From the IMG/VR virus record IMGVR_UViG_3300046506_000102: a stretch of DNA of 64,000 nt. One strand, 5' to 3'. The position numbers were made by a program, and so were the translations under genes. Position 1 is the stretch's first letter. Every line of letters starts with the position of its first letter. The stretch is from an uncultured virus (IMG/VR IMGVR_UViG_3300046506_000102) (Duplodnaviria; Heunggongvirae; Uroviricota; Caudoviricetes). The notes beneath the pieces were generated by a model. That model saw only the letters and a program-made list of their open reading frames with translations. It was not told the origin of the DNA and ran no database searches. Shown piece after piece: positions 1 to 64,000 of this stretch.

Positions 1-1794
1 ATCCTGATCAACGCCCTTGCCCTGAATTTCGATCGTGTCTTCTGAAATCATCGGCTTTAGAATTTCGATCATGTCGCGGCGTTCATCGGTTTTGATTTCG
101 TCAACGATGATGAACAGCTTTGAACGCATCCACGCGTTGAACTTCGAACCGCTTTCGATTAGCTCGCGCGCCTTCGGTTCGTACGTGTACATTTTACCGA
201 TCGCGGCTTGCATGATGATCTTGAGCGCTTTCTTACCGACGCCCTCAACCGATTGGATCAACGGTGCCCATGGGATTTTGTGACCGGGGAAGCGCACGTT
301 ATGTGCGAGGTATTCAATCAAAATCTTTCGGTCACTCTCATAAGGAAACAACGCCGCAAGGTGATTGAGGAACGGTGTAACGTCACCGGGTTCAGCGTTG
401 ATGTTCGCAGGCTGGTATGTGTTGACACCGAGCCGCCCCAACGCATCGGGGATCATTTCGCGATATGGACGCGACGGCAGAAAACGAATGTGGTCAACCT
501 TTGGGATCGTCCATAGCGTTGAGTTGGTCGCGGCTTCAAACGGCTTGTTCACCGTCTTGCCTAGCGCATCGATGATGAACTTTTTTCCGCCGTAGCTGCT
601 GCCGTTGAATTTGGTCGCGTTCATAAAGCGACCACTGGCGGTTAGTATCTCGCCTGTTCGCTCGATATAAACGCAGCCTTTGAACCATTCGCGTTGTTCG
701 CTATCGGTCAGCAACTCGCCAACCGGGACCGGCATTGATTGCGGCATCGGTGGTGTTTGCGACTGCTCTTGTTCGTGCGGCAACGGCGCGGTTGTCGTCA
801 CGTCCGATGATAGCGGATGCGGCTTGCGCTCTTGAAGCTTTTCGCCGAACAAACGCAGCGCATGCAGATTGCCGTTGCGTCGTTCTAGCGACGGCCAACC
901 AACTTCCGTGTTGCGAATGCTGTTCCAGTTTTTGCGAAGATAAGCAGGCGTCGGTTTGCTGCCGTCTTCAAGCGTGTATTGCAGCGACCATTGCGCCCAT
1001 GCTTGAATAAGCTGATCTTCGCTCGCCCAATTCCACGCGGCTTGTTTCCACGCGCTTGTAAAGCTGATCCACTCGCCACGGTCTAGATCGTTCGGGTTCG
1101 TTTCGGCGAGTGCGCGCAAGCACCAATCCCAACCGGGCGCTTGCATCTTCGGTTCGCCTAGTTCGTATCGCTCGCCCGTGCCGTCAATCACGTTGACGCC
1201 AGCAAGAGCGACTTCAAGCATTGCCGGATCAATCGGATTGCCGAAGCCGTTCAACGCCCAACACGTGACTAGATGCGGATTGTTGGGGTCTTTAAGATGA
1301 TAGAACCCCGGAATGCGCAGCACTCTTGAAGCGTCGATAACCTTTTTATCGCCGTCAAACAGGGACCGCAATTTGCGCTGTAATAAAGTGAAGCCATCGC
1401 GATTTCGATGATAATACGTCGTCCAATAGACGTGAAATTTACCCGGCGACGATTGGACGGCGAAAGCCGGTGCAGGGTTGAATTGCGTTGCGCGCTGATA
1501 GTTCTGTTCGGCTGATAGTGTGTCAAGGTCGATAGCTTGACATCGGATCGCGTCCACGTTTGCGATTTCATATCGCCCCTGCCCGTCCATTTGATTGATC
1601 GTGCAAAAAATTCCGTAGCCCTGCGCATTCCAAGCGCACAACTCTTGCCAAAGTTGCGGCAGCGTTCCGCGCCTTGGGATCGCAGCGATATCTTTTCGCG
1701 CGTCGTGGATCGCGCGAGTATCGATCAACGTTGTGTTGGGGTCGCCTTGCGTCAACGCAGCAATGTACGCGTAAGCCTGATCATAACTTTGCAT
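1..1794 (-). CDS. Primase-helicase (RepB-like primase N-terminus, SF3/DUF5906-like helicase C-terminus), 3' end truncated by window
   Basis: Not in the ORF track because there is no stop in the window. Translated by hand from ATG 1794: MQSYDQAYAY..., primase motifs CQAIDLD, VQSSPGKFHVYW and SRVLRIPG, then Walker A QSVEGVGK and Walker B FIIVDE near the left edge, all in one frame. Confidence 0.85.
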   Translation of the reverse strand, partial: MQSYDQAYAYIAALTQGDPNTTLIDTRAIHDARKDIAAIPRRGTLPQLWQELCAWNAQGYGIFCTINQMDGQGRYEIANVDAIRCQAIDLDTLSAEQNYQRATQFNPAPAFAVQSSPGKFHVYWTTYYHRNRDGFTLLQRKLRSLFDGDKKVIDASRVLRIPGFYHLKDPNNPHLVTCWALNGFGNPIDPAMLEVALAGVNVIDGTGERYELGEPKMQAPGWDWCLRALAETNPNDLDRGEWISFTSAWKQAAWNWASEDQLIQAWAQWSLQYTLEDGSKPTPAYLRKNWNSIRNTEVGWPSLERRNGNLHALRLFGEKLQERKPHPLSSDVTTTAPLPHEQEQSQTPPMPQSMPVPVGELLTDSEQREWFKGCVYIERTGEILTASGRFMNATKFNGSSYGGKKFIIDALGKTVNKPFEAATNSTLWTIPKVDHIRFLPSRPYREMIPDALGRLGVNTYQPANINAEPGDVTPFLNHLAALFPYESDRKILIEYLAHNVRFPGHKIPWAPLIQSVEGVGKKALKIIMQAAIGKMYTYEPKARELIESGSKFNAWMRSKLFIIVDEIKTDERRDMIEILKPMISEDTIEIQGKGVDQD

Positions 1795-1798
1795 TGCA

Positions 1799-1990
1799 TC
1801 AGCCGCCTTGCGCCGTATCGGCGGCAGTGGCGGGCGAGCGCCAGCGTTCAACGTCGTCAAAATTCCAGCGGCGCGGGTTCGTGCCCGGTATCGGATCGAT
1901 GAAACGACCGGTGTTGATCATGTCGTAAAGCGTCCGCTTGGGAATACCCAAATGCCGCGCGACATCAACCAGCTTAAGGATTTTCGGCAC
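1799..1990 (-). CDS. AlpA/excisionase-like HTH DNA-binding protein
   Basis: LKLVDVARHLGIPKRTLYDMINTGRFIDP...RRW is a typical AlpA-type winged helix. Confidence 0.75.
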   Translation of the reverse strand: MPKILKLVDVARHLGIPKRTLYDMINTGRFIDPIPGTNPRRWNFDDVERWRSPATAADTAQGG

Positions 1991-2204
1991 GTTTCCGCCC
2001 CCGGCACTCGCTTGACCACATGGAAAGCGGGTTAACTAACCGCTAAGTGCTTCGCTAAAAGTGGTCAACACATTTTCGCACGCTTTCACATCTTTTCAAT
2101 TGACCACATGGCGCAAATCAGTCTTTGTGCAACTTACCACTTGGAAAGCATCGATCGCGCAGCCGTCAACTACGCAGCGCATCCCATGGCAGAGGGCGTA
2201 TCCG

Positions 2205-2519
2205 GTGACTGGCATTCTAATCGCGTTGCTCGCTGGCATTTTGATCGCGTTCGCTCTCGCGATCTTTGACGCGCGCTATTATCGATTGATCGCCCGCGTC
2301 AACGCGTCGGAGGTTGAGCGGCTGCAAATCCAAGGTTCGCAAGCTCGCGACGTTGCAAACCAGTTTCTGACATCATGCCGTTTACTTTCCATTCACCGTA
2401 ATGGACGGCTTAACGTTTTCACTTTTGCGCGCGGCGATCAGATTTTCACCGTCGAAACAATGGGGTTGTTGTCTGACAACCCCGACGAATGGCGAACCAT
2501 GGCGGGGTTGACGCAATGA
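2205..2519 (+). CDS. Hypothetical membrane protein
   Basis: GTG start after AGAGGG; N-terminal hydrophobic helix GILIALLAGILIAFALAIF. Confidence 0.55.
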   Translation: MTGILIALLAGILIAFALAIFDARYYRLIARVNASEVERLQIQGSQARDVANQFLTSCRLLSIHRNGRLNVFTFARGDQIFTVETMGLLSDNPDEWRTMAGLTQ

Positions 2520-2824
2520 TCCGCGTGAGCGTTCACTTAATCAGTGCAATTGACCACAGCGTTACCGAGCTTGCCCGCATGGATATCTGCAACGATGGAA
2601 CGGGCGACTTCCATAGGCGAAACTATGACGCGCAAGCTTTTGTGTTCGATGGCGTTAGTTACATTGGCCGGAACTCTGCCGCGCTAGACCGTTCTACGCC
2701 GTCGAAGATTGGCCGCGTGGTGAATTGGCCTAGCCAACGCTGGCACGTTTGGAACCTAGTCCGTCAGATGCTCACGAACATGGGATACACCAACGGGGAA
2801 ACTGCTTCACCGACTGGTGAATAA
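2516..2824 (+). CDS. Hypothetical protein
   Basis: ATGA overlap with upstream gene. Confidence 0.6.
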   Translation: MIRVSVHLISAIDHSVTELARMDICNDGTGDFHRRNYDAQAFVFDGVSYIGRNSAALDRSTPSKIGRVVNWPSQRWHVWNLVRQMLTNMGYTNGETASPTGE

Positions 2825-2898
2825 CGCCTAACCCCGTGAAACCACGGATGGACGGCATTTTGTTAACCTGATTTACCACCAGCAAAAAGGGAACGGCG

Positions 2899-3381
2899 AT
2901 GAATGCGATGGTAGAAGCAAAATCCGCTGCGGCGAGATTTATTGACGAACACGAACGACTTGCAATTGAGTTGGAAACGGCTCGCTTGACCATCGAAGAT
3001 CAACGCAAGGAAATCGAGAAGGCGGACGCAACGAATGCGATATTGCGCGCAACGCTTGAACAGGCGAACGCCGACAAGAATTCTTATCTGCAATACGCAT
3101 TCGAACTTTCCGCGCAGTTGCAATTCATCGTTTCCGGATCGGCTCGCGCCTTGCAGATTGCGCAGAGCATCCGCGCCCGCATCGCTTCGCAGGCGAGCGG
3201 CATTCCTCCCGTGCCGGGCACGGACGTTGCTGATTTGCAGGCCATCATCAATCGCATCGGCGACGGCAACGAAGCGGCTGGCGACGGCAACGGCTTGACG
3301 AACGGCACGATGGTTGATCGCGACGGCAAGCCGATCGCGCAGCCGTCCGCTGCAACCCAATCGTTGCAGATCGCGAGCTAG
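2899..3381 (+). CDS. Coiled-coil hypothetical protein
   Basis: SD-like AAAGGGAA; heptad-rich N-terminal half. Confidence 0.65.
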   Translation: MNAMVEAKSAAARFIDEHERLAIELETARLTIEDQRKEIEKADATNAILRATLEQANADKNSYLQYAFELSAQLQFIVSGSARALQIAQSIRARIASQASGIPPVPGTDVADLQAIINRIGDGNEAAGDGNGLTNGTMVDRDGKPIAQPSAATQSLQIAS

Positions 3382-3385
3382 TCAC

Positions 3386-4330
3386 ATGCGAACAGAGACA
3401 ATCGATAGAGTGACCGTGGCACTGAAACGCGCGGAAGCCGATAGCCTCGAATTGATCGCAACACGTCTGCGGCAAGAGGCATCCGAACTTGAACACAAGC
3501 TGTTCATTCAAGTGATCGGCCGCGCACCGCGTAGCCCTCGCCCCGCGTAGAGCGCTCGCCATGGTGAAGATCATAGACCGAGACGACCGGATAATGATCT
3601 TCAACGGGAATACGGTGCTTGGGTACGTTGAAGATAGTCGATTGTATGGATTTGATCCGGACAATTACGCCGTTGAAATCTGTACAATCGACAACCGAAA
3701 TGAAATCGCAACGAGGTTTGCGGAATGGCAAGAGAGACGTTAGCCAACCTGCGCGGCAAGCCTCGGTATTGGAAGAAAGGTGAACTTTATTGGTTCGCCG
3801 ACCAACTGGTTACGATGGCTTACGCTGTGACCACCGATCAGGCCAAGGTCGGCACGATCGGAATTGTGAACGATACGTTCGTTGAATTTCTCAGTGAAGG
3901 GCAACGCGCATTTTGGGACGCGGCATGTCAACGCCAGAGCTAGAACTTGACGAACGTTTCTTCGAAGTGATCGCGCGAAATGAAACTTCCGCGATCACAA
4001 AACATCGCACAACAGGAACGTTAGGAGTTTGGAAACTAGAATGGCGGGATAGAGGCAGCTATCCGCCCGGCTTTGAAAGCAACGCATGGGCGGCATTTCT
4101 AAAGGCGTAACTTAGCGGTTAGATGGGCGAACCGTGCTTCAATCGTCCCAATTAACGGGGAAACTATGGCGAAGATAATGAACAAAGAACAATACCGCGA
4201 AGCGGGACAATCGCACGTGAAACATATGCGCGAATTGTTGAGGGATCACGGCGACAACGCGAAGTTAGAACTCCACGCCGATCATATGCGCGCGTTGATC
4301 GCGTTGCTTTCGGCGGCTTCAAACAAGTGA
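3386..4330 (+). other. Cluster of small hypothetical genes (3386-3550, 3561-3743, 3725-3943, ~3925-4110, ~4166-4330)
   Basis: Closely packed plus-strand ORFs ending at a convergent hairpin. Confidence 0.5.
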
Positions 4331-4338
4331 TCGTAATA

Positions 4339-4362
4339 GCCGGGGCGCGAATGCCCCGGTAT
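4339..4362. terminator. Hairpin between convergent transcription units
   Basis: GCCGGGGC-gcgaat-GCCCCGGT inverted repeat. Confidence 0.5.
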
Positions 4363-4640
4363 TACTCTAAGCCGCCTAGATATTTCTTTCGCTCGCTTGG
4401 CTTCATGCCTGCAACGGCCGGATGAGCACTCGCTAGCAGTTGCACGATCACCTTGGCATTGCGGGTATGAACGGCGTACCGCGCTACGTCCATTTGCAGC
4501 AAATCGCTACTTCCGAAATGATACAGAATGGCGCTGTGTGAAAGGTCTAGCTCGCGGCCGATCGCGCGTGCCGTGGCATAGGGCCAGAGCCTCACGCCAG
4601 TTTCCAAGATTTGCTGTTTTACCTGATCTGAATGCGTCAT
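4362..4640 (-). CDS. TetR-like HTH regulator
   Basis: KQQILETGVRLW...TARAIGRELDLSHSAILYHFGS matches the TetR N-terminal HTH. Confidence 0.7.
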   Translation of the reverse strand: MTHSDQVKQQILETGVRLWPYATARAIGRELDLSHSAILYHFGSSDLLQMDVARYAVHTRNAKVIVQLLASAHPAVAGMKPSERKKYLGGLE

Positions 4641-4641
4641 T

Positions 4642-5037
4642 TCATAACTGCCGTATGATAGACTGAATGGCTTTTTCATCGGTTACAAACCCTGCATATC
4701 CGCCTGCCTCACGCACAATAGCGTGAAACTTCGCTTGCGCGTTCGCGCGTTCGTCACTCGGAGTTTGTCTCCACCCCGTTGGCTTAATTTCCAACGCGGT
4801 AAACACACCAAGCTTAACCCACGCATTAGCACTGGCTAACCACGCTGTCACCGGGGTTATTCCAATAAGATCGCTTGACTTTATTTCAGCGTTAAGCGCA
4901 GCACTATCATTCCCCAACCCATAGCGAATCAACCGGCCCGTGTCATCGAAACAAGCACCGCTGTTATTGCGCCACATCGGGCCGATGTTAGCGAACGCTA
5001 ACCGTGTCCGTTGTTGTACGACTGTTTCACTGCTCAT
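4642..5037 (-). CDS. VRR-NUC nuclease (putative Holliday junction resolvase)
   Basis: WRNNSG...RYGL...SSDLIG...ALEIK PD-(D/E)xK pattern. Confidence 0.8.
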   Translation of the reverse strand: MSSETVVQQRTRLAFANIGPMWRNNSGACFDDTGRLIRYGLGNDSAALNAEIKSSDLIGITPVTAWLASANAWVKLGVFTALEIKPTGWRQTPSDERANAQAKFHAIVREAGGYAGFVTDEKAIQSIIRQL

Positions 5038-5107
5038 TTCGCGCGCATCCAATTGCAACATTTGTTACTTACATGAACCTGACGACGGAACTTGACACTT
5101 GTAAAGA

Positions 5108-5590
5108 TCAACGCCGATTTAGAAACGTTCTCAACTGTTCTTCCGCATCACCAAAGAACCAATTGAAAACCGGTATGTGCATATGGTCCGCAATTCGCAA
5201 CGCTTGCCCGGTTCCACCGCTCGCTTTGCCGTCCTTTGTCCAACAGCAAACGAAGTTAACCGGTTGGTTCAATTCATGACCAAGCATGATTGCAGAATTG
5301 CGCGCGTGTAACGCCCTCGCCCATGGCGAGCACTTATCCCATGCCGGGTGAAACAACGCGGCGTGCGTGAACCATTCCGGATGTTGTGCGCTCATATCCG
5401 CCGTGAAGATTTGTTTCGCTTCACGTACCGCAAGGATTTCGTTGCAACCAAGTTCGAAAGACTGATCAGCGCGCAACGCCCCGCCAGAACGCAGCAGGAA
5501 GCCGTTGCGGTGAAACCACGCGCCCCATAGGCGCATTCGCTCGCAAACGTCATCGGGCGTTCTGCGCGATCCTATGCCCGCATAGATCAT
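5108..5590 (-). CDS. SLOG/DprA-like nucleotide-binding protein
   Basis: YAGIGSRRTP, LRSGGALRAD, ARN and GGTGQA motifs. Confidence 0.75.
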   Translation of the reverse strand: MIYAGIGSRRTPDDVCERMRLWGAWFHRNGFLLRSGGALRADQSFELGCNEILAVREAKQIFTADMSAQHPEWFTHAALFHPAWDKCSPWARALHARNSAIMLGHELNQPVNFVCCWTKDGKASGGTGQALRIADHMHIPVFNWFFGDAEEQLRTFLNRR

Positions 5591-6015
5591 CGCCACACCG
5601 CTTTCACAAGCTTGCGCGAAGCCGTTCTGATTGAAGCCATCATAGTTCCGTAGTCGCAGCAAACGACGCGACCATCCAACATGCCGAAGTTCTCAATTTT
5701 CAAATCGACAAGGAAAGCGGGAAGCGACTTAGGCAAATCCCTTTGCCGCAACGGTTCAACCTTGTCCTGTATCAACACGGTTCCTGCGTTCGAAATGAAC
5801 ACACACGGGGCGAACCATTTTTGCATTTCTTTATCGCCCATAACGAACGACCAAATTTCGCTTTCTGCGACGTTCTGAAACGAACGCGCAGCACGCTCGA
5901 TTTTCACGACCAATCGCGAATTCGGTTTGCAGTGATAGACCTTGCGCGCTGAACCTTCGGCGATCAGCGAACCACAAAGAACAGACTGCAATTCGCGTTC
6001 GTTAAATTTGCTCAT
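5587..6015 (-). CDS. Minimal protein kinase-like protein
   Basis: IAEGSARKVY (Gly loop), VVKIE (VAIK Lys), QNVAE (helix C Glu), DLKIENFG (catalytic loop), DYG (DFG equivalent). Confidence 0.7.
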   Translation of the reverse strand: MSKFNERELQSVLCGSLIAEGSARKVYHCKPNSRLVVKIERAARSFQNVAESEIWSFVMGDKEMQKWFAPCVFISNAGTVLIQDKVEPLRQRDLPKSLPAFLVDLKIENFGMLDGRVVCCDYGTMMASIRTASRKLVKAVWR

Positions 6016-6191
6016 TCGTCTAGCTCCGGATTTTTCCACCATTCGAAGCACTTCCCATTGTCGCGCCATTCGCCAGCGCAAACGCTGATGACAGCCGGTA
6101 GCGGGTCGCAGTCGATATCATCGCAGTACATTTCAACTGCTTCCTCATATGACATCGTTTCATCGGTCTTGATCAACTGTGTCACGTGCAT
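6012..6191 (-). CDS. Small hypothetical protein
   Basis: Hand-read ORF MHVTQLIKTD...NPELDE, ATGA-coupled to the kinase gene. Confidence 0.5.
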   Translation of the reverse strand: MHVTQLIKTDETMSYEEAVEMYCDDIDCDPLPAVISVCAGEWRDNGKCFEWWKNPELDE

Positions 6192-6372
6192 TGCGCTTAC
6201 TCCGAAATGATCAAGCGAGGGGAGCGAGGGGCAGACGCGAAAGAGCAGCGCTCACGGCTCAACTGTTGTTCGTGCTTTCGTGCTGCGACGATGGACGGAA
6301 GTTGAAGCAAGATCACCACACAACACACGGCGACCAGCGCATGCACAACATACAAAGCCTTATCAAGCACGG

Positions 6373-8019
6373 TCATTGAACCCACCCCTCAATTTGCGTT
6401 GCTAGCTTTTCCATTTCGACACGCGGCAGTGCTCGCGCACTGAGAACATCAACCCCCGTCGTCAAATAGAACCGTCGATAACTCTGCTGATCGTCGCGGC
6501 CCAACGCGCGCTGATGCCCCGCCCATACCGCTATTGCGTGGTCTAGACGCTGTTGCATTTGAATGCGCTCAATCTGGTTATTGATCGCAGCCTTTCCCGC
6601 GTACTCGTTGCCCGTCGAAAACTGAACGCGTTGCCCCACCCTAGCGGGCGCTTCCAACTCCGCAGCCGCGCGCAACTCCGCAAGCTTCGCGCGATCCAAC
6701 AAGATCAAGTCACCATCGATTTGTTCAATGCTGCCGCGCCCTGTTGGCGTCACTTCCGGAGCATGACCGCAATGCGGGCAACACGGCTTGCACGCCTCAT
6801 AAGGGCGGCTGCATTTCCGACATGCGGTCAACTCGATTTCTTCCGGATCAGGCGCACGCTTGCCGCGCTTCTCACGCCGATCCAGCGTCCAAAATCGTTT
6901 CTTGTCGGGGAAGCCGTGCCGTTTGTAGTTGCTGACATGATCGATAATCAGCCCGTACAACTTGCCAAGGAACGTCCGCAGCGCCCGGCCCGCTTGTTGC
7001 AGGAACACCGCGAGCGAAGCAGTTGGCCGCGCCATGATGACAACTTCACATGCGGGCACGTCGAAGCCTTCGCCGAACAAATCGACGTTGACCAAAATCC
7101 ACAAGCGACCATCGCGGAAGCGTTCAACGTAATCATCACGCACATGGTCGGGCGTTTGTGCGGAGACGGACGCAGCGGGAATGCCGATCGCATTGAAATT
7201 CGCGGCGATTTCACCGGCTGTTTCAACGTCGGTCGCAAAGACAATCGCCCGCTTGCCGAACGCTCTTGCAACGTATTCCTTGACGACATCGCCAACGATG
7301 CGCGATTTCTTAGACGCTTCCCGCATTTTCTTAGGCGAGTAGTCACCGCCATCGGTGATTGCGTCATCACTGATTTGGAAGTCGCTCGCAGGAACAACAT
7401 ATTCGTAATCGGTGATAGCGCCCAAATCCATTAGTTCGCGCGTGGATGGCCCTATAACCATGTCATCAAAGACGCCATCGGCATGACGACCTAAGCCCAT
7501 GCCATCGGCGCGCGTCGGTGATGCAGTGACACCAAGCCCGTAGGCGTTGGTAAACAATTCGACGGCACGGCCCCACTTATTCCCGCGTAACAGGTGATGC
7601 GCTTCGTCAACCGTCCAAAAATCTTGTTGTGCAGCCCAATCCTTCAAGTCGTCTTGGCGAGCAAGCAGCGTATCAACGCCCGCAACACTGCAATTCGCGG
7701 ATGGGTTGATAAATGATCGGCCAAACTTATTGCGATGCTTCGCGACGATCAGCGAAACGACATTCTGCGGCCCGATGATCCGGTGCATGATGCCGCGTTC
7801 CGCGACGTGCATTGACATCTGCCCAACCAACTCTTTGCGATGGGCAATCACGGTTTGCTGCGCGCCAAGTTGGTTTTTATCGAGAACGATATCGGAAACG
7901 ATTACCGACTTGCCGCCGCCAGTCGGGAGTACGGCGAGCATGTTTCGACGGCCGGAATTCCATCCGGCATAGATACTGCTTTTTAATTGGGCCTGATCCG
8001 GTCGGAGGATAATCGTCAT
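6373..8019 (-). CDS. SF2 DEAD/DEAH-like helicase with C-terminal Zn ribbon
   Basis: PTGGGKS, DEAHH, TASP, EGFDVP, QQAGR and CxxC...CxxC motifs; start at MTIILRPD (ATG 8019). Confidence 0.9.
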   Translation of the reverse strand: MTIILRPDQAQLKSSIYAGWNSGRRNMLAVLPTGGGKSVIVSDIVLDKNQLGAQQTVIAHRKELVGQMSMHVAERGIMHRIIGPQNVVSLIVAKHRNKFGRSFINPSANCSVAGVDTLLARQDDLKDWAAQQDFWTVDEAHHLLRGNKWGRAVELFTNAYGLGVTASPTRADGMGLGRHADGVFDDMVIGPSTRELMDLGAITDYEYVVPASDFQISDDAITDGGDYSPKKMREASKKSRIVGDVVKEYVARAFGKRAIVFATDVETAGEIAANFNAIGIPAASVSAQTPDHVRDDYVERFRDGRLWILVNVDLFGEGFDVPACEVVIMARPTASLAVFLQQAGRALRTFLGKLYGLIIDHVSNYKRHGFPDKKRFWTLDRREKRGKRAPDPEEIELTACRKCSRPYEACKPCCPHCGHAPEVTPTGRGSIEQIDGDLILLDRAKLAELRAAAELEAPARVGQRVQFSTGNEYAGKAAINNQIERIQMQQRLDHAIAVWAGHQRALGRDDQQSYRRFYLTTGVDVLSARALPRVEMEKLATQIEGWVQ

Positions 8020-8540
8020 TTGTTGAATTCCACAACACATTTGCAGAACGCAACATATTCCTCATGCGTCATTTGCATTTTGCCGAAATTGTATGCGACG
8101 CAGACGACCTTGATATTTTCGTCCGTGTATCCCTTGAAGGGATCAACCTTATCTATCGACGGGCTGAAAGGATTGTTCGTTTGCCGATCATGCGGAGATA
8201 GATCGAACTTAACGCCCGAACGTTCACACACTCCTAGAGACAACGCGAAAGTAATCCGCAACGGTGTAATTGAGAATTCTAGCTCGCTTTTTGCAGCCCT
8301 CCGCTTCGCTTCTTTCAGCAAGTGAATAGCGCGACCGTTTATGCTTTCACGATACTGTGCAAGACGTTTTAGATTTGCGGACGAATTTCTTTGCCATTCT
8401 TGAGAACGGCATTTCTTACAGTGAGGATGAACACCGCCCTTCGCTCGCTTCATCTTGTGAAACTGATCAAGCGGCTTTGCCTGCTTGCAAATCAAGCAAA
8501 GTTTCGACGCGATATGATCCGGGCGTAGGATGATCGTCAT
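8016..8540 (-). CDS. Free-standing HNH-type homing endonuclease with N-terminal Zn finger
   Basis: CxxC-K-P-F...CxxC N-terminus; SPSIDKVDPFKGYTDENIKVVCVAYNFGK beta-beta-alpha-metal core. Confidence 0.8.
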   Translation of the reverse strand: MTIILRPDHIASKLCLICKQAKPLDQFHKMKRAKGGVHPHCKKCRSQEWQRNSSANLKRLAQYRESINGRAIHLLKEAKRRAAKSELEFSITPLRITFALSLGVCERSGVKFDLSPHDRQTNNPFSPSIDKVDPFKGYTDENIKVVCVAYNFGKMQMTHEEYVAFCKCVVEFNK

Positions 8541-8646
8541 AGCCTGATCATCCAGCAACGATCAGACGGGCTAGAGCCTAAATCTCTCGCCCAATAATAT
8601 ACGATGCAATATCGCCCGCTGTTGTCGGTATGGTAGCAAACCGAAG

Positions 8647-9066
8647 TCACGCGCGCACCATCACCATGATAAGCCACGTTCCATCGGACAACGGGCCGCT
8701 GATTTCGGCGTTGTCCCAAGCCGGGTTGTGCGTGACGTGATCGTTGCAACAACAAACGACGTGATCACCGCTGCCGCACTGGCAAAACAACAGGTAATCA
8801 ATATCCGGGTTGCCGTTTTTCATTGACGCGAAAACATCGGCAAGCGATGCGTTGCCGTCGAACACCGTCACGAACGGACGCAACCGGTGTTCAAGCAACA
8901 ACCACGTGCGAAACTCGACTTGCGCGCGTTCGTCGTCACCGTCGCGCAGGAAATGCGGAACGTCGGTGGTCTTGTCGATATCGAGGATGGACGCCACTGC
9001 CGCGCGCAAACAATCGCCGTAGCTGTTTGGCGGATCATGCTTGACGATGCAGTGATGCGGGATCAT
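8647..9066 (-). CDS. Hypothetical protein, possible papain/C39-like fold
   Basis: GDCLRAAVASIL...HVV...HNP Cys/His arrangement; ATGA overlap with the clamp-like gene. Confidence 0.5.
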   Translation of the reverse strand: MIPHHCIVKHDPPNSYGDCLRAAVASILDIDKTTDVPHFLRDGDDERAQVEFRTWLLLEHRLRPFVTVFDGNASLADVFASMKNGNPDIDYLLFCQCGSGDHVVCCCNDHVTHNPAWDNAEISGPLSDGTWLIMVMVRA

Positions 9067-9689
9067 CGCACCCAATCCGGAGTGATCGCGGGTTCGGCCG
9101 TTTCGCCTTCGTTGCCCGGAATGGGCATAAACAAGCCGTACCAATCCGCGTTCTGAACATCGCGGATGACAACCGGCTTTGTGATATCGATGAATTCGGG
9201 AAATGCGACGCAGCCGGTTGGTGATGCCATCGCGAGCGCTGCGATTGTCGGCGCATTCCAATACATCGCGCCGTTGGTCGCGGCCGGTGCTTCATCAGGC
9301 CCCCACTCGCGCCACGTGTTGAAGTAGTTCTTTGCGGGAAGCTGTACCATCGCGTTCGCGGGGTACTGGTAGCCGAACGTTGTCTTGATTGCGGTGTAAT
9401 TCAGGGCCGGGTTCGCGACGATCATCAACGATGATCCAAACGAAATTTCCTTCTGTGATTGGGCAATCAACACCGGATCAACGGTGATTGCCGTGAAGGC
9501 GTCCGGGCCTTCGTTTGCCCCAATTCGCTCAATCGCGGCCAACTTTCCGTTGGTTACAACGGCGAATAGCTTGTTTTTCGCCCGTTCCAGATACACCGAC
9601 TTAAAGTATTTGCGATCATCTTGCGGATTGAGCAGCAATGGAATTGCTGTCAATCTGGCGTAAAGTTCGCAAGAAATCTCACAATTCAT
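9063..9689 (-). CDS. DNA polymerase beta-clamp-like protein
   Basis: DDRKYFKSVYLE...AVVTNGKL resembles the clamp motif D-R-Y-L-G-V...ATDGHR. Confidence 0.6.
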   Translation of the reverse strand: MNCEISCELYARLTAIPLLLNPQDDRKYFKSVYLERAKNKLFAVVTNGKLAAIERIGANEGPDAFTAITVDPVLIAQSQKEISFGSSLMIVANPALNYTAIKTTFGYQYPANAMVQLPAKNYFNTWREWGPDEAPAATNGAMYWNAPTIAALAMASPTGCVAFPEFIDITKPVVIRDVQNADWYGLFMPIPGNEGETAEPAITPDWVR

Positions 9690-9804
9690 TGATTTACCTC
9701 GCCGTTGGAAAAACTTTCCAGCCGGTTAAATTCCATTTGACCGCGTTTGTCAATCGTGGTTATGTGCCTTTCCATCAATATTCCATCTGGAAAGGCGACA
9801 TCAT

Positions 9805-10566
9805 ATGAAATTCAGTTTGACGATCACCGATGCGACCAAGGAAGAAATCCTTGCGATCATGACCGGCAATCCACCCGGTCTTGCCGGTTTGGCCGCATCA
9901 ACTGCGTTGGTTCACACGACCGGTCACACGACTGCCCCAACGTCCAATGTGCCCATGCCGCAGAACGGCAACGGCGCTGATGACGACGGCCCCGCGAACA
10001 CCAACGCGCCCGCCGTCGATAGCGCGGGTCTTCGTTGGGATGACCGCATTCATTCCAAAAACAAGGCCCTGAACGCGGACGGCACTTGGCGCAAGCGACG
10101 CAATGTCGATGCCGCGCTCGTTGCCAGCGTCGAAGCGGAATTGCGCGGTCAGCCCGTCTTGCAGCAGCAGACGATGCAGCAGATGCCCATGACGCAGCAG
10201 CCCGTGATGCAGTCGCAGCCGCAAATGCAGCAGATGCCCATGCCGAACGGCGTCCCGCCGATGCCGGATCAGCAGATGCAGCAGCCGCAGATGATGCAGC
10301 AGATGCCCATGACGCAGCAGCCGCAGATGATGCAGCAGCCCGTTCAGATGGATTTCAACGCGTTCATGACGCACTTGGCCGGGCAGATGACGAAACGCGA
10401 TCAGGCGGGCGCACCGCTGATCACCACCGATTATCTTGCCGGTGTTGCACAGAAGCTTTCGCAGGCGTTCGGGCGGCAGTTCAATTCCATCACCGATATT
10501 GCCGGTGATGCGAACGTGATTGCTCACGCTGTCAATCTGATCACCTTGGACGGGCGTTGGAGCTAA
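9805..10566 (+). CDS. Replication-module protein with Gln/Met/Pro-rich region
   Basis: Folded-looking segment DSAGLRWDDRIHS...DGTWRKRR followed by QQMPM repeats. Confidence 0.75.
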   Translation: MKFSLTITDATKEEILAIMTGNPPGLAGLAASTALVHTTGHTTAPTSNVPMPQNGNGADDDGPANTNAPAVDSAGLRWDDRIHSKNKALNADGTWRKRRNVDAALVASVEAELRGQPVLQQQTMQQMPMTQQPVMQSQPQMQQMPMPNGVPPMPDQQMQQPQMMQQMPMTQQPQMMQQPVQMDFNAFMTHLAGQMTKRDQAGAPLITTDYLAGVAQKLSQAFGRQFNSITDIAGDANVIAHAVNLITLDGRWS

Positions 10567-10571
10567 CGCGA

Positions 10572-11657
10572 ATGCTCACCATCAACGCAGGCGACTTGCC
10601 GCGTTTCATGGCTTGCAATGGTTCGGTTCGGATGCCGGTCGCAACACCGGCATCCGCGAGCGATACAGCCCAACGCGATGAAGGCACCGCAGCGCATTAC
10701 ATGGCCGCTGCCGTTTTCAACGGTCAAAAATCGTTGGAAGAACTAATCGACCGCAAAGCGCCGAACGGTGTTTTCATGACTGCCGAAATGGCCCAACACG
10801 TTCAGGGCTATCTTGAACAGTGTTGCTGTCTCGATACCACGTTCAAGGCGATGGAATGCGACACATCGCACGATCGTTCGCCGCATTGGGTTGTGAATGG
10901 TCGCGCCGACTTCGCAGCGCAACTGTTCAACACAACTTTGCGTGTGATGGATTTCAAATACGGTTGGCGCATCGTTGAACCGGAAAACAATTGGACGCTG
11001 ATTTCTCACGCGATCGGGATTGTTAAACAGCGCGGCTTTCAGTTCTCGAATGTCGAATTGCAGATTTTTCAGCCGCGCCCATACCATCCGGACGGCCCAT
11101 TGCGGACGTGGAAGATTGACGCCAACACGCTTTCTAATCTCGACAAGCAACTAGATGCGACGCTAACGAACCCGGCCGATGCGCTCAACACGAACGGCAG
11201 TTGTGGGACGTGTCAGGCCAATGCAGTTTGCCCGGCAGCGCGTCGCGCTGAAATGAACGCAATCGACGCGTGCGATACCGTATTTAGCGACACGATATCG
11301 AACGAATATCTTTCGTTCTCACTCGACAATCTCAACCGTGCGCAAGACATGATCAAGCAACGTCTTGCCGCATTAGGTGAACTTGCAAAGCACCGCATCG
11401 CGGCCGGGCAAGTTGTCGAAAACTATTCGGTGAAGATGGGTCTAGGCAATTCCAAATTCAAGGAAGGGCTAGACGGGCCGATGCTCAAGATCATTACCGG
11501 AATTAATATGACGGATGAAAAGCTTTGCACGCCAGCCGAAGGAATACGGCGCGGCGTCCCGAAAGACATCATGGAAACGTTGTCCACACGACCAACGACA
11601 GGCGTTCAGCTTGAACGCGTGAAAGCAAGCAAAAAAGCCGCACGGCTTTTGGGTTAA
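10572..11657 (+). CDS. Cas4-like PD-(D/E)xK exonuclease (DUF2800-like)
   Basis: C...EGTAAH, GRAD, DFKYG, IFQPR and CxxC...C motifs; lies next to the SSB gene. Confidence 0.85.
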   Translation: MLTINAGDLPRFMACNGSVRMPVATPASASDTAQRDEGTAAHYMAAAVFNGQKSLEELIDRKAPNGVFMTAEMAQHVQGYLEQCCCLDTTFKAMECDTSHDRSPHWVVNGRADFAAQLFNTTLRVMDFKYGWRIVEPENNWTLISHAIGIVKQRGFQFSNVELQIFQPRPYHPDGPLRTWKIDANTLSNLDKQLDATLTNPADALNTNGSCGTCQANAVCPAARRAEMNAIDACDTVFSDTISNEYLSFSLDNLNRAQDMIKQRLAALGELAKHRIAAGQVVENYSVKMGLGNSKFKEGLDGPMLKIITGINMTDEKLCTPAEGIRRGVPKDIMETLSTRPTTGVQLERVKASKKAARLLG

Positions 11658-11691
11658 TCAACCACCACCACCGAAAGAAGGAATAACAGGA

Positions 11692-12726
11692 ATGCCGACC
11701 GAAGTTAAAACCGGCGTTGGCCGGATTGTGTGGGGTTCTCCCGCAAAGGCGCAAGTCAAGAAACAGCAGGAAGGCCCGCAGAAAGGTCAGCCCGTTTTGA
11801 AAGACGGTCAGCCCGTCAATCAATGGGCGTTCGGCGTCGCCTTTCCGAAGGCCGAATTTCAGGCGACGATTTGGCCCGCAATGTCGCAGGAAGCGGCGAG
11901 CGGCTACCCGAACGGAACGCCGCCGCGCTTTGCGTGGAAATATCAGGACGGCGACGGCATCGATAGCAACGGGCAACCGTTCAACAAGCGCGAAGGCTAT
12001 GCCGGTTGCTACGTTCTGACGATTTCGAGCGAAGCGTTTGCACCGCCCGTCTACAAATTCGAGAACGGCGCTTATCGCCAGTTGGAACCGCACGAAATCA
12101 AGACCGGTGATTATGTCGCCGTTGCCTTGAAATTCGTCGTGAACGTCCCGGCGCAAGGCTCAACGCACACGCCTTCACTGTACGTGAACCCGGTTGCGAT
12201 CGAATTCGTTGGGTACGGCAAGGAAATCCAGAACGGCCCCGATCCTATGTCGCTGTTCGGTGGTCAACAGCGCCAGTTGCCGCCCGGCGCGAGCGCAACG
12301 CCGATCGCATCGAACAACGGCGTTTCGATGCCCGGCACCGGCCCGACCATGCAGCCCGGTCAGATGCCGGGAATGATGCAGCAACAGCCGATGATGCAGC
12401 AACCGGGCCAGATGCCCGCACAGCAGCCGCAGCCGGGCTATCAGCAGCCACAGCCCGGTTACACCCCGCCGCATGATCCGCGCTTCACGGGCGGGCCGCA
12501 GCCCGGTCAGATGCCGATGCAGCCGCAACCGGGAATGATGCAGCAGCCCGCACCGCAGATGATGCAACAGCCCGTCCAGCCTGCGCATGACTTCGTTCAT
12601 AACGCTGGTCAGCAGCCGCAGCAGATGTATCAGCCGCAACCGGGTCAGATGCAGCCCGCACCGCAGATGATGCAACAGCCGCAGCCCGGAATGATGCAGC
12701 CGGGGATGATGCCCCCAAACCGGTAA
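11692..12726 (+). CDS. Single-stranded DNA-binding protein (T7 gp2.5/DUF2815-like) with long Q/P/M/G tail
   Basis: GRIVWG, WKYQDGD, EGYAG, IKTGDYV, SLYVNP..IEFVGYG motifs; between exonuclease and polymerase. Confidence 0.8.
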   Translation: MPTEVKTGVGRIVWGSPAKAQVKKQQEGPQKGQPVLKDGQPVNQWAFGVAFPKAEFQATIWPAMSQEAASGYPNGTPPRFAWKYQDGDGIDSNGQPFNKREGYAGCYVLTISSEAFAPPVYKFENGAYRQLEPHEIKTGDYVAVALKFVVNVPAQGSTHTPSLYVNPVAIEFVGYGKEIQNGPDPMSLFGGQQRQLPPGASATPIASNNGVSMPGTGPTMQPGQMPGMMQQQPMMQQPGQMPAQQPQPGYQQPQPGYTPPHDPRFTGGPQPGQMPMQPQPGMMQQPAPQMMQQPVQPAHDFVHNAGQQPQQMYQPQPGQMQPAPQMMQQPQPGMMQPGMMPPNR

Positions 12727-12829
12727 CGGTGCAGCGGGTTTGTAAAAAGTGCGGAGCGGCAGGCAACGAGCCCTGCCGCTTCCCGACTGCACCATTTAAA
12801 GATTGCATCCCATTCTAGGAACACCAGCG

Positions 12830-13063
12830 ATGACCGATCATGCAAAATGTTTGAAACACCTTGACGAAGTTACCGCCGTCGCGTCCGATCCGGGCAACGC
12901 ACTTTCAAGCGACTATATGCGCGGGATGGCTAACGGCCTGATCCTCGCCCAATCGATTTTCAGCGGCGTTGATCCGCAATTTTTGGATGCGGAGGGCAGG
13001 CGCATCTTGCGATCATCGGATGAATGGTTCGAGAACGCGACCAAAGCGAAGTCTTATAAGTAA
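12830..13063 (+). CDS. Hypothetical protein
   Basis: SD AGGA; YMRGMANGLILA segment. Confidence 0.55.
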   Translation: MTDHAKCLKHLDEVTAVASDPGNALSSDYMRGMANGLILAQSIFSGVDPQFLDAEGRRILRSSDEWFENATKAKSYK

Positions 13064-13072
13064 CAAGCGCTC

Positions 13073-15139
13073 ATGAACCTTACGGACGCGATCGTTTACG
13101 ATACGGAATGTTTCCCCAACGTTTTCACGTTGCAAGCAGAAATGCTGCACAAAGACGTTAAGAGCGTTTGGGAAATCTCCGAATTCCGCGACGATCGCGC
13201 CCAACTTCTAGCGTGGTTTGAATATCTGCGTGCCAATCAAATCCCCATGATTGGCTTTTTCTCGCTGCAATATGATTACCCGCTCATTCATTCGCTGATG
13301 ATGAACCCGCGTGCGACCAACGCCGAACTTTTCGCGAAGTCGCAAGCAATCATCGCATCGCAAAATCAAAACCGCTTCGAACATCAGATTTGGCAGCGCG
13401 ATCGGTTCGCACCGCAAATCGATCTTTTCAAACTGAACCATTTCGACAACAAGGCGAAGACGACAAGCCTTAAAGCGCTGCAAATCAACATGCGAATGGA
13501 TGACGTTGTTGATATGCCGGTTGAGATCGGCAAGCGTCTAACGCACAACGAAGTTGGCGGCTTGCTCATTCCTTACGGAATGCATGATAGCGCGGGAACC
13601 AAGCAATTCGCGCATCACTGCATGGATGCGATCAACTTCCGCATTGGCTTGCTCGATACGCTGAAAGGCGATGTTCTCAACTTCAACGATACGAAAATTG
13701 GCGAGCAAATTTTAATCCAGCGTATCGGCGAAGATGTTTGCTTTGACCGCAGGGAAAACGGATACGGTAAGACACCGCGCCAAACCATCCGATCGCGTAT
13801 CGCGCTCAACGAAATCATTTTCCCATACATCCATTTCAACAATCCGGAATTCGCACGCGTCCTAGCGTGGATGAAACAACAGATTTTGAAACCGGAAGAC
13901 TTGGTTACAGAAGACGAAGTTTATATCGAGGATCAGCCCACCGGCATCATCCAGACAAAAGGCGTGTTGAAAGGCGTCAAGGCAAATGTTGGCGGCTTGG
14001 ATTTCCACTTTGGGACGGGTGGCATTCACGCAAGCGTCACGCCGCAACGGATCATCGCGACTGATGAATGGTGGATCGTTGATGTTGACGTTGAAGGCTA
14101 CTATCCGTCCGCAGCCGTAGCTAACGGTGTTGCGCCCGCGCATTTGGGTGATGCCTACGTGCGCGAGTATGGGAAGCTGAAACCCGAACGCAAAGAATGG
14201 CAGAAGCGCAAAGGCAAGAAATGCGTTGAAGCGAACAGCCTAAAGCTTGCCGGTAATGGCGTGTACGGAAAGAGCAACAGCCCATATAGCTGTTTCTATG
14301 ATCCGCAATACACCATGACGATCACCATCAATTGCCAACTAATGCTTTGCATGTTGGCGGAATGGTTGCTCGCCGTCCCCACCCTGCAAATCATCCAAGC
14401 CAACACGGACGGCATTACGTACCGCATCCATCGCGACTATGAACCGATGGCGATCGAAATCCGGAAGCGTTGGGAAGCGTTCACTTGCTTGACGCTTGAA
14501 GACGTTCGCTATCGTCGTATGTGGATCAGGGATGTAAACAACTACGTCGCCGAAGATTTGAAGGGCAAGCTAAAGCAGAAAGGCGCTTATTGGCATCCTG
14601 ATCCGCTGAACTACGCGCAAAGCATCAGCGAAAGCCAACCGCCAGCATGGCACAAAGACCTAGGCAATTGCATCAGCATCATGGCTGCTGTTGCCGCGAT
14701 GGTTCACGGCATCCCCCCGGAAGTTTTCATTCGCGCGCACACGAACAAGTTTGATTTCATGTTGCGCGCGAAAGTTGGCCGATCCGATCGGCTGATGTTG
14801 GGCAACAGCGAATTGCAACGAACGTCGCGCTACTACGTCGCCAATCAAGGCGCGGCGCTGCGCAAGATCAGCCCACCTTCTTTGCCCGGCAATGCACAGC
14901 ACGGAGCGTTTAAGAAAGCTAACGGCGTCAACGAAGCCGATTATTTGCGCGTGATGAACGCAAACGGCTGGCAACACGATCCGACCGTTTGCACAAAAAA
15001 CAAGAGCAAATATGAGGATCGTGTAACGGCGTTTGAAGCCGGTTGGCTTGTCGCCGAATGCAACAACGCGGACGCGTTCGATTTCGCCAACGTGAATTAT
15101 CGCTATTATGTCGAGGAAGCCCGGAAACTAATCATATGA
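13073..15139 (+). CDS. DNA polymerase (family B-like, with 3'-5' exonuclease)
   Basis: YDTEC (ExoI), DVDVEGYYPS (motif A), KLAGNGVYGKS (motif B), QANTDG (motif C). Confidence 0.92.
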   Translation: MNLTDAIVYDTECFPNVFTLQAEMLHKDVKSVWEISEFRDDRAQLLAWFEYLRANQIPMIGFFSLQYDYPLIHSLMMNPRATNAELFAKSQAIIASQNQNRFEHQIWQRDRFAPQIDLFKLNHFDNKAKTTSLKALQINMRMDDVVDMPVEIGKRLTHNEVGGLLIPYGMHDSAGTKQFAHHCMDAINFRIGLLDTLKGDVLNFNDTKIGEQILIQRIGEDVCFDRRENGYGKTPRQTIRSRIALNEIIFPYIHFNNPEFARVLAWMKQQILKPEDLVTEDEVYIEDQPTGIIQTKGVLKGVKANVGGLDFHFGTGGIHASVTPQRIIATDEWWIVDVDVEGYYPSAAVANGVAPAHLGDAYVREYGKLKPERKEWQKRKGKKCVEANSLKLAGNGVYGKSNSPYSCFYDPQYTMTITINCQLMLCMLAEWLLAVPTLQIIQANTDGITYRIHRDYEPMAIEIRKRWEAFTCLTLEDVRYRRMWIRDVNNYVAEDLKGKLKQKGAYWHPDPLNYAQSISESQPPAWHKDLGNCISIMAAVAAMVHGIPPEVFIRAHTNKFDFMLRAKVGRSDRLMLGNSELQRTSRYYVANQGAALRKISPPSLPGNAQHGAFKKANGVNEADYLRVMNANGWQHDPTVCTKNKSKYEDRVTAFEAGWLVAECNNADAFDFANVNYRYYVEEARKLII

Positions 15140-15672
15140 GTGTTAAGCAGTGCTTTCGATGCAAAGAAACAAAACCGCTTGAACAGTTTTCGATAAACAA
15201 GGGAAAACCGAAAACATATTGCAAGCCGTGTTCTAGCGCTAAAAGTCGTCAATATCTCGCCAAACGACGTGTAACAAAACCGGACCATTACGAAATCAAT
15301 CGGGAGCGACAACGGCGCGCAAGAGAAACAAATAAGAAAATGCGTGTCAGCATGATTTTTAACAACGTCAAGTTTCACGCGAAACGTAGAAGTCGTGATC
15401 TAGATTTTTCGCTAACAAGCGAATTGTTGTTTCTCTTGTTCGAATTGCAAGAATGGAAATGCAAGCAAACCGGAATTCCGTTTGATTTGACTACTGGAAA
15501 AGGAAAGCGACCATTTGGGCCCGCTGTTGATCGCATTAAGAATGAAAAGGGATACAGCATTTCGAACATTCAACTCGTTTGCAATATCTATAACTATGCA
15601 AAGAACGAGTTTACGGATGACGACGTTATGATGTTCGCAAATGCTTTAATCGAAAACAAGCTAGGAAGCTGA
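15136..15672 (+). CDS. Free-standing HNH-type homing endonuclease (same family as 8016-8540)
   Basis: CFRCKETKPLEQF...CKPC; PAVDRIKNEKGYSISNIQLVCNIYNYAK; visibly AT-richer than flanks. Confidence 0.8.
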   Translation: MSVKQCFRCKETKPLEQFSINKGKPKTYCKPCSSAKSRQYLAKRRVTKPDHYEINRERQRRARETNKKMRVSMIFNNVKFHAKRRSRDLDFSLTSELLFLLFELQEWKCKQTGIPFDLTTGKGKRPFGPAVDRIKNEKGYSISNIQLVCNIYNYAKNEFTDDDVMMFANALIENKLGS

Positions 15673-15676
15673 TCAT

Positions 15677-15877
15677 ATGAAAACGCCGCTACCGGTCACG
15701 CTTGACGACTTACAAGCAACCGCGAGAGACGACAAAGCGAGAATGTGCGAGTACAGGAAACTAACAGTTTTTTGGAACCCGATCGATAATTGCTTTTCCT
15801 ACATGCATGACGGTTGGCGTTGCACGAAGGATTTCGCGAAATCTATTCTTGCCGGATATCATGCGGTGCGCAAATGA
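15677..15877 (+). CDS. Hypothetical protein
   Basis: ATGA-type coupling at both ends. Confidence 0.55.
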   Translation: MKTPLPVTLDDLQATARDDKARMCEYRKLTVFWNPIDNCFSYMHDGWRCTKDFAKSILAGYHAVRK

Positions 15878-16458
15878 CCAAATCTAAGCTAATCGGTCTT
15901 TGCGGCTTCAAAGGCGCGGGCAAGTCAACCGTTACTGCGTCCGCGATCTTCAACCCTGCAACGTCGTTTATCTCGCTGCCGATCTGTCAAACGAACTTCG
16001 CTAAGCCGATCTTCGATATGCTTTCCGCGATCGTGCCCGGTGACATCATGTATAACAAGGCGCGATGGGATGAACCGTTGCGGGAATTGGACGGCAAGAC
16101 CGTCCGATTTGCTGCCGATACGCTAGGCGTCGAATGGGGGCGCAACCGGATGGGTCGCAACATCTGGATTAATCAAATGCGTATCGATATCGCAAAGAAC
16201 ATGGCAACCGGCGCGCACGTGATCGTTGACAACATCCGCTTTCTTGACGAATTCGACATGATGAAGGAATTGGGCGCGGAAACGATCGCATTCATTCGGC
16301 CGGGGTTACGATTTCGCGGCATCGCACTACCGGAAACGGAGCGATACATTCCCGACCTACAGGCACGTTGCGCGCATAGGATCGTGAACCGTGACGGCTA
16401 TTTCGCCGAAACCACGCTTGAAATGCGAGCGCTGTTGAAACGGATCATTGAAGCGTAA
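15874..16458 (+). CDS. Deoxynucleoside monophosphate kinase
   Basis: LIGLCGFKGAGKST, FAKP, LGVEWGR, DNIRFLDE motifs. Confidence 0.85.
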   Translation: MTKSKLIGLCGFKGAGKSTVTASAIFNPATSFISLPICQTNFAKPIFDMLSAIVPGDIMYNKARWDEPLRELDGKTVRFAADTLGVEWGRNRMGRNIWINQMRIDIAKNMATGAHVIVDNIRFLDEFDMMKELGAETIAFIRPGLRFRGIALPETERYIPDLQARCAHRIVNRDGYFAETTLEMRALLKRIIEA

Positions 16459-16472
16459 GAAAAAGGCCCGGA

Positions 16473-16766
16473 TCACTCCGGGCCTTCTGCTTTGGGATGC
16501 CGCGCGAAAGGCCAGCGAAGGCCGGGCAGCGGGCCGCGATCGTCGGGCGGCGGTTCGGTGCTCTTGGCGGGCGCGGCGTTTGCCGGGCATCCCTGATGCT
16601 GTAGCAGGGTGTTATAGGACAAGATTTGCCGCGTGGTGTCGTCGGTGTCCTTATGGGACGCCGACATATAGCCGAAAGTGCAAATCCCCGCGCTAGTCGC
16701 GCATCCACCCATTCCGCTCAAGAGCGCGAGTAACAGCATTGGGCGGCATAGCTTTGACAGTCGCAT
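16473..16766 (-). CDS. Putative outer-membrane spanin (Rz1-like lipoprotein)
   Basis: Lipoprotein-like signal MLLLALLSGMGG-C; Pro-rich; overlaps the 3' end of the i-spanin gene. Confidence 0.6.
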   Translation of the reverse strand: MRLSKLCRPMLLLALLSGMGGCATSAGICTFGYMSASHKDTDDTTRQILSYNTLLQHQGCPANAAPAKSTEPPPDDRGPLPGLRWPFARHPKAEGPE

Positions 16767-17022
16767 TGATCTTATCCCTTTGTTCGGTCGCGTGTTCGTT
16801 CAAGGATTTCTGCCGGGCTTGTTCACCGGCAACGCCGCGATTGCGCCCGTACTGAACCGCGACTAACACCGCGATTGTGGACGCGACCGACCACCGCGCC
16901 CAACTTGGCAGGATCAGCCAAATCGGCGCGATCCACTGCCAACAAAACCCGATCGCAATAATGATCAGGATTGCGGGCACGTACCAAGGCACATGGTTCC
17001 AAAGCCATTCAAACCACCACAT
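16693..17022 (-). CDS. Putative inner-membrane spanin (Rz-like)
   Basis: N-terminal TM helices plus coiled coil ending LERNGWMRD; follows the endolysin. Confidence 0.6.
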   Translation of the reverse strand: MWWFEWLWNHVPWYVPAILIIIAIGFCWQWIAPIWLILPSWARWSVASTIAVLVAVQYGRNRGVAGEQARQKSLNEHATEQRDKINATVKAMPPNAVTRALERNGWMRD

Positions 17023-17032
17023 CGAACAGCCC

Positions 17033-18100
17033 TCAGTTAATCTTTCCGCGCTGATAATCCGCGACGGTCGCCGACTTCGACTTGTTGACTTGATACGCAG
17101 TCACGACCGCGATTGCCGCGACAATGCCGAACCACGCGAAGCCGGGCACCGCACCGAACCAATCCGAAACCATGTCTTTGTAGGGCGCAACCGCGTCATG
17201 CGTATCGGGAAGCAATTTCAACGCACCGCCACCGACCGCAGCCGCGCCGCTGAACCATCCGGTAATCCGGCTGATCAATGACGCATTCTTGGCCGGGGGA
17301 AGCGACGCGAGCGAGCCCGCAAGATCGTCTTCGGTCTTGAACGCGCGAGCCGGTGCAATCGGCCGGTGCCAGCCTTCCGCGTCGGCTGCGACGATCGCGG
17401 GCGCGAGTGCGCTTGACGGATACGTGGCCGGGCTATCAATGCCGCGATCGGTGAAGAACGTTTTGATTGCGCCCAACGTCTTCCCGCCGATCCTGCCATC
17501 AGCCTCGCCAACTTCGTGGTAGCCGAAGCCGATCAAAGCCGCCTGATAGCTGCGCAGCGTTTCATCAACGCGGGCGGTTGGCGTTGCGACAACGGGCGCG
17601 GCAGTCATCGGCGGCGGATTGTTCGCGAACACACGGCGCTGTGCTTCGATCCAATCGGCATCCGCAGCGGGGTAAGTTTGCCCGGCTTCGTGACCAGCCT
17701 GCGCTTTGAGGAACGCAATTCCCATCGGCGAATTCCAAAACGCGTCATCCATGACGGTGTTTTCGGTCAGGCCGGGAACGCGCGCTTTGCAGTATGCGAT
17801 ATAAGACGCGGTGTTGTTACCACCGTCCCAAATCGCGATTGCATCCTTGAATTTCTTGTTTCTGTAGTGATCGGACGTGCGCCACATTTCGAGTTGCGCG
17901 CAAATGCCCTGCATGAACGACGGGAAATAGGCGATGTTATTGCCTTGGTTCAAACCGTCGTTGAGATATTCGGTTTGGACGCTGCCCCACTTCACCGCAA
18001 GCTTGTTCGTTGTCGGCGCGAACTTGTCGGATGACTTGCGTTTGCCGCTAATTCCCCACATTGCGCCGGGGTTTTTCGAGCGAATAGATGCGACGGTCAT
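17033..18100 (-). CDS. Putative endolysin (lysozyme-like domain, peptidoglycan-binding domain, C-terminal TM segments)
   Basis: IRSKNPGAMW...HEAG N-domain; YQAALIGFGY..DGRIGGKTLGAIKTF PG_binding_1-like; hydrophobic C-terminus. Confidence 0.7.
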   Translation of the reverse strand: MTVASIRSKNPGAMWGISGKRKSSDKFAPTTNKLAVKWGSVQTEYLNDGLNQGNNIAYFPSFMQGICAQLEMWRTSDHYRNKKFKDAIAIWDGGNNTASYIAYCKARVPGLTENTVMDDAFWNSPMGIAFLKAQAGHEAGQTYPAADADWIEAQRRVFANNPPPMTAAPVVATPTARVDETLRSYQAALIGFGYHEVGEADGRIGGKTLGAIKTFFTDRGIDSPATYPSSALAPAIVAADAEGWHRPIAPARAFKTEDDLAGSLASLPPAKNASLISRITGWFSGAAAVGGGALKLLPDTHDAVAPYKDMVSDWFGAVPGFAWFGIVAAIAVVTAYQVNKSKSATVADYQRGKIN

Positions 18101-18223
18101 TTGCTGAATTCCTTGCGGTGATTGTTGCGATGATCGCTTGACCACCGCTAGAATTACCGCAAGACTATACCACAACCGCCAACACTTTCCACCCGGCAAG
18201 TTCTTTCCAAGTGGAAAAATCGG

Positions 18224-18607
18224 CTACACAAGCGCGTTGGCTCGAATGAGCAGATTATCAACCTGTTCCGAGGTCAGGCTAAGGGCCGCGATCATGCCTT
18301 GCACAAGCGGATCAACCCGCTTGATTTCGGTCGCTAAATCCCATTCCTCTTGAGTGTTCGCATTAGCGGCAATAGCGGCCCGAACCGTCGCCCACTGCCC
18401 TAGTTCATCGAACGCCCGCTTTAGACCAAGCTTGGTGCAAAAGGTCGGCACGGGCGCAGGCGGCGCAACGTACGGGACAGGCGTGTTTCCGGCCGCAAGC
18501 CATTCTTCGTAAATCCGACGATCCGTGTTGTCAGGATCATTCGGAATGAAGGCGCTGTCAGCGATGCGAAGTACGATCGCCGTTTCGGTAAGCTGATATT
18601 CGGACAT
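18224..18607 (-). CDS. Tail fibre assembly protein
   Basis: FIPNDPDNTDRRIYEEWLAAGNTP motif; directly downstream of the fibre gene. Confidence 0.75.
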   Translation of the reverse strand: MSEYQLTETAIVLRIADSAFIPNDPDNTDRRIYEEWLAAGNTPVPYVAPPAPVPTFCTKLGLKRAFDELGQWATVRAAIAANANTQEEWDLATEIKRVDPLVQGMIAALSLTSEQVDNLLIRANALV

Positions 18608-18611
18608 GATG

Positions 18612-20783
18612 TTACATTCTCGCGCTAGAGGTCCAGTGGCATGAAAGCGCACAACCTGTGTTGGTGGTGACAGCGGCGAAAACACGTGCCCCGTTTTCGC
18701 CGATGAGATCGACCGTAGGTGTGACATCCACAGCGTTCGTACGGTCTCTTATCTTTCCTGCGGCTCCGGTGGTTTCTGAGTAAGTCACGATTGTAGGCGT
18801 AGCCCTCTTTGGTACTTTAAACCTTGGAGACATTCCGCCGCCGTTGCTTGTCGCGCCAGAATTGCTAAAGAAAATGCTATCAGCCCCGTTTGGCGTCGCT
18901 GTGCCGGGGGGAGTTGCGTAGTCGAATGACTTCTCATAGTAGCGCTGACACTGCCGCAACTCTTCATGGAAATCTGGAACGGTAAACGACCGCGAGGCGC
19001 TGCCTTCGTAAAGATCAACGTCGAACAACTCAAAGGTGCCAGTTGAGCTAGTTGAAAAGACATTCGCTGTCTGTGATGAATGCATAAGGAACAGTTGCAC
19101 CACCATGCCTATCCCGTTGTCCTTTAGCCATGTTCCGGTTGTAATTCCGGCAAGCGTGACAAGCTTGATTACGTCCGTGCCGACTTCACCGGAGGCTATC
19201 GTGATCGTTCCAACAGCAGTTGAAGAACCGCCAGAGTTGTTGAGTTGAACGACGTAAGTTCCTGAGATAGGCGGCTTCATACCAATAGAAAGCGTTACTG
19301 TTTTCGCTGCTGCAGTTCCCCACTGCAAATCAGCTACACGCTTTCCTTCGATTGCTTGCTGAATATAGATGAGAGACGAGCCAACCGTGTTCTGCGAAGC
19401 CGTAGCGGTAACACGCAGGCGATTTGGCGATCCCGCTGGACTGACAGAAGCAATTTGCGCTGCGCTGAACGTCGCCGTGGTCGGCGAGAACGTCGCCATT
19501 TGCCACTGATCAACAGGAAAAGCTCCTGCGGCGGAGACAGCCGCCAATCCGATTTCCTGATTGACCATCATCGCACCATTGATGATGTAGTTCCTCTTTA
19601 GAACGCCTATGTTGGCGCGTGCTTGCGCTTTTTGCGCAGCCGTCGCGCCTTGGTCCGTGTTGTAACTAACACCACCAAGATTGATTAAAGCAGTGTTGAC
19701 GTTAGCAACATCCAACAAATTGTTTGCGCTTGAAAGATCGCCCGCGCCCGGTTGCCCAACGACATTGAACGTCCAGCTAGTGAACGTGCCGCTTCCATTC
19801 GTCTTATCAGCGGTGATTGTTAGCGTCGTTCCGCTGTATATAACAACGCCTTCAAGCCAGTTGACACCGGATGAAGCGCGGACGCGGGCGCCGTTCTGAT
19901 AGGCGAGCCCGGCTTGCGTCGTGAACACTTTTGATCCGGTGCCGATCGCAATTGACGTTGTGGACGTACCGCCGTATGTCGGCGCGTTAGTTCCGTCCAC
20001 GCCCTTTTGGGCAACCAAGCCCCACTTACCAGCAGCAAGATCGGTCGCAAATACCCCCGACATATGGGCCACAAGGCACATATAGGACGAACCGTTGATG
20101 GTCACATAATCAGCCGGAGGGCCAGCAACATATGAATGCGCCGTGACCCATGCAGCAACCGGATTGAGCGACAAAGGGCCAGTATTTCCAACGCTCGCGA
20201 GCAACGCCCAATATGTTACATTAGGCGGGGCGTTGCCGGTCGTTGATGCAATCGCAATGTATGATGAACCGGCGCTATAAACGACATCGTTTGCGGCATA
20301 CGAAGCCGCGTTATCGTACGCACCTCGAATATTGAACCCTTTGTACACACCGAGAAAGTTCCACGCACCGCTATCTTTCACCCAAAGCTTGCCGGTTGAA
20401 GCTTGAAACGCATACTGACCATCTTCGCCATATGACGGATCAGGAACGGTTGCAGTAGACGGCACAAAAACATAAAAGCCGTTCGTGTTCAGCGCCGCAA
20501 CCAACGCGGACACGTCCGCCATTGCCTGACCGCCGGCAAAACGAAGCGGTGAAATCTGCAAAATCTTGTACGCTGAACCGGCAGCAATCGCGCCGAACGG
20601 CCATGCCTCAATGACCAAATGAGTGTTATCAACCACATCTTCAATCGTGGTCGAATAGCCATTGCAATAGAAAATATCACCTGGGCGCGCGTTAGGCGAC
20701 GACCATATGCAACCGGCGCCAACAATCGTTGTTGCACCCGCACCGATCGTCACCGTACCGGTGCTGTAGGAATTAAGCGGCAT
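18612..20783 (-). CDS. Tail fibre protein
   Basis: YSTGTV N-terminus, carbohydrate-binding-like repeats, RNYIING...DQW and EELRQCQRYYEKS fibre motifs. Confidence 0.85.
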   Translation of the reverse strand: MPLNSYSTGTVTIGAGATTIVGAGCIWSSPNARPGDIFYCNGYSTTIEDVVDNTHLVIEAWPFGAIAAGSAYKILQISPLRFAGGQAMADVSALVAALNTNGFYVFVPSTATVPDPSYGEDGQYAFQASTGKLWVKDSGAWNFLGVYKGFNIRGAYDNAASYAANDVVYSAGSSYIAIASTTGNAPPNVTYWALLASVGNTGPLSLNPVAAWVTAHSYVAGPPADYVTINGSSYMCLVAHMSGVFATDLAAGKWGLVAQKGVDGTNAPTYGGTSTTSIAIGTGSKVFTTQAGLAYQNGARVRASSGVNWLEGVVIYSGTTLTITADKTNGSGTFTSWTFNVVGQPGAGDLSSANNLLDVANVNTALINLGGVSYNTDQGATAAQKAQARANIGVLKRNYIINGAMMVNQEIGLAAVSAAGAFPVDQWQMATFSPTTATFSAAQIASVSPAGSPNRLRVTATASQNTVGSSLIYIQQAIEGKRVADLQWGTAAAKTVTLSIGMKPPISGTYVVQLNNSGGSSTAVGTITIASGEVGTDVIKLVTLAGITTGTWLKDNGIGMVVQLFLMHSSQTANVFSTSSTGTFELFDVDLYEGSASRSFTVPDFHEELRQCQRYYEKSFDYATPPGTATPNGADSIFFSNSGATSNGGGMSPRFKVPKRATPTIVTYSETTGAAGKIRDRTNAVDVTPTVDLIGENGARVFAAVTTNTGCALSCHWTSSARM

Positions 20784-20835
20784 TGGGCAAGTCCCCGATA
20801 CGTCGCTTGACCACATGGCAAGCGGCGCTTACCAC

Positions 20836-21159
20836 TTACCCGATTTGGGTTGCCGCGTCCAATTCTTCGGGTGTCTGCGCGGCTGCTATCCGCAACAGAA
20901 TGGTTTGCCGCCACAACTCGCGATCCGCTGCGGCGTCGCTCTTGCTGGCGATGACAGTTGCGAAGTCGTTGGGCTGCATTCCGCGCAATGTTGCTTCCGG
21001 TGCAAGCTTATCGAGTTGCCCGGATTTCGCCCATTCGCGTTTCTGCGCGTGTGCTTGATCGCGATGAACATTGTTGATTGCTAGCGTGTTAAAATATTCG
21101 TTGACGCGAAGGGTTGCGACTTCGCGAAGCGCGGGCATCGGATCGATAACGAGTTTCAT
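20836..21159 (-). CDS. Tail-associated hypothetical protein
   Basis: Position in the tail operon. Confidence 0.55.
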   Translation of the reverse strand: MKLVIDPMPALREVATLRVNEYFNTLAINNVHRDQAHAQKREWAKSGQLDKLAPEATLRGMQPNDFATVIASKSDAAADRELWRQTILLRIAAAQTPEELDAATQIG

Positions 21160-21588
21160 CTAGATTGCCTCAATCGAAATTGTCTGATCCTTGAAGGGCC
21201 AAAGCGAAATCGTAATGCGATAGACGCACCGAACAGGAATTGCGATTTCAAGTTCAGTCGCGTCAAGCGGATCGATCGTGTGTAAGACGGTGTTGACCGC
21301 TGCGACGACGACCTTTGCATTTTTCGGAATGCCGGTGATGAGCGCGCTATCGATGCCGCCCGCTTTAATTACGGTCTTGTTGATTTCGATCGGCATAACC
21401 GGACGTTCGATTAGCTCTTTCGCCGATACGTTCACATACCAGTCTTTGAAGCTTGGTAGCGTGTTGGTATCGACCGCGACATAGGTAAGGCCCGCATCGT
21501 CCAGAAGTTTGTCATAGCCTTCCGGATCATAAACCTTGTTCGCTTGCGTGAGCATCCCGGTTGCGTCGTGAACAGCAAAGAGTGTCAT
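21160..21588 (-). CDS. Tail-associated hypothetical protein
   Basis: Coupled to neighbours in the tail operon. Confidence 0.55.
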   Translation of the reverse strand: MTLFAVHDATGMLTQANKVYDPEGYDKLLDDAGLTYVAVDTNTLPSFKDWYVNVSAKELIERPVMPIEINKTVIKAGGIDSALITGIPKNAKVVVAAVNTVLHTIDPLDATELEIAIPVRCVYRITISLWPFKDQTISIEAI

Positions 21589-22076
21589 TGGTAATTCCTA
21601 AAGATGGCATAGGCGATGTGGGTTTGATCAGGGTAGCTAGGAAAGACCTGACCGGACGGCAGCAAGGTTTGTTTGTAGAATGAAATTCCTGTAAACCAAC
21701 CATCGCCAACAGCACCACCAGCGCCATTAGACCCGCTGAAAAATGGCGTTGCACCATATGGCGAGTTGCCTGCGAAATAAGCGCCCTCGCTGCCCGGTTG
21801 AGACGTATTGGGTTGATAGTTCATCGTCATGAACAAAGGGAATGTACCGGCAGGCGTTGACGGCAACAGCGCGAGCCTTACCCACTGCAAAATGTTGCCA
21901 TCGCCCACTGGAGTGTAAGGCACCCTGCCCCACCCGTTCACATAGAGCCGCATCGGCGGTTGATTGGCATCGAACAGAAGGTCATCGAACTGCGCACCGG
22001 ACGCGTCCACACCGGCCACTGATACGCGCAGTGGTGAACTCGCACCGGGAGTTATGAGAACACGCCGCGTCGTCAT
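21585..22076 (-). CDS. Minor tail protein, MTTRR paralog 3
   Basis: Starts MTTRRV; LRVSVAGVDA...LLFD. Confidence 0.6.
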   Translation of the reverse strand: MTTRRVLITPGASSPLRVSVAGVDASGAQFDDLLFDANQPPMRLYVNGWGRVPYTPVGDGNILQWVRLALLPSTPAGTFPLFMTMNYQPNTSQPGSEGAYFAGNSPYGATPFFSGSNGAGGAVGDGWFTGISFYKQTLLPSGQVFPSYPDQTHIAYAIFRNYQ

Positions 22077-22504
22077 GTGAACGCCTTTGAAAAGACTGCG
22101 TAGACCGTCGTAACGCTGCAACTGATCGTCAGCGATGCACCATTGCTGTTGATGGTTGCGGTTGCGGGTGGCGTTGATCCGATGACATAACCGCCGCTAC
22201 CGTCCGGTGTCAGCGTCATGAATGGAGAAGGTCGCGCCGGTCCACTTGAACCGCTATAGCCGGGCAGATTGGAATTCAACGGGTTCAAAGTGGTCACTAG
22301 AACAATGGGCGATCGTGACAAACCAAGCGCGATCGTCGCCGTACTTCCAACCTTGCCCATCAGCAGCAGCGTTGAAACCTTAGAAGTGATATTCAGTATT
22401 AGATTTGCATCAGGGGTATTGAACGCGTCAAAGCCGACCTTTGAAACGAAAAGACCATTGGCACCATTCGCGCGTTTTCCAACCACAACCCGCCTTGTGG
22501 TCAT
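22073..22504 (-). CDS. Minor tail protein, MTTRR paralog 2
   Basis: Starts MTTRRV; GLFVSKVGFDA...LILN. Confidence 0.6.
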   Translation of the reverse strand: MTTRRVVVGKRANGANGLFVSKVGFDAFNTPDANLILNITSKVSTLLLMGKVGSTATIALGLSRSPIVLVTTLNPLNSNLPGYSGSSGPARPSPFMTLTPDGSGGYVIGSTPPATATINSNGASLTISCSVTTVYAVFSKAFT

Positions 22505-22911
22505 GACAGCACCACCGGGACGCCGAAGATCACATAAATCATCTGATCGCCGGCCGTCAACGACTGCGTTCTTAGTGTGAGCGGTGAACGCTGATTGTAG
22601 TAAGCAGCAACACCGATCTTGTTTAGAGCACCATAGAGATAATCATCGTGAATAACGGCGCCAGCTTCGAACCTGCGTGCCTCGACATATGGCACATAAC
22701 CGGGATCATTAATCAGAACGTCACTGAACGTTCCGGTGGACGTTAGAATACCCGATTGCAAAACCGGTGCTATGTCCGACCAATTCGAATTGAACGACAA
22801 ATTCGGCGAATTATCACCTTCCGTCAACGCATCGAAGCCCGGCAATGCGGTCTTCAACCCATAGGTCACACCATCCGCGTATTTGCCAATGATAGCGCGG
22901 CGAGTGGTCAT
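22501..22911 (-). CDS. Minor tail protein, MTTRR paralog 1
   Basis: Starts MTTRRA; GLKTALPGFDA...LSFN. Confidence 0.6.
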   Translation of the reverse strand: MTTRRAIIGKYADGVTYGLKTALPGFDALTEGDNSPNLSFNSNWSDIAPVLQSGILTSTGTFSDVLINDPGYVPYVEARRFEAGAVIHDDYLYGALNKIGVAAYYNQRSPLTLRTQSLTAGDQMIYVIFGVPVVLS

Positions 22912-25445
22912 GACCAAATCTCAATGCGTTCGTTGGTGGCATCAATAACGAAATTCCCGGATGGGCTTTGAATTTTGCCCGCAGTAACTGTGCCAAGGTT
23001 CGCGTTGATCGCGCTCAACGAAATCACATTCAACATCGTTGCTGTAATCGTACCGTCGATAAACATGCTTGCGCTAATGCCGATTGTGGAAACGCCGCCA
23101 ACCGTGCCGATCGCGAAGATATTCTTTGGAGTACCAGCCGCACCGGACGCAGGGCGGGCAACGCGAAAATTGTCAACGATGAACGTTGCCGTACTGATAC
23201 CAGCACCACCATTGAACAGGTTGAAGCCCGTCGCGTAGCCGTTCACGTCCAGCGTTATCGAGTATTGCGCAGCGGCATACCCATCCAACTGAGCGATAGC
23301 GGTGCTATTAGTCGTTACGCTGGCATTTGTCGTATCGAATTCAGCCGACACCGTAACTTGATAGTTCGCAAAAGCAGTCTGAGCATCCGTGAAGGCTTGT
23401 TGCAAAGTCGCAATCGACGCCTTGGCATTTCCCGCAACCGAATTCAATTGCGAGCGAATTTCTTTCTTATCAAGCCAATTCCTACCATCTTGATTGCCGA
23501 CAAGCGACGACACCAAGTTTCTGAAACCGTCCAGATCGTTTTGAAACTGCCCCATCAACGTTGTGATGTTGTATTGAATATCAGCATTCAAATCCGCATA
23601 ACCGGTTTTGATATCCAACGTCGTGACAGTTACGCCAGCATCATAAACGGTTGTCCGCGATGGATTGGTGATGATGCGCGTCCGAACGGTGTACTGCGTA
23701 TTGCCAACCACACCGTCAAGCAACGCGACCGTGACCGCAGCCGGAACGGTTTTTAACAGAATGCCATCGGGTTGAGCAGTCGGAAAATACTGCACTTCAA
23801 CCGCAGTCACCGTGACATCGTTGATCGCGTTCCAACTCGCACGAATTCCCGGCAACGCACGCCCGTCATCACCGGTCAACGCAACAGCGATCACCGTAAG
23901 CGTATCGACTTCGGAAATGTAAACGGGCGCACCGTTCGGCAACGGAAAGCTTGGAATGATTGGCGCGGCACTGTCATAAATTGCACCGTGCCTTTCCTGC
24001 AAACCCAAAATAACGTTGCGCGGCCCGCCCTTTTCGAGCGAAACGAGTTGCTTTGCAGTCACCAGAAACGTTTTGGTGTTGTTGTATCGAGCAGACACCC
24101 AATCAACCCAATCGCCAACCTCCAATACCTGAAAGCGCGGGCGAAGCGTGACCGTCGCGGTTGCCTGATAGCGATTTTCACGCAGATAGAGCGACGCCAA
24201 ATCATTCGCTTGTCGCATGCTGCGAACTTGCGGAAAGTCAATCGCAACATCGCGCGTGCGACGATCAAGCGTTAGATACACCGGATCAGTTTGTTCCTTA
24301 TAGCCGTTGGCGGACCATACCAACGTCGGATCGGTGAAGTTGCCCGAAACGGAATTCACCAACTCGGACATTGACCGCAATTCGGTACGTTTGAAGTTGC
24401 CAGCCGTCGAAACGAGATCGGTATCGTAAAACGTCATCACGGACGGCTGCGCGCTGCCGACGATCGGCCAAGACCCTTCAAGCGCGTCAACCGCCATCGC
24501 ACCGCAAGCGAGTTGCAGCGTTTTAATATTGTCGCCGTGATTAGCCATGCAATCGAGGAACGCCGAAACGCGATATTTCGGAAGCCCGTCAACCGACGAA
24601 CTTTCATCACACAGAACCGCCGCAGCGGTGTACTTGTCTAAGGGAAGGTCACTAGGCTGCATATCCATCCCGCAGAAAACGTCACCGTTGACTGCGAAAC
24701 CGCGTCGATAGCAATATTCTGCAACTACCGGGTTTTCAGTGAAAGCCCATGTTGAAACGTCATTCCAACGTTGCGAACCTGATCCGCCTGCGCTGCTATC
24801 CTTCCGCCAGTCATAAAGCGGTGCGCCTGCGAATTCGAAAAAGAGATCAGGAAACGAGTTCATGTTATCTTTGTCGAAATCGACGCGAACAATCACATAC
24901 GAAACGCCCAAACCGATATTGTTCGATGCCCAACGCCCGGCCGGGTTTGAAAACGCCTGCAACAGAGGATCGGCCGTCGTCTGATGGCCGTCATAGTATT
25001 TGATCCACACGTAACCGCTGAATGCTGGCGTGGCGACTGGAAACCCCCAACCATCCCCGCCATCAGGGCCAAGCGTCACGTAAACACCGCCGATCGCAAC
25101 GCGGTTTAACCCGGACGTGTAGAAATCCGACAACACGTAAACGCGCTGCATCGTCCGATTAGAGGGCAGAAATGTATTCACATACACGTCATGCCCTGCC
25201 GTTCCGCAAAGTCCGATCGCCACTTTGCGCGAAACGTTCGTTCCATATTGTAAGGATAACTCCGAACCTGATGCAGTCGTTGAAGTGTCAGGCTTCGGCG
25301 TCAGCGCTTGGATCAAATAGCTTGTGGCAACGCTTAATCCGATGCCAATGATGGCCGATCCGATCGCACCTGTAGCGGCAACGAAAGAGCTAACAGCGGC
25401 AGCGGCAGCGATACCTACCTCAATAAGCGGTGCGATGAACGGCAT
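22908..25445 (-). CDS. Tail tip / central tail protein (lambda J-like)
   Basis: LYDWRKDSSAGGSG..RW, tail-tip core, Fn3-like domain, coiled coil and DUF1983-like C-terminus. Confidence 0.85.
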   Translation of the reverse strand: MPFIAPLIEVGIAAAAAVSSFVAATGAIGSAIIGIGLSVATSYLIQALTPKPDTSTTASGSELSLQYGTNVSRKVAIGLCGTAGHDVYVNTFLPSNRTMQRVYVLSDFYTSGLNRVAIGGVYVTLGPDGGDGWGFPVATPAFSGYVWIKYYDGHQTTADPLLQAFSNPAGRWASNNIGLGVSYVIVRVDFDKDNMNSFPDLFFEFAGAPLYDWRKDSSAGGSGSQRWNDVSTWAFTENPVVAEYCYRRGFAVNGDVFCGMDMQPSDLPLDKYTAAAVLCDESSSVDGLPKYRVSAFLDCMANHGDNIKTLQLACGAMAVDALEGSWPIVGSAQPSVMTFYDTDLVSTAGNFKRTELRSMSELVNSVSGNFTDPTLVWSANGYKEQTDPVYLTLDRRTRDVAIDFPQVRSMRQANDLASLYLRENRYQATATVTLRPRFQVLEVGDWVDWVSARYNNTKTFLVTAKQLVSLEKGGPRNVILGLQERHGAIYDSAAPIIPSFPLPNGAPVYISEVDTLTVIAVALTGDDGRALPGIRASWNAINDVTVTAVEVQYFPTAQPDGILLKTVPAAVTVALLDGVVGNTQYTVRTRIITNPSRTTVYDAGVTVTTLDIKTGYADLNADIQYNITTLMGQFQNDLDGFRNLVSSLVGNQDGRNWLDKKEIRSQLNSVAGNAKASIATLQQAFTDAQTAFANYQVTVSAEFDTTNASVTTNSTAIAQLDGYAAAQYSITLDVNGYATGFNLFNGGAGISTATFIVDNFRVARPASGAAGTPKNIFAIGTVGGVSTIGISASMFIDGTITATMLNVISLSAINANLGTVTAGKIQSPSGNFVIDATNERIEIWS

Positions 25446-25849
25446 TAGCGATCAACCTTGAAAGCGGTTTTGACTTTGGAATGAGGCAGGAAAATCACGC
25501 CTTCATCAGTGCGCGTCATGAACCCGATCGATGTGAACAAGCCGCCGCAGACTTCACCCTTTTCGTTCTCGACAACGCCAATATCACCGCGTTGCGCTTG
25601 AAGCGGATGGACGGTTTCAAACTTCGCCGCGAATGCTTCCGCAACATCTTTGAAGCCGTGCGCGAGCAAGCACTTTGCAGCACCGATCGGGCTGTCGTAT
25701 TCAATACCATCATACATCGGTTGACCGGTAATGGCCGCGACCGCATCGGCCGGGATTAGATAACAATCCGAAACGCCGTACTGCGACGGCAACGCTTGGT
25801 GTTTCTTGATGACCGCAGCTAGGGCCTTGTCCCAATCTTTCACGCGCAT
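25445..25849 (-). CDS. Tail-associated NlpC/P60-like protein
   Basis: YGVSDC...AQRGDIG pattern; between hub and tip genes. Confidence 0.7.
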   Translation of the reverse strand: MRVKDWDKALAAVIKKHQALPSQYGVSDCYLIPADAVAAITGQPMYDGIEYDSPIGAAKCLLAHGFKDVAEAFAAKFETVHPLQAQRGDIGVVENEKGEVCGGLFTSIGFMTRTDEGVIFLPHSKVKTAFKVDR

Positions 25850-25853
25850 GGCA

Positions 25854-26492
25854 TCACCTGTTTAACAATCGCCCGGCCACGCCAATGGCGGCTGCATAGT
25901 AATTTGACGGATTGTTTGGATTATCTTGGCCCCAATAGACTTGTTCGCGCCCGCGCGTTGCCGCGAACAGAAAGAAGCCATCACCGGGATTGCGCCGCTT
26001 CTGATCTAGATCGGAACGCTTGCGGCCATTGATGCGCGTGTAATCGAGCGCGCGGCTTTCACAATTCGCAACGATCGTATACCCAACATCTTGCGTATCA
26101 ACATGATCGATCGTATCGACGTAACCGCGTTTCATCACCTGAACGAAAAGCAATTCGTTCGTATCAGGATGAAAATATGCATCGTAAATCGTAACGGGAC
26201 GATCGCGGTAATCTTCGGCTTCGATCGTTTGCAACACTTCCGGTGTCAATCCGTCATCGGGAGACGCCGCAAGCGAAACGGTGAATTGTGAAGCGGTCAA
26301 ACCGGTATCATCATTCAAATCTGAAACGGAGATCGCGCCGCCCGGTTGATAGACGAGAGACGAATAGGTGATCGGCACGATTGACTTTGCAAAGCCATAC
26401 GTACCCGATCCAAAATCGAAACGGATCAATCCGCGAATACCAATGCGGCCTTCGTCCAAAAGGTTCAACACTGACGTTGGAAGCGTGATCAT
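25854..26492 (-). CDS. Baseplate hub / minor tail protein
   Basis: DQKRRNPGDGFF C-terminal motif; gene order. Confidence 0.65.
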   Translation of the reverse strand: MITLPTSVLNLLDEGRIGIRGLIRFDFGSGTYGFAKSIVPITYSSLVYQPGGAISVSDLNDDTGLTASQFTVSLAASPDDGLTPEVLQTIEAEDYRDRPVTIYDAYFHPDTNELLFVQVMKRGYVDTIDHVDTQDVGYTIVANCESRALDYTRINGRKRSDLDQKRRNPGDGFFLFAATRGREQVYWGQDNPNNPSNYYAAAIGVAGRLLNR

Positions 26493-27133
26493 AGCGTTTG
26501 CACCCCGCTGAAATTCACCGGGGCATCTTCGACCGTACCGCTTTCAACCCAATCAGTGATTACGAATTTGCACCATGGACGCCACAAGCGGCAAACCGCA
26601 GTGCCAGCCGTGAACACCGTTGAATGCAGGAACGGGGCAACCGTAATGGACGCCGTTGACGCCCCTCCGGTCACATCCTCCATGACTTCATAATAGCCGT
26701 AGAAGCCCGCTTGTTCTAAGCCTACCCGATCGCCTGCCTTGAACTGCAAGCCCGCCAGCGGAAGCCCTGACAGCCCTAGCGCGCCGGATAAACCGACACT
26801 CGCGACCGTGCATGTCCCATCCCAACCGGGCGCGATATTGGCTGCTGATTTGGCGTTCGGATATGCCCGCAAGGTTGACTTGCGAACGTCATACGCGATG
26901 AACTTTTGAATGCCGCCGCGAAGCGATTTCTTCCACGCCTGCCAAATTGCGGCATCGTCCCGATTGAGAATGCCGGTCTTAAACGTTCCCTTCCAAGTCG
27001 GATCGTTCACTTGCGACAAATTGATTTTGTTTCCGTTGCCGAACGGGGACGCGGCAACGTTATCCATCAATTCAAACCAAGCTTCGCTCATATGAGCGTT
27101 GTTCGGAAGCTGGCGCGGATAGGTGATAGTCAT
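26489..27133 (-). CDS. Distal tail protein (Dit-like)
   Basis: Follows the tape measure gene; W..W...LRGG...F..YD pattern. Confidence 0.65.
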   Translation of the reverse strand: MTITYPRQLPNNAHMSEAWFELMDNVAASPFGNGNKINLSQVNDPTWKGTFKTGILNRDDAAIWQAWKKSLRGGIQKFIAYDVRKSTLRAYPNAKSAANIAPGWDGTCTVASVGLSGALGLSGLPLAGLQFKAGDRVGLEQAGFYGYYEVMEDVTGGASTASITVAPFLHSTVFTAGTAVCRLWRPWCKFVITDWVESGTVEDAPVNFSGVQTL

Positions 27134-29847
27134 TAGCGATAATTCCGCTTGTTCAATTGCCTGTTCGCCTGCGCAACGCGACCGGTGAAGTTCGCGCGAT
27201 CTTCGGCTTGCGCTTGCTTCAACTTGTCGAGATCGTCAGATGAAACGCTGCCGCCGATGTGATACGTGTTCTGCGGCGCATAGACGACGCTTTGCGAACT
27301 GCTGTTGTCGTTGCTCGCCTGTTGACCGTACATCTGAACGCCAAGCGCACCCGATGGCCCGCGCTTCAACGGCAAGATGCCTTCCGGCCCCGCCTCGCCC
27401 ATCAACCCCGCACCCGATGCGAATTTGAAAAGCGTCGGTGACTTCACGATTTGACCGGAGAACGCACTAAGGCTTGGCGAGTTGTAAACGCCACCAAGCG
27501 CGTTCGCCACAAGCGGCGCACCGCCTAGCGACGTTGGTCCGACCGCACCGGGCACGCCACCATTGGAGAAGCCGAACAAACCGCCGATGCCACCACCGAA
27601 GCCACCCAACGTTGCTTGCAACGCCTTCGCGATCGGCGCGAGTATCAACATTTTAATGATCATCTGTTGAATGGCTTGCAGGACAATCACGCCCATGTTT
27701 TTGAAGCCCTGCCCCAATGACGTGACGCCGTTCATTACGTCTTGGATCGGCTGCACAAGGCTGTTGAGCGCGCTGGTAACGCCCGTATCGAGCACCTTTG
27801 CAAAGTTGCTGCTATCCAATTCGAGTTGCTTCAACTGCTGCAACGGTGCTGCCGCAACTGCCGCCGCGTCCGAAGTGGCTTTGATGTTGCGCGCAAGCAC
27901 TAGCTGTGCTGCGGCCATTTGTTCGGTATTGGTCTTATCGACCAAACCTTGATCAATCCAATGTTGCAGAGTATCGGACGCTGCCTTTTGCGCCGATTGC
28001 ATGTTGAAAATGCCCGCCGTCGCCTGTTGATTGACGCGGTTCATTTCGGCTTGTGCCTGAACACCGAGCAAGATTTTTTTCGCCATGGCGTCGTTAACTC
28101 CGACACCTTGCAAGCCTGCCGCGTTTAATTCGAGTTGCTTTGATGTAACTTGCTGCTGAACAGTGGCGAGATCGCCAAGAATAGAGATACGCGCTTGCGC
28201 GTCGCTATTCTCTTTCATCAGTTGATCGTGCGTTTTCGGTTGATCGCCTTTTGCGGCCTTGTCGGTTTCCGATTGCACAGGACCGATAAAGCCTTTTTCA
28301 CCCGGCAACGGATTGAATTTCGGCCCCATGAATTGCTGACTATTCGGATCAAGTGAGTTTTTCTGTTGGGTCGGGCCTTTCCCGTAAAGACCGCCTGATG
28401 CTTCGGCGTAAATACCTCTTACGGCGTTGACGGCTTCAACAATCTTCGCCAACTTTTCGAGGCCCGGCAACGCATCGGTTGCAAGCGACTTGAGATAATT
28501 AGAGACTTGCGTGGTTGCCTTATTCCAAGCATCGTCAAACTCGCGCGCCTTAGCGATCATGTTTGTTTCAGCGTCGCTATTGAATTGGACGGCGTTGGCG
28601 GATGCCGCTTTGATTGCCGCACCACCTTGCGCCATGAAACGCACAAATGATTGCGTTGTTGGCAATCCAGCGGCTTGCAGAATGTTGATGCGCTGCTGAC
28701 CATCTGCCGTTTTAGCGACAAGATCGGCAACAGACATCAGCGATGAAAGATTGTCTTTGACCTGAATTCCGTTCGCGCGAAACAAATCGTTCAAGCCGCC
28801 CATGTTATGGGATGCTTCGCTTACACCCTTCGCGATGGCGTTGATTGCGGTTTCGAAATCGTCCGCTGACACGCCTTTGAAAGACATTGCTTGCTGCAAA
28901 GCGTGCAATTGGGCAATCGTGAAATTCGATCGCTCGCTTAGATCATCCAGAACAAGAAGACTTTTCGTCGCTGCAATAGCGAGCGCACCGAACGCGATGA
29001 CAATTCCGGCGATACCACCGATGACCAACGTTCCCGCCGTGATGAATTTCGCGAACATGCCGATCGCGTCGCCAAACGCTTGCTTAATTCCGCCCGGCCC
29101 GCTTGCGGCATAGGAAAGGTGGTTTAGCTGTTGCGTCAACACCATTGACGGCGGCATTCCGGACGCCAGCCCTTCAACCATGCTTCGGATTGAATGTTGC
29201 GCAGCCATTGCTTGAGTGGATAACCCTGCGTGACTATGCGCGAGGTTATCGTTCGCGCCCGCTGCGGCTTTCGCCGTGCTGTTGAACGCGACATATTGCG
29301 CGTTGGTGCCTCTAATCGCTTCAACTTGTTTGGTGAAAGCAATTTTAGTGTCGGTAATTGCTTCATTCGCTTCGTTTTGCGAGATAGCACCGACTTTCAA
29401 CGCGTTGTTGATTTCCGCTAGCGTCGCTTTGTATTGCTGCCCGGCTGCGAACAATGGATTGAATTTCGCGCGCAATGCATCCAAGCTTGCACCATACGCC
29501 GCAATATCTTCCGCGCGACCTTTGGTGTCACCCGGTAGTGAAACGCCAGCGTATTTGTTGACGGTCGATTGAATTGCGGCAAGCCTTCGCAAGCTCGCGG
29601 CTTGGTTGTCGTTCGCAGCCGCAGCCGCATCCGCTACCTTGGCCGCTGCGGCGGTTGTCTGCGTTGTGGAGCCGACTGCCGCAGCCATCACCTTCGCCGC
29701 GCCCCCGGTATTGGTCAGCGCAACCGCTGCGTTATCGGCGGCAGTCTCAACGGCCTTTGCCGCTGGCACAAGGTTGCGCAGAGCCGGTAAGGCTTGCTCT
29801 AGCCCGGACGTGTCGGAAGCGAAGCCGATTTGCGCAATGTCAGCCAT
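27133..29847 (-). CDS. Tape measure protein
   Basis: 904 aa Ala-rich helical protein with C-terminal GLMGEAGPEGILPLKRG. Confidence 0.92.
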   Translation of the reverse strand: MADIAQIGFASDTSGLEQALPALRNLVPAAKAVETAADNAAVALTNTGGAAKVMAAAVGSTTQTTAAAAKVADAAAAANDNQAASLRRLAAIQSTVNKYAGVSLPGDTKGRAEDIAAYGASLDALRAKFNPLFAAGQQYKATLAEINNALKVGAISQNEANEAITDTKIAFTKQVEAIRGTNAQYVAFNSTAKAAAGANDNLAHSHAGLSTQAMAAQHSIRSMVEGLASGMPPSMVLTQQLNHLSYAASGPGGIKQAFGDAIGMFAKFITAGTLVIGGIAGIVIAFGALAIAATKSLLVLDDLSERSNFTIAQLHALQQAMSFKGVSADDFETAINAIAKGVSEASHNMGGLNDLFRANGIQVKDNLSSLMSVADLVAKTADGQQRINILQAAGLPTTQSFVRFMAQGGAAIKAASANAVQFNSDAETNMIAKAREFDDAWNKATTQVSNYLKSLATDALPGLEKLAKIVEAVNAVRGIYAEASGGLYGKGPTQQKNSLDPNSQQFMGPKFNPLPGEKGFIGPVQSETDKAAKGDQPKTHDQLMKENSDAQARISILGDLATVQQQVTSKQLELNAAGLQGVGVNDAMAKKILLGVQAQAEMNRVNQQATAGIFNMQSAQKAASDTLQHWIDQGLVDKTNTEQMAAAQLVLARNIKATSDAAAVAAAPLQQLKQLELDSSNFAKVLDTGVTSALNSLVQPIQDVMNGVTSLGQGFKNMGVIVLQAIQQMIIKMLILAPIAKALQATLGGFGGGIGGLFGFSNGGVPGAVGPTSLGGAPLVANALGGVYNSPSLSAFSGQIVKSPTLFKFASGAGLMGEAGPEGILPLKRGPSGALGVQMYGQQASNDNSSSQSVVYAPQNTYHIGGSVSSDDLDKLKQAQAEDRANFTGRVAQANRQLNKRNYR

Positions 29848-29859
29848 ATGGCCCGCCCC

Positions 29860-30704
29860 TTATCGCTGCCGCGCGGCAGCTTCCATTTCAAGCCGCTGTG
29901 CTTCGGCCCGCCTTTCGTGATACGCCCGCAACTCGTTGTTGGTTTCTTCACAGAACGCGGCATCCATCGCACGCAAAATAGCATATTCGTCCGCACTTAC
30001 CACACGGTCTAATGCTGTTTTCCATGCCAAAAATTCGGACCAAGGAATAGGGAAGCAAACCCCATCATCAACCCGCCTCACGCCGTCCGATACTTCGAAA
30101 TACCACGACCACAGATATTCACCGCCCTCCGGAATGATGAACTCCGGAGAAGCCGTGTTGAATTGTTCGTTGCGTTCACGTCGCGTTTTGCCGTCTTCGT
30201 CCGGTGTTTCATACCGGACGTGAACAGAAATTGCCTCGCAAAGCGCGATTTCTAAGTCTGAAAAAAACTTGCGGTGTCGCCGATCTTTTCGCTGATCTGA
30301 TCGCGAAACCACGGCAATTCATCAAAGACTTTGTAGACCATCGTTTGATTGAACGCTGGTTTCTCACCGTGGAACAACGTCGGTTCAAGATGCGTCTTTG
30401 CGGGGATGATCGTTTCACCTTCCCTGCGTTCCGGTTCGTCAACAACTTCCACACCGCTCCAATCCCAACCGGTCATTGCCGTAAAGCAAATAAGGTTGTG
30501 ATTGGCTTCGATCTGATCAGCGTCAAAAGACTTTCCACGACGCGAAAGAACGCTGGCTTGATTTTGAATTTTTTTCTTGACCGCTTTCAGCGTTTCGTCA
30601 TCCAGCGACAAAAGCGGAACCTTGATGCCGATCATTTCGAGCGTGCGCGGATGAACGATTTCAAGAATGGTTTCGGCCGGTTTGATGTTTGCAAGTTCGG
30701 GCAT
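29860..30704 (-). CDS. Tail assembly chaperone pair (G 30252-30704, GT via -1 frameshift to 29860)
   Basis: Between tail tube and TMP; slippery GTTTTTTTC (T-run 30261-30267) just before the G stop; overlapping open frame continues to 29860. Confidence 0.8.
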
Positions 30705-30787
30705 CGTCGCTGTTTCCTTTGGTGTCGCTGTTGCAGATAAAGAAATAGCGGCGAGGTTTTACGCTCGCCGCCATCGATCGATATTGA

Positions 30788-31591
30788 TTAGGTAACTGCT
30801 GCCGTTGCAACCGAGTAGGCGGACGCCGAACCGCTGGCGTTCGTTGCGTTGACACGCGCCTGAATGATCTTGCCAACCTGCGCGGCGGTCAGTGTGAACG
30901 TGTTGGCGGTTGCGCCAACAATTGCGACACCGCCCGCGTACCACTGATACGTATAGGTAATGACGGCATCACCCGTAAACGTGCCGTTCGAAAGATTGAG
31001 CGTCGTTCCGTTCGTTGCCGCGCCAGTGATAGCCGGAATAACGGTGTTAGTCGGCGCGACGCCGCCCGCGAGCGGATTAACGACGACTTCCTGTTGGTTC
31101 AGCGCGAGTGTGAAAACTTCAAGGTCGAAGTCTTCATTCTTGCCGTTCGGGCGCGTCGGTCCCATCACCAAGCCGCGATTGTAAATCACGGTACCCACGC
31201 CGCCGACAGTGGCCGGATCATTGCGCACCATCTTGAACGCGTAATTCAGATTGGTCTTCGCAGCGGCGCGCAACGCGATCTGACCGGGATCGGTCGGGAT
31301 GCGTGCGAATTCGAGCGTGGGCGATCCGGCATCGGTCAGGCCCTTTGCCTTCTGAATAACGGTGGTGTCCCACGTGTTGTAATTCAGAACGTTGGTCTTC
31401 GAACCGGTTTCACCCACGTTGCCGATGGATTTCACCTGAACCCAAACCAGCGCTTCGAAGTCGGCTTGAACCAAATCGGACTGTTGCGGAGTGGTGCAGA
31501 AATAGAGAACCGAACCCGCGTTCGAATTGGCGAACGCGACCGGGACAAGCGCGCTCGAAAGCAGCGCGGCGGCTAGGAACTTGGTTTTCAT
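30788..31591 (-). CDS. Major tail tube protein with C-terminal Ig-like domain and N-terminal leader
   Basis: IGNVGETG, KAKGLTDAG, DPGQIAL tube motifs; PTNTVIPAITG...YTYQW Ig-like; SD GAAGGGG before ATG 31591. Confidence 0.88.
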   Translation of the reverse strand: MKTKFLAAALLSSALVPVAFANSNAGSVLYFCTTPQQSDLVQADFEALVWVQVKSIGNVGETGSKTNVLNYNTWDTTVIQKAKGLTDAGSPTLEFARIPTDPGQIALRAAAKTNLNYAFKMVRNDPATVGGVGTVIYNRGLVMGPTRPNGKNEDFDLEVFTLALNQQEVVVNPLAGGVAPTNTVIPAITGAATNGTTLNLSNGTFTGDAVITYTYQWYAGGVAIVGATANTFTLTAAQVGKIIQARVNATNASGSASAYSVATAAVT

Positions 31592-31632
31592 AGGAAACCC
31601 CTTCGGAATGGATGAATAGCGCCACGCGAACA

Positions 31633-32067
31633 CTATGGGCGAAAACACCTATACATTATTCCAACCGGATAAAGCAATTCCGATCCATTGACCACCTGAC
31701 CGGACGCCACAGGATTTTCGTAAACCTCAACACTTGCTTGACCACTTACCAACCGTGTCTTTTTCGGGAAGAACGACGCGAGTTGATCCAAGTAAGTCAT
31801 GGGTGGATAGGCACCCTGTTCATCGATCGGCCAATGTAGAATGATGCGAAACGTGCCTTGATACACGCGGCTATCATCCCAATAGTCGCCAGTTCGGTTG
31901 TTCACGATGTTGACGAATTCGACGTATTTCCCATCCGGTGCTTTCTTGGTCGTGTCGAAAGTCAGGCCGATCGCTTTGATTGGCATGGTCGGAATTGCGC
32001 TCGCTGCAACGGCTGCAATTCCCGCCGCTTGCAATGCTTTCAATACGTCAGTTTCAATCATGTTCAT
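31633..32067 (-). CDS. Tail terminator protein
   Basis: Immediately upstream of the tail tube; size and position typical. Confidence 0.65.
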   Translation of the reverse strand: MNMIETDVLKALQAAGIAAVAASAIPTMPIKAIGLTFDTTKKAPDGKYVEFVNIVNNRTGDYWDDSRVYQGTFRIILHWPIDEQGAYPPMTYLDQLASFFPKKTRLVSGQASVEVYENPVASGQVVNGSELLYPVGIMYRCFRP

Positions 32068-32558
32068 TTGCTGCCCCTGTTTGCCGGTGATCGCGCGATG
32101 ATTTGCGCTGCAACTCTGTTAACGATCGTCTGCCAGTTTTGAATTCCGCTGATCAGAAACCCGTCATAGGCTTCGCGATACTTCGCGTAATTCGCGGTCC
32201 ACCCGAAATATATCGTTTGACCAAGCGTGAAACTCGCGAAATCGGCGATTGCCGTTGCGTCATTCCATGCATATTTCTTGTCAGGATCACCGCGAACCGG
32301 CCCGCTTGGAATTCCGGTTAGTGACATCTGACCGGACGCACGCAAAAAGCCCGTATCAACTCGCATCTTGCCGCCCTTCCCTACAGGCGTTTGAATTTCT
32401 TCAATCAACTCTTGAGTTGATTGCATCGCGAGCGCTCGCATTCGCTTTTCGGTTTCGGTGACAAAGCCCTCAACCGTCGCGCTGAAATTGTAGTTTCGGC
32501 TTCCAAGCGTTCTTTCGTAATTGTATGGGCCGTGTTTCGCTTGTCTTGCCATGATCAA
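32064..32558 (-). CDS. HK97 gp10-like neck/tail completion protein
   Basis: TP...RVDTGFLRAS...GWTANYA..RE motifs. Confidence 0.75.
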   Translation of the reverse strand: MIMARQAKHGPYNYERTLGSRNYNFSATVEGFVTETEKRMRALAMQSTQELIEEIQTPVGKGGKMRVDTGFLRASGQMSLTGIPSGPVRGDPDKKYAWNDATAIADFASFTLGQTIYFGWTANYAKYREAYDGFLISGIQNWQTIVNRVAAQIIARSPANRGSK

Positions 32559-32637
32559 CGACTTTCCAGATGGTCAAAATAGCGCTTGATTTGCGTTTCC
32601 ATTGTTGATAGACCGATATTCCAACAGTGGATTACCC

Positions 32638-33708
32638 ATGGCTGAAACGCTTGCCGATCTTGAGCGGTTACTTGGTCCGCCTTCCGAATTCATACTTTCT
32701 CAACGCACCATTCAGCCGTTGCGGCGTTGGGCTATTGCGATCGGCGTTGCGCCGGTCGAAGTCTACGCCATGTCAAACATTGAACTTTCCAACCTTTACC
32801 ACGAACGGGGCGAGGAAATAAAGTCGGATGCGAGCGAATTGCGGCGGATAGCTGCTGATTTGCTCTTGAAACTTACCGCCACCGTCCAGAGCAACAAGGT
32901 TGATCCGGAACTATTGCGATCGATCGTCCGCGACGAAATCGAACACTTGCCAACGCGCAAGATCGAAATATTAGGGCTGCAATCGAACATCATTCTTGAC
33001 GGCCCGTTGCACTATTCAACCGAACGCGTGATACAGATTTGCGCGATCAACCATCCGATTATGATGGTTGGCCCGGCAGGCTGCGGAAAAACCACGATCG
33101 GCAACCACGCGGCCCGTGCGCTCAATCTGCCGTTCTACATCACAAGCACTGTCACCGAGACGCACCAACTGACCGGCTTTATTGACGGCCACGGCGTCTA
33201 TCACCGCACGCCTTTTCGCGACGCGTTCGAATACGGCGGTTTGTGGGTTCCTGATGAAATCGACGCTTGGGACGCGGCGGCTTTGTTGGTCGCTAACAGC
33301 GCCCTAGCGAACGGCTATAGCGTGTTTCCGGATAGCCCTGCCCCGATTGCCCGGCATCCGAATTTCCGCATGGTAGCCACGGCAAACACGTTCGGGCACG
33401 GCGCGGATCGGGTCTATGTCGGGCGCAACGAATTGGACGCGGCGAGCCTAGACCGGTTCGCGACGATCAACGTTGATTATGATTTGACGCTTGAACGCCT
33501 GCTTTGCAACAGCAACGTTGAATGGCTGGAATACGTTTGGAAAATCCGCAAGGAAGTCACCGAACACAAGATCAGGCACGTTGTATCAACTCGCGCGATC
33601 ATCATGGGATCAGCCGCATTGCAGGTTGGAATTCCGCGCGATGAAGTCGAGGAAATTTATCTGTTCAAGGGAATGAGCAAGAAAGATCGCGATAAAATCG
33701 ACGCATAA
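32638..33708 (+). CDS. MoxR/CobS/CbbQ-type AAA+ ATPase
   Basis: GPAGCGKT, DEID, HPNFRMVATANTFGHG, YVGRNELDAASLDRF. Confidence 0.88.
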   Translation: MAETLADLERLLGPPSEFILSQRTIQPLRRWAIAIGVAPVEVYAMSNIELSNLYHERGEEIKSDASELRRIAADLLLKLTATVQSNKVDPELLRSIVRDEIEHLPTRKIEILGLQSNIILDGPLHYSTERVIQICAINHPIMMVGPAGCGKTTIGNHAARALNLPFYITSTVTETHQLTGFIDGHGVYHRTPFRDAFEYGGLWVPDEIDAWDAAALLVANSALANGYSVFPDSPAPIARHPNFRMVATANTFGHGADRVYVGRNELDAASLDRFATINVDYDLTLERLLCNSNVEWLEYVWKIRKEVTEHKIRHVVSTRAIIMGSAALQVGIPRDEVEEIYLFKGMSKKDRDKIDA

Positions 33709-33788
33709 ACCATCGCAAATTACACCGATTGACAAACGCAATTATCATCGCTATAATGATCGCGTTGTTCAATTGGAGAAACACGACG

Positions 33789-33980
33789 ATGGCAGCGAAG
33801 AAAGCTAAGTATGCGAACGTTGACGAAGCCGCCGCATTCCTCAAAAGCGAAGGCTTTGAATTCGTCAAGATGAACGGGCGTTGGGAAGTCGATATGTCTA
33901 ACGACGGCGGCGGCAAGGAATGCGCCTTGATCGAACCGCACGGGGATGGCGTCAAAATCGTTGATTGGCATCAGGATTAA
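33789..33980 (+). CDS. Small hypothetical early protein
   Basis: Downstream of the promoter at 33729; SD GGAG. Confidence 0.6.
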   Translation: MAAKKAKYANVDEAAAFLKSEGFEFVKMNGRWEVDMSNDGGGKECALIEPHGDGVKIVDWHQD

Positions 33981-33985
33981 TCCAG

Positions 33986-34282
33986 ATGGTCGGTAACTCA
34001 CCATCTGGCGGTTATCGTCGCAAGAATTTCCAAGATGATGCTTATGATCATCTTGGGCCGCGTGTTCGTCGCGCGCTGCAAGAGGCTGTGACCGCATGGG
34101 ACGCGGATTGGTGTTTGCGCATGGTGCGCAAACACGGTGCTGATTACGTGATCAAGGCTATTCACGAAGGCGACAAACAACAGGCTTCGCGAACCATTCA
34201 AATGAAGCCCGGTCAAAAGGGCTTTCCGTCATCGTATGCGGATAAGTCGTGCCGCGTGCCGATATTGCGAGCTAACTGGTAA
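33986..34282 (+). CDS. Hypothetical protein
   Basis: Packed between neighbours. Confidence 0.55.
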   Translation: MVGNSPSGGYRRKNFQDDAYDHLGPRVRRALQEAVTAWDADWCLRMVRKHGADYVIKAIHEGDKQQASRTIQMKPGQKGFPSSYADKSCRVPILRANW

Positions 34283-35446
34283 ATGACCGTAACCGTAACC
34301 GGCAAAACCTTTGAATTGCGCGACCGCCTGAAATCATTGGGCGGTCGCTGGAATGCTGAAAGCAAGGGTTGGGAATTTCACTCGCTATCGCCCGCGCATC
34401 GTCGCGAATTGATGGCGCATGTTGGTGTAGTCATCGGCGAGAAATCAACCGAGACACCGAAGCGCATTGATTTTGATACAGATGATGACACCACCGATTT
34501 AGGCGACTTCGGTAAACGGCATTCGCAATCACGATCACCCGGCCGAACCAATATGCATGGTGATGATCCGTCTTGGTTCAACTATTTCCGCGATCAAAAC
34601 CCGATCGGCTTTTTCGGCTATTCCAGCCTTTCGGCGATGGTCAAATACATTGAAGGATTGCCCGAACGCGACCGCAACGGGCGCGGTTGGTTGCGCGGCG
34701 ATGAAAGATGGTCAGGAACCGATTGCATGGGCGATGCAATCGAGATCGCGCGCAAAGGTTGGGCTGATGGCGTTGAACTCGCGCAAGAAATACACGAAAC
34801 GCTGACCGGTCAACACGCCAAGGAACGCAGGCGAAAACATACCGTCGCGGGCGGATCGGTGAACGTCGGGCGGATGCTTGCAGGTAACCCCGCGCATATG
34901 ATCGCGCGTCCCAAGCGCGAGGGAAAGAAAGTCGTCACGTTCTTTGTTGAGTGTTTCATGTCTGCCGGGATCGATGCCCAAAACGCAATCATTCGCGCGG
35001 CATTGATCGGAGCGATTGCGGACGTTCTCGAAATGAATGGGTATTCCTGCGAAATCGTTTCGATCAGCACCGCTGTAACCGTTCGTCGTAATGATCCGGC
35101 CTATCAAGTCGCAACCACGTTGAAAGCCGCTGGCGAAACGCTGAATTTGGATGACGTTGTTTTCGCGCTAGGTCATCCCGCTTATTTCCGTCGCCTTGTG
35201 TTCGGCTGCGTCGGAAGTGACGACGCTTTGCGAGACGAATGGCGTACGATGGGTTTGCCGTCGCGAGCATTCGACGCCGAACACCCAACGCGCGCAACCG
35301 AGTTATTCGTTGATAAGATCGCGCTCAATCATCAACGCTTGATTGATGACAACGCACCGCTGATCACTCGCGCAATGCAGATTTGGGATTTGATCGTCAA
35401 GGGCGAATTGCCCGTAATGCTTAACCGGGAGACTATCGACGCATGA
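34283..35446 (+). CDS. VWA-like (CobT-type) partner of the AAA+ ATPase
   Basis: GGSVNVGRMLAGNP, beta strand followed by ECFMSAG (degenerate MIDAS), LEMNGYSCEI, HPAYFRR. Confidence 0.65.
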   Translation: MTVTVTGKTFELRDRLKSLGGRWNAESKGWEFHSLSPAHRRELMAHVGVVIGEKSTETPKRIDFDTDDDTTDLGDFGKRHSQSRSPGRTNMHGDDPSWFNYFRDQNPIGFFGYSSLSAMVKYIEGLPERDRNGRGWLRGDERWSGTDCMGDAIEIARKGWADGVELAQEIHETLTGQHAKERRRKHTVAGGSVNVGRMLAGNPAHMIARPKREGKKVVTFFVECFMSAGIDAQNAIIRAALIGAIADVLEMNGYSCEIVSISTAVTVRRNDPAYQVATTLKAAGETLNLDDVVFALGHPAYFRRLVFGCVGSDDALRDEWRTMGLPSRAFDAEHPTRATELFVDKIALNHQRLIDDNAPLITRAMQIWDLIVKGELPVMLNRETIDA

Positions 35447-35700
35447 TCATCGCAATGATTAAAGGCGCAACGCGCGTGTGCGGCAAAGCGCAGGGCTATC
35501 TAGGCTTGCCGGTTCGCGATATGATCATCATCGATAAGGCGAGCGGACATCATGCGCCAGCAATGGAAACCGCTTGGACGCCTTCACCTGATGAACTTGA
35601 CCGGCTGAATAAAGGTGCGAACGTCATCGTTAGAATTTTAGGCGAGGTTCCGCCACCGATGATGTTGACCGTAGACACGGAACTACCGAAAGACGATTGA
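35443..35700 (+). CDS. Hypothetical protein
   Basis: GYLGLPVRD...AWTPSPDELDRLNKGA...PP motif. Confidence 0.65.
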   Translation: MIIAMIKGATRVCGKAQGYLGLPVRDMIIIDKASGHHAPAMETAWTPSPDELDRLNKGANVIVRILGEVPPPMMLTVDTELPKDD

Positions 35701-35731
35701 CCGGAAACTTACCAGCCGGTAAGTTGGCGGA

Positions 35732-35971
35732 ATGAATTTCCAACCCGCCGCTTTCAATCTCGCCGATGCAGCCGCCTATTGTGCGTTGTCTGTTCCGACG
35801 TTTGAGAAGGTTTGCCCGGTCAAGCCCATTGCGTTCACGGATAGCACGCGTGGAAACAGATACTTACGTGTACGGCTTGACGAATGGCTTTTGACGTTAG
35901 ACCCTAATGGCGCGCAGCCGGTCGCGCGCCGATTTGGGGAACGGTTAAGTGGTCGAAGTGAAGTTGCGTGA
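35732..35971 (+). CDS. xis: Excisionase-like winged-helix protein
   Basis: AAAYCALSVPTF...RYLRVRLDEWL; overlaps the integrase start. Confidence 0.7.
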   Translation: MNFQPAAFNLADAAAYCALSVPTFEKVCPVKPIAFTDSTRGNRYLRVRLDEWLLTLDPNGAQPVARRFGERLSGRSEVA

Positions 35972-37112
35972 CTTAAACATCACCCACGCTCGCGGCAAAT
36001 ATTACGTTTATATTCGCTCAACCGGTGCACCACTGGTCAAGGGTTTCGAAGGCGATAAGGTCGCACTTTTGAAACATCTGGAAGGCCCGCAATTCCTTCA
36101 AGTCTACAATCGCCCTCGCCTCGCCAAGCGTGCAACCGCAAATCTCGGAATTGAAACTCTAGGCGGTTTCATCAATTGGTTTACAAACGGCGATATCGAC
36201 CGAACGCTTAACGAGCGCAAAGACCCGAACAGATTTGGTTCTGATCCGAACGGTTATCCGAAGTGGCGAAACAAATTCGCCGCGTCAACTCGCGATGATT
36301 ATCTAAAATGTTTCGAGTACGTCCGTTCTGAATTCGATATTCTATTGAAGGATATCGGCACTTCCGATTTATACGATGTTCGCGACCGTTGCGCGAATGA
36401 GAAGAAAACGCGTTTCGCCGACAAGCTGATAACGTCGTTGTCATCGCTATTCAGACAAGCGGTTAAACGTGATCGAAAGACAGGGATGAAGTTTAATCCA
36501 TGTTCAGGCATGGATAAAATCCACCAAGCTGATCCGAATTCTAATCGCGAATGGCGTCCGGAAGAATGGGAGTATGTTCGCGAGCATGCACCGATGGAAA
36601 TGCTAATCCCGTTCATGCTCGCACGGTTTGCCGGTTTGCGTGGTCAAACGATTATCACCGTCAATCGAAAAATGGTCGAAGACCATCCGCTAACTGGTAA
36701 AGCTATTCGCTATGTTCCGCATAAGAACGCGGCAGTTGTAAAACAAGTTCTGTTGCCGATGCTACCTGAACTGCAAGAATTTCTAGCAACATTGAAGGTT
36801 GAGCGCGCGGACGGCTTGATCGCTCACCGCGATAGCGGAAGCAAATGGGGGACGCCGAACTACCTTCAAAAATACGTGAGCGCGTGGCTTAGAGAACAGG
36901 AACGGGCCGGGCATATCGGCGCGGGGACGACTTTACACGGCTTGCGCGTGACCTACGCCGCATGGTGGAAGCGTCACGGCGGCGCTACTGACCGCGAAGT
37001 AGCTGACCTATTGGGCGACGATAGCGAGGCGATGGGCGCGCACTACACGCGGCACGTTGACGCGGAAGTGAGCATCAATCGATCTTTCGAACGCATTAAG
37101 AATAAGCCGTGA
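35949..37112 (+). CDS. int: Tyrosine integrase
   Basis: FAGLRG (Arg), HGLR (HxxR), LLGD, HYT (catalytic Tyr). Confidence 0.9.
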   Translation: MVEVKLRDLNITHARGKYYVYIRSTGAPLVKGFEGDKVALLKHLEGPQFLQVYNRPRLAKRATANLGIETLGGFINWFTNGDIDRTLNERKDPNRFGSDPNGYPKWRNKFAASTRDDYLKCFEYVRSEFDILLKDIGTSDLYDVRDRCANEKKTRFADKLITSLSSLFRQAVKRDRKTGMKFNPCSGMDKIHQADPNSNREWRPEEWEYVREHAPMEMLIPFMLARFAGLRGQTIITVNRKMVEDHPLTGKAIRYVPHKNAAVVKQVLLPMLPELQEFLATLKVERADGLIAHRDSGSKWGTPNYLQKYVSAWLREQERAGHIGAGTTLHGLRVTYAAWWKRHGGATDREVADLLGDDSEAMGAHYTRHVDAEVSINRSFERIKNKP

Positions 37113-37120
37113 ACGCCACT

Positions 37121-37324
37121 TTGCAAAACACATAGGTTTTTCTGCAAAACAGCGCGGCAGGCGACATCAAAACTAAAACAAAATCAATAAGATGCCGGGA
37201 AACGAAACATACTTGGAAACGGCCGCTAATTCCTGTTGATACACTGAGATCATTGAGGTTTTCCGCAAAACAGCGCGGCCGAACCTAATCGAAACGAATG
37301 GAACAAAACGAGATTTGCAAAACA
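37121..37324. other. Putative attP site
   Basis: Directly after int; four GCAAAACA arm-type repeats (37123, 37144, 37265, 37317), two extended to GCAAAACAGCGCGGC, flanking a central segment with IHF-like AATCAA/TTGATA. Confidence 0.65.
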
Positions 37325-37773
37325 TGAGCGAGCTAGAAGACTTGATTGCATTCATCGCAAGAGCGACGGTCGGGCATAATCCGAGTGCTAAACAAAAGAA
37401 CGTTATTCAAAGAATAAGAACGCTGCTCCTCTCATTATATAGAGACAGGGCGGATAATGATTTTGATCGCGCGCAATCTCAAAAGCCTTCCGTCCGGAAC
37501 ATTCGAGATCGTCAGCTAAGAGAAAAGTACGGAATTACCCTAGACGATTGGGAAAAGATGTTCCTCGCCCAATCCAGCGCATGCGCAATTTGCAAATGCA
37601 CAAATCCCGGTCGTCAATGGCACACGGATCATTGTCACCGAACCGGCAACGTCAGGGGTATTTTGTGCCACGGCTGCAACACCGGTCTTGGGTATTTTTG
37701 CGATAGTTCCGCCGCGCTTCAATCGGCTGTGACATATCTCGATATTGCAGCGAAAAATGCAATCATCGCTTGA
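37324..37773 (+). CDS. Endonuclease VII-family HNH protein
   Basis: KYGITL...Q..CAIC...DHCH.TG.VRGILCHGCNTGLG. Confidence 0.85.
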   Translation: MSELEDLIAFIARATVGHNPSAKQKNVIQRIRTLLLSLYRDRADNDFDRAQSQKPSVRNIRDRQLREKYGITLDDWEKMFLAQSSACAICKCTNPGRQWHTDHCHRTGNVRGILCHGCNTGLGYFCDSSAALQSAVTYLDIAAKNAIIA

Positions 37774-37826
37774 CCATCGCAATTTTCATCGCTATAATCA
37801 TTGCATCAATAATAGGAGGATAGACC

Positions 37827-38147
37827 ATGGCTAATCAGCAAGGCGAAATGTACGCGGCTTACAAAGCCGAAACCGAAAAGAACAACACCAAGCCGGAAAT
37901 CATCAGCGGTTTTGAAGCGGTTGCCGAATTCATGCGGAACAACAAGTTCCCGGAAAAGCCGTACAGCCATGCCCCTAAGTTTTGGGGCGGGCCGGGCAAG
38001 GTGTACGATCTGGCGGATGGTCGCGTTGCCGAACTATCGCAAACGAATAGCGCGGTTGGAACACCGTTGCTTGCCATCTTTGCCAACCAAACCGATCATC
38101 TGAACTACCGAAAAGCGATGCCACTAAATACCTATCTGTACGGCTAA
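37827..38147 (+). CDS. Hypothetical early protein (own promoter and terminator)
   Basis: Promoter 37770, SD AGGAGG, terminator 38159-38182. Confidence 0.7.
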   Translation: MANQQGEMYAAYKAETEKNNTKPEIISGFEAVAEFMRNNKFPEKPYSHAPKFWGGPGKVYDLADGRVAELSQTNSAVGTPLLAIFANQTDHLNYRKAMPLNTYLYG

Positions 38148-38158
38148 CCCGCTCAATC

Positions 38159-38182
38159 AACCCCGCTTCGGCGGGGTTTTTT
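38159..38182 (+). terminator. Rho-independent terminator
   Basis: AACCCCGC-TTCG-GCGGGGTT-TTTT. Confidence 0.85.
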
Positions 38183-38253
38183 ATTTGTATATTACCTGTT
38201 GACCATCGCAATTTTCACCGCTATAACCAACGCAACGAATTGGAGATGGCGAC

Positions 38254-39096
38254 ATGACCACCGCAGCACACGTTTTCGAACTTTCCCATAACGGCAAAGC
38301 GCCCTTCCGTTGCGTTGGCGTGGCTAGCATCCCCTCGCCTTCGTTGGCTGAACAGAACCCGACCGCGTACAACAACGCGCTCGCCATGCTGCCGAAGGGC
38401 ATCGGCTGCGGTTCCTGCGCTCATTGCGGGACGGCGATCATGCACAATTACATCATCGTTTCGTCCGAAGGTAATAAGTTCGTTGTCGGTTCCGAATGCG
38501 TCATGAAAACCGGTGATGCGGGCTTGATCGCCACCGTCAAGGCGGAACGTTCCCGCATGGCTGCGGAAAAGCGCGAAGTTCGCCGCAACACAAACCGCGC
38601 CGAACGCGAAGCATCTTGGAAAGCCGAACGCGAAGCCAACGCAAAGCATTTCGCGATGATCTACGCTGATTTGATCACCAAGGCACAGCCGCATATGCAA
38701 ATCGCGTTCATCAAAGACGTGATCGAAGGTGGCTTATCGGGCCGGTTCATTTCCGACAAGGCTATCAGTGCGGTTGCCCGCGTAATCGAAAGCATCGAAC
38801 AGCGCGCTATCTGGAAAGCCAATTCCCGCCACACCGGCACCGTTGGCAAGCGTCAAACGTTCAACGTGGTGGTTGACCGCATCGCCTCTTATGAGCGCCC
38901 GTCGTTCGCTGGTTACGGCTATGACCGCGTTTGGATCGTCACCATGCGCGACGAAGCCGGAAACGCGATCGTTAGCAAGTCAACCGCATTCTGCCCGGAT
39001 CAGGGCGCAAACCTGACGATCAAGGCGACCGTCAAGGAACATTCGTCATATGATGGCGAACAGCAGACAATCGTTCAGCGGATCAAGGTTGCTTGA
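38254..39096 (+). CDS. Hypothetical protein (Zn-binding N-terminus, OB-fold-like C-terminus)
   Basis: CAHCG...VGSEC; IKATVKEHSSYDGEQQTIVQR. Confidence 0.7.
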   Translation: MTTAAHVFELSHNGKAPFRCVGVASIPSPSLAEQNPTAYNNALAMLPKGIGCGSCAHCGTAIMHNYIIVSSEGNKFVVGSECVMKTGDAGLIATVKAERSRMAAEKREVRRNTNRAEREASWKAEREANAKHFAMIYADLITKAQPHMQIAFIKDVIEGGLSGRFISDKAISAVARVIESIEQRAIWKANSRHTGTVGKRQTFNVVVDRIASYERPSFAGYGYDRVWIVTMRDEAGNAIVSKSTAFCPDQGANLTIKATVKEHSSYDGEQQTIVQRIKVA

Positions 39097-39097
39097 T

Positions 39098-39578
39098 ATG
39101 AAACTAACTCAACCCCAAATCACGGCCCTGCAATTCCTCGCTAAAGGGCCATGGGTAGCGCCATGGTGGGGCGGGAAACCGCACATTACACGACCGAAGG
39201 AATTGCCTGCCGCAACACTTAGCAAGCTTGTAACGCTGCGCTATGTCAGGATTATGCACGTTGGGCGGTTCGATCCCGTCACAACGATCACCGAAGCCGG
39301 GTTGAAAGCTCTGAACGACACGATCACCGCAACCGCACAGAAGATATTGAAAGGTGCAATCAACAATGGACTTTAGACATCAAAACGTCGTTGCGCTGTT
39401 CGAAAGAGCAAAAGAAATCGTCATGTTGTCGAAAACTGAATTGGGTTATTCCGACATTGGCGACGTAATCGTAATGTTTCTGCGCGCCGAAATCTCATCC
39501 TTCGAAGCAATCGAAAAGATGAACAATTTGGCTATCGATTATGAACGCAAGCGATCGGCTGGAAAATTGTGGCGCTAA
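39098..39578 (+). other. Two small hypothetical genes (39098-39376, 39366-39578)
   Basis: Overlapping ORFs converging on the MuF-like gene. Confidence 0.5.
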
Positions 39579-40600
39579 TCGATATTCGCCAGCCAATCAA
39601 TTTTCATTTTGGTTCGGCAGCGGCAGTTGATCGTTTCGGACGCATCAGCACCAAGCGAGCTATCACCCGGAAACATCAGCAATTGCCCTGATGGCGTCTT
39701 GAACGGTTCATCCAAACCAACGGTTTGACCGTTCATTTCCGCATGCGAATGTCTCACGCGGCTATCTCCCGCATCGTCCCATTCGCGTTTAACGTCCTTT
39801 TGTTTGACCGCGCCCATATCGGACGCTTGCAACAACGCTTCGTGCTGCGAACGATTGAGCGATTGAATTGTTTCGGTGCGCGAGATCGTTTCACCACGCA
39901 ATTGCAACAAGCTGGATTTGTAACGAATAACCAGCTTGTCGATTGTTGCTTGATCCAACGGTTGACCGCTATCGATCGCCTTTCTAACGATGCCGTCAAA
40001 CCGCTTATCGCGCCGCGCTCGCGTGAAATACCGTTCGTTCAACTCCGAAAGATCGCGACTTGCGTTCGCAACCCAACCTTCCTGTTGCTGCGTCAAGCCG
40101 ATAATTCCGCCGACACGCTTCCCGGTGCGCGTATCAATGCGCCCGACAATATCAAGAGCGGTTGAACGCGGGTTATCGCCAGCCTCAAGACCGCGCGTAA
40201 TGACGTTGCGGACGTTCACCCGCGCGTCTTCCTGAATTTGAACGATCAGCCGCGACGATTGCTCTTTCAACCACTGTTCGGCACGCGGGTTCGTCACGTC
40301 GAAACGGAACACCGCCCTGCCCGCGCCTGTGTTCAGCACCTTGGGGAAAGTTGATCCGACCGCAACGCCGCCTTGCTCGAATACCGTTTGCAACGCTGCT
40401 GTGATCGGCCGCAGTGACGCATTGGACATGCCTAGCGTGGTGAACGCCTTTTCATAATCCTTCGCCTGAACGGCCTTGATCAAGTCTGTCAAAATCACCT
40501 GATCGTTGACGCCCTGAATTGCAGCCCGGAAGGCATCGCGAATTTTAGGCGCGAGTTTGTCAATTAGTTCATCAAGGATTTGTTCAAGCGATTTTGCCAT
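39575..40600 (-). CDS. Head morphogenesis protein (SPP1 gp7/MuF-like)
   Basis: ETISRTE, DSRVRHSH, FPGD...INCRC. Confidence 0.88.
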   Translation of the reverse strand: MAKSLEQILDELIDKLAPKIRDAFRAAIQGVNDQVILTDLIKAVQAKDYEKAFTTLGMSNASLRPITAALQTVFEQGGVAVGSTFPKVLNTGAGRAVFRFDVTNPRAEQWLKEQSSRLIVQIQEDARVNVRNVITRGLEAGDNPRSTALDIVGRIDTRTGKRVGGIIGLTQQQEGWVANASRDLSELNERYFTRARRDKRFDGIVRKAIDSGQPLDQATIDKLVIRYKSSLLQLRGETISRTETIQSLNRSQHEALLQASDMGAVKQKDVKREWDDAGDSRVRHSHAEMNGQTVGLDEPFKTPSGQLLMFPGDSSLGADASETINCRCRTKMKIDWLANID

Positions 40601-40664
40601 TTACTTGACTGCCATAAGAAAGGCTATGAAACAGATCAGGGCTATTAGTTCGTTTGACATCCTG

Positions 40665-41027
40665 TTAGCCACCCGCCCGAAAAATAATCACGTTGACCAC
40701 CGGGGTTCCAACCGGGGGAATGGGTTGAATAGCAACAATTTTATACGGAACGCCGTCCGCCTCGATTGATCCGGTCATTTCTGGCGTGAACCGAGCATCA
40801 ACAGGCGCGATAACTTGAAGATCGGTCGCGACCGCCAACCCGCTTTGAACGTACTTGAATTTAACGCCCGTCGCTATTGCCGGGATCGTGAACGGCGTTT
40901 TCGTCGGCGGGCCGGGGTTATCAACAGGACCGTTGCCCGGCACAACTTGAACATATTTGACCAAGCCTTGCTGGAATTCGGTCAACACGCCCCGCGCTAC
41001 TTCCTGCATTTCATCATAGAACGTCAT
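40665..41027 (-). CDS. Head closure / head-tail joining protein
   Basis: Position after the adaptor; size typical. Confidence 0.65.
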   Translation of the reverse strand: MTFYDEMQEVARGVLTEFQQGLVKYVQVVPGNGPVDNPGPPTKTPFTIPAIATGVKFKYVQSGLAVATDLQVIAPVDARFTPEMTGSIEADGVPYKIVAIQPIPPVGTPVVNVIIFRAGG

Positions 41028-41132
41028 ATGATTTCCCCCTTGTTCATCAACTTACCACTTGACGATTTAGAAAACCATCACTAGAAACACCGTATTGTGA
41101 GTTTTTAACCACCATCAGGGAAATCTATCAAA

Positions 41133-41564
41133 ATGGCAAAACCCGCCACTGCTTCCAGCACCCCCAAGACGAAGACCGCACAGCCGCCGCGCGTCGCGCC
41201 GGTTCTTACTGCGGTTTCCAACTCCGTTCCGATGCCCGATCGCAATGCCAATCGCGGAAGCAAGACTTCGTATCCGTTCGAAGCGCTGACCGCTGCGGGC
41301 ATGTCGTTCGGCGTGAAGAACAAGACTTCGAAACAGCTTGCTTCGATCATCAGCAATCAGAACCGCAAGCCCGGCCCGACCAAGCGCAATCCGGATGGTT
41401 CGATCGTCTACAAAACGTCGGACATGACCGACGCGCAGGGCAACGTGACGAAGGTTCCGACCAACGAGCCGGAAACGATGCCCGGCAAGCAGTTCTTCGC
41501 CGTCGATTGCGATCCGAAGACCGATCCGGACGGCGCCAGCGTTCGCGTGTTCCGCCAGTCGTAA
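41133..41564 (+). CDS. Putative DNA-binding protein, opposite strand within the head operon
   Basis: RGSKTSYPFEAL...SFGV...VRVFR; own terminator at ~41588-41622. Confidence 0.65.
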   Translation: MAKPATASSTPKTKTAQPPRVAPVLTAVSNSVPMPDRNANRGSKTSYPFEALTAAGMSFGVKNKTSKQLASIISNQNRKPGPTKRNPDGSIVYKTSDMTDAQGNVTKVPTNEPETMPGKQFFAVDCDPKTDPDGASVRVFRQS

Positions 41565-41587
41565 CACCGGCAATTCTCCACAACATC

Positions 41588-41622
41588 ACCGCCCTGTAAT
41601 TCGCTTTACAGGGCGGTTTTCT
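41588..41622 (+). terminator. Rho-independent terminator
   Basis: ACCGCCCTGTAA-ttcgct-TTACAGGGCGGT-TTTCTT. Confidence 0.8.
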
Positions 41623-41623
41623 T

Positions 41624-42133
41624 TTAGACCCTAGCGACGAAGCCCGACACCGCCGAAAAGCTACCAGTGCCCGCCCCTGTAAGAATGGGGGCCAACATGG
41701 CAGCAAGCGCGGGCATCTGAGTTTGAAAGTCGTATGCATCGCCGATTGCGTATGTCACCGACACCGCGCCGCTAACCGAAACGCTGCGATATTTCGACGG
41801 GTTGTAATCCTTGAAAAACACGCCCGGTGTCTGCAACTGGCGAAACGCCGCTTGATATGTTGCCGCAAGCACCTCGCGGGGAATGTCGGTGCTTGGTACG
41901 GAATACCCGTAATTATCCTGTACACCGATACGCGGCCATTCACGAACCTGATCGCGTCCGCCGACTTTCAACCCCATGTATTGCGTTCGAAACGCAGCAT
42001 CCAAATATTCGGACGCCACAAGCAACGCTGCATTGATTTCGTTATCGTCAAACGCGACGATCGCGGCTTGCTGCCCACGCGCAACCCAATAGGTTTCGAA
42101 GTCGGTCGCATTGCCATAAACCGGATCGGTCAT
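41624..42133 (-). CDS. Head-tail adaptor (DnaT-like family)
   Basis: AALLVASEYLD...G...Q.REWPR...IPREV..AT. Confidence 0.8.
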   Translation of the reverse strand: MTDPVYGNATDFETYWVARGQQAAIVAFDDNEINAALLVASEYLDAAFRTQYMGLKVGGRDQVREWPRIGVQDNYGYSVPSTDIPREVLAATYQAAFRQLQTPGVFFKDYNPSKYRSVSVSGAVSVTYAIGDAYDFQTQMPALAAMLAPILTGAGTGSFSAVSGFVARV

Positions 42134-42216
42134 CTTCCATCCCCGTCAAAAGAAAAGCCCGCTACGGCGAACCGTAGCGGGCAGGATAGCACATTCCGCC
42201 GATGGTCTATAGACGG

Positions 42217-42633
42217 TTAAGCGTTGTCCGTCGCGGAATTCGACTTGATGGAAAGCAGAACGTTCCAAGCGTCCTGATTGGACGCGTAGCCGTCCGGATC
42301 GATGCCTTCCACGTCGTCAACCGGCTTGCCACCGTTGGCGCCGTCAACGATGTAGAACTTGTTTTTCTTCTGCATCACGCCGAACTTATCGTAATTGGGA
42401 CCGGCTTCCGCGCCGTTGTTGCCGGTGTCGGTCGTGATGGTGGTCGTGGCTTTCACGTTGCGACGCGGGGGCGTGAATTCCGGTTCGGCGGCAGCACGCA
42501 ACACACCTTGTTCGTCGTACTGTTCATCGGCGACATGCAACTCATGTTCGCCTTCGATGAAATCGGATGCGTTGATGCGCACCGGGCCGTTTTCGCTCTT
42601 GATCACTTTGACTGCGGTTGTTTCGTTGGTCAT
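42217..42633 (-). CDS. Head-associated hypothetical protein
   Basis: VRINASDF...HEL motif, typical downstream of P22-coat-like capsid genes. Confidence 0.6.
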   Translation of the reverse strand: MTNETTAVKVIKSENGPVRINASDFIEGEHELHVADEQYDEQGVLRAAAEPEFTPPRRNVKATTTITTDTGNNGAEAGPNYDKFGVMQKKNKFYIVDGANGGKPVDDVEGIDPDGYASNQDAWNVLLSIKSNSATDNA

Positions 42634-42657
42634 AGGTCTTTCCTTTCTCGCTAGAGG

Positions 42658-43119
42658 TTACGCCGATTTGGTACTCTTTCGGCCCGCCTCAATCGATTGG
42701 GCCAAATGGTTCATTTGTTCTTTCATTTCCTCAAACCCGCGATGCACGTCAGCTTTTAGTTCGCTGTGCTTGTCGTTGAAGTCGCGCTTTAGTTCGTCCG
42801 TCGCCTTATAGAAGCTATCGCGCCGCATGTAGTTTTCGGCCATCTGCGCACGGAAATCGGAGAACCCTAATTGCAACGCATGGATGTTCGCTGTGATCGC
42901 TTCAAATCCAACTTTAGAGTTGGACGCGGCGTTAGCGTTCTTTTCGATGAACTCGAAACGCAACGCGTTATATTTTTCGGTAGTATCTTTTTCGAGCGCG
43001 CCAAATCTAGCTGTGAGTTTGCTTCCGCCGCCGAACAAGTCTTTGCCGAGCACGATTGCAAGGCTGATGCCGGTGAAAATCAAAGCGATCGTTGAACTGT
43101 CCATGTGCCCGGTCATCAC
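42658..43119 (-). CDS. Single-TM coiled-coil membrane protein (holin candidate, unproven)
   Basis: N-terminal TM helix IALIFTGISLAIVLG then coiled coil. Confidence 0.5.
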   Translation of the reverse strand: MMTGHMDSSTIALIFTGISLAIVLGKDLFGGGSKLTARFGALEKDTTEKYNALRFEFIEKNANAASNSKVGFEAITANIHALQLGFSDFRAQMAENYMRRDSFYKATDELKRDFNDKHSELKADVHRGFEEMKEQMNHLAQSIEAGRKSTKSA

Positions 43120-43198
43120 TGGATAGAATTAAGACAAAGGGCCGGGCGGTACTTCCGCGCCCGGCCCCAATCGTCACGCAACCGCCAGTGGCAAGTTA

Positions 43199-44443
43199 CT
43201 AACCGAGAAGGCCCGCGATATGTTCCGGCTTGATCGCCTTCACACCCCATGCCTGCGCCACTTCCGCGCGGATTTTCCGATAACCGGCATAGATGGCGAC
43301 TTCGAACACCATGCCCGAACGCGGATCGGTGATGTTGATCCGGTCAATGGCAAGATCGCCTTCGTTCGGCAGCGCGGGCGCACGGGCCACAAGCCGCAAA
43401 GCGTTCGGCGAAAACGCGGTGCTGCCGACATGCGCGGCAACCACGGTGATGGCGGTTGCAGATGCCGGGATAGCCACGCGCAAGCCCGGTGCGTTCAGCG
43501 TGATCGAACCGCCCGCCGCCGCGCTGGCGAGACCACCACCGGGGGCAACCGTATACACGTTGTTGTCACCCGCGAACTTGATCGAAGTACCGGCCGGAAT
43601 GGTGCCGGAACCCGCCGCCGCGATCGGAATAACGGTGGTGCCCTTCGCGAAGCCCGCTGCGGTGGTGGTGGAGCCCGCTGCGGTGCCTGCGCCGATCAAC
43701 GGGACGCCAGCGCTTTCCTTGATGTTCAGGCCGGCAAGGTTGATCAGGGTACCATCGGTCAGAACCATCTGCGTTCCGGCTTCGTTGGCCTTGGTCAGAT
43801 TGGTCAACGAACGGAGATTTGCGCCCGCAGTGGTGTCAACAATGAGCGCACGGCCGGTCAGCGGTGCGCCGTTGTCGTCAAGGATTTTGCGAACCTGCGC
43901 AGCATCACCAACGGTGCTTGCAAACGGCGTGGTGCCAGCGGTACCCCACCAACGCGACACGTTCGCGGCGGCTTCGGCGGCAAGATCAACTTCGATTGCG
44001 TTCGTCAGCGTGCGGAGTGCCTGCGCGAACAAATCCGCCTGCACCGACAGATAGCCCGAACCGGTGTTCAACCCGCGCTGTTCTTCACCAGTGAAGCCGA
44101 ACGGGACGGCCTTGGATTTGGTAATCGAGATCGTGCCGTTGCCGATGGTGTTATCCGGGGGTTCCGGAATGCTCATTGCGGGCGTGACATCCACCATGCC
44201 TTGCTGCGGCGTGACGAAATACACGATCGATTGACCGACCGCCGCGCGTTCTGCGGAAACGTCGCGAACAACGGAGGGAATGTAGCCGACCAACTCACGC
44301 GAAACCACGTCAAGGCCCGCGTAAAGGTCGGGGATCAGCCGGGTTAGCGTGTTGGCGTAAGCCGCCATGTGAACGATGGCCGGGGCAGAGATCAGCGCCG
44401 ACGCAGTGAGCAGCGACGGCTTAATAAGAGACTTCGCGCGCAT
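43199..44443 (-). CDS. Major capsid protein (P22 coat-like) with N-terminal leader
   Basis: ANTLTRLIPDLYAGLDVVSRELVG...WGVKAIKPEH; SD AGGAG 9 nt before ATG 44443. Confidence 0.9.
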   Translation of the reverse strand: MRAKSLIKPSLLTASALISAPAIVHMAAYANTLTRLIPDLYAGLDVVSRELVGYIPSVVRDVSAERAAVGQSIVYFVTPQQGMVDVTPAMSIPEPPDNTIGNGTISITKSKAVPFGFTGEEQRGLNTGSGYLSVQADLFAQALRTLTNAIEVDLAAEAAANVSRWWGTAGTTPFASTVGDAAQVRKILDDNGAPLTGRALIVDTTAGANLRSLTNLTKANEAGTQMVLTDGTLINLAGLNIKESAGVPLIGAGTAAGSTTTAAGFAKGTTVIPIAAAGSGTIPAGTSIKFAGDNNVYTVAPGGGLASAAAGGSITLNAPGLRVAIPASATAITVVAAHVGSTAFSPNALRLVARAPALPNEGDLAIDRINITDPRSGMVFEVAIYAGYRKIRAEVAQAWGVKAIKPEHIAGLLG

Positions 44444-44689
44444 GTTGCAACGCTCCTAATCAGATGATGTTTCGGGATTGGTCTAAGTGCATCATCCGAT
44501 GCGAAACGCCGCATTGCCATCCGGTCTAGCGACTAGTTGCAATCGGTAAACGTGTTCGCGTTTTTGGTCAAGCGCTGATGATAGCTCAAAACGTAAAGGG
44601 CGCGCAGTTTCCCCCATCAAAAAGAACTGCGCGCCCTCCGATCAAGTCGAGTTGCCAGCGACGAACAACCCGACGATGGTTGTTAGTGG

Positions 44690-45541
44690 TCAATCAACGA
44701 TAGTCACGACACCCTTAGCCATTTCGCCCGCAATGCGCGCCTGTTCATGGCCCGGCATTTTGTCGTATTCAGCGCGAGCAACGGTGCGCCCGCCGCCGCG
44801 ATTGCCACCGTTGCCGCCACCGCCGCCGCCGCTGTTGTTGTTCGCCTTCAAGATGACGGCTTTCTGCGGATGCTGATCCACAAGAATTTCCAGCGCTTCG
44901 GCCGCATCTGCAACTTGGCCGGTGTTCTTTTTGCTGAAAATACGGTTTCCGCTCTTGTCGAAAGCTTCAACTCGCCCATCATCCGCAACCTTCAAATTGT
45001 TGCGAAAGTAGGCTTGGAACATATCGAGCGGCATAGCGATGTTTTCGCGAACGAATTCCGATTGACTGAAAACGTTGTCAATTCGCAAATCGTTCAGCGA
45101 AGATTTCAGCGTGCCGTTTTCCTTCGACAACGTTTCGATCTGTCCGCTGAATTGCGCCTTGATATCGTTCGTCACGCGATCGACTTCGCCCGCATCGATC
45201 AGCTTTTTCTTGTCAAGCTTATCGGTGATTTCGAGCGAGGCCCGCGCCTTGGCCGGATCGATGCCCTCGAAAGTCGCAAGCGTTGCTTCGGCCTTTTCGG
45301 CGCGCTCGCGGTGCTGCTTCGCTTCGCCGTTGATGCGCGTGATGGCGTCGGAATTCAACGTTCCTTCGCTGCCGTCCGCGTTGATCCAAATCGGGTTGCC
45401 ATCCTTCAACTGAATGGCCTTGCCGTCTTCGGTCAGCTTCCAACCGGCCTTACCGGGATCGAACACACGCAAATGAAGCCCGGCCATGTGAGCCGAAAGA
45501 AGCTTGGTTGCGATCGAATTGAAGATAACTGCTTTGGTCAT
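44690..45541 (-). CDS. Capsid scaffolding protein
   Basis: DGNPI..., LNSDAITRINGEAKQHRE, KLIDAGEVD, EALEILV, Gly-rich C-terminus; SD AAAGGA before ATG 45541. Confidence 0.85.
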   Translation of the reverse strand: MTKAVIFNSIATKLLSAHMAGLHLRVFDPGKAGWKLTEDGKAIQLKDGNPIWINADGSEGTLNSDAITRINGEAKQHRERAEKAEATLATFEGIDPAKARASLEITDKLDKKKLIDAGEVDRVTNDIKAQFSGQIETLSKENGTLKSSLNDLRIDNVFSQSEFVRENIAMPLDMFQAYFRNNLKVADDGRVEAFDKSGNRIFSKKNTGQVADAAEALEILVDQHPQKAVILKANNNSGGGGGGNGGNRGGGRTVARAEYDKMPGHEQARIAGEMAKGVVTIVD

Positions 45542-45618
45542 TGTCGCTTTTCCTTTGGTCATCCGACCATTGCGCCGCTTGCTATCCTGCTCACGACTGG
45601 TTGAGTTTACGCACGTAG

Positions 45619-45774
45619 TTACAAAACACCGGATCGCTGCACCTTCTTGATTTCCTCAAGAATGCGCTTGTTCAGGACATCGTTCGCGCCCTGCAATTTC
45701 AGAATGGTTGATTTCATTTCCGCGACATCGCGTTCAAGCGCTTCGATGCGGCGACGATTTTCAATGTCAGACAT
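45619..45774 (-). CDS. Small coiled-coil protein
   Basis: RIEALERDVAEMK; overlaps the portal stop. Confidence 0.5.
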   Translation of the reverse strand: MSDIENRRRIEALERDVAEMKSTILKLQGANDVLNKRILEEIKKVQRSGVL

Positions 45775-47482
45775 TTGCAGGGATTTGCTTTCGCGGTTGC
45801 GGTTTCTTCGGGTTGTTGGGCGGATTGCCGCCCGTATCGTCTGCGGCGTTCGGATCAACGGTGTCATCCGGGGTTTCTTCGAGCAACTGCCGTTTGTTCT
45901 CGTCTTCGTCCATATCCGGACGCACGGTATTGCGGCGCTTCAATTCGATGATGTAGTTTTCATGGCTCAAATCGCCGTTCGTGCGTGCGAACTGCAATGC
46001 GCTGTGATCGCTTGCTTGATCCGTGGTGAAATCGTCGAAGTCGTCATAGATATGTACGACGGGTTCGAAATCAGTTGTCTTTAGGTTCATCCAAAGACAG
46101 GTAAGCTTCATTGCGTTTTCAAGCGCTTCCTTTAACCCAACTGCCCACCAACCAACGGCCGAACGCGTCTTGCCTGCCGCATACGCAGTTGTGACAACGG
46201 TAAGGTTGCCGGATTGCGCGGTCAGCGGTTGCCGCCCAAGATCGCGAACAACGTCCTGCGTTTCTTTAATGTCGTCCTTTAGCCAACGCAGGTTTTCAGC
46301 GGGCGGAACGACATAATCCCAATGCCCGATTTTGCCGGTTGCGTCCGGTTCGGAATACAAGACGACGTTCGGGCCAACAGCGAGTTGCAGCGGTTTTCCG
46401 TCCGGTCCTTTTTGCGGCTTAACACCGTTCGCCGCGAGCATGGGATATGCGGACATCAACCGCGCGAATTTCAGCCCGCTTTCTTTCTGATACAACTCGA
46501 TTTGCGCATCAGCGGCAGCAAGCATCGGTTTCGAGAAACGCCACGTGCGCCCGTTGCGGCGACCGGTCGTGAACGGCACAAGCGGAATAACGCCGATCGA
46601 AATTGGCGCGCTATCAACCATGATGAACGTTTTGGTTTTGCCGTCTGCTTCAAGTTTTTCTTCGAATAGCGCCATCATCACCGAACCGTCGTCGGTGCGC
46701 TCGAAAACGCGAATGTGGTTCGGCGTACCCGGTTCAAGGATGCGCAACCGAACAAGCGTTTCCTTGCTGTTGATGATCTTGGACGTAGCTTCAAGCACGT
46801 TGCGGCCAAGCACGTGTGACCAAAACGGACGAATGTTTTGGTCTTTCTGATCTTGCTGCGTACGAACACGCGACGGATCAACCTTCGGGTAATCGACGTA
46901 AATCCAATCGATCGCGGAATTGATGCCGTTGAAAAACGTCACCGCACCGAATGACGACAAGCAATTCCCTGCCCCGTCAACATCCTTCGCAAATTCTTCA
47001 ATGTCGGGCGGCAGCGGAACCGGGTTGCCGGTTGCTTTGTCTTTGTCCTGTTGAAGTGTGATTGGTTCCTCAAACGGTTTGCCCGCGAGCATTTCAACAA
47101 CGTCACCATAGACGTTTGTCATTTCGGTTTGCAGCAAACGCGCGTTGTAATTGTCGGTCGGTTCGTTCGCAAATCGCGGCAAATACTTATCGCCGCGCCC
47201 TTTGACTGCGGTGTAACCTTCAATCAAATCGTCGGTCAAATCCCAATACGGAAGCATGTAAGCGCTATCTAAATTGCGAGCGCTCAAGTCTTCCTGCGTT
47301 GAACTGACCGTGACGATTTCCTGATTTGCTGCCCTTCGCGCCGCATCCATCAATGCGGAAATCAAGCCGGTGTTAACGCGACCGGGAGGGGCAGGCGGAA
47401 ACGAGTTGGGCAACGTACCGGGATCGAATGCGCGAATGCGAATTGCGTTCTTTGCGACGGTCGAAAGCATGTGATGGCGCAT
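45767..47482 (-). CDS. Portal protein (DUF4055-like)
   Basis: KYLPRF..E...YNARL; between terL and scaffold. Confidence 0.88.
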   Translation of the reverse strand: MRHHMLSTVAKNAIRIRAFDPGTLPNSFPPAPPGRVNTGLISALMDAARRAANQEIVTVSSTQEDLSARNLDSAYMLPYWDLTDDLIEGYTAVKGRGDKYLPRFANEPTDNYNARLLQTEMTNVYGDVVEMLAGKPFEEPITLQQDKDKATGNPVPLPPDIEEFAKDVDGAGNCLSSFGAVTFFNGINSAIDWIYVDYPKVDPSRVRTQQDQKDQNIRPFWSHVLGRNVLEATSKIINSKETLVRLRILEPGTPNHIRVFERTDDGSVMMALFEEKLEADGKTKTFIMVDSAPISIGVIPLVPFTTGRRNGRTWRFSKPMLAAADAQIELYQKESGLKFARLMSAYPMLAANGVKPQKGPDGKPLQLAVGPNVVLYSEPDATGKIGHWDYVVPPAENLRWLKDDIKETQDVVRDLGRQPLTAQSGNLTVVTTAYAAGKTRSAVGWWAVGLKEALENAMKLTCLWMNLKTTDFEPVVHIYDDFDDFTTDQASDHSALQFARTNGDLSHENYIIELKRRNTVRPDMDEDENKRQLLEETPDDTVDPNAADDTGGNPPNNPKKPQPRKQIPANV

Positions 47483-47486
47483 GATA

Positions 47487-47663
47487 TTATCCACTGATGA
47501 TTTCGACGTTGCCGCGAATAGTTCTGATCTTGTTGTGTTTCAAATACTCAACAACGCCTTGAACATCGTCCGCGATCGTTACGTTTCTGATCACTTGACC
47601 ATCAACTTTCACGATCGGGTTTTCAAATCCGCGCGGCTTGATTTCGTCCCAAACAATCCGCAT
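47487..47663 (-). CDS. Small hypothetical protein
   Basis: Fills the terL-portal gap. Confidence 0.5.
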   Translation of the reverse strand: MRIVWDEIKPRGFENPIVKVDGQVIRNVTIADDVQGVVEYLKHNKIRTIRGNVEIISG

Positions 47664-47667
47664 CGCC

Positions 47668-49470
47668 CTACATTCCATACCGCCCAAGCATCGGCGCAAA
47701 ATCGTCACGAACCGGAAAGTACATCATTACACCAGCGTCCGCTAGGTTCGGCGACTTTGTACCATCAGGTTTTTTATCAACAACCATCCGAAGGGACGCG
47801 CCCGGCCCGTGTGTAGGCTGCGCTAGCTCTTTCATAAGCTGTTGCAACAGAGGCATGTTGCCATCTAGCGATATGAAATCATCGATCGGATAAAGCACAC
47901 CTTCCGTGATGTTCTTCCACGTCTTATAGAAACGTGTTCGCAATGACCACCACGCTTGCGCTTTGAAGTTATGAAAAAAGTCTTTGTTGAGCGCGGATTG
48001 TTCATCATCGGGAATTAGACGCGCATACGGATCAACAACCGCTGCACCGGCATTCCAGCCAACGAACGGTAGGCTTTCAGGATCAATACCGCTCGCACGA
48101 TCGCCAGAATTAAACACATCAACTAGGCGATTGTATTCCGACTTGACGGCAGAACCTACGCCGATTTCATCGTACTGAACTTTGATCAAGCGATGATTGC
48201 GGCAACTCGCAATGGCGCGACGCGTTGTAACGCCCGGATCGCGTTCGCCCCATTCTTCGACATGACGCCAGATGATGCTTTGCCGCTTCGCAAACGCGTT
48301 GCGATCGATACCGCCGTCAGCAACGTCCAAGCCAGCAACCCAATTATCACCGATCAGGTAATCAGGAATACCGGTGATGATTGAACCGTCTTTGAACTGC
48401 CAACGTATCTTTAGATGCGCGTCAACCGCCGCAGCAATCCATTCATATGGAATGATCGTATTCGAAACCGCAGCACTATAGTTACGGTCAACCTCTTGCG
48501 CGAATAGATGCTGCAACCCTTCGCGTTCGGCCTTGGCTTTACGCTGTGCGTACCAAGCCGGGGTCTTCTCCGGATGATCCTTATAATCAAAGATGAAAAC
48601 GCGCGTATGGCCCGGTTGCAGGTTGATCGCACCCGGACGCCAGTCAATGCCCGCCTCGCGCCGACGATGGAAGACGTTGCCCAAACCGTTGACGGAGGAA
48701 ATATCAATCTGAACGTTGGTGTTATCCTCTAGCGCGGCCTGCACCATTTCCGGATGCGTATAATGGGCGCTTTCGTCTTTGAAATAGACGCGCGTTCGCC
48801 CGCCTCGCCCGATGCTATCGCCAATTTCACCCGATATCACCGAACCGTTTTCCGGGTTGATCATCTTCATAAACGTCAGATGATCGCGGACGCTTAGGCC
48901 CTTCGGTTTCCAAATGTCGGGCAAACGACGAACAAGCAACCGCATCTTTTCGAAGATGGATGATGGATCGCCGATCTTATCGACCAACTCTTGCTTGCGA
49001 CTTCCCCAACCAATCGAGTCATTCGGGATGAACAACCACGAATGAACGCTATAACCGCAACACGCCCATGTTGCGCCCATGTCGCGGCACTTCTCAGTTA
49101 GACCGCTTTCAGCATCGCGCGTGCATTCTTGCAGGAAGTCAATGAACTCGGCTTGCCGCTTGAAGAAAACAAACGGTATCCACTTTGAACCTTTGCGACG
49201 CGGGTCATAAGTATCCATCCAATGCATGATGAATTCTTTGGGCCGCTTGCGATAATACGCCTTCGCACTCGCGAGCAATGCGGGGTTCGATCGCAACTTG
49301 TGCAATTGCTGCAAACGCCACGCATAAACAGCCTTGTAATTCGGGGGCCATTGTTCACGCGTCAAAAATTCCGGTTTCCACGGCTTAACGCTATCGGATA
49401 GCCCGAAAGCGCGCCAACCGATCACGTCCGCGTTTGGCGTGGAATAGCTCTTGACCATCGCAATATTCAT
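47668..49470 (-). CDS. terL: Terminase large subunit
   Basis: KCRDMGATW (Walker A-like), GRGGR..FKDESAH (Walker B), GLDVADGG.D and SPNLADA nuclease motifs; start may be 49458. Confidence 0.92.
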   Translation of the reverse strand: MNIAMVKSYSTPNADVIGWRAFGLSDSVKPWKPEFLTREQWPPNYKAVYAWRLQQLHKLRSNPALLASAKAYYRKRPKEFIMHWMDTYDPRRKGSKWIPFVFFKRQAEFIDFLQECTRDAESGLTEKCRDMGATWACCGYSVHSWLFIPNDSIGWGSRKQELVDKIGDPSSIFEKMRLLVRRLPDIWKPKGLSVRDHLTFMKMINPENGSVISGEIGDSIGRGGRTRVYFKDESAHYTHPEMVQAALEDNTNVQIDISSVNGLGNVFHRRREAGIDWRPGAINLQPGHTRVFIFDYKDHPEKTPAWYAQRKAKAEREGLQHLFAQEVDRNYSAAVSNTIIPYEWIAAAVDAHLKIRWQFKDGSIITGIPDYLIGDNWVAGLDVADGGIDRNAFAKRQSIIWRHVEEWGERDPGVTTRRAIASCRNHRLIKVQYDEIGVGSAVKSEYNRLVDVFNSGDRASGIDPESLPFVGWNAGAAVVDPYARLIPDDEQSALNKDFFHNFKAQAWWSLRTRFYKTWKNITEGVLYPIDDFISLDGNMPLLQQLMKELAQPTHGPGASLRMVVDKKPDGTKSPNLADAGVMMYFPVRDDFAPMLGRYGM

Positions 49471-49576
49471 CGCTATTCCAAATACAACCTAGATGGTCCT
49501 AGTTCGGGTTTAGTGCTTCGTTTCCATCTTATCATACTTTCCGCCTACTTTCCACAAGGCCGGGGGATATCTCGCC

Positions 49577-51533
49577 ATGCGCAAGACAAGCAAATATTAT
49601 GGTCTCGACTACTTTGTGCAGTGCTGTTGGCCCGGAAAGCACCATTTCGAGACCATCGCGGCGCTTGGCTTCAGTTCAGTCGCAATCGACTATGCCAAGG
49701 AAGTCTTGGCCCGACAGTGCGTGCCCGGCTTTCGTTACCGCGTGGTGCATCACAAAAACAATGAACCGACGTGCGTTTGGCGTAGTTATGAAGACGCAAA
49801 AGAAAAATCGACCGAAGCAACAATCAGCGCTTGACCATCGCAATTTTCATCGCTATCAATTACGTAATGGTTCACGGCAATTCCGCCCCAACCATCGGAG
49901 TTAAGATGCATAACGAATTCGTCACTTTCGCCGCCCGCTTCGGTGTCGCTGTTGCCGATGCTTACGTGCTGCCCGCTCTTTTCGAGCGTAGCGCGGAAAT
50001 GGCGAAAATGCCGGTTCGTGCGCTGCTTTCGCAAGCAACGTATTCCAACAAGGCTTTGGGCGAATACCTCGCCAACGCTGCCCGCAAGGTCGCAACCGAA
50101 GATCGGAAAGGCTGACCGATGCTGTTGAACTGGCGAACCGTTACCCCGTCGAATGAACCGCGCCATATGGTGCGCGGTACGGAGTTGGAAAGCGCAATTC
50201 CGGACGGGTTTCGCTCGCGGTTCGCCGTTTACAGCATTCGAACGGTTGAACGTGATCTGTCATTCACGTTCGAACACGTGAACCAATACGATCGGCGCTA
50301 TGTCGTCCGCGATGCCGAAACGGTTAGCGATGCCGACGTGAAAGACGGCAAGCGCCCTGCCATCATCGCGCAATTTGCGACCGAAATCGAGTTGTGCGCT
50401 TGGTTGGATCAGCAACCGAAGGCCAACGAACAATGAAAGTCATCTATCAGGCATCAACCTACACACCGGAACTAGTGACCGGTCTTTATGTGCGGTGCCA
50501 TGGGCGCAAAGGCGCGTACCTGTTCCGCGTGATCGAAGCTGCAAGCGGTCAAGCGCACCCGTTCAAGGGCAAGCCCGGCCACGGCAACACCCTGCGCGAG
50601 TATGATTGCGACGGATCGGGATTGCCGGTTGAATTGCGCGATCGGTGCATTGCGTCGAAGCGAACCGAGTTATGGAAATATCAATAACGCTGATATGCCC
50701 ATCAGCGTTAGCCCGGTCAAAATTTGTTTTCCTCCAAGTTGCTCATTTTGACCGGGCAATGAATTTGAAGGTGAAATGATGCTGCGCTTAAAAGACGAAA
50801 CCACCGATCACGACACGTTGCATTTCGCCATTGAACGCGAGTGGAAGCGCGATCAAGTTCAGCGCGATTTCTGGCGCGATCACGGATGGGGCAAGTTCTA
50901 TATTCCTCCGATCGGAGGGCTGACCGCAACCGCTATCGGCCCGGCTAATATGACGCATGATGACATCGGCCCGCAGCCCTGCGCATTCGCTCGATACGAT
51001 CGGGAAACCGGCTTTATCGTTGTTACAACGCCGCTCGATACGTCTTACAAATGGATGATTCCGCTTCGCTTCAATCCGTGGGGTATGATCCGGACGCCGC
51101 TAATCAACCCCACAAATCGAGGGCGCTATTGATGACCGATAAACCGCCCTACGCGCGCAACTGCGCTTTCAATCAGTGTATCCAGCCCGCTATTTGCGAC
51201 GCATCGCAGGCTTGTATCTGGAATGCGAGCGACGTGCCGATGATTGAGGGAACGGTGATCGCGAAGCAAAGCAACCCGCTTGACGACACGCCAAAAGCCA
51301 CGCCTACTCGCGTCGCATACATCGTGTGGAATGCTGCGCGCACCGAGGGCTATATCACCTTTGACCAACAAGTGGCGTATGAAGCGCGCAAAGGTGCTGA
51401 AAGCAATTGCTTCGATGAAGACGGAACGCAAATGAAACTCGCGCAAGCGTTCTGCGAAATTTACAGCGGTCACGAAGACGCAACGAAACAGATTGTTGTA
51501 ATCAGCGAGCCGCCAGCGTATCCGGGGGATTAG
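49577..51533 (+). other. Early gene cassette between terS and terL (49577-49834, 49906-50115, 50119-50436, 50433-50687, 50776-51132, 51132-51533)
   Basis: Small ORFs behind repeated promoter copies at 49451 and 49831. Confidence 0.6.
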
Positions 51534-51913
51534 GACGGGCGAGGAATAAGCCCTTCGTCATAGCAGTAAGCCTGCATCTGCGACGCAACGCCTTCAATCC
51601 CATCCTTGGCGACGAAGCCCGGAACGTTAGCGACGAATTCGCACACCGGGCAACGCTCCGAACCGTCTTCTTTCGGCATCATCACAGCAAGCCCGCCGCA
51701 TTCGAGCGCGCTGTTCATCCAATGCCAATTCATTGACATCAGCGGATCAAACGGCGCGGCCTTGTGCGGTTCGGGATCACCGTTCTTTGCGGCTTCCAAC
51801 TGCGCAACTTCGTTCGCAATTGCCGTTGCACCATCCTTCGCGATCAGCAATGACATGCCTTTGTTGTCGATTGCTTCGCGCATCATCGCCCAATGGTCTT
51901 TGCACATTCGCAT
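51530..51913 (-). CDS. Hypothetical protein
   Basis: CxxH...CPVC putative Zn ligands. Confidence 0.6.
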   Translation of the reverse strand: MRMCKDHWAMMREAIDNKGMSLLIAKDGATAIANEVAQLEAAKNGDPEPHKAAPFDPLMSMNWHWMNSALECGGLAVMMPKEDGSERCPVCEFVANVPGFVAKDGIEGVASQMQAYCYDEGLIPRPS

Positions 51914-51937
51914 GGGTAATTCCTTGAAGGGGGCGGA

Positions 51938-53368
51938 CTAGACAATGATCGCAGGGTTGAACACGCCGCCCGTGTTGAATAGCATGTTCATGGGCGGGCA
52001 CTCATGGATGCCGTCACTTGTCGGCGGGTTGCAGAACATCGTTGTTGCACTGCCGATGGTGTTCGTGAGAGCCATGTTATAGGTGCCCGTCCCGCCAGTA
52101 CCGGTTCCAAAGGTTTGAATTTGCTGAGCCGCGAGCCCACCAACCTCACTGATTGCTGTGTTGGCCGTCAAAGCACCACTAGCAACCGCCGATACCGTCA
52201 TAGTTTTGGTGGCAATAGTCGCGGTGAATTGCGATGTGATCGTATCGACACGCCACTTACCGCTGTTGCGTGTAATCTCTGCAACGTCCGCAAATTCAAG
52301 GAAGCCGGAGACCCCTGCAATACCACCCGCCCTAAGTAAATCGTTATAGGCGGTGCGTTGAGCTTCCTTGGTTGAGACAGTTTGGTTAGCCGTCGTCGAA
52401 AATGCGTCGGTGGATGTAGTAACAGGCGTGAGCGTGCATAAAAACGCAGGCTTTCCCGCAAGGTACTGCATCCCTAGAATGCTCTGCGCGTCGGAAACGC
52501 TCTGTGCGGGCGTCCTTGCAGGGAAGTTGTTGATACCAAGCTCATAGACGATGTGCGAACACCACTGAGCAAGCTCACGCTGCTTCGTGCTCTGCGCGAT
52601 ATAGTTAGGTGTTGACTGAGAATGCACACCGTCGTTGATGTACGGGAAGTAAGGCCCGATCGATCTAGCCAACTGTCCGGTGTCGGTTGATGCATCGTTG
52701 AAGAAATCAAGCGCGCCTTCAACACGACTATCACCAAGCAAGAAGATCGCGGGAGTATTCGACGGTCCAATAATAGCAGCGGGACAGAAACCAGCATCAC
52801 CGACTGTATTAGTGCTGGTGATCGTGCCGCCCATGGTTTGGTCGGTAAGCCCGGATGCCGCCTGCTTGAAGCGCTCACCGTTGAGTTCATCGCGACCACC
52901 ATTGTAGATGGAAGCAACACCCAAAGCAGCCGGGGAATTGTTCAAAAACCCTGCGGCTGATTGCCAGAAGATGCGCACAAAGAACGCCGCACCTGCGGGG
53001 ATACTTACTGACATCATGTCAGATACGTTGTTCGTGTTGTCGGGCAATACACCCGTTGCTGAGCCGCCGAAGGTGATTTGCGTAAACGTACCGTTGTACT
53101 CAAACGCTGCTGTAACAGTCGCCGTTCCACCTAGAGCATGTTCAGCCAAATCTTGGTGCTTCACCCACCACGTAGGAATAACAATAGCGGCCCTAGTGAT
53201 TGTCGTACGCGCAATGTGCCTAGACCGCGACATGACTTGATTGGTCGCGCCGAATGTTGCCGTGTTGTTTGGATGGCGTGAACGTGTAGCCAACTGTCGA
53301 ATTGGCTTGCTCGCTCCACCAATGGGATCGAAAACGCCACCAATTTTTTGCGATGGTGCGAGTTGCAT
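51938..53368 (-). CDS. SGNH/GDSL hydrolase-domain protein
   Basis: Blocks LLGDSR, NDG, ELGINN, SDGIH. Confidence 0.8.
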   Translation of the reverse strand: MQLAPSQKIGGVFDPIGGASKPIRQLATRSRHPNNTATFGATNQVMSRSRHIARTTITRAAIVIPTWWVKHQDLAEHALGGTATVTAAFEYNGTFTQITFGGSATGVLPDNTNNVSDMMSVSIPAGAAFFVRIFWQSAAGFLNNSPAALGVASIYNGGRDELNGERFKQAASGLTDQTMGGTITSTNTVGDAGFCPAAIIGPSNTPAIFLLGDSRVEGALDFFNDASTDTGQLARSIGPYFPYINDGVHSQSTPNYIAQSTKQRELAQWCSHIVYELGINNFPARTPAQSVSDAQSILGMQYLAGKPAFLCTLTPVTTSTDAFSTTANQTVSTKEAQRTAYNDLLRAGGIAGVSGFLEFADVAEITRNSGKWRVDTITSQFTATIATKTMTVSAVASGALTANTAISEVGGLAAQQIQTFGTGTGGTGTYNMALTNTIGSATTMFCNPPTSDGIHECPPMNMLFNTGGVFNPAIIV

Positions 53369-53396
53369 ATTCTAATCCCACTATTGCGAATTGCGA

Positions 53397-53963
53397 TTAG
53401 GCGAAATCGCCGCCGACCTTGTATTCGGCGGATGCACCGTCAGCATTTTTCAACACGACAAGTGATCCGGATTGATATTGCGATGATGTTGCGGCACCGC
53501 CCGCTCGTTTCGTTGCGCCTGTATCTGATGCAAGCGTGATCGTTCCGGTTGACCATTGCGCAAAGCCGACGTTGAACCCTTCCATAAGGGTGTTCGGCAC
53601 GGTGATCGTCACGTTGGCGCTATCGTCGCAACGGAAGATTTTTCCGTTATCTTCGTTTTTGAGCGCAAACGATCCGGTGAAACCTTCGATGTTTCCGACT
53701 TCGGTTGCAGCGCTAAAGCCCGGCTTGGCGATGGTGTAAGTGAGAAAATCGGCAGCGCTCGCTTCGATCGAATATTCGCGACTTGTCGGGAATGGGCCAA
53801 ACTTTTTCGATTGCCCTGCTGCGATGTTCGTAAGCTGATAGCCGGTAAGGTTGTTTCCGATTTTGCGAACAACACCGGTTGCGAGGTTCTTTGACAAAAC
53901 CGTCAACGTATATCCAGCCTCCAACACAATCTTTTGCGATGAATTTGCGTTGATATCGGGCAT
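53397..53963 (-). CDS. Beta-rich putative virion appendage protein
   Basis: D.GK......VTITVP.TL..GF pattern seen in fibre-tip domains; first gene after the duplicated promoter. Confidence 0.55.
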   Translation of the reverse strand: MPDINANSSQKIVLEAGYTLTVLSKNLATGVVRKIGNNLTGYQLTNIAAGQSKKFGPFPTSREYSIEASAADFLTYTIAKPGFSAATEVGNIEGFTGSFALKNEDNGKIFRCDDSANVTITVPNTLMEGFNVGFAQWSTGTITLASDTGATKRAGGAATSSQYQSGSLVVLKNADGASAEYKVGGDFA

Positions 53964-54045
53964 GGCTGAAATCTCCGAAAAAAACTTATCTTACCAACGC
54001 ACCTATCTGATTTATGCCATGTGGTCAATTACGGATAATTCGCAA

Positions 54046-54432
54046 TCAACTTGTTTTTTCAACCGGACTTGGTGGAATAACGCTAAGATCGATTTCGCCG
54101 ATGAAGCCGCCATGAATGAGCGTATAGGCGATGCGACCATGCGGCTTTGCGCTGCTATCCGCCATGCGCAAGCAATTCCCGGTAACGCCAGAGATCGCGC
54201 CGCAAATCGCTTTCACCAATTCATCGGACGTGCTGACGTTGTGTTCGCGCCACGCAACAGCAACTAGATCGATATCGCGCTTTAGCGATCCATGAACCGC
54301 AACCGCGTAGCCGTGATGACGTGCGGCAATCCTGATCGGCGGTAAGATCGCATCAAGCAACGAACGGCAAAATGCGCCCGTTGCTTCGCGGATCGCTTCC
54401 GTTTGATCGCGCTTCACGTCATCATCAGCCAC
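54046..54432 (-). CDS. Hypothetical protein with minimal nucleotidyltransferase-like motif
   Basis: GYAVAVHGSLKRDIDLVAV...IDLS. Confidence 0.5.
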   Translation of the reverse strand: MADDDVKRDQTEAIREATGAFCRSLLDAILPPIRIAARHHGYAVAVHGSLKRDIDLVAVAWREHNVSTSDELVKAICGAISGVTGNCLRMADSSAKPHGRIAYTLIHGGFIGEIDLSVIPPSPVEKTS

Positions 54433-54548
54433 GGGCTAACCCGTATTCCAGTGCTTTTGCAACCACTTCGCGAGCGCTGGCAGCACCATCAGAAACGCGA
54501 CGATCAACACAATGATGATCAACGTCATCGGGTTTTCCCCATATGATG

Positions 54549-54875
54549 CTAAGCGAGAACCGGCACGCGAGCAGAGGGATGGCCCGCGTCTTCGTGGAAG
54601 TCGCCATTTTTATCCACGAAACCAGAGATCAAATAAATGGCGATCACCTTTTCATCGAGATCGCTGTTATGATCTTCGACCCCACCATAAATATGGTAGT
54701 CGATACCCATAACCGTTTTATCGAATTCGACATCATCGATCGTCACTTTCACCTGCTGCTTGGCGAAAAGCTCGTCAAGAGCATCTGACAATTTCTGCTG
54801 ATCCACCTTGATAGGTTTGTCACCATCGATGATGTTGTTAACGATCGCGATCGCTTGCGCTTTATCGAAAGACAT
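54549..54875 (-). CDS. Hypothetical acidic protein
   Basis: SD GAGAGGA. Confidence 0.5.
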   Translation of the reverse strand: MSFDKAQAIAIVNNIIDGDKPIKVDQQKLSDALDELFAKQQVKVTIDDVEFDKTVMGIDYHIYGGVEDHNSDLDEKVIAIYLISGFVDKNGDFHEDAGHPSARVPVLA

Positions 54876-54886
54876 TTCTAATCCTC

Positions 54887-56245
54887 TCAGAACGAATTGC
54901 GCTTGACGACTTGACACTGCTGCGCGCGAATTGTCGGAGCATTCGCACCGGACGCTTGCACAATGAAGCGATAGGAAATGAACGCACCCGCGCCTTTCGT
55001 TTGGATTTGATATGCAGGCGTGCGGAACGTGACGTAATAGCCTTCGGTTCCTAGTGCGATATTGTTCAAAGGGATCAAATCGCGCAGGATGAAAGTCGTG
55101 GTGCCGTCGTTGTACTGCAATTCGATGTAGCAGCCCGCGATTGCAACACCAGCATCAATCACGGCAGCGCCAACACCTTCGATGATATCGCCGATGTTGA
55201 TGTTACCGATTGCCGGGTCTTGTTGAAGACGAATAAGATCACCAGCCGCCGACATGGTACACGCCAAGACGCATTCCGATCCGGGCGCACCGTTGGCCGG
55301 AGCAGCATTGACCGACGCCGCAACACTCTGCGTTCCGCTGCCACCGGAACGAAGCGCCGTCCAGCTTCCGGGTGGCGTTCCCGTTGAACCCGCGCCGTTG
55401 GTGCCGCCAGTGGTGACGAATAGCGGATTGGCGAGCAGGTTACGCAACGAGATCGATGGAATTTCGGTAACATCAGAAGGCAGGAACGACACTGCGGGCC
55501 AATTCGCCTGAATATACGCCGCACGGGCGACACTGAGATAATACGCACCCTTGTTGCTATCATGCGTGCCGCTACCAACACTTTCCTGCATGTAGCCGGA
55601 TTTCATGCGGATGGTCGTCGTGGTCGATGCGGTCGGATCGTGCGACGCGGCCCAATCATCGATCAAGTTGACGCGTGCATCGCCCTCATACGCATCGCGA
55701 CACAGACGATTATACTCAATGCCCGTCGCGATTTGTGCCGCAGTGTAGTTCTCTGCGCAGCGATCTAGATTGAGCGAGACGACTTGACCACCCATGCGGA
55801 AAAAGCGATCGATCGCGTATTGAGCGAAAGAAAACTCAACCGCTGCGACGTTGGCAAGGGTCACAGCAACGCCTTGGTTTGGAAGCGCGGGCCAACGGCT
55901 AGGCCAACCCGACTGCACCACCGTTGTATAGCCTGCAACGGCAGGACCGGGGGCGTTGACGAAACATTCCAATATCATATGGCCGGGTTTCAACGCGAGC
56001 AGCGTCGGCAACCGCGCAATCATCTGGTCGCCGCGCTCACCGCTCACACCGCCGTTGTATATGAACTTGAGCCTATGTCCGCTGCGTGCATTCGCAAACG
56101 TCCACGTATTGTAGCCGCTAACAGTCGTTGGCACCAACGCGCCAGCCGTTACCGTTTGGCTGGAATACATCTGCGCCATGCGACTATTACCAAGCGTGGC
56201 AGTCCTAGACCGTGCCCAAGCCGCATCGAAAGTGTTGACGTTCAT
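54887..56245 (-). CDS. SGNH-like esterase with C-terminal carbohydrate-binding-like domain
   Basis: LGNSR, NGGVSG, FVN, GTH blocks; NLLANPLF starts a beta-rich domain. Confidence 0.7.
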   Translation of the reverse strand: MNVNTFDAAWARSRTATLGNSRMAQMYSSQTVTAGALVPTTVSGYNTWTFANARSGHRLKFIYNGGVSGERGDQMIARLPTLLALKPGHMILECFVNAPGPAVAGYTTVVQSGWPSRWPALPNQGVAVTLANVAAVEFSFAQYAIDRFFRMGGQVVSLNLDRCAENYTAAQIATGIEYNRLCRDAYEGDARVNLIDDWAASHDPTASTTTTIRMKSGYMQESVGSGTHDSNKGAYYLSVARAAYIQANWPAVSFLPSDVTEIPSISLRNLLANPLFVTTGGTNGAGSTGTPPGSWTALRSGGSGTQSVAASVNAAPANGAPGSECVLACTMSAAGDLIRLQQDPAIGNINIGDIIEGVGAAVIDAGVAIAGCYIELQYNDGTTTFILRDLIPLNNIALGTEGYYVTFRTPAYQIQTKGAGAFISYRFIVQASGANAPTIRAQQCQVVKRNSF

Positions 56246-56246
56246 T

Positions 56247-56429
56247 TCAACTTGTTCCTACAGCTATGGTGATACGTTGTTCATCACCGTTGATGTCGGT
56301 GACTGTCTCAAATTGCTCAACACCATCGATATCGGTGACAGTCACGAACTGTTGGCCGGATGGGGGATTATTCGTTCCACCGATTGGAGCGGTCACGCTG
56401 CTGATATCGAGGCCAATCCCGATCCGCAT
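56247..56429 (-). CDS. Small protein with internal repeat
   Basis: MRIGIGL start; TVTDI.G.EQ repeated twice. Confidence 0.6.
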   Translation of the reverse strand: MRIGIGLDISSVTAPIGGTNNPPSGQQFVTVTDIDGVEQFETVTDINGDEQRITIAVGTS

Positions 56430-56434
56430 TGCGA

Positions 56435-56722
56435 TTAACTCGCGGCTTTGATGTTGATCACCGCGCCACGCTTGGCAAAGATCGGGTAGGAAACGCCACC
56501 GCTCGGAATGGGAATGCCGTTGACGTTTGCGTCCGGTGCGCCGAGATCAACCGCAGCGAGTATCATTCCGCTTTCGGTGTTTCCGATGATGATAAATTCG
56601 TTGTCGGATACCTGATCGGTGCTTGTCGCGCCGACTGCGAGCGATACGGTTTTCCGAACCTGATGAATTCCGGACGCTGAACCGGATGCTTTCGGAGTGC
56701 AGAAAGACACATAGGCGGGCAT
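56435..56722 (-). CDS. Small beta-rich putative structural protein
   Basis: SD GGAGA; first gene after the duplicated promoter. Confidence 0.6.
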   Translation of the reverse strand: MPAYVSFCTPKASGSASGIHQVRKTVSLAVGATSTDQVSDNEFIIIGNTESGMILAAVDLGAPDANVNGIPIPSGGVSYPIFAKRGAVINIKAAS

Positions 56723-56798
56723 GGCAAATCTCCGAAAGGTGGCTACCCTTCGCGCCTATCTGATTTATGCCATGTGGTCAATCACGAACGGTTGCCAA

Positions 56799-56996
56799 TT
56801 AACCGTTTTCGCTATCAACGCTCATAACGCCGACTAAGACGCTATAGCGCACACCATCCATTTCGAAATTCCATGATGCTTTCGTGCTCGGTGCCATCTG
56901 ATGAATTTTGCGAACACGATCGGCCATTTCCACAATCTTGAAACCGATTTGCGCAGCATCATCGATCGCTAGCAACGTCGCATCTTGATCAGCCAT
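56799..56996 (-). CDS. Hypothetical protein
   Basis: Coupled to terS. Confidence 0.55.
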   Translation of the reverse strand: MADQDATLLAIDDAAQIGFKIVEMADRVRKIHQMAPSTKASWNFEMDGVRYSVLVGVMSVDSENG

Positions 56997-56998
56997 CG

Positions 56999-57622
56999 CT
57001 AACCCCCAATCTCACGTGCATAAAGCGCCGCCGCCGCATCTTCGTCGATACCATTCGGCAACATCGTGGCTTGTGACGGCTGAACCGACTGCTCTTGTTT
57101 GAGCCAATGCGCGTTGTTGTCAGTCAACAATCCCTGATAGCGCATCATATTGCCAAGCGCGGCCAACTTGTCATGCAACGTGAACTTGATCTTTTTGCCA
57201 CCGCGCGGCTTTTCTTCGATCTCGATAGACTTGACCGCTTCCATCATTTCAGGCGTGCAATTAGCGAAATCGGGTTCGGGTTCGCCCCACTCGTTGATTT
57301 TGACGTAATTGCTGATGTTCGAATACGCGATGACGGCGTTTGCCTTCAACGTCCGCATAATCGAAATATCGTACAGTTCCGATAGCTCTTTCACCCGTTC
57401 AGCAATCGCAGCGCGGACCATGGGGCGCGCAAGCATCGCAACGGCCCGCTGATCCAATTCCCAAGGGAACGGCTGCTGTAGGACCGCTAGAAGCCGTTGG
57501 CCGGTCTTTTCCGCGATGCCCTCGATATCCTTCACATACCCGTCAACGAACTTCCGTTCCCATTGGTCGATTTGACCATAGGCCGGGCGGAAATCCATCG
57601 GTGGCGTAATCGGCGCAAGCAT
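56999..57622 (-). CDS. terS: Terminase small subunit
   Basis: RKFVDGYV...LARPMVRAAI...IAYSNI...KFTLHDKLAAL Terminase_2-like pattern. Confidence 0.8.
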   Translation of the reverse strand: MLAPITPPMDFRPAYGQIDQWERKFVDGYVKDIEGIAEKTGQRLLAVLQQPFPWELDQRAVAMLARPMVRAAIAERVKELSELYDISIMRTLKANAVIAYSNISNYVKINEWGEPEPDFANCTPEMMEAVKSIEIEEKPRGGKKIKFTLHDKLAALGNMMRYQGLLTDNNAHWLKQEQSVQPSQATMLPNGIDEDAAAALYAREIGG

Positions 57623-57782
57623 AGCCCTAGATATTGGCTATTCGTCCAATTTTGTCAATTTTGCCTGTTGACCATTGTTGACCGAACGGACCATCGCAAT
57701 TAATTTCGCCTATTGACTGCCTACTTTCCACGTGGTTGGGATATTAACACAACGATAACAGTTATAGGCGAGTACCGAAATC

Positions 57783-57926
57783 ATGCGTTATACCATTGCG
57801 ATCAGCGACGCGACCGGCCAAATCCACGTGTTTGATGAGAACGGGAACCCCTGCGGTGGACCGTACAAAGACGAAAAGAGCGCGAAACGTGGAATTCGTC
57901 GCTTGAAACGCAAAGAAAGAGATTGA
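57783..57926 (+). CDS. Small protein, paralog of the next gene's N-terminus
   Basis: Hand-read 47 aa ORF MRYTIAISD...CGGPYKDEKSAKRGIRRLKRKERD. Confidence 0.6.
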   Translation: MRYTIAISDATGQIHVFDENGNPCGGPYKDEKSAKRGIRRLKRKERD

Positions 57927-57986
57927 CCAGAAACTTTCCACATGGTTAGTTTGCATCACCGTCAACCACCAGAGCGAGACATCGCA

Positions 57987-58355
57987 ATGACCAACTACAT
58001 CATTACCAACGATCTGTTTGTTGTGAATTCCGACAACGTTGTTTGCGGCGGACCATACAAGAATGAAGAAAGCGCTAAGCGCCGCGTTCGCAATCTTCGG
58101 CAGAAAGACGCCGATGCGCTGGCAAATGTTGCCGCCTGCGATGCGCCCTCAACGGATTTCGAGACAAACCCGGTAACGGCCACTATCAAGCGCGCCCCCG
58201 AATTGCTCGAAACTGCCGCAACTTCCATCGCGCCGCCTGCCCTGCCCGATGCCGCGAAACTCGCTGCGCAGCATTCGCCATACGGCACAACGCCTGCCGG
58301 TGTTTATCCCGCGATCAGCAAGCGCGAACGTCGGCGGCAGTGGAATTACGCGTGA
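57987..58355 (+). CDS. Hypothetical protein
   Basis: CGGPYKNEESAKRRVRNL shared with the upstream paralog. Confidence 0.6.
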   Translation: MTNYIITNDLFVVNSDNVVCGGPYKNEESAKRRVRNLRQKDADALANVAACDAPSTDFETNPVTATIKRAPELLETAATSIAPPALPDAAKLAAQHSPYGTTPAGVYPAISKRERRRQWNYA

Positions 58356-59003
58356 CGCTTTACACCGCGTATCCATTCATCGTGATCGGGGCATTCTGTG
58401 CCCTGATCTACGCAACCCACTAATCAGGCACAACGCCAATGATCGCGCGCAATATCTATCGTTATCGCAATACGCTTTACGTTGAACGTTTGTTCGAAGC
58501 GCACGCGGTTAACTATTGGGCGAACTACCTGCGCAAGCATATTGCGGCGATCGTTCGGCAGGAAGGGCGAAAACATGCTAATCAATGGCGTTCTTTATAT
58601 GTCGCCACGCGAGGTTGAAGCGAGCGCGAAGTTTGGCAACCGCATTGCTGCAAGGATCAGCAATGGCAAGCCGATCAAGGCCAATAGCACCTTGCGACAT
58701 GCGATAATGTTCAACGGTCACGAACACGCTGTTAACCTCGCATCGCAAATCATGGGTATCAGCTTTGCGGACGCTAGGCAGCACATCGAAAACCTCGCCA
58801 AAACCAGAAGCATCGATATCGTATCACCGCATTGCAAGTAAGCGAGTAGCAACAGTGAGACCAACCGACTTCTTGAAATTCTGGCGGACTGTTAATGCGT
58901 TGCTCGCAACACGCGGATTGCCTGAATTGAACTACGGTGAAGCGCGCGGCTATTACAACGAGTATCAAGCGCGCTGATCCGGACGCCCTGCCCGATCATG
59001 ATC

Positions 59004-59032
59004 AACCCCGGCTAACAACCGGGGTTTTTCTT
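59004..59032 (+). terminator. Rho-independent terminator
   Basis: AACCCCGG-ctaacaa-CCGGGGTT-TTTCTT. Confidence 0.75.
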
Positions 59033-59049
59033 TGCGCGCGACCGGACGC

Positions 59050-59335
59050 GTTTCCATAATTTCGAACGCTGTAATTTCCACAATTATGGACGCGGTGATT
59101 TTCCTAATCTCTATTAGATCATAGAATAGATACATATGTATTTATCGTAATTTTACATAAATATCTATTATACCTATTCTATCTATACTTATCTATACTT
59201 CTTTTCTATTTTTCTAGATGCGAATGTAAATGAGAGCTAGTTTCCATAATTATACAAAATTACAACAACGATAAATGATTTACCGCAGCCATAAATTATG
59301 GAGAATTATGGAGCGCAGTGGAGAACGGTGGAGCA
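59050..59335. other. AT-rich non-coding region with iteron-like repeats (origin or packaging site)
   Basis: Very AT-rich core ~59095-59290 flanked by TCCATAATT/AATTATGGA repeats. Confidence 0.6.
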
Positions 59336-59426
59336 TGCGAACGATTTAGACCACGTGGAAAGTTTTGCTTGACCGGCAGCGATTGTGCGGCATAATTGCC
59401 AATCTATAATCACTTGCCGGGGAAAC

Positions 59427-59921
59427 ATGACCGCCGCACTAGAGACATTCCACGAAGCGACGTTGACGCTTTCTGTTGATCAGATGCGCAAATCAACGTG
59501 CGTCTATGCTCATTACGTGATGCCAGAAAACACGCTGTTCTTTATCGGCGTGTGCAAGCTGACCGACGTTTACAGGCATCCGGACGCATTTCGCAATCAC
59601 CATTGGATTGAGACCGTCAAGGATGACACGGTTATCAGAACCGTTGTTGTTCAAGCATCGCTGCAACCGATCGATTGCGTTCGATATCAAAACAATTTGG
59701 TGAAGCAGTATCGACCGATTTGCAACGTGGTCGGGCAACGCATCGCGGGCAGATTTGTAATCACGTGCCTTGAAGGCCCGAACGCTGGCAAGACCTACAC
59801 CACCACCACACAAGCCGCATACGAAAACGGCATGTCACAGCCAACGCTATCCAATCACCTGAACGGACGGCGCGGCTATGAAACCGTCCGAGGAATGAAA
59901 TTCAAACGAGGTTTGGCTTAG
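59427..59921 (+). CDS. Degenerate GIY-YIG-like protein with NUMOD1-like HTH
   Basis: CVYAH...FFIG; YTTTTQAAYENGMSQPTLSNHLNG...RGMKF. Confidence 0.6.
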   Translation: MTAALETFHEATLTLSVDQMRKSTCVYAHYVMPENTLFFIGVCKLTDVYRHPDAFRNHHWIETVKDDTVIRTVVVQASLQPIDCVRYQNNLVKQYRPICNVVGQRIAGRFVITCLEGPNAGKTYTTTTQAAYENGMSQPTLSNHLNGRRGYETVRGMKFKRGLA

Positions 59922-59922
59922 C

Positions 59923-61320
59923 ATGACAACCGCACCGAGCAATACCGGCCCGTATTTGACAACTGTGATCATTCAAGGTGTTCCAACTACGCTAGAGCAA
60001 TGGCGCACACTACCGACGTTGCGGTTTCGATCGTTCAACGATTTAACCGCTTTGCAATCATCGCCGCCCTGCCCCGGTATTATGAGTTACGCAAGAGCAA
60101 ACGGAGCGCCGTTTGCCGTTGTTGTCACCAACTATCGACGGCGCGACGTTTACCGCGCTGTGATCCGCGTTCCGATGTGGTCTCAACGATGACAACCGCA
60201 CCGAGCAACCCACACCCCGATTACATCACCGTCATGTTGCTAGGCAGCGGCTATGCCGCCGTCCATATGCGCTTCTATGAAGACATGAACGGTTATGACG
60301 TTCAGCAAACCGGCATCGGTCGATACGTCCAAAAGAAAGCCGCGATCACCGAAGCCCGCATGTGGTCCGCCAGCGATGAAATCAAGTTGAGGCTGTGACC
60401 ATGCTAATCCCAAATCACACACTGAGCGATTTGATGGCGAACGCGATCTTATTTGCGTTCGGTCTACTCACCGAGCCGGTTTTTTGGCTTGTCGCAGTTT
60501 TCGCATTAATGTGGTTCATGCCGTGACACGACTGGATTTGACCAATCATCAGGTTATCGCGTTGTACGTTGCCTAGATATGGTCCTTTCAATTCAAGGAT
60601 CAATCAAGCGCGGTGACAAAGATCATCCCCGGTTGTGTGAGATCAGCGCGAAGCTGTTGCCGTTCGCCAATCGGTTAAAGCAAGAGCGACGCAATAAGGA
60701 CAGATCACGATGACAACAACAATCATTCGGACAAACGTTGAAGGATGGCCCGTCAATCCGGTCACGCTCAACGATGATGAAACCGGGCTGATCATCACCA
60801 ACGAAACGCGCGTTGCTATTATCAAGCTACTCGGAAAGCTGTCACCGAACGACATGACAGGACGCGGTTTGACCGATCGTGAAGCCACTTTGATTTCGCA
60901 GCTATGGCATAAGGTGCAAACATGACAAGCACAGCAGACAGGCGCACGGCTTGGCAGGAAGCAGCGATTGCATGGGCGTGTTGCGCATCGATCCATCGCG
61001 AGTATGCAAAGGGCCGCGATCCGCTCTTTACAACGCGACAAGCCGATTACGTGAAGCACGAACAGCACGCGCGGGAAATGGATCAACGCGATTTGCACGC
61101 ATCACCGGGAAGCCCCGATATTGTCATTGTTGCCAATGATCCGGGCGACGTGAAAGATTTTCTAGTAGGACACTTGCGCGAACAAGCATCGATCCGCCGA
61201 CGACAAGCAGCGCTTGCGAGGATAAAGACCGATGCGCGATATTACACCGGAATTGCTAACAACCTAGATTTCATCGCCAATCAGTTAGCGCGGGCAACGA
61301 TGCGAGGCGACGGCGAATAA
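59923..61320 (+). other. Small early genes (59923-60192, 60189-60398, 60710-60925, 60922-61320)
   Basis: ATGA-coupled small ORFs. Confidence 0.55.
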
Positions 61321-61395
61321 TCGCTTGACCATGTGGTAAGTTTGTGCGATCGTCCGCCCGCTCACTTAGCCATGGGCAGGACGTTGGGAAGGTGG

Positions 61396-61435
61396 AATGC
61401 CGCCAGTGTGTCGCCGCACTGGCGGCATTTTCTTT
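61396..61435 (+). terminator. Rho-independent terminator
   Basis: AATGCCGCCAGTG / CACTGGCGGCATT followed by TTCTTT. Confidence 0.8.
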
Positions 61436-61470
61436 GTTGACCACATGGTTAGATCGTGAGACTATTTCAC

Positions 61471-61556
61471 GGTTCGGAGTGGTTTCCTTGGCTACACCGG
61501 GCGTTTCCTCCCTTAGACTTTCAACCCCGCGCACCCCAATGCGCGGGGTTTTTTTT
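61471..61556 (+). ncRNA. Putative trans-acting sRNA with anti-SD motif (AbcR/BjrC1505-like)
   Basis: -35 TTGACC at 61437 with 17-nt spacer, 5' hairpin, unpaired GCGTTTCCTCCCT, strong terminator, no internal ORF. Confidence 0.6.
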
Positions 61557-61608
61557 ATCTGTAACAAGCATCCCGAACGGATTGTAACAATCCGTGATGC
61601 ACCATCGC

Positions 61609-61637
61609 TTGACCATCGCAATTATCATCGCTATAAA
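61609..61637 (+). promoter_or_regulatory. Repeated sigma70-type early promoter (other copies at 33729, 37770, 38199, 49451, 49831, 62625, 63846)
   Basis: TTGACC-ATCGCAATTWTCATCGC-TATAAW with exact 17-nt spacer. Confidence 0.85.
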
Positions 61638-61663
61638 CAACGCATCAACACGGAGCGGCGACG

Positions 61664-64000
61664 ATGACAAAGCGGCAGATTACCATTCGGTTCACCACCG
61701 ATAAGAACGGAAAACCCCGTGCCCATTATTGGGGTTTGGCCCGCCGTTGGTTGCCGATCGGCATTGACGAAGCAAAGTTGAAGATCGCAACCGGCGAAGC
61801 CGTGGAACAGGAAAAGTAATCCAATGCACACGCGCAGCAGCCAGAACAAAACCACCGGCAAATTCACCGTTACGGTTTGGGATTGGAACGGCGTTGAGTG
61901 CTTTCGGGGCGAGTTTACGGACGTGATCGATGCTGACCGGGCAGCGCAGCGCGAAGAACGGACCATGACGCTGCGGATGCAGGAAACCCCGGACGGTCAT
62001 TCGGCCCGTCGCTACTTCGAGACCATCGAAGATGACAACAGCATCAGCGATGACGAATTGCTGAAACTCTTGGAAGAATAAGGAACCGCTCCTATGAACT
62101 TCGAACCCGGCAAGACCTATTCCACCCGCTCAATCGGCGATCACAACTGCATCATCAGCGTGACGATCGCCAAGCGGACGGCAAAGACCGTCACGACCAC
62201 GGAGGGCAAAACCTTCCGCGTCAGCCTGTACGATGGCAACGAGCAAATCCGCCCGTGGGGCAACTACAGCATGGCCCCAATCATTGGCGCGGATGACAAA
62301 GACTTGTCGCGCGTGATCCACCCGGCCATTCATGAAGCCGCCGAACGCGACAACCGCGAGTATGACGCGCTGTTGCAGACGATCGGCAAGGCTGTAACCG
62401 AGCGATCGGGCAACGTTGTCAATCTCGCCGATTACCGCAAGGCGTCCTGACCATGCGTTGCCCGGAATGCGGTTCGGTTTGCTGGCGAAACGAAATTGAT
62501 GTTGGCGTTGGCATCGTTTCCGATGAATGGAAATGCACTGAATGCGAATGGGATGAAAATCAAGCGTTCCCAATGAGCGCTGAAAATTGGGAAGATTTTT
62601 TGCGCACCAACGATAACTAACCGCTTGACCATCGCAATTATCATCGCTATAAACAACGCATCAGATACGGAGTTGACGCGATGACCAACGAACAGATGAA
62701 GCCCGGCCGGTTCCTCAAACTGCACAAGGCCCGCCGCATGTTCCGGTTCATCCTTGGCAACTTGGACGCTGGCAATTCGGTTTCCCTGACCACCTACACC
62801 CGCAGCGTAAATTACAAGGCGAAGCACCGCGCGATGTTCAAGCTTGTTGGTTCGTCCGTGTATGTTCAGCGCGGCAAGGCTTGGGATTGCATCGATGGTT
62901 GCCGCATCACCGCGTTCGGCGATACTAACAAGTTGGTGCCCGCATGATCACCGAGACACCACAACAAACCGCCGAACGCCTATTGCGCGAATTCTTCAAG
63001 GGGAAATGACCATGGGTAAACGCCCGGTTCGGAACGGCCCGCCCGACACAAGCAAAGCATGGGTTGCGGGATGGGACGCGAGCATAACGTTTGAAAGCAA
63101 CCCGTATAAGCGGCGCGACTATTCGCGAGCGTTCGAAAGCGGACGGTTGCACGGCAAACGATCGAACGCGAACGATGTTGCAATCTTGAACCGGATGCTT
63201 GCGCGCAGATGACAAAGGTTTGCACATACGACAACCCCGCGACGATGGCGCGCGAATGTTGGTCGGACGGTGTTTTGCGTTATTCGTATTCCGTTACGCT
63301 GTTGGAAAGTTCCAAACCCATCTCATCCAAACATTTTTTCTTTGGTGCCAACATCGGCCCGTGGAAGACCGGCCAACTTGTCGGCGATAGCGAAGCCATG
63401 CGCAAATGACCACTACCGGCTATTACGTGACCGTACAGCGCGACGGCAAAACCGGTTGGCTGTTCGGCCCGATCGCGGATCACAACGTTGCAATGGCCTT
63501 CGTTGAGCCGGTGCGCGCCCTCGCCTGCCGCATTGATCCGTGGTGCGACTTCGACGCGTTCGGCACATCATCCATCACCACAACAGGCGCCCTGCCCGTT
63601 GGTCGTTTAAACGATAGGTGGCAAGCGTGATCCGGTATGAAATCGATCTAAGGCAACGCAGCGGAAAATGGGTTCCGCAATGCGAGCGCAACACGCAAGA
63701 TGAAATCAACGCCGAATGGTACCGCATAACGGAAACCATGAAACGCCGCTTGCGCGAAAACCGAAAGACGTTGCGTTGCACCAAGATTGAAAACGGCACG
63801 CGCACCATTCTTGCGAATTACGTTCCGTGATCGCAAAATAACCGCTTGACCATCGCAATTTTCATCGCTATAAACAACCGTATCGACAACGGAGCGATGA
63901 CCAATGGCTAAGGCAAGTGTGATTGTGACGATCAAGGAAACGAAGAACGGCTTTGGTGAAAAGGCATTCAAGTTCGGAACGCCTTCGGTCTATCGCAAGG
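61664..64000 (+). other. Early small-gene cassettes (e.g. 61824-62081, 62094-62450, 62681-62947, 63209-63409, 63406-63630, 63618-63830; last ORF runs off the window)
   Basis: Small ORFs with GGAG SDs downstream of repeated promoters. Confidence 0.55.

Follow-up and report, generated by a model that had tools for sequence, protein, structure and literature searches.

Four virion genes with N-terminal leaders

The stretch of DNA analysed here (64,000 nucleotides, hereafter the window) comes from a soil phage that is kin to Rhizobium phage P106B. Four of its virion genes, those for the portal, the scaffold, the P22-like coat and the tail tube, open with a short N-terminal leader, as listed below (a slash marks the junction).

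47426..47482, minus strand: portal leader, from ATG 47482, 19 codons, MRHHMLSTVAKNAIRIRAF/DPG
45767..47482, minus strand: portal gene (DUF4055, phrog_145), preceded by the 19-codon leader
45461..45541, minus strand: scaffold leader, from ATG 45541, 27 codons, MTKAVIFNSIATKLLSAHMAGLHLRVF/DPG, ending LHLRVF/DPG
44690..45541, minus strand: scaffold gene (DUF6651, phrog_784)
44357..44443, minus strand: major capsid protein leader, from ATG 44443, 29 codons, MRAKSLIKPSLLTASALISAPAIVHMAAY/ANT, ending APAIVHMAAY/ANT
43199..44443, minus strand: P22-like coat gene (phrog_283)
31532..31591, minus strand: tail tube leader, from ATG 31591, 20 codons, MKTKFLAAALLSSALVPVAF/ANS, ending LVPVAF/ANS
30788..31591, minus strand: tail tube (major tail protein) gene (phrog_158), with a C-terminal Ig-like part

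None of the remaining window ORFs carries such a leader. The four starts lie where the first-pass annotation had placed them, and the composition it described also stands: Asp and Glu are absent from all four leaders, and [LM]L[ST] occurs in each. The clear Shine-Dalgarno sequences it had noted are present for the capsid (AGGAG, 9 nt 5' of the ATG) and for the tube, whose ATG is preceded by GAAGGGG, while the GGA-rich stretch upstream of the scaffold ATG is weaker. No Shine-Dalgarno sequence precedes the internal capsid ATG (Met26). The PHROG profile alignments begin at residue 30 of the capsid protein (profile position 2), at residue 48 of the scaffold and at residue 67 of the portal; the profiles align only downstream of the leaders, which are thus extra to the family domains. 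The sequence context thus supports the capsid, scaffold, portal and tube leaders as real, translated add-ons.

No protease family was recognized by Pfam or PHROGs in the 81 window ORFs (17 + 64); the same scans revealed no classical prohead protease (S78/U35, S49/ClpP-like, U9/S80) in the head module, as the first-pass annotation had stated, and Pfam found no Prp (DUF464, family C108) among these ORFs. The MuF-like protein gives weak matches (E 1e-8 to 1e-9) to PHROGs named 'head maturation protease'; its best match is head morphogenesis phrog_3517 (E 8e-115).

The leader junction in homologues and relatives

The sequences compared show that the leaders are real and conserved, that they co-vary within each genome, and that they stop where the mature domain begins. 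A capsid leader is present in 117 of the 120 best homologues, and the other three begin M-ANT; position -1 is Y in 98, H in 9 and F in 7, with Ala at position -2 in 99/114. For the tube, pattern matching located a leader of 9-28 aa in 106 of the 120 best homologues, nine begin M-AN[TS]N, and five were unanchored by the pattern with a leader present by eye. Here position -1 is F in 83 and Y in 19, and position +1 is Ala in 98/106, variants having F or V at +1. Portal leaders with an A-[FY] end were identified by eye in 12 of 14 leader-bearing genomes, and a scaffold leader, ending in [FYH] 2-9 residues before a conserved GWK, is found in all 14. Outside the junction, leader length (9-58 aa across the group) and sequence vary in the manner of propeptides.

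Leaderless relatives start at M-ANTLT (capsid), M-ANTNA (tube) and M(x)xWK (scaffold), exactly where the leaders end. Because the leaders stop where leaderless homologues begin, removal after F/Y would restore an M-ANT-type end. The statement in the first-pass annotation that homologous coats start M-ANT, an end that a cut after F/Y would restore, is borne out by the three such coats among the 120 best capsid homologues; the alignment of homologues it had called for likewise showed the leaders to be extra and the A-[FY] junction to be conserved (117/120 capsid, at least 106/120 tube). M-ANT with no leader is the start of most P22-like coat relatives, the ones from 80 bacterial genome loci among them.

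Across 39 capsid, tube and scaffold junctions, position -1 is F (19), Y (18) or H (2), Ala occupies position -2 in 35, position +1 is A (18), D (9), F (5), E (3) or N (2), and Asn is at position +2 in 30. A position matrix trained on these junctions, was applied in a leave-one-genome-out scheme with hits defined as at least 14 bits. The number of hits ranged from 0 to 4 in the 14 leader-bearing genomes, three of which had none. Nine leader-free genomes gave no hits and the tenth, DMCA, gave one, which is likely a false positive. The matrix also picked up the junction in six portals, proteins absent from the training set. On this sequence statistic, the leader motif is more than chance.

Within one genome, the leaders of different proteins are alike. 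Those of P106B end in LLSSTAF, ILLATAF and ILLASAF, those of G027 and G036 in FPVAF and YPVAF, and those of G041 in AGF, MGF and TGY; a single motif reader per phage would fit this likeness. The tag also reaches further proteins. A Gp2.5-like ssDNA-binding protein (SSB) carries a leader in G008 and G035, and one window gene is tagged only in relatives:

41133..41564, plus strand: DUF7303 protein, leaderless in the window; homologues bear the same leader in P106B, G027, G029 and G036

Leaders are lost as a set, all four being absent from five sister genomes (G010, G011, G028, G032 and G033).

A candidate peptidase and its distribution

The first-pass annotation had listed a C39-like ORF as a mere alternative to host enzymes. 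This ORF is now the best-supported candidate for a leader peptidase:

8647..9066, minus strand: candidate leader peptidase, a predicted stand-alone papain-like (C39-like) cysteine peptidase of 139 aa

The start of the ORF overlaps the stop codon of ORF 9063-9689, and the genes for endonuclease VII and the helicase lie downstream of it. G17-D18-C19, H102 and H113 do not vary among 30 homologues, and position 114 is always occupied by Asn or Asp. In these 30 sequences no conserved Gln, as expected for the oxyanion hole of a C39 enzyme, precedes the Cys. An AF2 model (pLDDT 93) was compared with 48,161 chains, a search with a stated background of Z 7-8 and 50 matches listed. The best match was ComA PEP (5xe8; Z 9.5, 114 of 135 residues, rmsd 3.0), followed by PCAT1 (8vp3; Z 8.6), LahT150 (6mpz; Z 8.3) and 7s5j (Z 7.6); the other matches are likewise papain-like, and the 50 listed include no Prp chain. 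The model thus has the papain-like fold of a C39 domain, at Z values (8-9.5) modestly above the background of 7-8. At the sequence level, neither PF03412 nor any other Pfam family matches the ORF, even at E 10, and the family profile found no match to C39 chains in the PDB. The nearest Pfam-bearing ESM Atlas cluster has PF03412 on 15% of its members, and the ORF belongs to phrog_5845, a group of widespread small phage proteins without annotation. With its invariant Cys and His residues, its C39-like predicted fold and fold matches that themselves cut leaders, the protein looks like a leader peptidase.

The gene also co-occurs with the leaders. When 68 window ORFs were searched in 17 relatives (12 leader-bearing and five leaderless sister genomes), ORF 8647-9066 was the only one present in 12/12 of the former and 0/5 of the latter. 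The next-best ORFs reached 9/12, and 20 ORFs were found in all 12 and all five. The leaderless genomes retain its neighbours, namely the helicase and a homologue of ORF 9063-9689. Homologues are encoded by additional leader-bearing relatives (G041, G045, G042, G043 and RHph_X2_24), and the one apparent exception, the leader-bearing G004, is explained by its contig, which begins inside the helicase gene so that the protease locus falls beyond the contig end. In the tree G004 is sister to a single clade made up of the five leaderless genomes (support 100/99), and the contrast therefore represents a single evolutionary event.

Only in the P106B-like group do leader and peptidase come together as an add-on. 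Homologues of the peptidase at 27.9-37% identity are nevertheless found in the leaderless Caulobacter phage Sansa, Stenotrophomonas phage AXL3, MW202621, G044 and G047, the AXL3 protein keeping the Cys and His motifs, and their occurrence in leader-free phages indicates that the family has, or also has, another job. The location of the gene in the replication module beside the helicase, outside the late genes, counts against a role in head and tail processing. Taken together, the leaders and a cysteine protease gene found, in this contrast of 12 versus five sister genomes, only in leader-bearing relatives point to an undescribed route for trimming virion proteins.

Proposed processing, rival explanations and known systems

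We propose, with about as much confidence as doubt, that the four leaders are removable propeptides cut by the phage-encoded, C39-like ORF 8647-9066 after an aromatic residue. The portal, scaffold, coat and tail tube would be made as pro-forms, with a leader of one or two basic residues, a Leu/Ala/Ser/Thr-rich stretch and a small-aromatic end, A-[FY] or rarely G-[FY] or A-H. The peptidase would recognize the leader and cut after the aromatic residue, freeing N-termini (ANT, ANS, DPG) that are the same as in leaderless relatives. The same enzyme may serve head and tail and, in some relatives, the DUF7303 protein and the ssDNA-binding protein. The leader would most likely keep self-assembling proteins inactive or chaperoned until processing. 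Cleavage, its place after F/Y, ORF 8647-9066 as the cutter and the purpose of the leader are what we infer from the data above; the observation of the first-pass annotation is confirmed, and its interpretation is partly supported.

That annotation favoured a host protease. Removal of the leaders by such an enzyme, with the C39-like gene unrelated and its loss a coincidence or a by-product of host change, is in our view unlikely, even with the precedent of phage 80alpha (PMC5744158, excerpt), the homologues of the phage gene in leaderless phages, its place in the replication module and a co-occurrence that reduces to a single event. The 80alpha enzyme Prp is reported absent from Proteobacteria in the excerpted text of PMC9405229. 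The idea of a mitochondrial-presequence-like signal read by a host M16/MPP-like peptidase is not supported, as the proposed R-x-F lacks conservation: Arg is at position -3 in 1/39 junctions (the window scaffold), R-x-F is particular to the window portal and scaffold, and the portals of relatives have no Arg there. The motif drifts between genomes and is uniform within them (A-F; P-V-A-F; G-F in G041), which a co-evolving phage enzyme would explain more readily than a conserved host enzyme, and the C39-like gene belongs to the core of all complete leader-bearing genomes (12/12). We assign a similarly low probability to the leaders being retained; as N-terminal tags they would then serve in membrane association, chaperone binding, co-assembly or expression regulation, and would stay on the proteins or be disordered in the virion. 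The leaders of tube and capsid have a hydrophobic, signal-like character, and the tagging of a replication protein, the SSB of G008 and G035, speaks against a role restricted to virion maturation; in 80alpha, moreover, the scaffold N-terminus is required for assembly and cleavage itself is dispensable (PMC5744158, excerpt). Against retention, positions -2, -1 and +1 are strictly conserved just where the mature domain starts, as is typical of a cleavage site, and the leaders co-occur with a peptidase-like gene. By analogy with 80alpha, some 415 hydrophobic 29-aa leaders per capsid would presumably need room (PMC5744158, excerpt), as would one leader per tube subunit, although leaderless relatives form the same folds with no leader at all.

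The tube leaders look like Sec signal peptides: a basic n-region is followed by 12-16 hydrophobic residues, Asn is preceded by A-F-A or A-Y-A, and position +1 is Ala in 98/106. The first-pass annotation had seen this likeness in the capsid leader too. True signal peptides on both proteins, cut by signal peptidase I after A-x-A (AYA/N, AFA/N), are nonetheless very improbable. Across the four leaders the full layout (n-region, h-region, A-x-A at -3/-1) is seen in the tube and in part in the capsid; the portal and scaffold leaders (IRIRAF/DPG, LHLRVF/DPG, TAF/NN) lack A-x-A and are weakly hydrophobic, many leaders of relatives are too short or polar (for example MNKNITILSTTGY, MSITLPQAF and MKLRPLTAAAY), and some tube proteins carry F or V at +1. 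Tailed-phage heads and tails, furthermore, assemble in the cytoplasm. Least probable is an artefact in which the true starts lie downstream, for example at capsid Met26, and the leaders are an untranslated upstream frame. There is an in-frame ATG four codons before the capsid junction and another within the scaffold leader; Shine-Dalgarno sequences, however, precede the long starts and none precedes the internal ATGs, the tube leader has no internal start, and each leader is conserved at the protein level in >100 homologues, with varying length and an open frame.

If removal of the leaders by ORF 8647-9066 is correct, a phage-borne peptidase of the bacteriocin-exporter type would act on proteins from the portal to the tail tube and, in some relatives, also on proteins outside the virion. 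It would give phrog_5845 a function and correct the mature N-termini in many phage annotations, and one enzyme with one short motif would offer a simple handle on how cleavage controls capsid and tail assembly. P106B is a cultured phage on Rhizobium gallicum, in which the proposal is directly testable. A broader version, that leader and C39-like peptidase form a general pro-protein switch wider than head maturation, seems to us rather improbable. Any abundant, self-assembling or host-sensed phage protein, such as the coat, portal, scaffold, tail tube, DUF7303 protein or Gp2.5-like ssDNA-binding protein (G008, G035), could then receive a Sec-signal-like leader. Until clipped by the phage peptidase at the right time, the protein would be inert, parked at the membrane or unseen by those host sensors that detect conserved phage proteins. 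Such a switch would add a new post-translational timing layer in Gram-negative phages, across replication, head and tail.

Classical prohead proteases (HK97 gp4, T4 gp21, phiKZ-type) cut several head proteins (capsid, scaffold, portal and internal proteins) at a common short motif; their genes lie in the head module, and the enzymes become part of the prohead, within which they act. To our knowledge they do not process tail tube proteins, and none is detectable in the window phage by Pfam or PHROGs. With P22 the phage shares the coat family (phrog_283; the source names 'P22 coat protein'), a separate scaffold and the lack of a prohead protease, and as far as we know P22 needs no proteolysis at all. 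Besides the classical enzymes, Firmicute phages with their Prp system provide the main described case of clipped-off virion leaders, to which phages of Gram-negative soil bacteria would add a second solution that arose independently.

In 80alpha, Prp cuts the capsid and scaffold leaders between F and A, and the major tail protein of phi13 bears a motif of the 80alpha type (PMC5744158, excerpt). The systems are alike in their short leaders, in one motif on non-homologous virion proteins including a major tail protein, in a junction after an aromatic residue and in having no classical prohead protease; here position -1 is F, Y or H in 39/39 junctions and -2 is Ala in 35/39, and the motif is on portal and tube too. 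They differ in leader length (longer here, 9-58 aa), in the tagged portal, in the DUF7303 protein and SSB of some relatives, and in their hosts, here the alphaproteobacteria Rhizobium and Sinorhizobium (database host fields of P106B and RHph_X2_24). Prp is a borrowed host ribosome-maturation enzyme, of a different fold (family C108), and ribosomal protein L27 is matured by it as well; the L27 of E. coli is without an N-terminal extension (PMC9405229, table). The candidate here, in contrast, is phage-encoded and C39-like. C39 domains (ComA, PCAT1, LahT150) share with it a papain-like domain of ~140 residues and, putatively, a Cys-His site, and they strip N-terminal leaders from several different substrates, the role proposed for ORF 8647-9066. 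The candidate is stand-alone, with no fused ABC exporter, and would act on large cytoplasmic structural proteins in place of exported peptides. It has no sequence-level membership in PF03412, and its A-[FY] junctions (G-[FY] in G041) differ from the Gly-Gly (or Gly-Ala/Ser) of C39 systems, which counts against the C39 reading. In phage Cp-1, a phage-encoded cysteine protease of the Prp type removes an N-terminal extension of a capsid protein (PMC9405229, excerpt). That enzyme, of the Prp clan and with one substrate described in the excerpt, belongs to a Gram-positive podophage, whereas the candidate of the P106B-like phages would bring the papain-like clan to the same kind of task.

N-terminal leaders and gene layout of the window

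The portal, scaffold, major capsid and tail tube proteins of the window begin with short N-terminal leaders of 19, 27, 29 and 20 residues, respectively, and both their starts and their leader sequences agree fully with the first-pass annotation. As it had also noted, the leaders are devoid of Asp and Glu and have [AV]-[FY] as their last two residues. The PHROG profiles align only past the leaders, with capsid residue 30 corresponding to profile position 2, and no such N-terminus was found on further ORFs of the window. The leader observation is confirmed and holds for the whole phage group. The earlier statement that no prohead protease is recognisable was borne out as well, since Pfam and PHROG searches of 81 window ORFs revealed no protease. 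The window appears to cover, entirely or for the most part, a siphophage genome of the Rhizobium phage vB_RglS_P106B (P106B) type, with a replication module at 4.3-16.5 kb and the same gene layout as P106B.

Genes of the window: coordinates, strand and product
47668-49470, minus: large terminase
45767-47482, minus: portal (DUF4055, phrog_145)
44690-45541, minus: scaffold (DUF6651, phrog_784)
43199-44443, minus: P22-like coat protein (phrog_283)
39575-42133, minus: adaptor, head-closure and MuF-like proteins
37315-37773, plus: endonuclease VII, in the plus-strand island
35949-37112, plus: integrase, in the island
34283-35446, plus: DUF7192 protein, in the island
32602-33708, plus: AAA_5/CobS-like ATPase, in the island
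29860-32558, minus: neck protein, tail terminator, tail tube and tail chaperones, beyond the island
30788-31591, minus: tail tube (phrog_158)
27133-29847, minus: tape measure

The plus-strand island (32602-39578) lies between head and tail genes and also holds several unknown ORFs. Its ATPase and DUF7192 genes are common to seven of 12 leader-bearing relatives, including P106B, and ORF 35443-35700 to nine of them, while its integrase had no match in any of the 17 relatives searched. Directly past the scaffold gene (about 44590-44650) lies a terminator-like G+C-rich hairpin with a T run, followed by ~200 nt of non-coding sequence before the capsid start (region 44444-44689), and the capsid gene may therefore have its own promoter. 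The scaffold start has an in-frame ATG 5-7 codons upstream (45542-45562) that recurs in many relatives (L006, L014, L021, G026, G029), and before it the in-frame translation '...RRNGW-MT' is conserved; this may be a conserved signal or overlapping element rather than coding sequence. An 82-aa ORF (45619-45867, minus strand) that overlaps the portal 3' end in another frame had no family match and may not be a gene. In the tail region, three consecutive minus-strand ORFs (22501-22917, 22073-22504 and 21585-22121) each have M-T-T-R-R at or near the start and look like tandem paralogues. Two large esterase/lipase-like proteins are encoded upstream of the terminase on the minus strand (51938-53368 and 54887-56245; phrog_8480 'lysophospholipase L1-like esterase' and phrog_6102 'lipase'); in P106B, a gene of the same esterase annotation is located within the head module.

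Conservation of the leaders and their junction

Among the 120 best capsid homologues (59-100% identity), an N-terminal extension is carried by 117 (11-58 residues, median 25), and three start M-ANT. The aromatic residue of the leader (Tyr in 98, His in nine, Phe in seven) immediately precedes the mature start in 92 and lies two residues farther upstream in 22; three lack it, and in 99 of 114 the residue before it is Ala. Among the 120 best tail tube homologues (60-99% identity), a leader of 9-28 residues was recognised by pattern in 106, and nine start M-AN[TS]N; the remaining five could not be anchored by pattern, the leader being visible by eye. The tube junction has Phe (83) or Tyr (19) at position -1 and Ala (90) or Val (12) at -2. 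No such leader was seen on capsid homologues in 80 bacterial-genome loci. Most of these start M-ANTLT, and in nine (L121, L137, L156, L164, L166, L168, L169, L182, L188) the N-terminus is extended in another way, by roughly 50-60 residues. This longer extension, likewise present in viral contigs L057, L061, L067 and L075, marks other coat-family lineages, contains a membrane-helix-like stretch and is distinct from the short A-[FY] leader. Inspection covered 80 of some 535 viral contigs with a capsid gene. One 59.7-kb viral contig (G045; L361-L363) has a capsid gene with slightly different leaders at both ends, probably a terminal overlap from the assembly of two variants.

In P106B, which grows on Rhizobium gallicum, the N-termini read MFRKLHLLSSTAF/ANN (portal, gp02), ...HLAILLATAF/NNAGWKL (scaffold, gp03), ...APFILSGAY/ASANT (capsid, gp09) and MKSYLAILLASAF/ANSNAAS (tube, gp28), the slash marking the junction. 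Across 14 full or nearly full leader-bearing genomes (the window, P106B, G002-G008, G026, G027, G029, G035 and G036), leaders were found on the scaffold in 14/14, the capsid in 13/13 readable cases, the tube in 13/14 and the portal in 12/14. The last leader residues are common to different proteins of one genome: ...FPVAF or ...YPVAF in G027 and G036, ...ATAF or ...TTAY in G029, and G-[FY] on all four leaders of G041. Automatic extraction of 39 capsid, tube and scaffold junctions gave F19/Y18/H2 at position -1, Ala at -2 in 35, A18/D9/F5/E3/N2 at +1 and Asn at +2 in 30.

These junctions were turned into a position matrix, each genome being scored without its own junctions in the training set. 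Leader-bearing genomes yielded 0-4 sites scoring at least 14 bits (none in three), and the portal site was recovered in six genomes, portals never having been in the training set. At the same threshold no site was found in five leaderless sister genomes (G010, G011, G028, G032, G033), G012, or the phages Sansa, AXL3 and MW202621; the single site in Caulobacter phage DMCA is probably a false positive. A loose pattern scan gave many false matches across all genomes and was excluded from the counts. Leaders also occur on other proteins of relatives. The DUF7303 protein (41133-41564) is leaderless in the window and has a leader in P106B, G027, G029 and G036. The Gp2.5-like ssDNA-binding/annealing protein, without a leader in the window (11692-12726), carries one in G008 (16581-17630; MRMTTLTPLTAVAY/NNEGSG) and in its G035 homologue (MHTTLLPLTAAAY/MSGDPG). 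The leader is therefore not strictly confined to virion proteins.

A C39-like candidate peptidase and its distribution

The phage's own C39-like ORF (8647-9066, minus strand), which the first-pass annotation had listed as a mere alternative, is now the best candidate enzyme. Its product of 139 residues matched no Pfam family, even with the cutoff at E 10. Across 30 homologues (38-84% identity), G17-D18-C19, H102 and H113 do not vary. The AlphaFold model is confident (pLDDT 93). Foldseek against the PDB returned weak papain-like rows only (E 0.02-0.3; Josephin-type, UfSP, staphopain), and PDB sequence searches with capsid, tube and a peptidase profile gave nothing useful. The best VIA-align match among 48,161 chains was the ComA peptidase domain (5xe8, Z 9.5), followed by the endoisopeptidase PeiR (Z 8.7), PCAT1 (Z 8.6), LahT150 (Z 8.3) and then other papain-like enzymes, these Z scores exceeding the background stated for the tool by a moderate margin only. 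Of the top four, all but PeiR are C39 domains, and such domains cleave off N-terminal leaders.

All leader-bearing relatives with a complete or nearly complete genome have the gene: P106B (gp57, immediately upstream of the helicase), RHph_X2_24, G002, G003, G005-G008, G026, G027, G029, G035, G036, G041-G043 and G045. It is absent from the five leaderless sister genomes, in which portal, scaffold, capsid and tube all lack leaders and which retain both neighbours of the peptidase gene, the helicase and the ORF 9063-9689 homologue. When 68 window ORFs were compared with 12 leader-bearing and the five leaderless genomes, 20 were found in all 17 and two in 11/12 and 5/5; ORF 8647-9066 was the only one with a 12/12 and 0/5 pattern, the next nearest patterns reaching 9/12 leader-bearing genomes. 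G004, an apparent leader-bearing counter-example, was set aside as its contig starts inside the helicase gene and is without everything between polymerase and helicase. In TerL and MuF trees the five leaderless genomes group as a single clade (100/99) with G004 as sister, and midpoint rooting places this clade within the leader-bearing group. The contrast thus amounts to a single event, which was probably a joint loss of leaders and peptidase gene.

Peptidase homologues are also found in unrelated phages without such leaders (Sansa gp087, AXL3 gp47, MW202621, G044, G047) and in Xylophilus phage Lumi. In Sansa, AXL3 and MW202621, whose contexts were inspected, the gene lies among replication genes, and leaders were looked for and not found; a candidate in Sansa (37603-37977) was rejected, the protein being annotated 'o-spanin?' and adjoining lysis genes. 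Among 30 phage records with a capsid homologue, the match extended to the N-terminus (starting at query residue 1-7) in two P106B records, RHph_X2_24 and nominally DMCA (residue 2). The DMCA leader suggested by tblastn coordinates was rejected: a stop six codons upstream of M-GALTLT leaves the capsid leaderless. The peptidase gene is absent from DMCA.

Competing readings and known systems

The first-pass annotation had proposed clip-off leaders processed by a host M16/MPP-like peptidase acting on a presequence-like R-x-F. Its first half is plausible, whereas the host M16/presequence mechanism is unsupported: the presequence-type Arg at -3, on which the comparison was based, occurs at one of 39 junctions. 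Removal of the leaders by the phage's candidate peptidase is the favoured reading and about as likely as not. Removal by some host protease is a secondary reading, which we regard as unlikely. The leaders might instead be tags that are never cleaved, and this too we consider unlikely. Sec signal peptides are a very improbable explanation, and a start-codon artefact is scarcely credible: Shine-Dalgarno sequences lie, as annotated, before the long start in each of capsid, tube and scaffold, and none lies before the internal capsid ATG.

The literature searched, which left out the original P106B paper, yielded no P106B virion proteomics and no description of a C39-like peptidase that acts on capsid or tail leaders. 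In Staphylococcus phage 80alpha, the host protease Prp is described as cutting between F and A and trimming 13 and 14 residues off capsid and scaffold, and the phi13 major tail protein as having the same motif (PMC5744158). Prp is reported as present in Firmicutes and a small number of other phyla and as absent from E. coli, and a Prp-clan protease of phage Cp-1 as trimming the capsid protein of that phage (PMC9405229). We propose that the leader system of the window's group works in the same way as that of Prp and 80alpha, but with a different enzyme that has a C39-like fold and is probably phage-encoded, with more substrates, and in Gram-negative hosts.

Follow-up and report, generated by a model that had tools for sequence, protein, structure and literature searches.

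The window analysed here is the whole stretch of 64,000 nucleotides from an uncultured Caudoviricetes virus (IMG/VR record IMGVR_UViG_3300046506_000102), and the genes, leaders, terminator-like hairpins and promoter-like site described below all lie on its minus strand. A scaffold protein gene of 283 aa (44690..45541; Pfam DUF6651, 2.1e-25; PHROG 784, 1e-67; PHROG 206 'head scaffolding protein', 2e-22) is followed by the major capsid (coat) gene, which is P22-coat-like and encodes 414 aa (43199..44443; PHROG 283 'major head protein', 7.9e-86; 66.7% identical to the major head protein of P106B). Between the portal and scaffold genes lies a small ORF of 51 aa (45619..45774) that gave no Pfam or PHROG family over threshold. 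A similar ORF is readable in the related locus L008 and is absent in P106B, where the leader directly follows the portal gene. A terminator-like hairpin follows the scaffold gene (44589..44636), consisting of a 12-bp GC-rich stem and then UUUACGUUU, and a strong terminator-like hairpin with a U tail, recognised from the sequence, follows the coat gene (43131..43168). Between the former and the coat leader there is a promoter-like site (44543..44571), with TTGACC at 44566-44571, a 17 nt spacer and a poor -10, TACCGA, at 44543-44548. A simple promoter and terminator scan lists neither this site nor the post-scaffold hairpin, the latter because its loop is too long. Loci L006, L004 and L008 have hairpins in the same position as the post-scaffold hairpin.

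Both head genes are preceded by an element of about 50 nt that carries hairpins with GGAU loops. The scaffold-leader copy (45554..45602; covariance model R1, 46.5 bits, E 1.5e-09) has a basal stem in which GUCGU (45593-45597) pairs with GCGGC (45574-45578) below the apical loop AGGAUA (45583-45588), and a second hairpin, UGGUC-GGAU-GACCA (45556-45569, loop 45561-45564). In the coat-leader copy (44487..44538; 39.7 bits, E 6.3e-08 with the same model), GUCGC (44529-44533) pairs with GCGGC (44508-44512) around a first GGAU loop (44519-44522), and the second hairpin is GCAUC-GGAU-GAUGC (44489-44502, loop 44494-44497). Each copy thus runs from a basal stem with an apical GGAU hairpin, through a GCGC(A) linker, to a second hairpin with a YGGAUG tetraloop. 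These are the sole strong model matches in the window; a third, weak match (17245-17272; 15.2 bits, E 0.045) falls within a long ORF and was taken as chance.

The two leader sequences and their shared fold, a GUCGY/GCGGC stem with a GGAU loop followed by a second GGAU hairpin, had been pointed out in a preliminary description of this DNA. A script check places both sequences on the minus strand where they had been reported, and the fold is reproduced when each element is folded alone (-15.4 and -15.1 kcal/mol). Local alignment of the two leaders gives a score of 27, against 15.2 +/- 2.2 for mononucleotide shuffles, of which 2/1000 reach 27; local alignment was used for this comparison, as MAFFT on the whole leaders misaligned them. 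The 64 kb contain exactly two copies of the 14-nt head CAACYAGTCGNNAG, and the 9 other matches to it carry 2 mismatches each. The thermodynamic z-scores of the two elements are weak (-1.9 and -0.5), so a single sequence is insufficient as proof of structure, and the proof is comparative.

Covariance model searches of 167 related loci gave 90 matches in 67 of them, all 90 on the gene strand. Carriers include the Rhizobium phages P106B and X2_24 (two strong matches each), E. coli phage HK639 (one strong match), a Klebsiella phage and Caulobacter phage DMCA, and the hosts span Rhizobium, Sinorhizobium, Caulobacter, E. coli and Klebsiella. A weak match inside the head morphogenesis gene of X2_24 was taken as chance. 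Of about 5209 candidates in the host MAG, 150 were scored, and among these the two prophage copies alone matched the model. Across the carriers, the first hairpin stands on a basal stem of the form UGCC.../...GGCG and is followed by the GCGC(A) linker and the second hairpin; many scaffold leaders have a third GGAU hairpin, and every hairpin of the array shows the tetraloop GGAU with a C-G or U-G closing pair.

In an alignment of 66 instances, 89.9% of cells are paired vs 70.5% in shuffles, and the covariation score is 0.571 vs 0.237 shuffled (reached by 0/500 shuffles; slid controls at most 0.141). Most rows were chosen by a filter for at least 3 bp around GGAT (52/66) or by eye (12 more), which biases the inner three pairs of both hairpins. 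The outer hairpin pairs and the basal stem are outside this selection, and the basal stem is 82.8% paired with 8 CG-to-UA changes. G-U pairs occur at the closing positions in 14/66 and 20/66 instances and in the basal stem in 40/66; these would be A-C mismatches on the opposite strand, supporting an RNA structure of the sense strand. The loops are fixed while the stems covary: CGGATG or TGGATG makes up 55/66 first loops and 58/66 second loops, and there is almost no variation in the U after GGA or in the closing G. The spacing between GGAU loops is 21-27 nt (22-24 nt in 56/66). The compensatory change first noticed between the two second stems of the window, UGGUC/GACCA vs GCAUC/GAUGC, is therefore real, as these stems covary in related phages.

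In an unbiased census that covered both strands of 165 distinct loci (1.07 Mb) and counted each of the 256 tetraloops, GGAT on the gene strand was the commonest hairpin loop, with 254 hairpins vs a mean of 77 (sd 35) per tetraloop, and 81 on the other strand. Relative to the coat start, these GGAT hairpins are concentrated at -200..0 and -1200..-600. The two elements of the window are copies of one undescribed cis-acting RNA, a GGAU-hairpin array, and the early proposal of a sense-strand RNA common to the scaffold and coat leaders is borne out by its retention in many relatives.

The array matches no family of Rfam 15. At gathering score, the whole window yields only suhB/mmgR at 61478-61563; with E up to 10, positions 44400-45700 yield a chance miRNA row alone. 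Twelve related loci yield 0 matches. Full-text literature searches found no description of the element. The supplement of a published survey (PMC10690425) lists a candidate structured RNA, DNAVirus_7287, of 103 nt and 48 sequences, which lies at most 25 bp upstream of 14 P22_CoatProtein genes. Judged by these supplement rows, it differs from the GGAU array in that 48/48 of its sequences come from human-associated samples and in being flagged as a terminator. Because many related phages keep the element and no RNA catalogue lists it, it probably acts as a hitherto undescribed switch that governs how much head protein the phage produces.

The placement of the array differs between the two genes. 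In the scaffold leader, whose element lies 16 nt beyond the stop codon of the 51-aa ORF, the SD AAGGAAAA (45548-45555) and the ATG (45539-45541; together 45539..45555) come directly after the second hairpin, which ends at 45556, so that this hairpin abuts the SD just as the preliminary description had it. A mechanical ORF list starts the scaffold 7 codons earlier, at an AUG in the GGAUG loop at 45562, a start without an SD. The last GGAU hairpin ends at most 7 nt before the start codon in 24/42 distinct scaffold leaders, and 23 of these 24 have no other SD-like tract and a GGA-to-AUG spacing of 6-12 nt. In 14/42 it ends 8-20 nt before the start (14 nt in the window), with an SD always directly behind it. 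Thus in 38/42 scaffold leaders the last hairpin is within 20 nt of the start codon and contains or adjoins the ribosome-binding site, as in operator-type elements, a placement that fits translational control. An alternative pairing of UGGUC with GACCA of scaffold codons 2-3 was considered and dropped, as it is not kept in L006.

In 35/36 coat leaders, over 20 nt separate the element from the start codon downstream of it, and 29/36 have a separate SD-like tract. A promoter of the form TTGACN-N16-18-TAnnnn ends 3-15 nt before the basal stem in 18/37 coat leaders vs 0.4 expected from shuffles; the same promoter precedes the basal stem in 0/41 scaffold leaders, 23/41 of which follow a T-run. The promoter-like site of the window itself fails the criteria that those 18 relatives satisfy; transcription from it is predicted to start at about 44536-44540, just ahead of the basal stem. 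In the SD region of the window's coat gene (44441..44469), a segment CAUCAUCUGAU (44459-44469) precedes the SD AGGAG (44453-44457) and the ATG (44441-44443). The complement of this segment, AUCGGAUGAUG, lies in the second hairpin of the coat leader, so that an alternative long hairpin can form that also pairs the GGA of the SD.

The full coat leader has an MFE of -36.9 kcal/mol (z -2.41). The interaction energy of the alternative hairpin is -12.8 kcal/mol relative to the element and downstream sequence folded apart, compared with -4.0 +/- 3.0 when the downstream sequence is shuffled, and 1/100 shuffles reach -12.8. An 11-nt duplex covers the GGAU loop (p 0.002). The two arms of the alternative hairpin are identical in the window, L006 and L004 and the intervening loop has diverged, although these three sequences are not independent of each other. 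Among relatives, 11/33 coat leaders have z < -2, and a contiguous duplex covering a GGAU loop is significant (p <= 0.01) in 5/33. A loop-covering antisense segment was therefore rejected as a universal feature of coat leaders, since it holds for a minority only; the competing hairpin is clear in about a third.

The reading that we tentatively prefer, at somewhat less than an even chance, is that the element is a translational operator array recognised by a trans-acting reader protein, possibly the scaffold. We infer the existence of this reader, its identity and the direction of its control. Most simply, it would be a dimeric or oligomeric protein that recognises the fixed GGAU loops. Since the last hairpin of the scaffold message covers or adjoins the ribosome-binding site, a reader bound there would block initiation, which would amount to negative control. 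In the coat message, whose 5' UTR starts with the element, the second hairpin of the element is in competition with the longer hairpin that buries the SD. A bound reader would here keep the message open, which would amount to positive control. The carriers infect both alphaproteobacterial and enterobacterial hosts, and to judge from this distribution such a reader would not be host-specific. The array would resemble the coat operators of MS2, Qbeta and PP7 and the gene 32, regA and gene 43 operators of T4, which combine a marginal hairpin carrying the ribosome-binding site with a fixed loop and a free stem. In those systems a structural or abundant phage protein represses translation, and by analogy the same may hold here. 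Unlike them, the element is an array of two to three identical loops on a basal stem, and it is found on two (sometimes three) messages of dsDNA phages.

An alternative with a modest share of the probability is that there is no protein reader and that the array, on its own, serves the most abundant virion proteins as a structural and translational enhancer. The weak SD-like GGA(U)G loops would then be a landing pad for the 30S subunit, the last loop would serve as the SD, the structured 5' end would protect the message, and ribosome loading would prevent the inhibitory hairpin or terminator from forming. The genes marked by the element encode high-copy structural proteins: besides scaffold and coat, a further copy precedes the major tail protein gene, behind its own promoter, in L082 and L044/L045. 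These tail-gene copies are more easily reconciled with a general label for abundant late proteins than with the balancing of scaffold against coat that was first suggested. The 23 scaffold leaders that have no SD-like sequence apart from the last GGAU loop, which stands at SD spacing, also agree with an enhancer, as do the coat and tail copies that start at the predicted transcript start, and the universal anti-SD would explain how one element works in both alpha- and gammaproteobacterial hosts. However, GGAG pairs with the anti-SD at the 16S 3' end better than GGAU does, and the near-invariance of the U and of the closing G is not what an enhancer predicts. A loop of 4 nt, moreover, leaves little room for pairing, and the fixed loop spacing, conserved basal stem and linker would be superfluous for a landing pad.

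The preliminary description had also linked the loops to the host regulator CsrA/RsmA. If the hairpins were sites for it or for a functional analogue, head-protein synthesis would be tied to host physiology. The layout is suggestive: CsrA-repressed leaders typically have GGA in hairpin loops at spaced sites, one of them on the SD, and the array has several such loops 21-27 nt apart with one overlapping the SD. As in glgC and hcnA, there are at least two sites a few helical turns apart, and the GGAUG core is also the core of the CsrA SELEX consensus. E. coli and Klebsiella, which are hosts of some carriers, have CsrA, and the E. coli control for PF02599 was positive. Against this, PF02599 matches neither the complete P106B and X2_24 genomes nor two partial viral records, G001 and G003, gives sub-threshold hits only (E >= 0.42) in the MAG G002 that holds the related prophage L004, and is found in 0/31 relatives of this MAG vs 40/201 genomes sampled from its class; the latter figure indicates that the search is able to see CsrA. 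Furthermore, CsrA sites favour an A two bases before GGA, which is not conserved in the element, where a covarying base of the stem occupies this position. The element also differs from CsrA leaders in having a tetraloop instead of a hexaloop and in lying in a phage head module rather than in genes of a host regulon. CsrA itself was thus rejected as the reader for this host group, its link to these phages finds no support, and the wider idea of a CsrA-like host regulator appears improbable.

Similarly improbable is an antiterminator acting at the level of transcription, either attenuation-like (as in the two-hairpin ANTAR and BglG systems) or modifying RNA polymerase in the manner of nut and put RNAs, which would allow readthrough of the terminators flanking the scaffold and coat genes. 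Terminator-like hairpins do follow both genes in the window, coat copies come directly after promoters, and in the coat or tail leaders of L044, L046/L052, L082 (twice) and L130 a long hairpin ending in a U-run uses the 3' arm of the basal stem as its own 5' arm. The lambda and P22 nut boxB hairpins, read by N, and the put RNAs of HK022 and HK639 are likewise short fixed-loop hairpins found twice per genome, downstream of promoters and near terminators. However, the alternative coat hairpin of the window has no U-run and covers the SD instead, and scaffold copies lie just after rather than before a terminator (23/41) and end within 20 nt of the start codon in 38/42. The element has no boxA-like partner, and no N-like gene is common to its carriers. 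The annotated putL-like RNA of HK639 contains no GGAU hairpin, and HK639 has a Q-like antiterminator. With the T-run placement and the lack of an Rfam match, this sets the element apart from nut (boxA-boxB) and put RNAs, and identity with a put-like RNA was rejected.

It is very unlikely that the element is a small riboswitch whose two GGAU loops are docked by a ligand or ion, as are the two ACGR loops of the tandem hairpins in guanidine-II (mini-ykkC): the element does share with guanidine-II, and in part with ANTAR sites, a plan of tandem small hairpins with free, covarying stems, fixed tetraloops at a fixed spacing, an adjoining SD and an overlapping off-state helix, such as the one present in the coat leader of the window, but its loop sequence and size differ (GGAU, not ACGR), GGAU loops are unable to form mutual Watson-Crick kissing pairs, no Rfam riboswitch family, mini-ykkC included, was matched with E up to 10, and the regulated structural genes suggest no ligand.

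Within the preferred reading of a protein-read operator array, an autogenous circuit with free scaffold as the reader would be favoured, since the proteins detectably common to the window's phage and HK639 are the portal, scaffold and coat, plus a weak tape-measure match only. On the coat tree, 48 loci have both the motif and this scaffold family, 66 have neither, 6 have the scaffold only and 3 the motif only. This association is partly trivial, because one copy of the element is physically joined to the scaffold gene, and it is not significant over the 7 independent pairs in the tree, of which 3-4 agree in direction and 0 are opposed (p about 0.125-0.25).

Free scaffold of P22 reportedly controls scaffold synthesis post-transcriptionally. 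To our knowledge, this is the only classical case of scaffold autoregulation, and it never yielded an operator. The phage studied here resembles P22 in having a head module with a P22-like coat, and the function proposed would be the same post-transcriptional control by free scaffold, but its scaffold belongs to another family (DUF6651). P22 itself was rejected as a carrier, as no leader precedes its gene 8 (13 nt) or gene 5 (an overlap) and the model matched nothing in the first 9 kb of its genome. Thus, the P22 operator, if there is one, is not a GGAU element.

A bolder form of the proposal, which we consider rather unlikely, is that the scaffold of this phage group is a sequence-specific RNA-binding protein that uses a YGGAUG code to shut off its own translation and open the coat (and in some phages the tail-tube) message, so that the pool of unassembled scaffold would set the amounts of the head-building proteins. 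If so, the head module would contain an assembly-coupled translational circuit that is independent of the host. How the scaffold:coat ratio is set in tailed phages is largely unknown, and the element offers a compact, easily mutated RNA signal. Since it lies on the scaffold ribosome-binding site and at the start of the coat message, and since cultivable phages with laboratory hosts carry it (HK639 of E. coli, P106B of Rhizobium gallicum and DMCA of Caulobacter), its role is directly testable. A true operator or switch would also be a portable part for tuning expression, and would explain the mis-annotated small ORFs over such leaders, such as P106B_07 and P106B_08.

The AlphaFold model of the scaffold has a mean pLDDT of 74.8 and a pTM of 0.38. 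Compared with solved folds, it has no match at E <= 0.001, the best rows being noise, so nothing here marks the scaffold as RNA-binding. The most conserved block of the protein, I(S/T)RLNGEAKxHRERAE, is basic and helical.

The head genes of the window lie on the minus strand: large terminase (47668-49470), portal (DUF4055; 45767-47494), a 51-aa ORF (45619-45774), scaffold (DUF6651; PHROG 784 and 206; 44690-45541) and a P22-like coat protein (PHROG 283; 43199-44443). The small terminase (Terminase_2; 56999-57622) is about 7.5 kb from the large terminase. Collinearity with Rhizobium phage vB_RglS_P106B extends from base 1 to about 49.5 kb (primase, helicase, Gp2.5-like SSB, DNA polymerase, tail and head genes), and the DNA beyond is phage-like too; the window is a Rigallicvirus-like phage or prophage.

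An RNA element of about 50 nt precedes the scaffold (45554-45602) and coat (44487-44538) genes. Both leader strings of the preliminary description were found in place by a scripted coordinate check, which also covered stem, loop, SD and start-codon coordinates, and folding each copy recovered the GUCGY/GCGGC stem and two GGAU hairpins claimed there. The leaders resemble each other (local alignment score 27, versus 15.2 +/- 2.2 shuffled; reached in 2/1000 shuffles), and the 14-nt sequence heading the repeat is found without mismatch in the window only in these two places. Single-sequence thermodynamics are weak (z -1.9 and -0.5 for the two copies), thus the case for structure rests on comparison with relatives.

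The element precedes the scaffold and coat genes in P106B, Rhizobium phage RHph_X2_24, viral contigs L006 and L008, and L004, a prophage within a proteobacterial MAG. Further loci, 80 viral and 80 metagenomic, were gathered with a coat-protein profile. An unbiased census of every hairpin with a 4-nt loop and a stem of at least 4 bp covered 165 distinct loci (1.07 Mb). Of the 512 loop-by-strand classes, gene-strand GGAT was the most frequent, with 254 hairpins versus a class mean of 77 (sd 35) and 81 on the opposite strand. Their positions cluster at -200..0 and -1200..-600 relative to the coat start, which correspond to the two leaders.

An alignment of 66 instances has three helices with 89.9% of cells paired, although it is a biased sample (2 window rows, 52 that passed a filter for 3 or more bp around GGAT, and another 12 picked by eye) in which only the basal stem and outer hairpin pairs are bias-free. 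The compensatory change first noticed between the two window leaders extends to homologs: covariation in these 66 rows, most of them selected on pairing, is 0.571, versus 0.237 shuffled (0/500 as high) and at most 0.141 in slid controls. The basal stem, which was not selected for, is 82.8% paired, with CG replaced by UA in 8 rows, and RNAalifold independently gives the core of the same three helices. The first loop is CGGAUG or UGGAUG in 55 of the 66 rows and the second in 58; the GGA-to-GGA distance is 21-27 nt (22-24 nt in 56/66).

A covariance model of the element (R1), a search that the preliminary description had suggested, gives two strong matches in the window (46.5 and 39.7 bits). The complete P106B and X2_24 genomes contain exactly two apiece, HK639 has one, and the first 9 kb of P22 has none. 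Among the related loci there are 90 matches in 67 of 167 loci, some of which are copies of one contig; 13 matches are at sites outside the seed, and 90/90 are on the gene strand. G-U pairs are common at fixed positions in the alignment and would be A-C mismatches on the other strand; together with the sense-strand bias this argues that the element acts as RNA, not DNA. Among the named carriers, Klebsiella phage ST405-OXA48phi1.3 has the element in both leaders and Caulobacter phage DMCA in the coat leader; E. coli phage HK639 is another. A weak half-match at 17245-17272 on the minus strand (basal stem and one CGGAUG hairpin; 15.2 bits, E 0.045), within a long ORF, is probably due to chance.

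The Rfam comparison also proposed at the outset, made with Rfam 15 on the window and related loci, matched the element to no family, and a full-text literature search found no description of it. A 2023 catalogue of viral structured RNAs (PMC10690425) has a candidate, DNAVirus_7287, upstream of 14 P22_CoatProtein genes, which may overlap with the element. The RNA element is real, widespread and uncatalogued, and very likely acts post-transcriptionally to control the synthesis of head proteins.

Scaffold and coat copies differ regularly in placement. In 24 of 42 distinct scaffold leaders the last hairpin ends at most 7 nt from the start codon, and in 23 of them no second purine-rich tract is present, so that the loop GGA occupies the place of the SD, 6-12 nt before the AUG. 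Another 14 have 8-20 nt between hairpin and start codon, with an SD immediately after the hairpin; these include the window, where the second hairpin had been described as abutting the SD. A promoter-like site is found in front of 0/41 scaffold leaders, and 23/41 have a T-run, as in a terminator-hairpin tail, directly before the element. In coat leaders, by contrast, the element is more than 20 nt upstream of the start in 35 of 36 distinct cases, 29 of the 36 have their own SD-like tract near the start, and a TTGACN-N16-18-TAnnnn site has its end 3-15 nt before the basal stem in 18/37 (0.4 expected). The element would thus form the extreme 5' end of the coat message in those phages. The corresponding site in the window (TTGACC-N17-TACCGA, 44543-44571, minus strand) has a poor -10 and fails the criteria used for the relatives; it is preceded by a terminator-like hairpin (44589-44636, minus strand). 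A third copy, following its own TTGACA-type promoter, is found before the major tail protein gene (PHROG 158) in two cases (L082:8080-8131; L044:5642-5690, equal to L045:8545-8593), the L044 copy having its first loop decayed to GAAA. These copies count against a strict scaffold/coat logic.

In the window coat leader, CAUCAUCUGAU at 44459-44469, which ends one base before the coat SD AGGAG, is complementary to AUCGGAUGAUG, formed by the loop and 3' arm of the second hairpin. Folded in full, the leader adopts a long hairpin in which GGA of this SD is paired as well; at -36.9 kcal/mol (z -2.41) this fold is 12.8 kcal/mol better than the element and downstream part folded apart (shuffled-downstream control -4.0 +/- 3.0; 1/100 shuffles reaches the window value). 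Both arms are invariant in the window, L006 and L004, with no compensatory change to prove pairing, and the intervening 20 nt differ at many positions. For 33 coat leaders z averages -1.24 and is below -2 in 11. A contiguous duplex over a whole GGAU loop is significant (p <= 0.01) in 5/33 (Fisher 0.001), three of which, the window, L006 and L004, are mutually related. The competing hairpin of L044, L046/L052, L082 and L130 resembles an attenuator: it is built on the 3' arm of the basal stem and has a U-run at its end. Thus, a switch is genuinely present in the window and in a sizeable minority of the relatives, not in all of them.

We infer both the reader of the element and the sign of control, and the most economical guess for the reader is scaffold. 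Alpha- and gammaproteobacteria are the hosts of the carriers, which are otherwise unrelated; the window phage and lambdoid HK639 have nothing in common but portal, scaffold and coat, plus a weak tape-measure match. With so few common proteins, a phage-encoded reader would be portal, scaffold or coat; otherwise the reader would be something universal, such as the ribosome. Free scaffold would repress its own ribosome-binding site (negative autoregulation) and the same protein would open the coat message, balancing scaffold and coat synthesis. Scaffold autoregulation is known in P22, which has no leader before its scaffold and coat genes. The predicted scaffold structure has no match among solved folds and gives no sign of RNA binding, and on the coat tree motif and scaffold family show only a trend towards joint occurrence.

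CsrA/RsmA, initially proposed from the GGA loops, fails as a lead for this host group: PF02599 has no match in P106B, X2_24 or two partial viral records (G001 and G003), only E >= 0.42 in the host MAG (G002), and CsrA is found in 0/31 of its relatives, the same search being positive in 40/201 genomes of that class and in E. coli and B. subtilis controls. In working principle, CsrA-type leaders and the hairpin operators of RNA-phage coat proteins and of T4 autogenous repressors are closest to the element, and its layout recalls that of ANTAR two-hairpin sites and the guanidine-II riboswitch. It is not a member of any of these classes, given the absence of an Rfam match, a host group without CsrA in the genomes searched, and differing loops. 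HK639 putL shows no likeness to it.

The AUG in the GGAUG loop of the window scaffold leader (45560-45562, minus strand) lies 7 codons ahead of the scaffold start in the same reading frame, so a mechanical ORF call gives 290 aa rather than 283. The same in-frame AUG is seen in L024, L029, L031, L032 and L019, and not in L022 or L077. In the alphaproteobacterial clade, scaffold and coat resemble each other in having a hydrophobic extension of some 20-30 residues at the N-terminus (45470-45541 and 44350-44443, minus strand; also L059, L048, L014, L008 and others), which may be a shared propeptide or targeting arm; enterobacterial relatives (MKLKL... and MANTLT... starts) are without it. The best-kept block in the scaffold family alignment is I(S/T)RLNGEAKxHRERAE (45370-45420, minus strand), basic and helical, near the N-terminal beta domain. 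Small reverse-strand genes sit between scaffold and coat in P106B and X2_24. The annotated small ORFs P106B_07 and P106B_08 overlie the promoter and structured coat leader (L001, the P106B locus, 3762-4008; record 4856-5102), and are probably not real genes. Finally, the plus strand at 61478-61563 matches Rfam suhB/mmgR with 43.2 bits (gathering score 41), a match that P106B, X2_24, G001 and G003 did not give. A TTGACC promoter-like site lies upstream of the match, and at its end is a GC hairpin with a U-run. It is surrounded by otherwise phage-like DNA, and may be a phage-borne copy of an alphaproteobacterial anti-SD sRNA; alternatively, the window may run into host DNA at this point.
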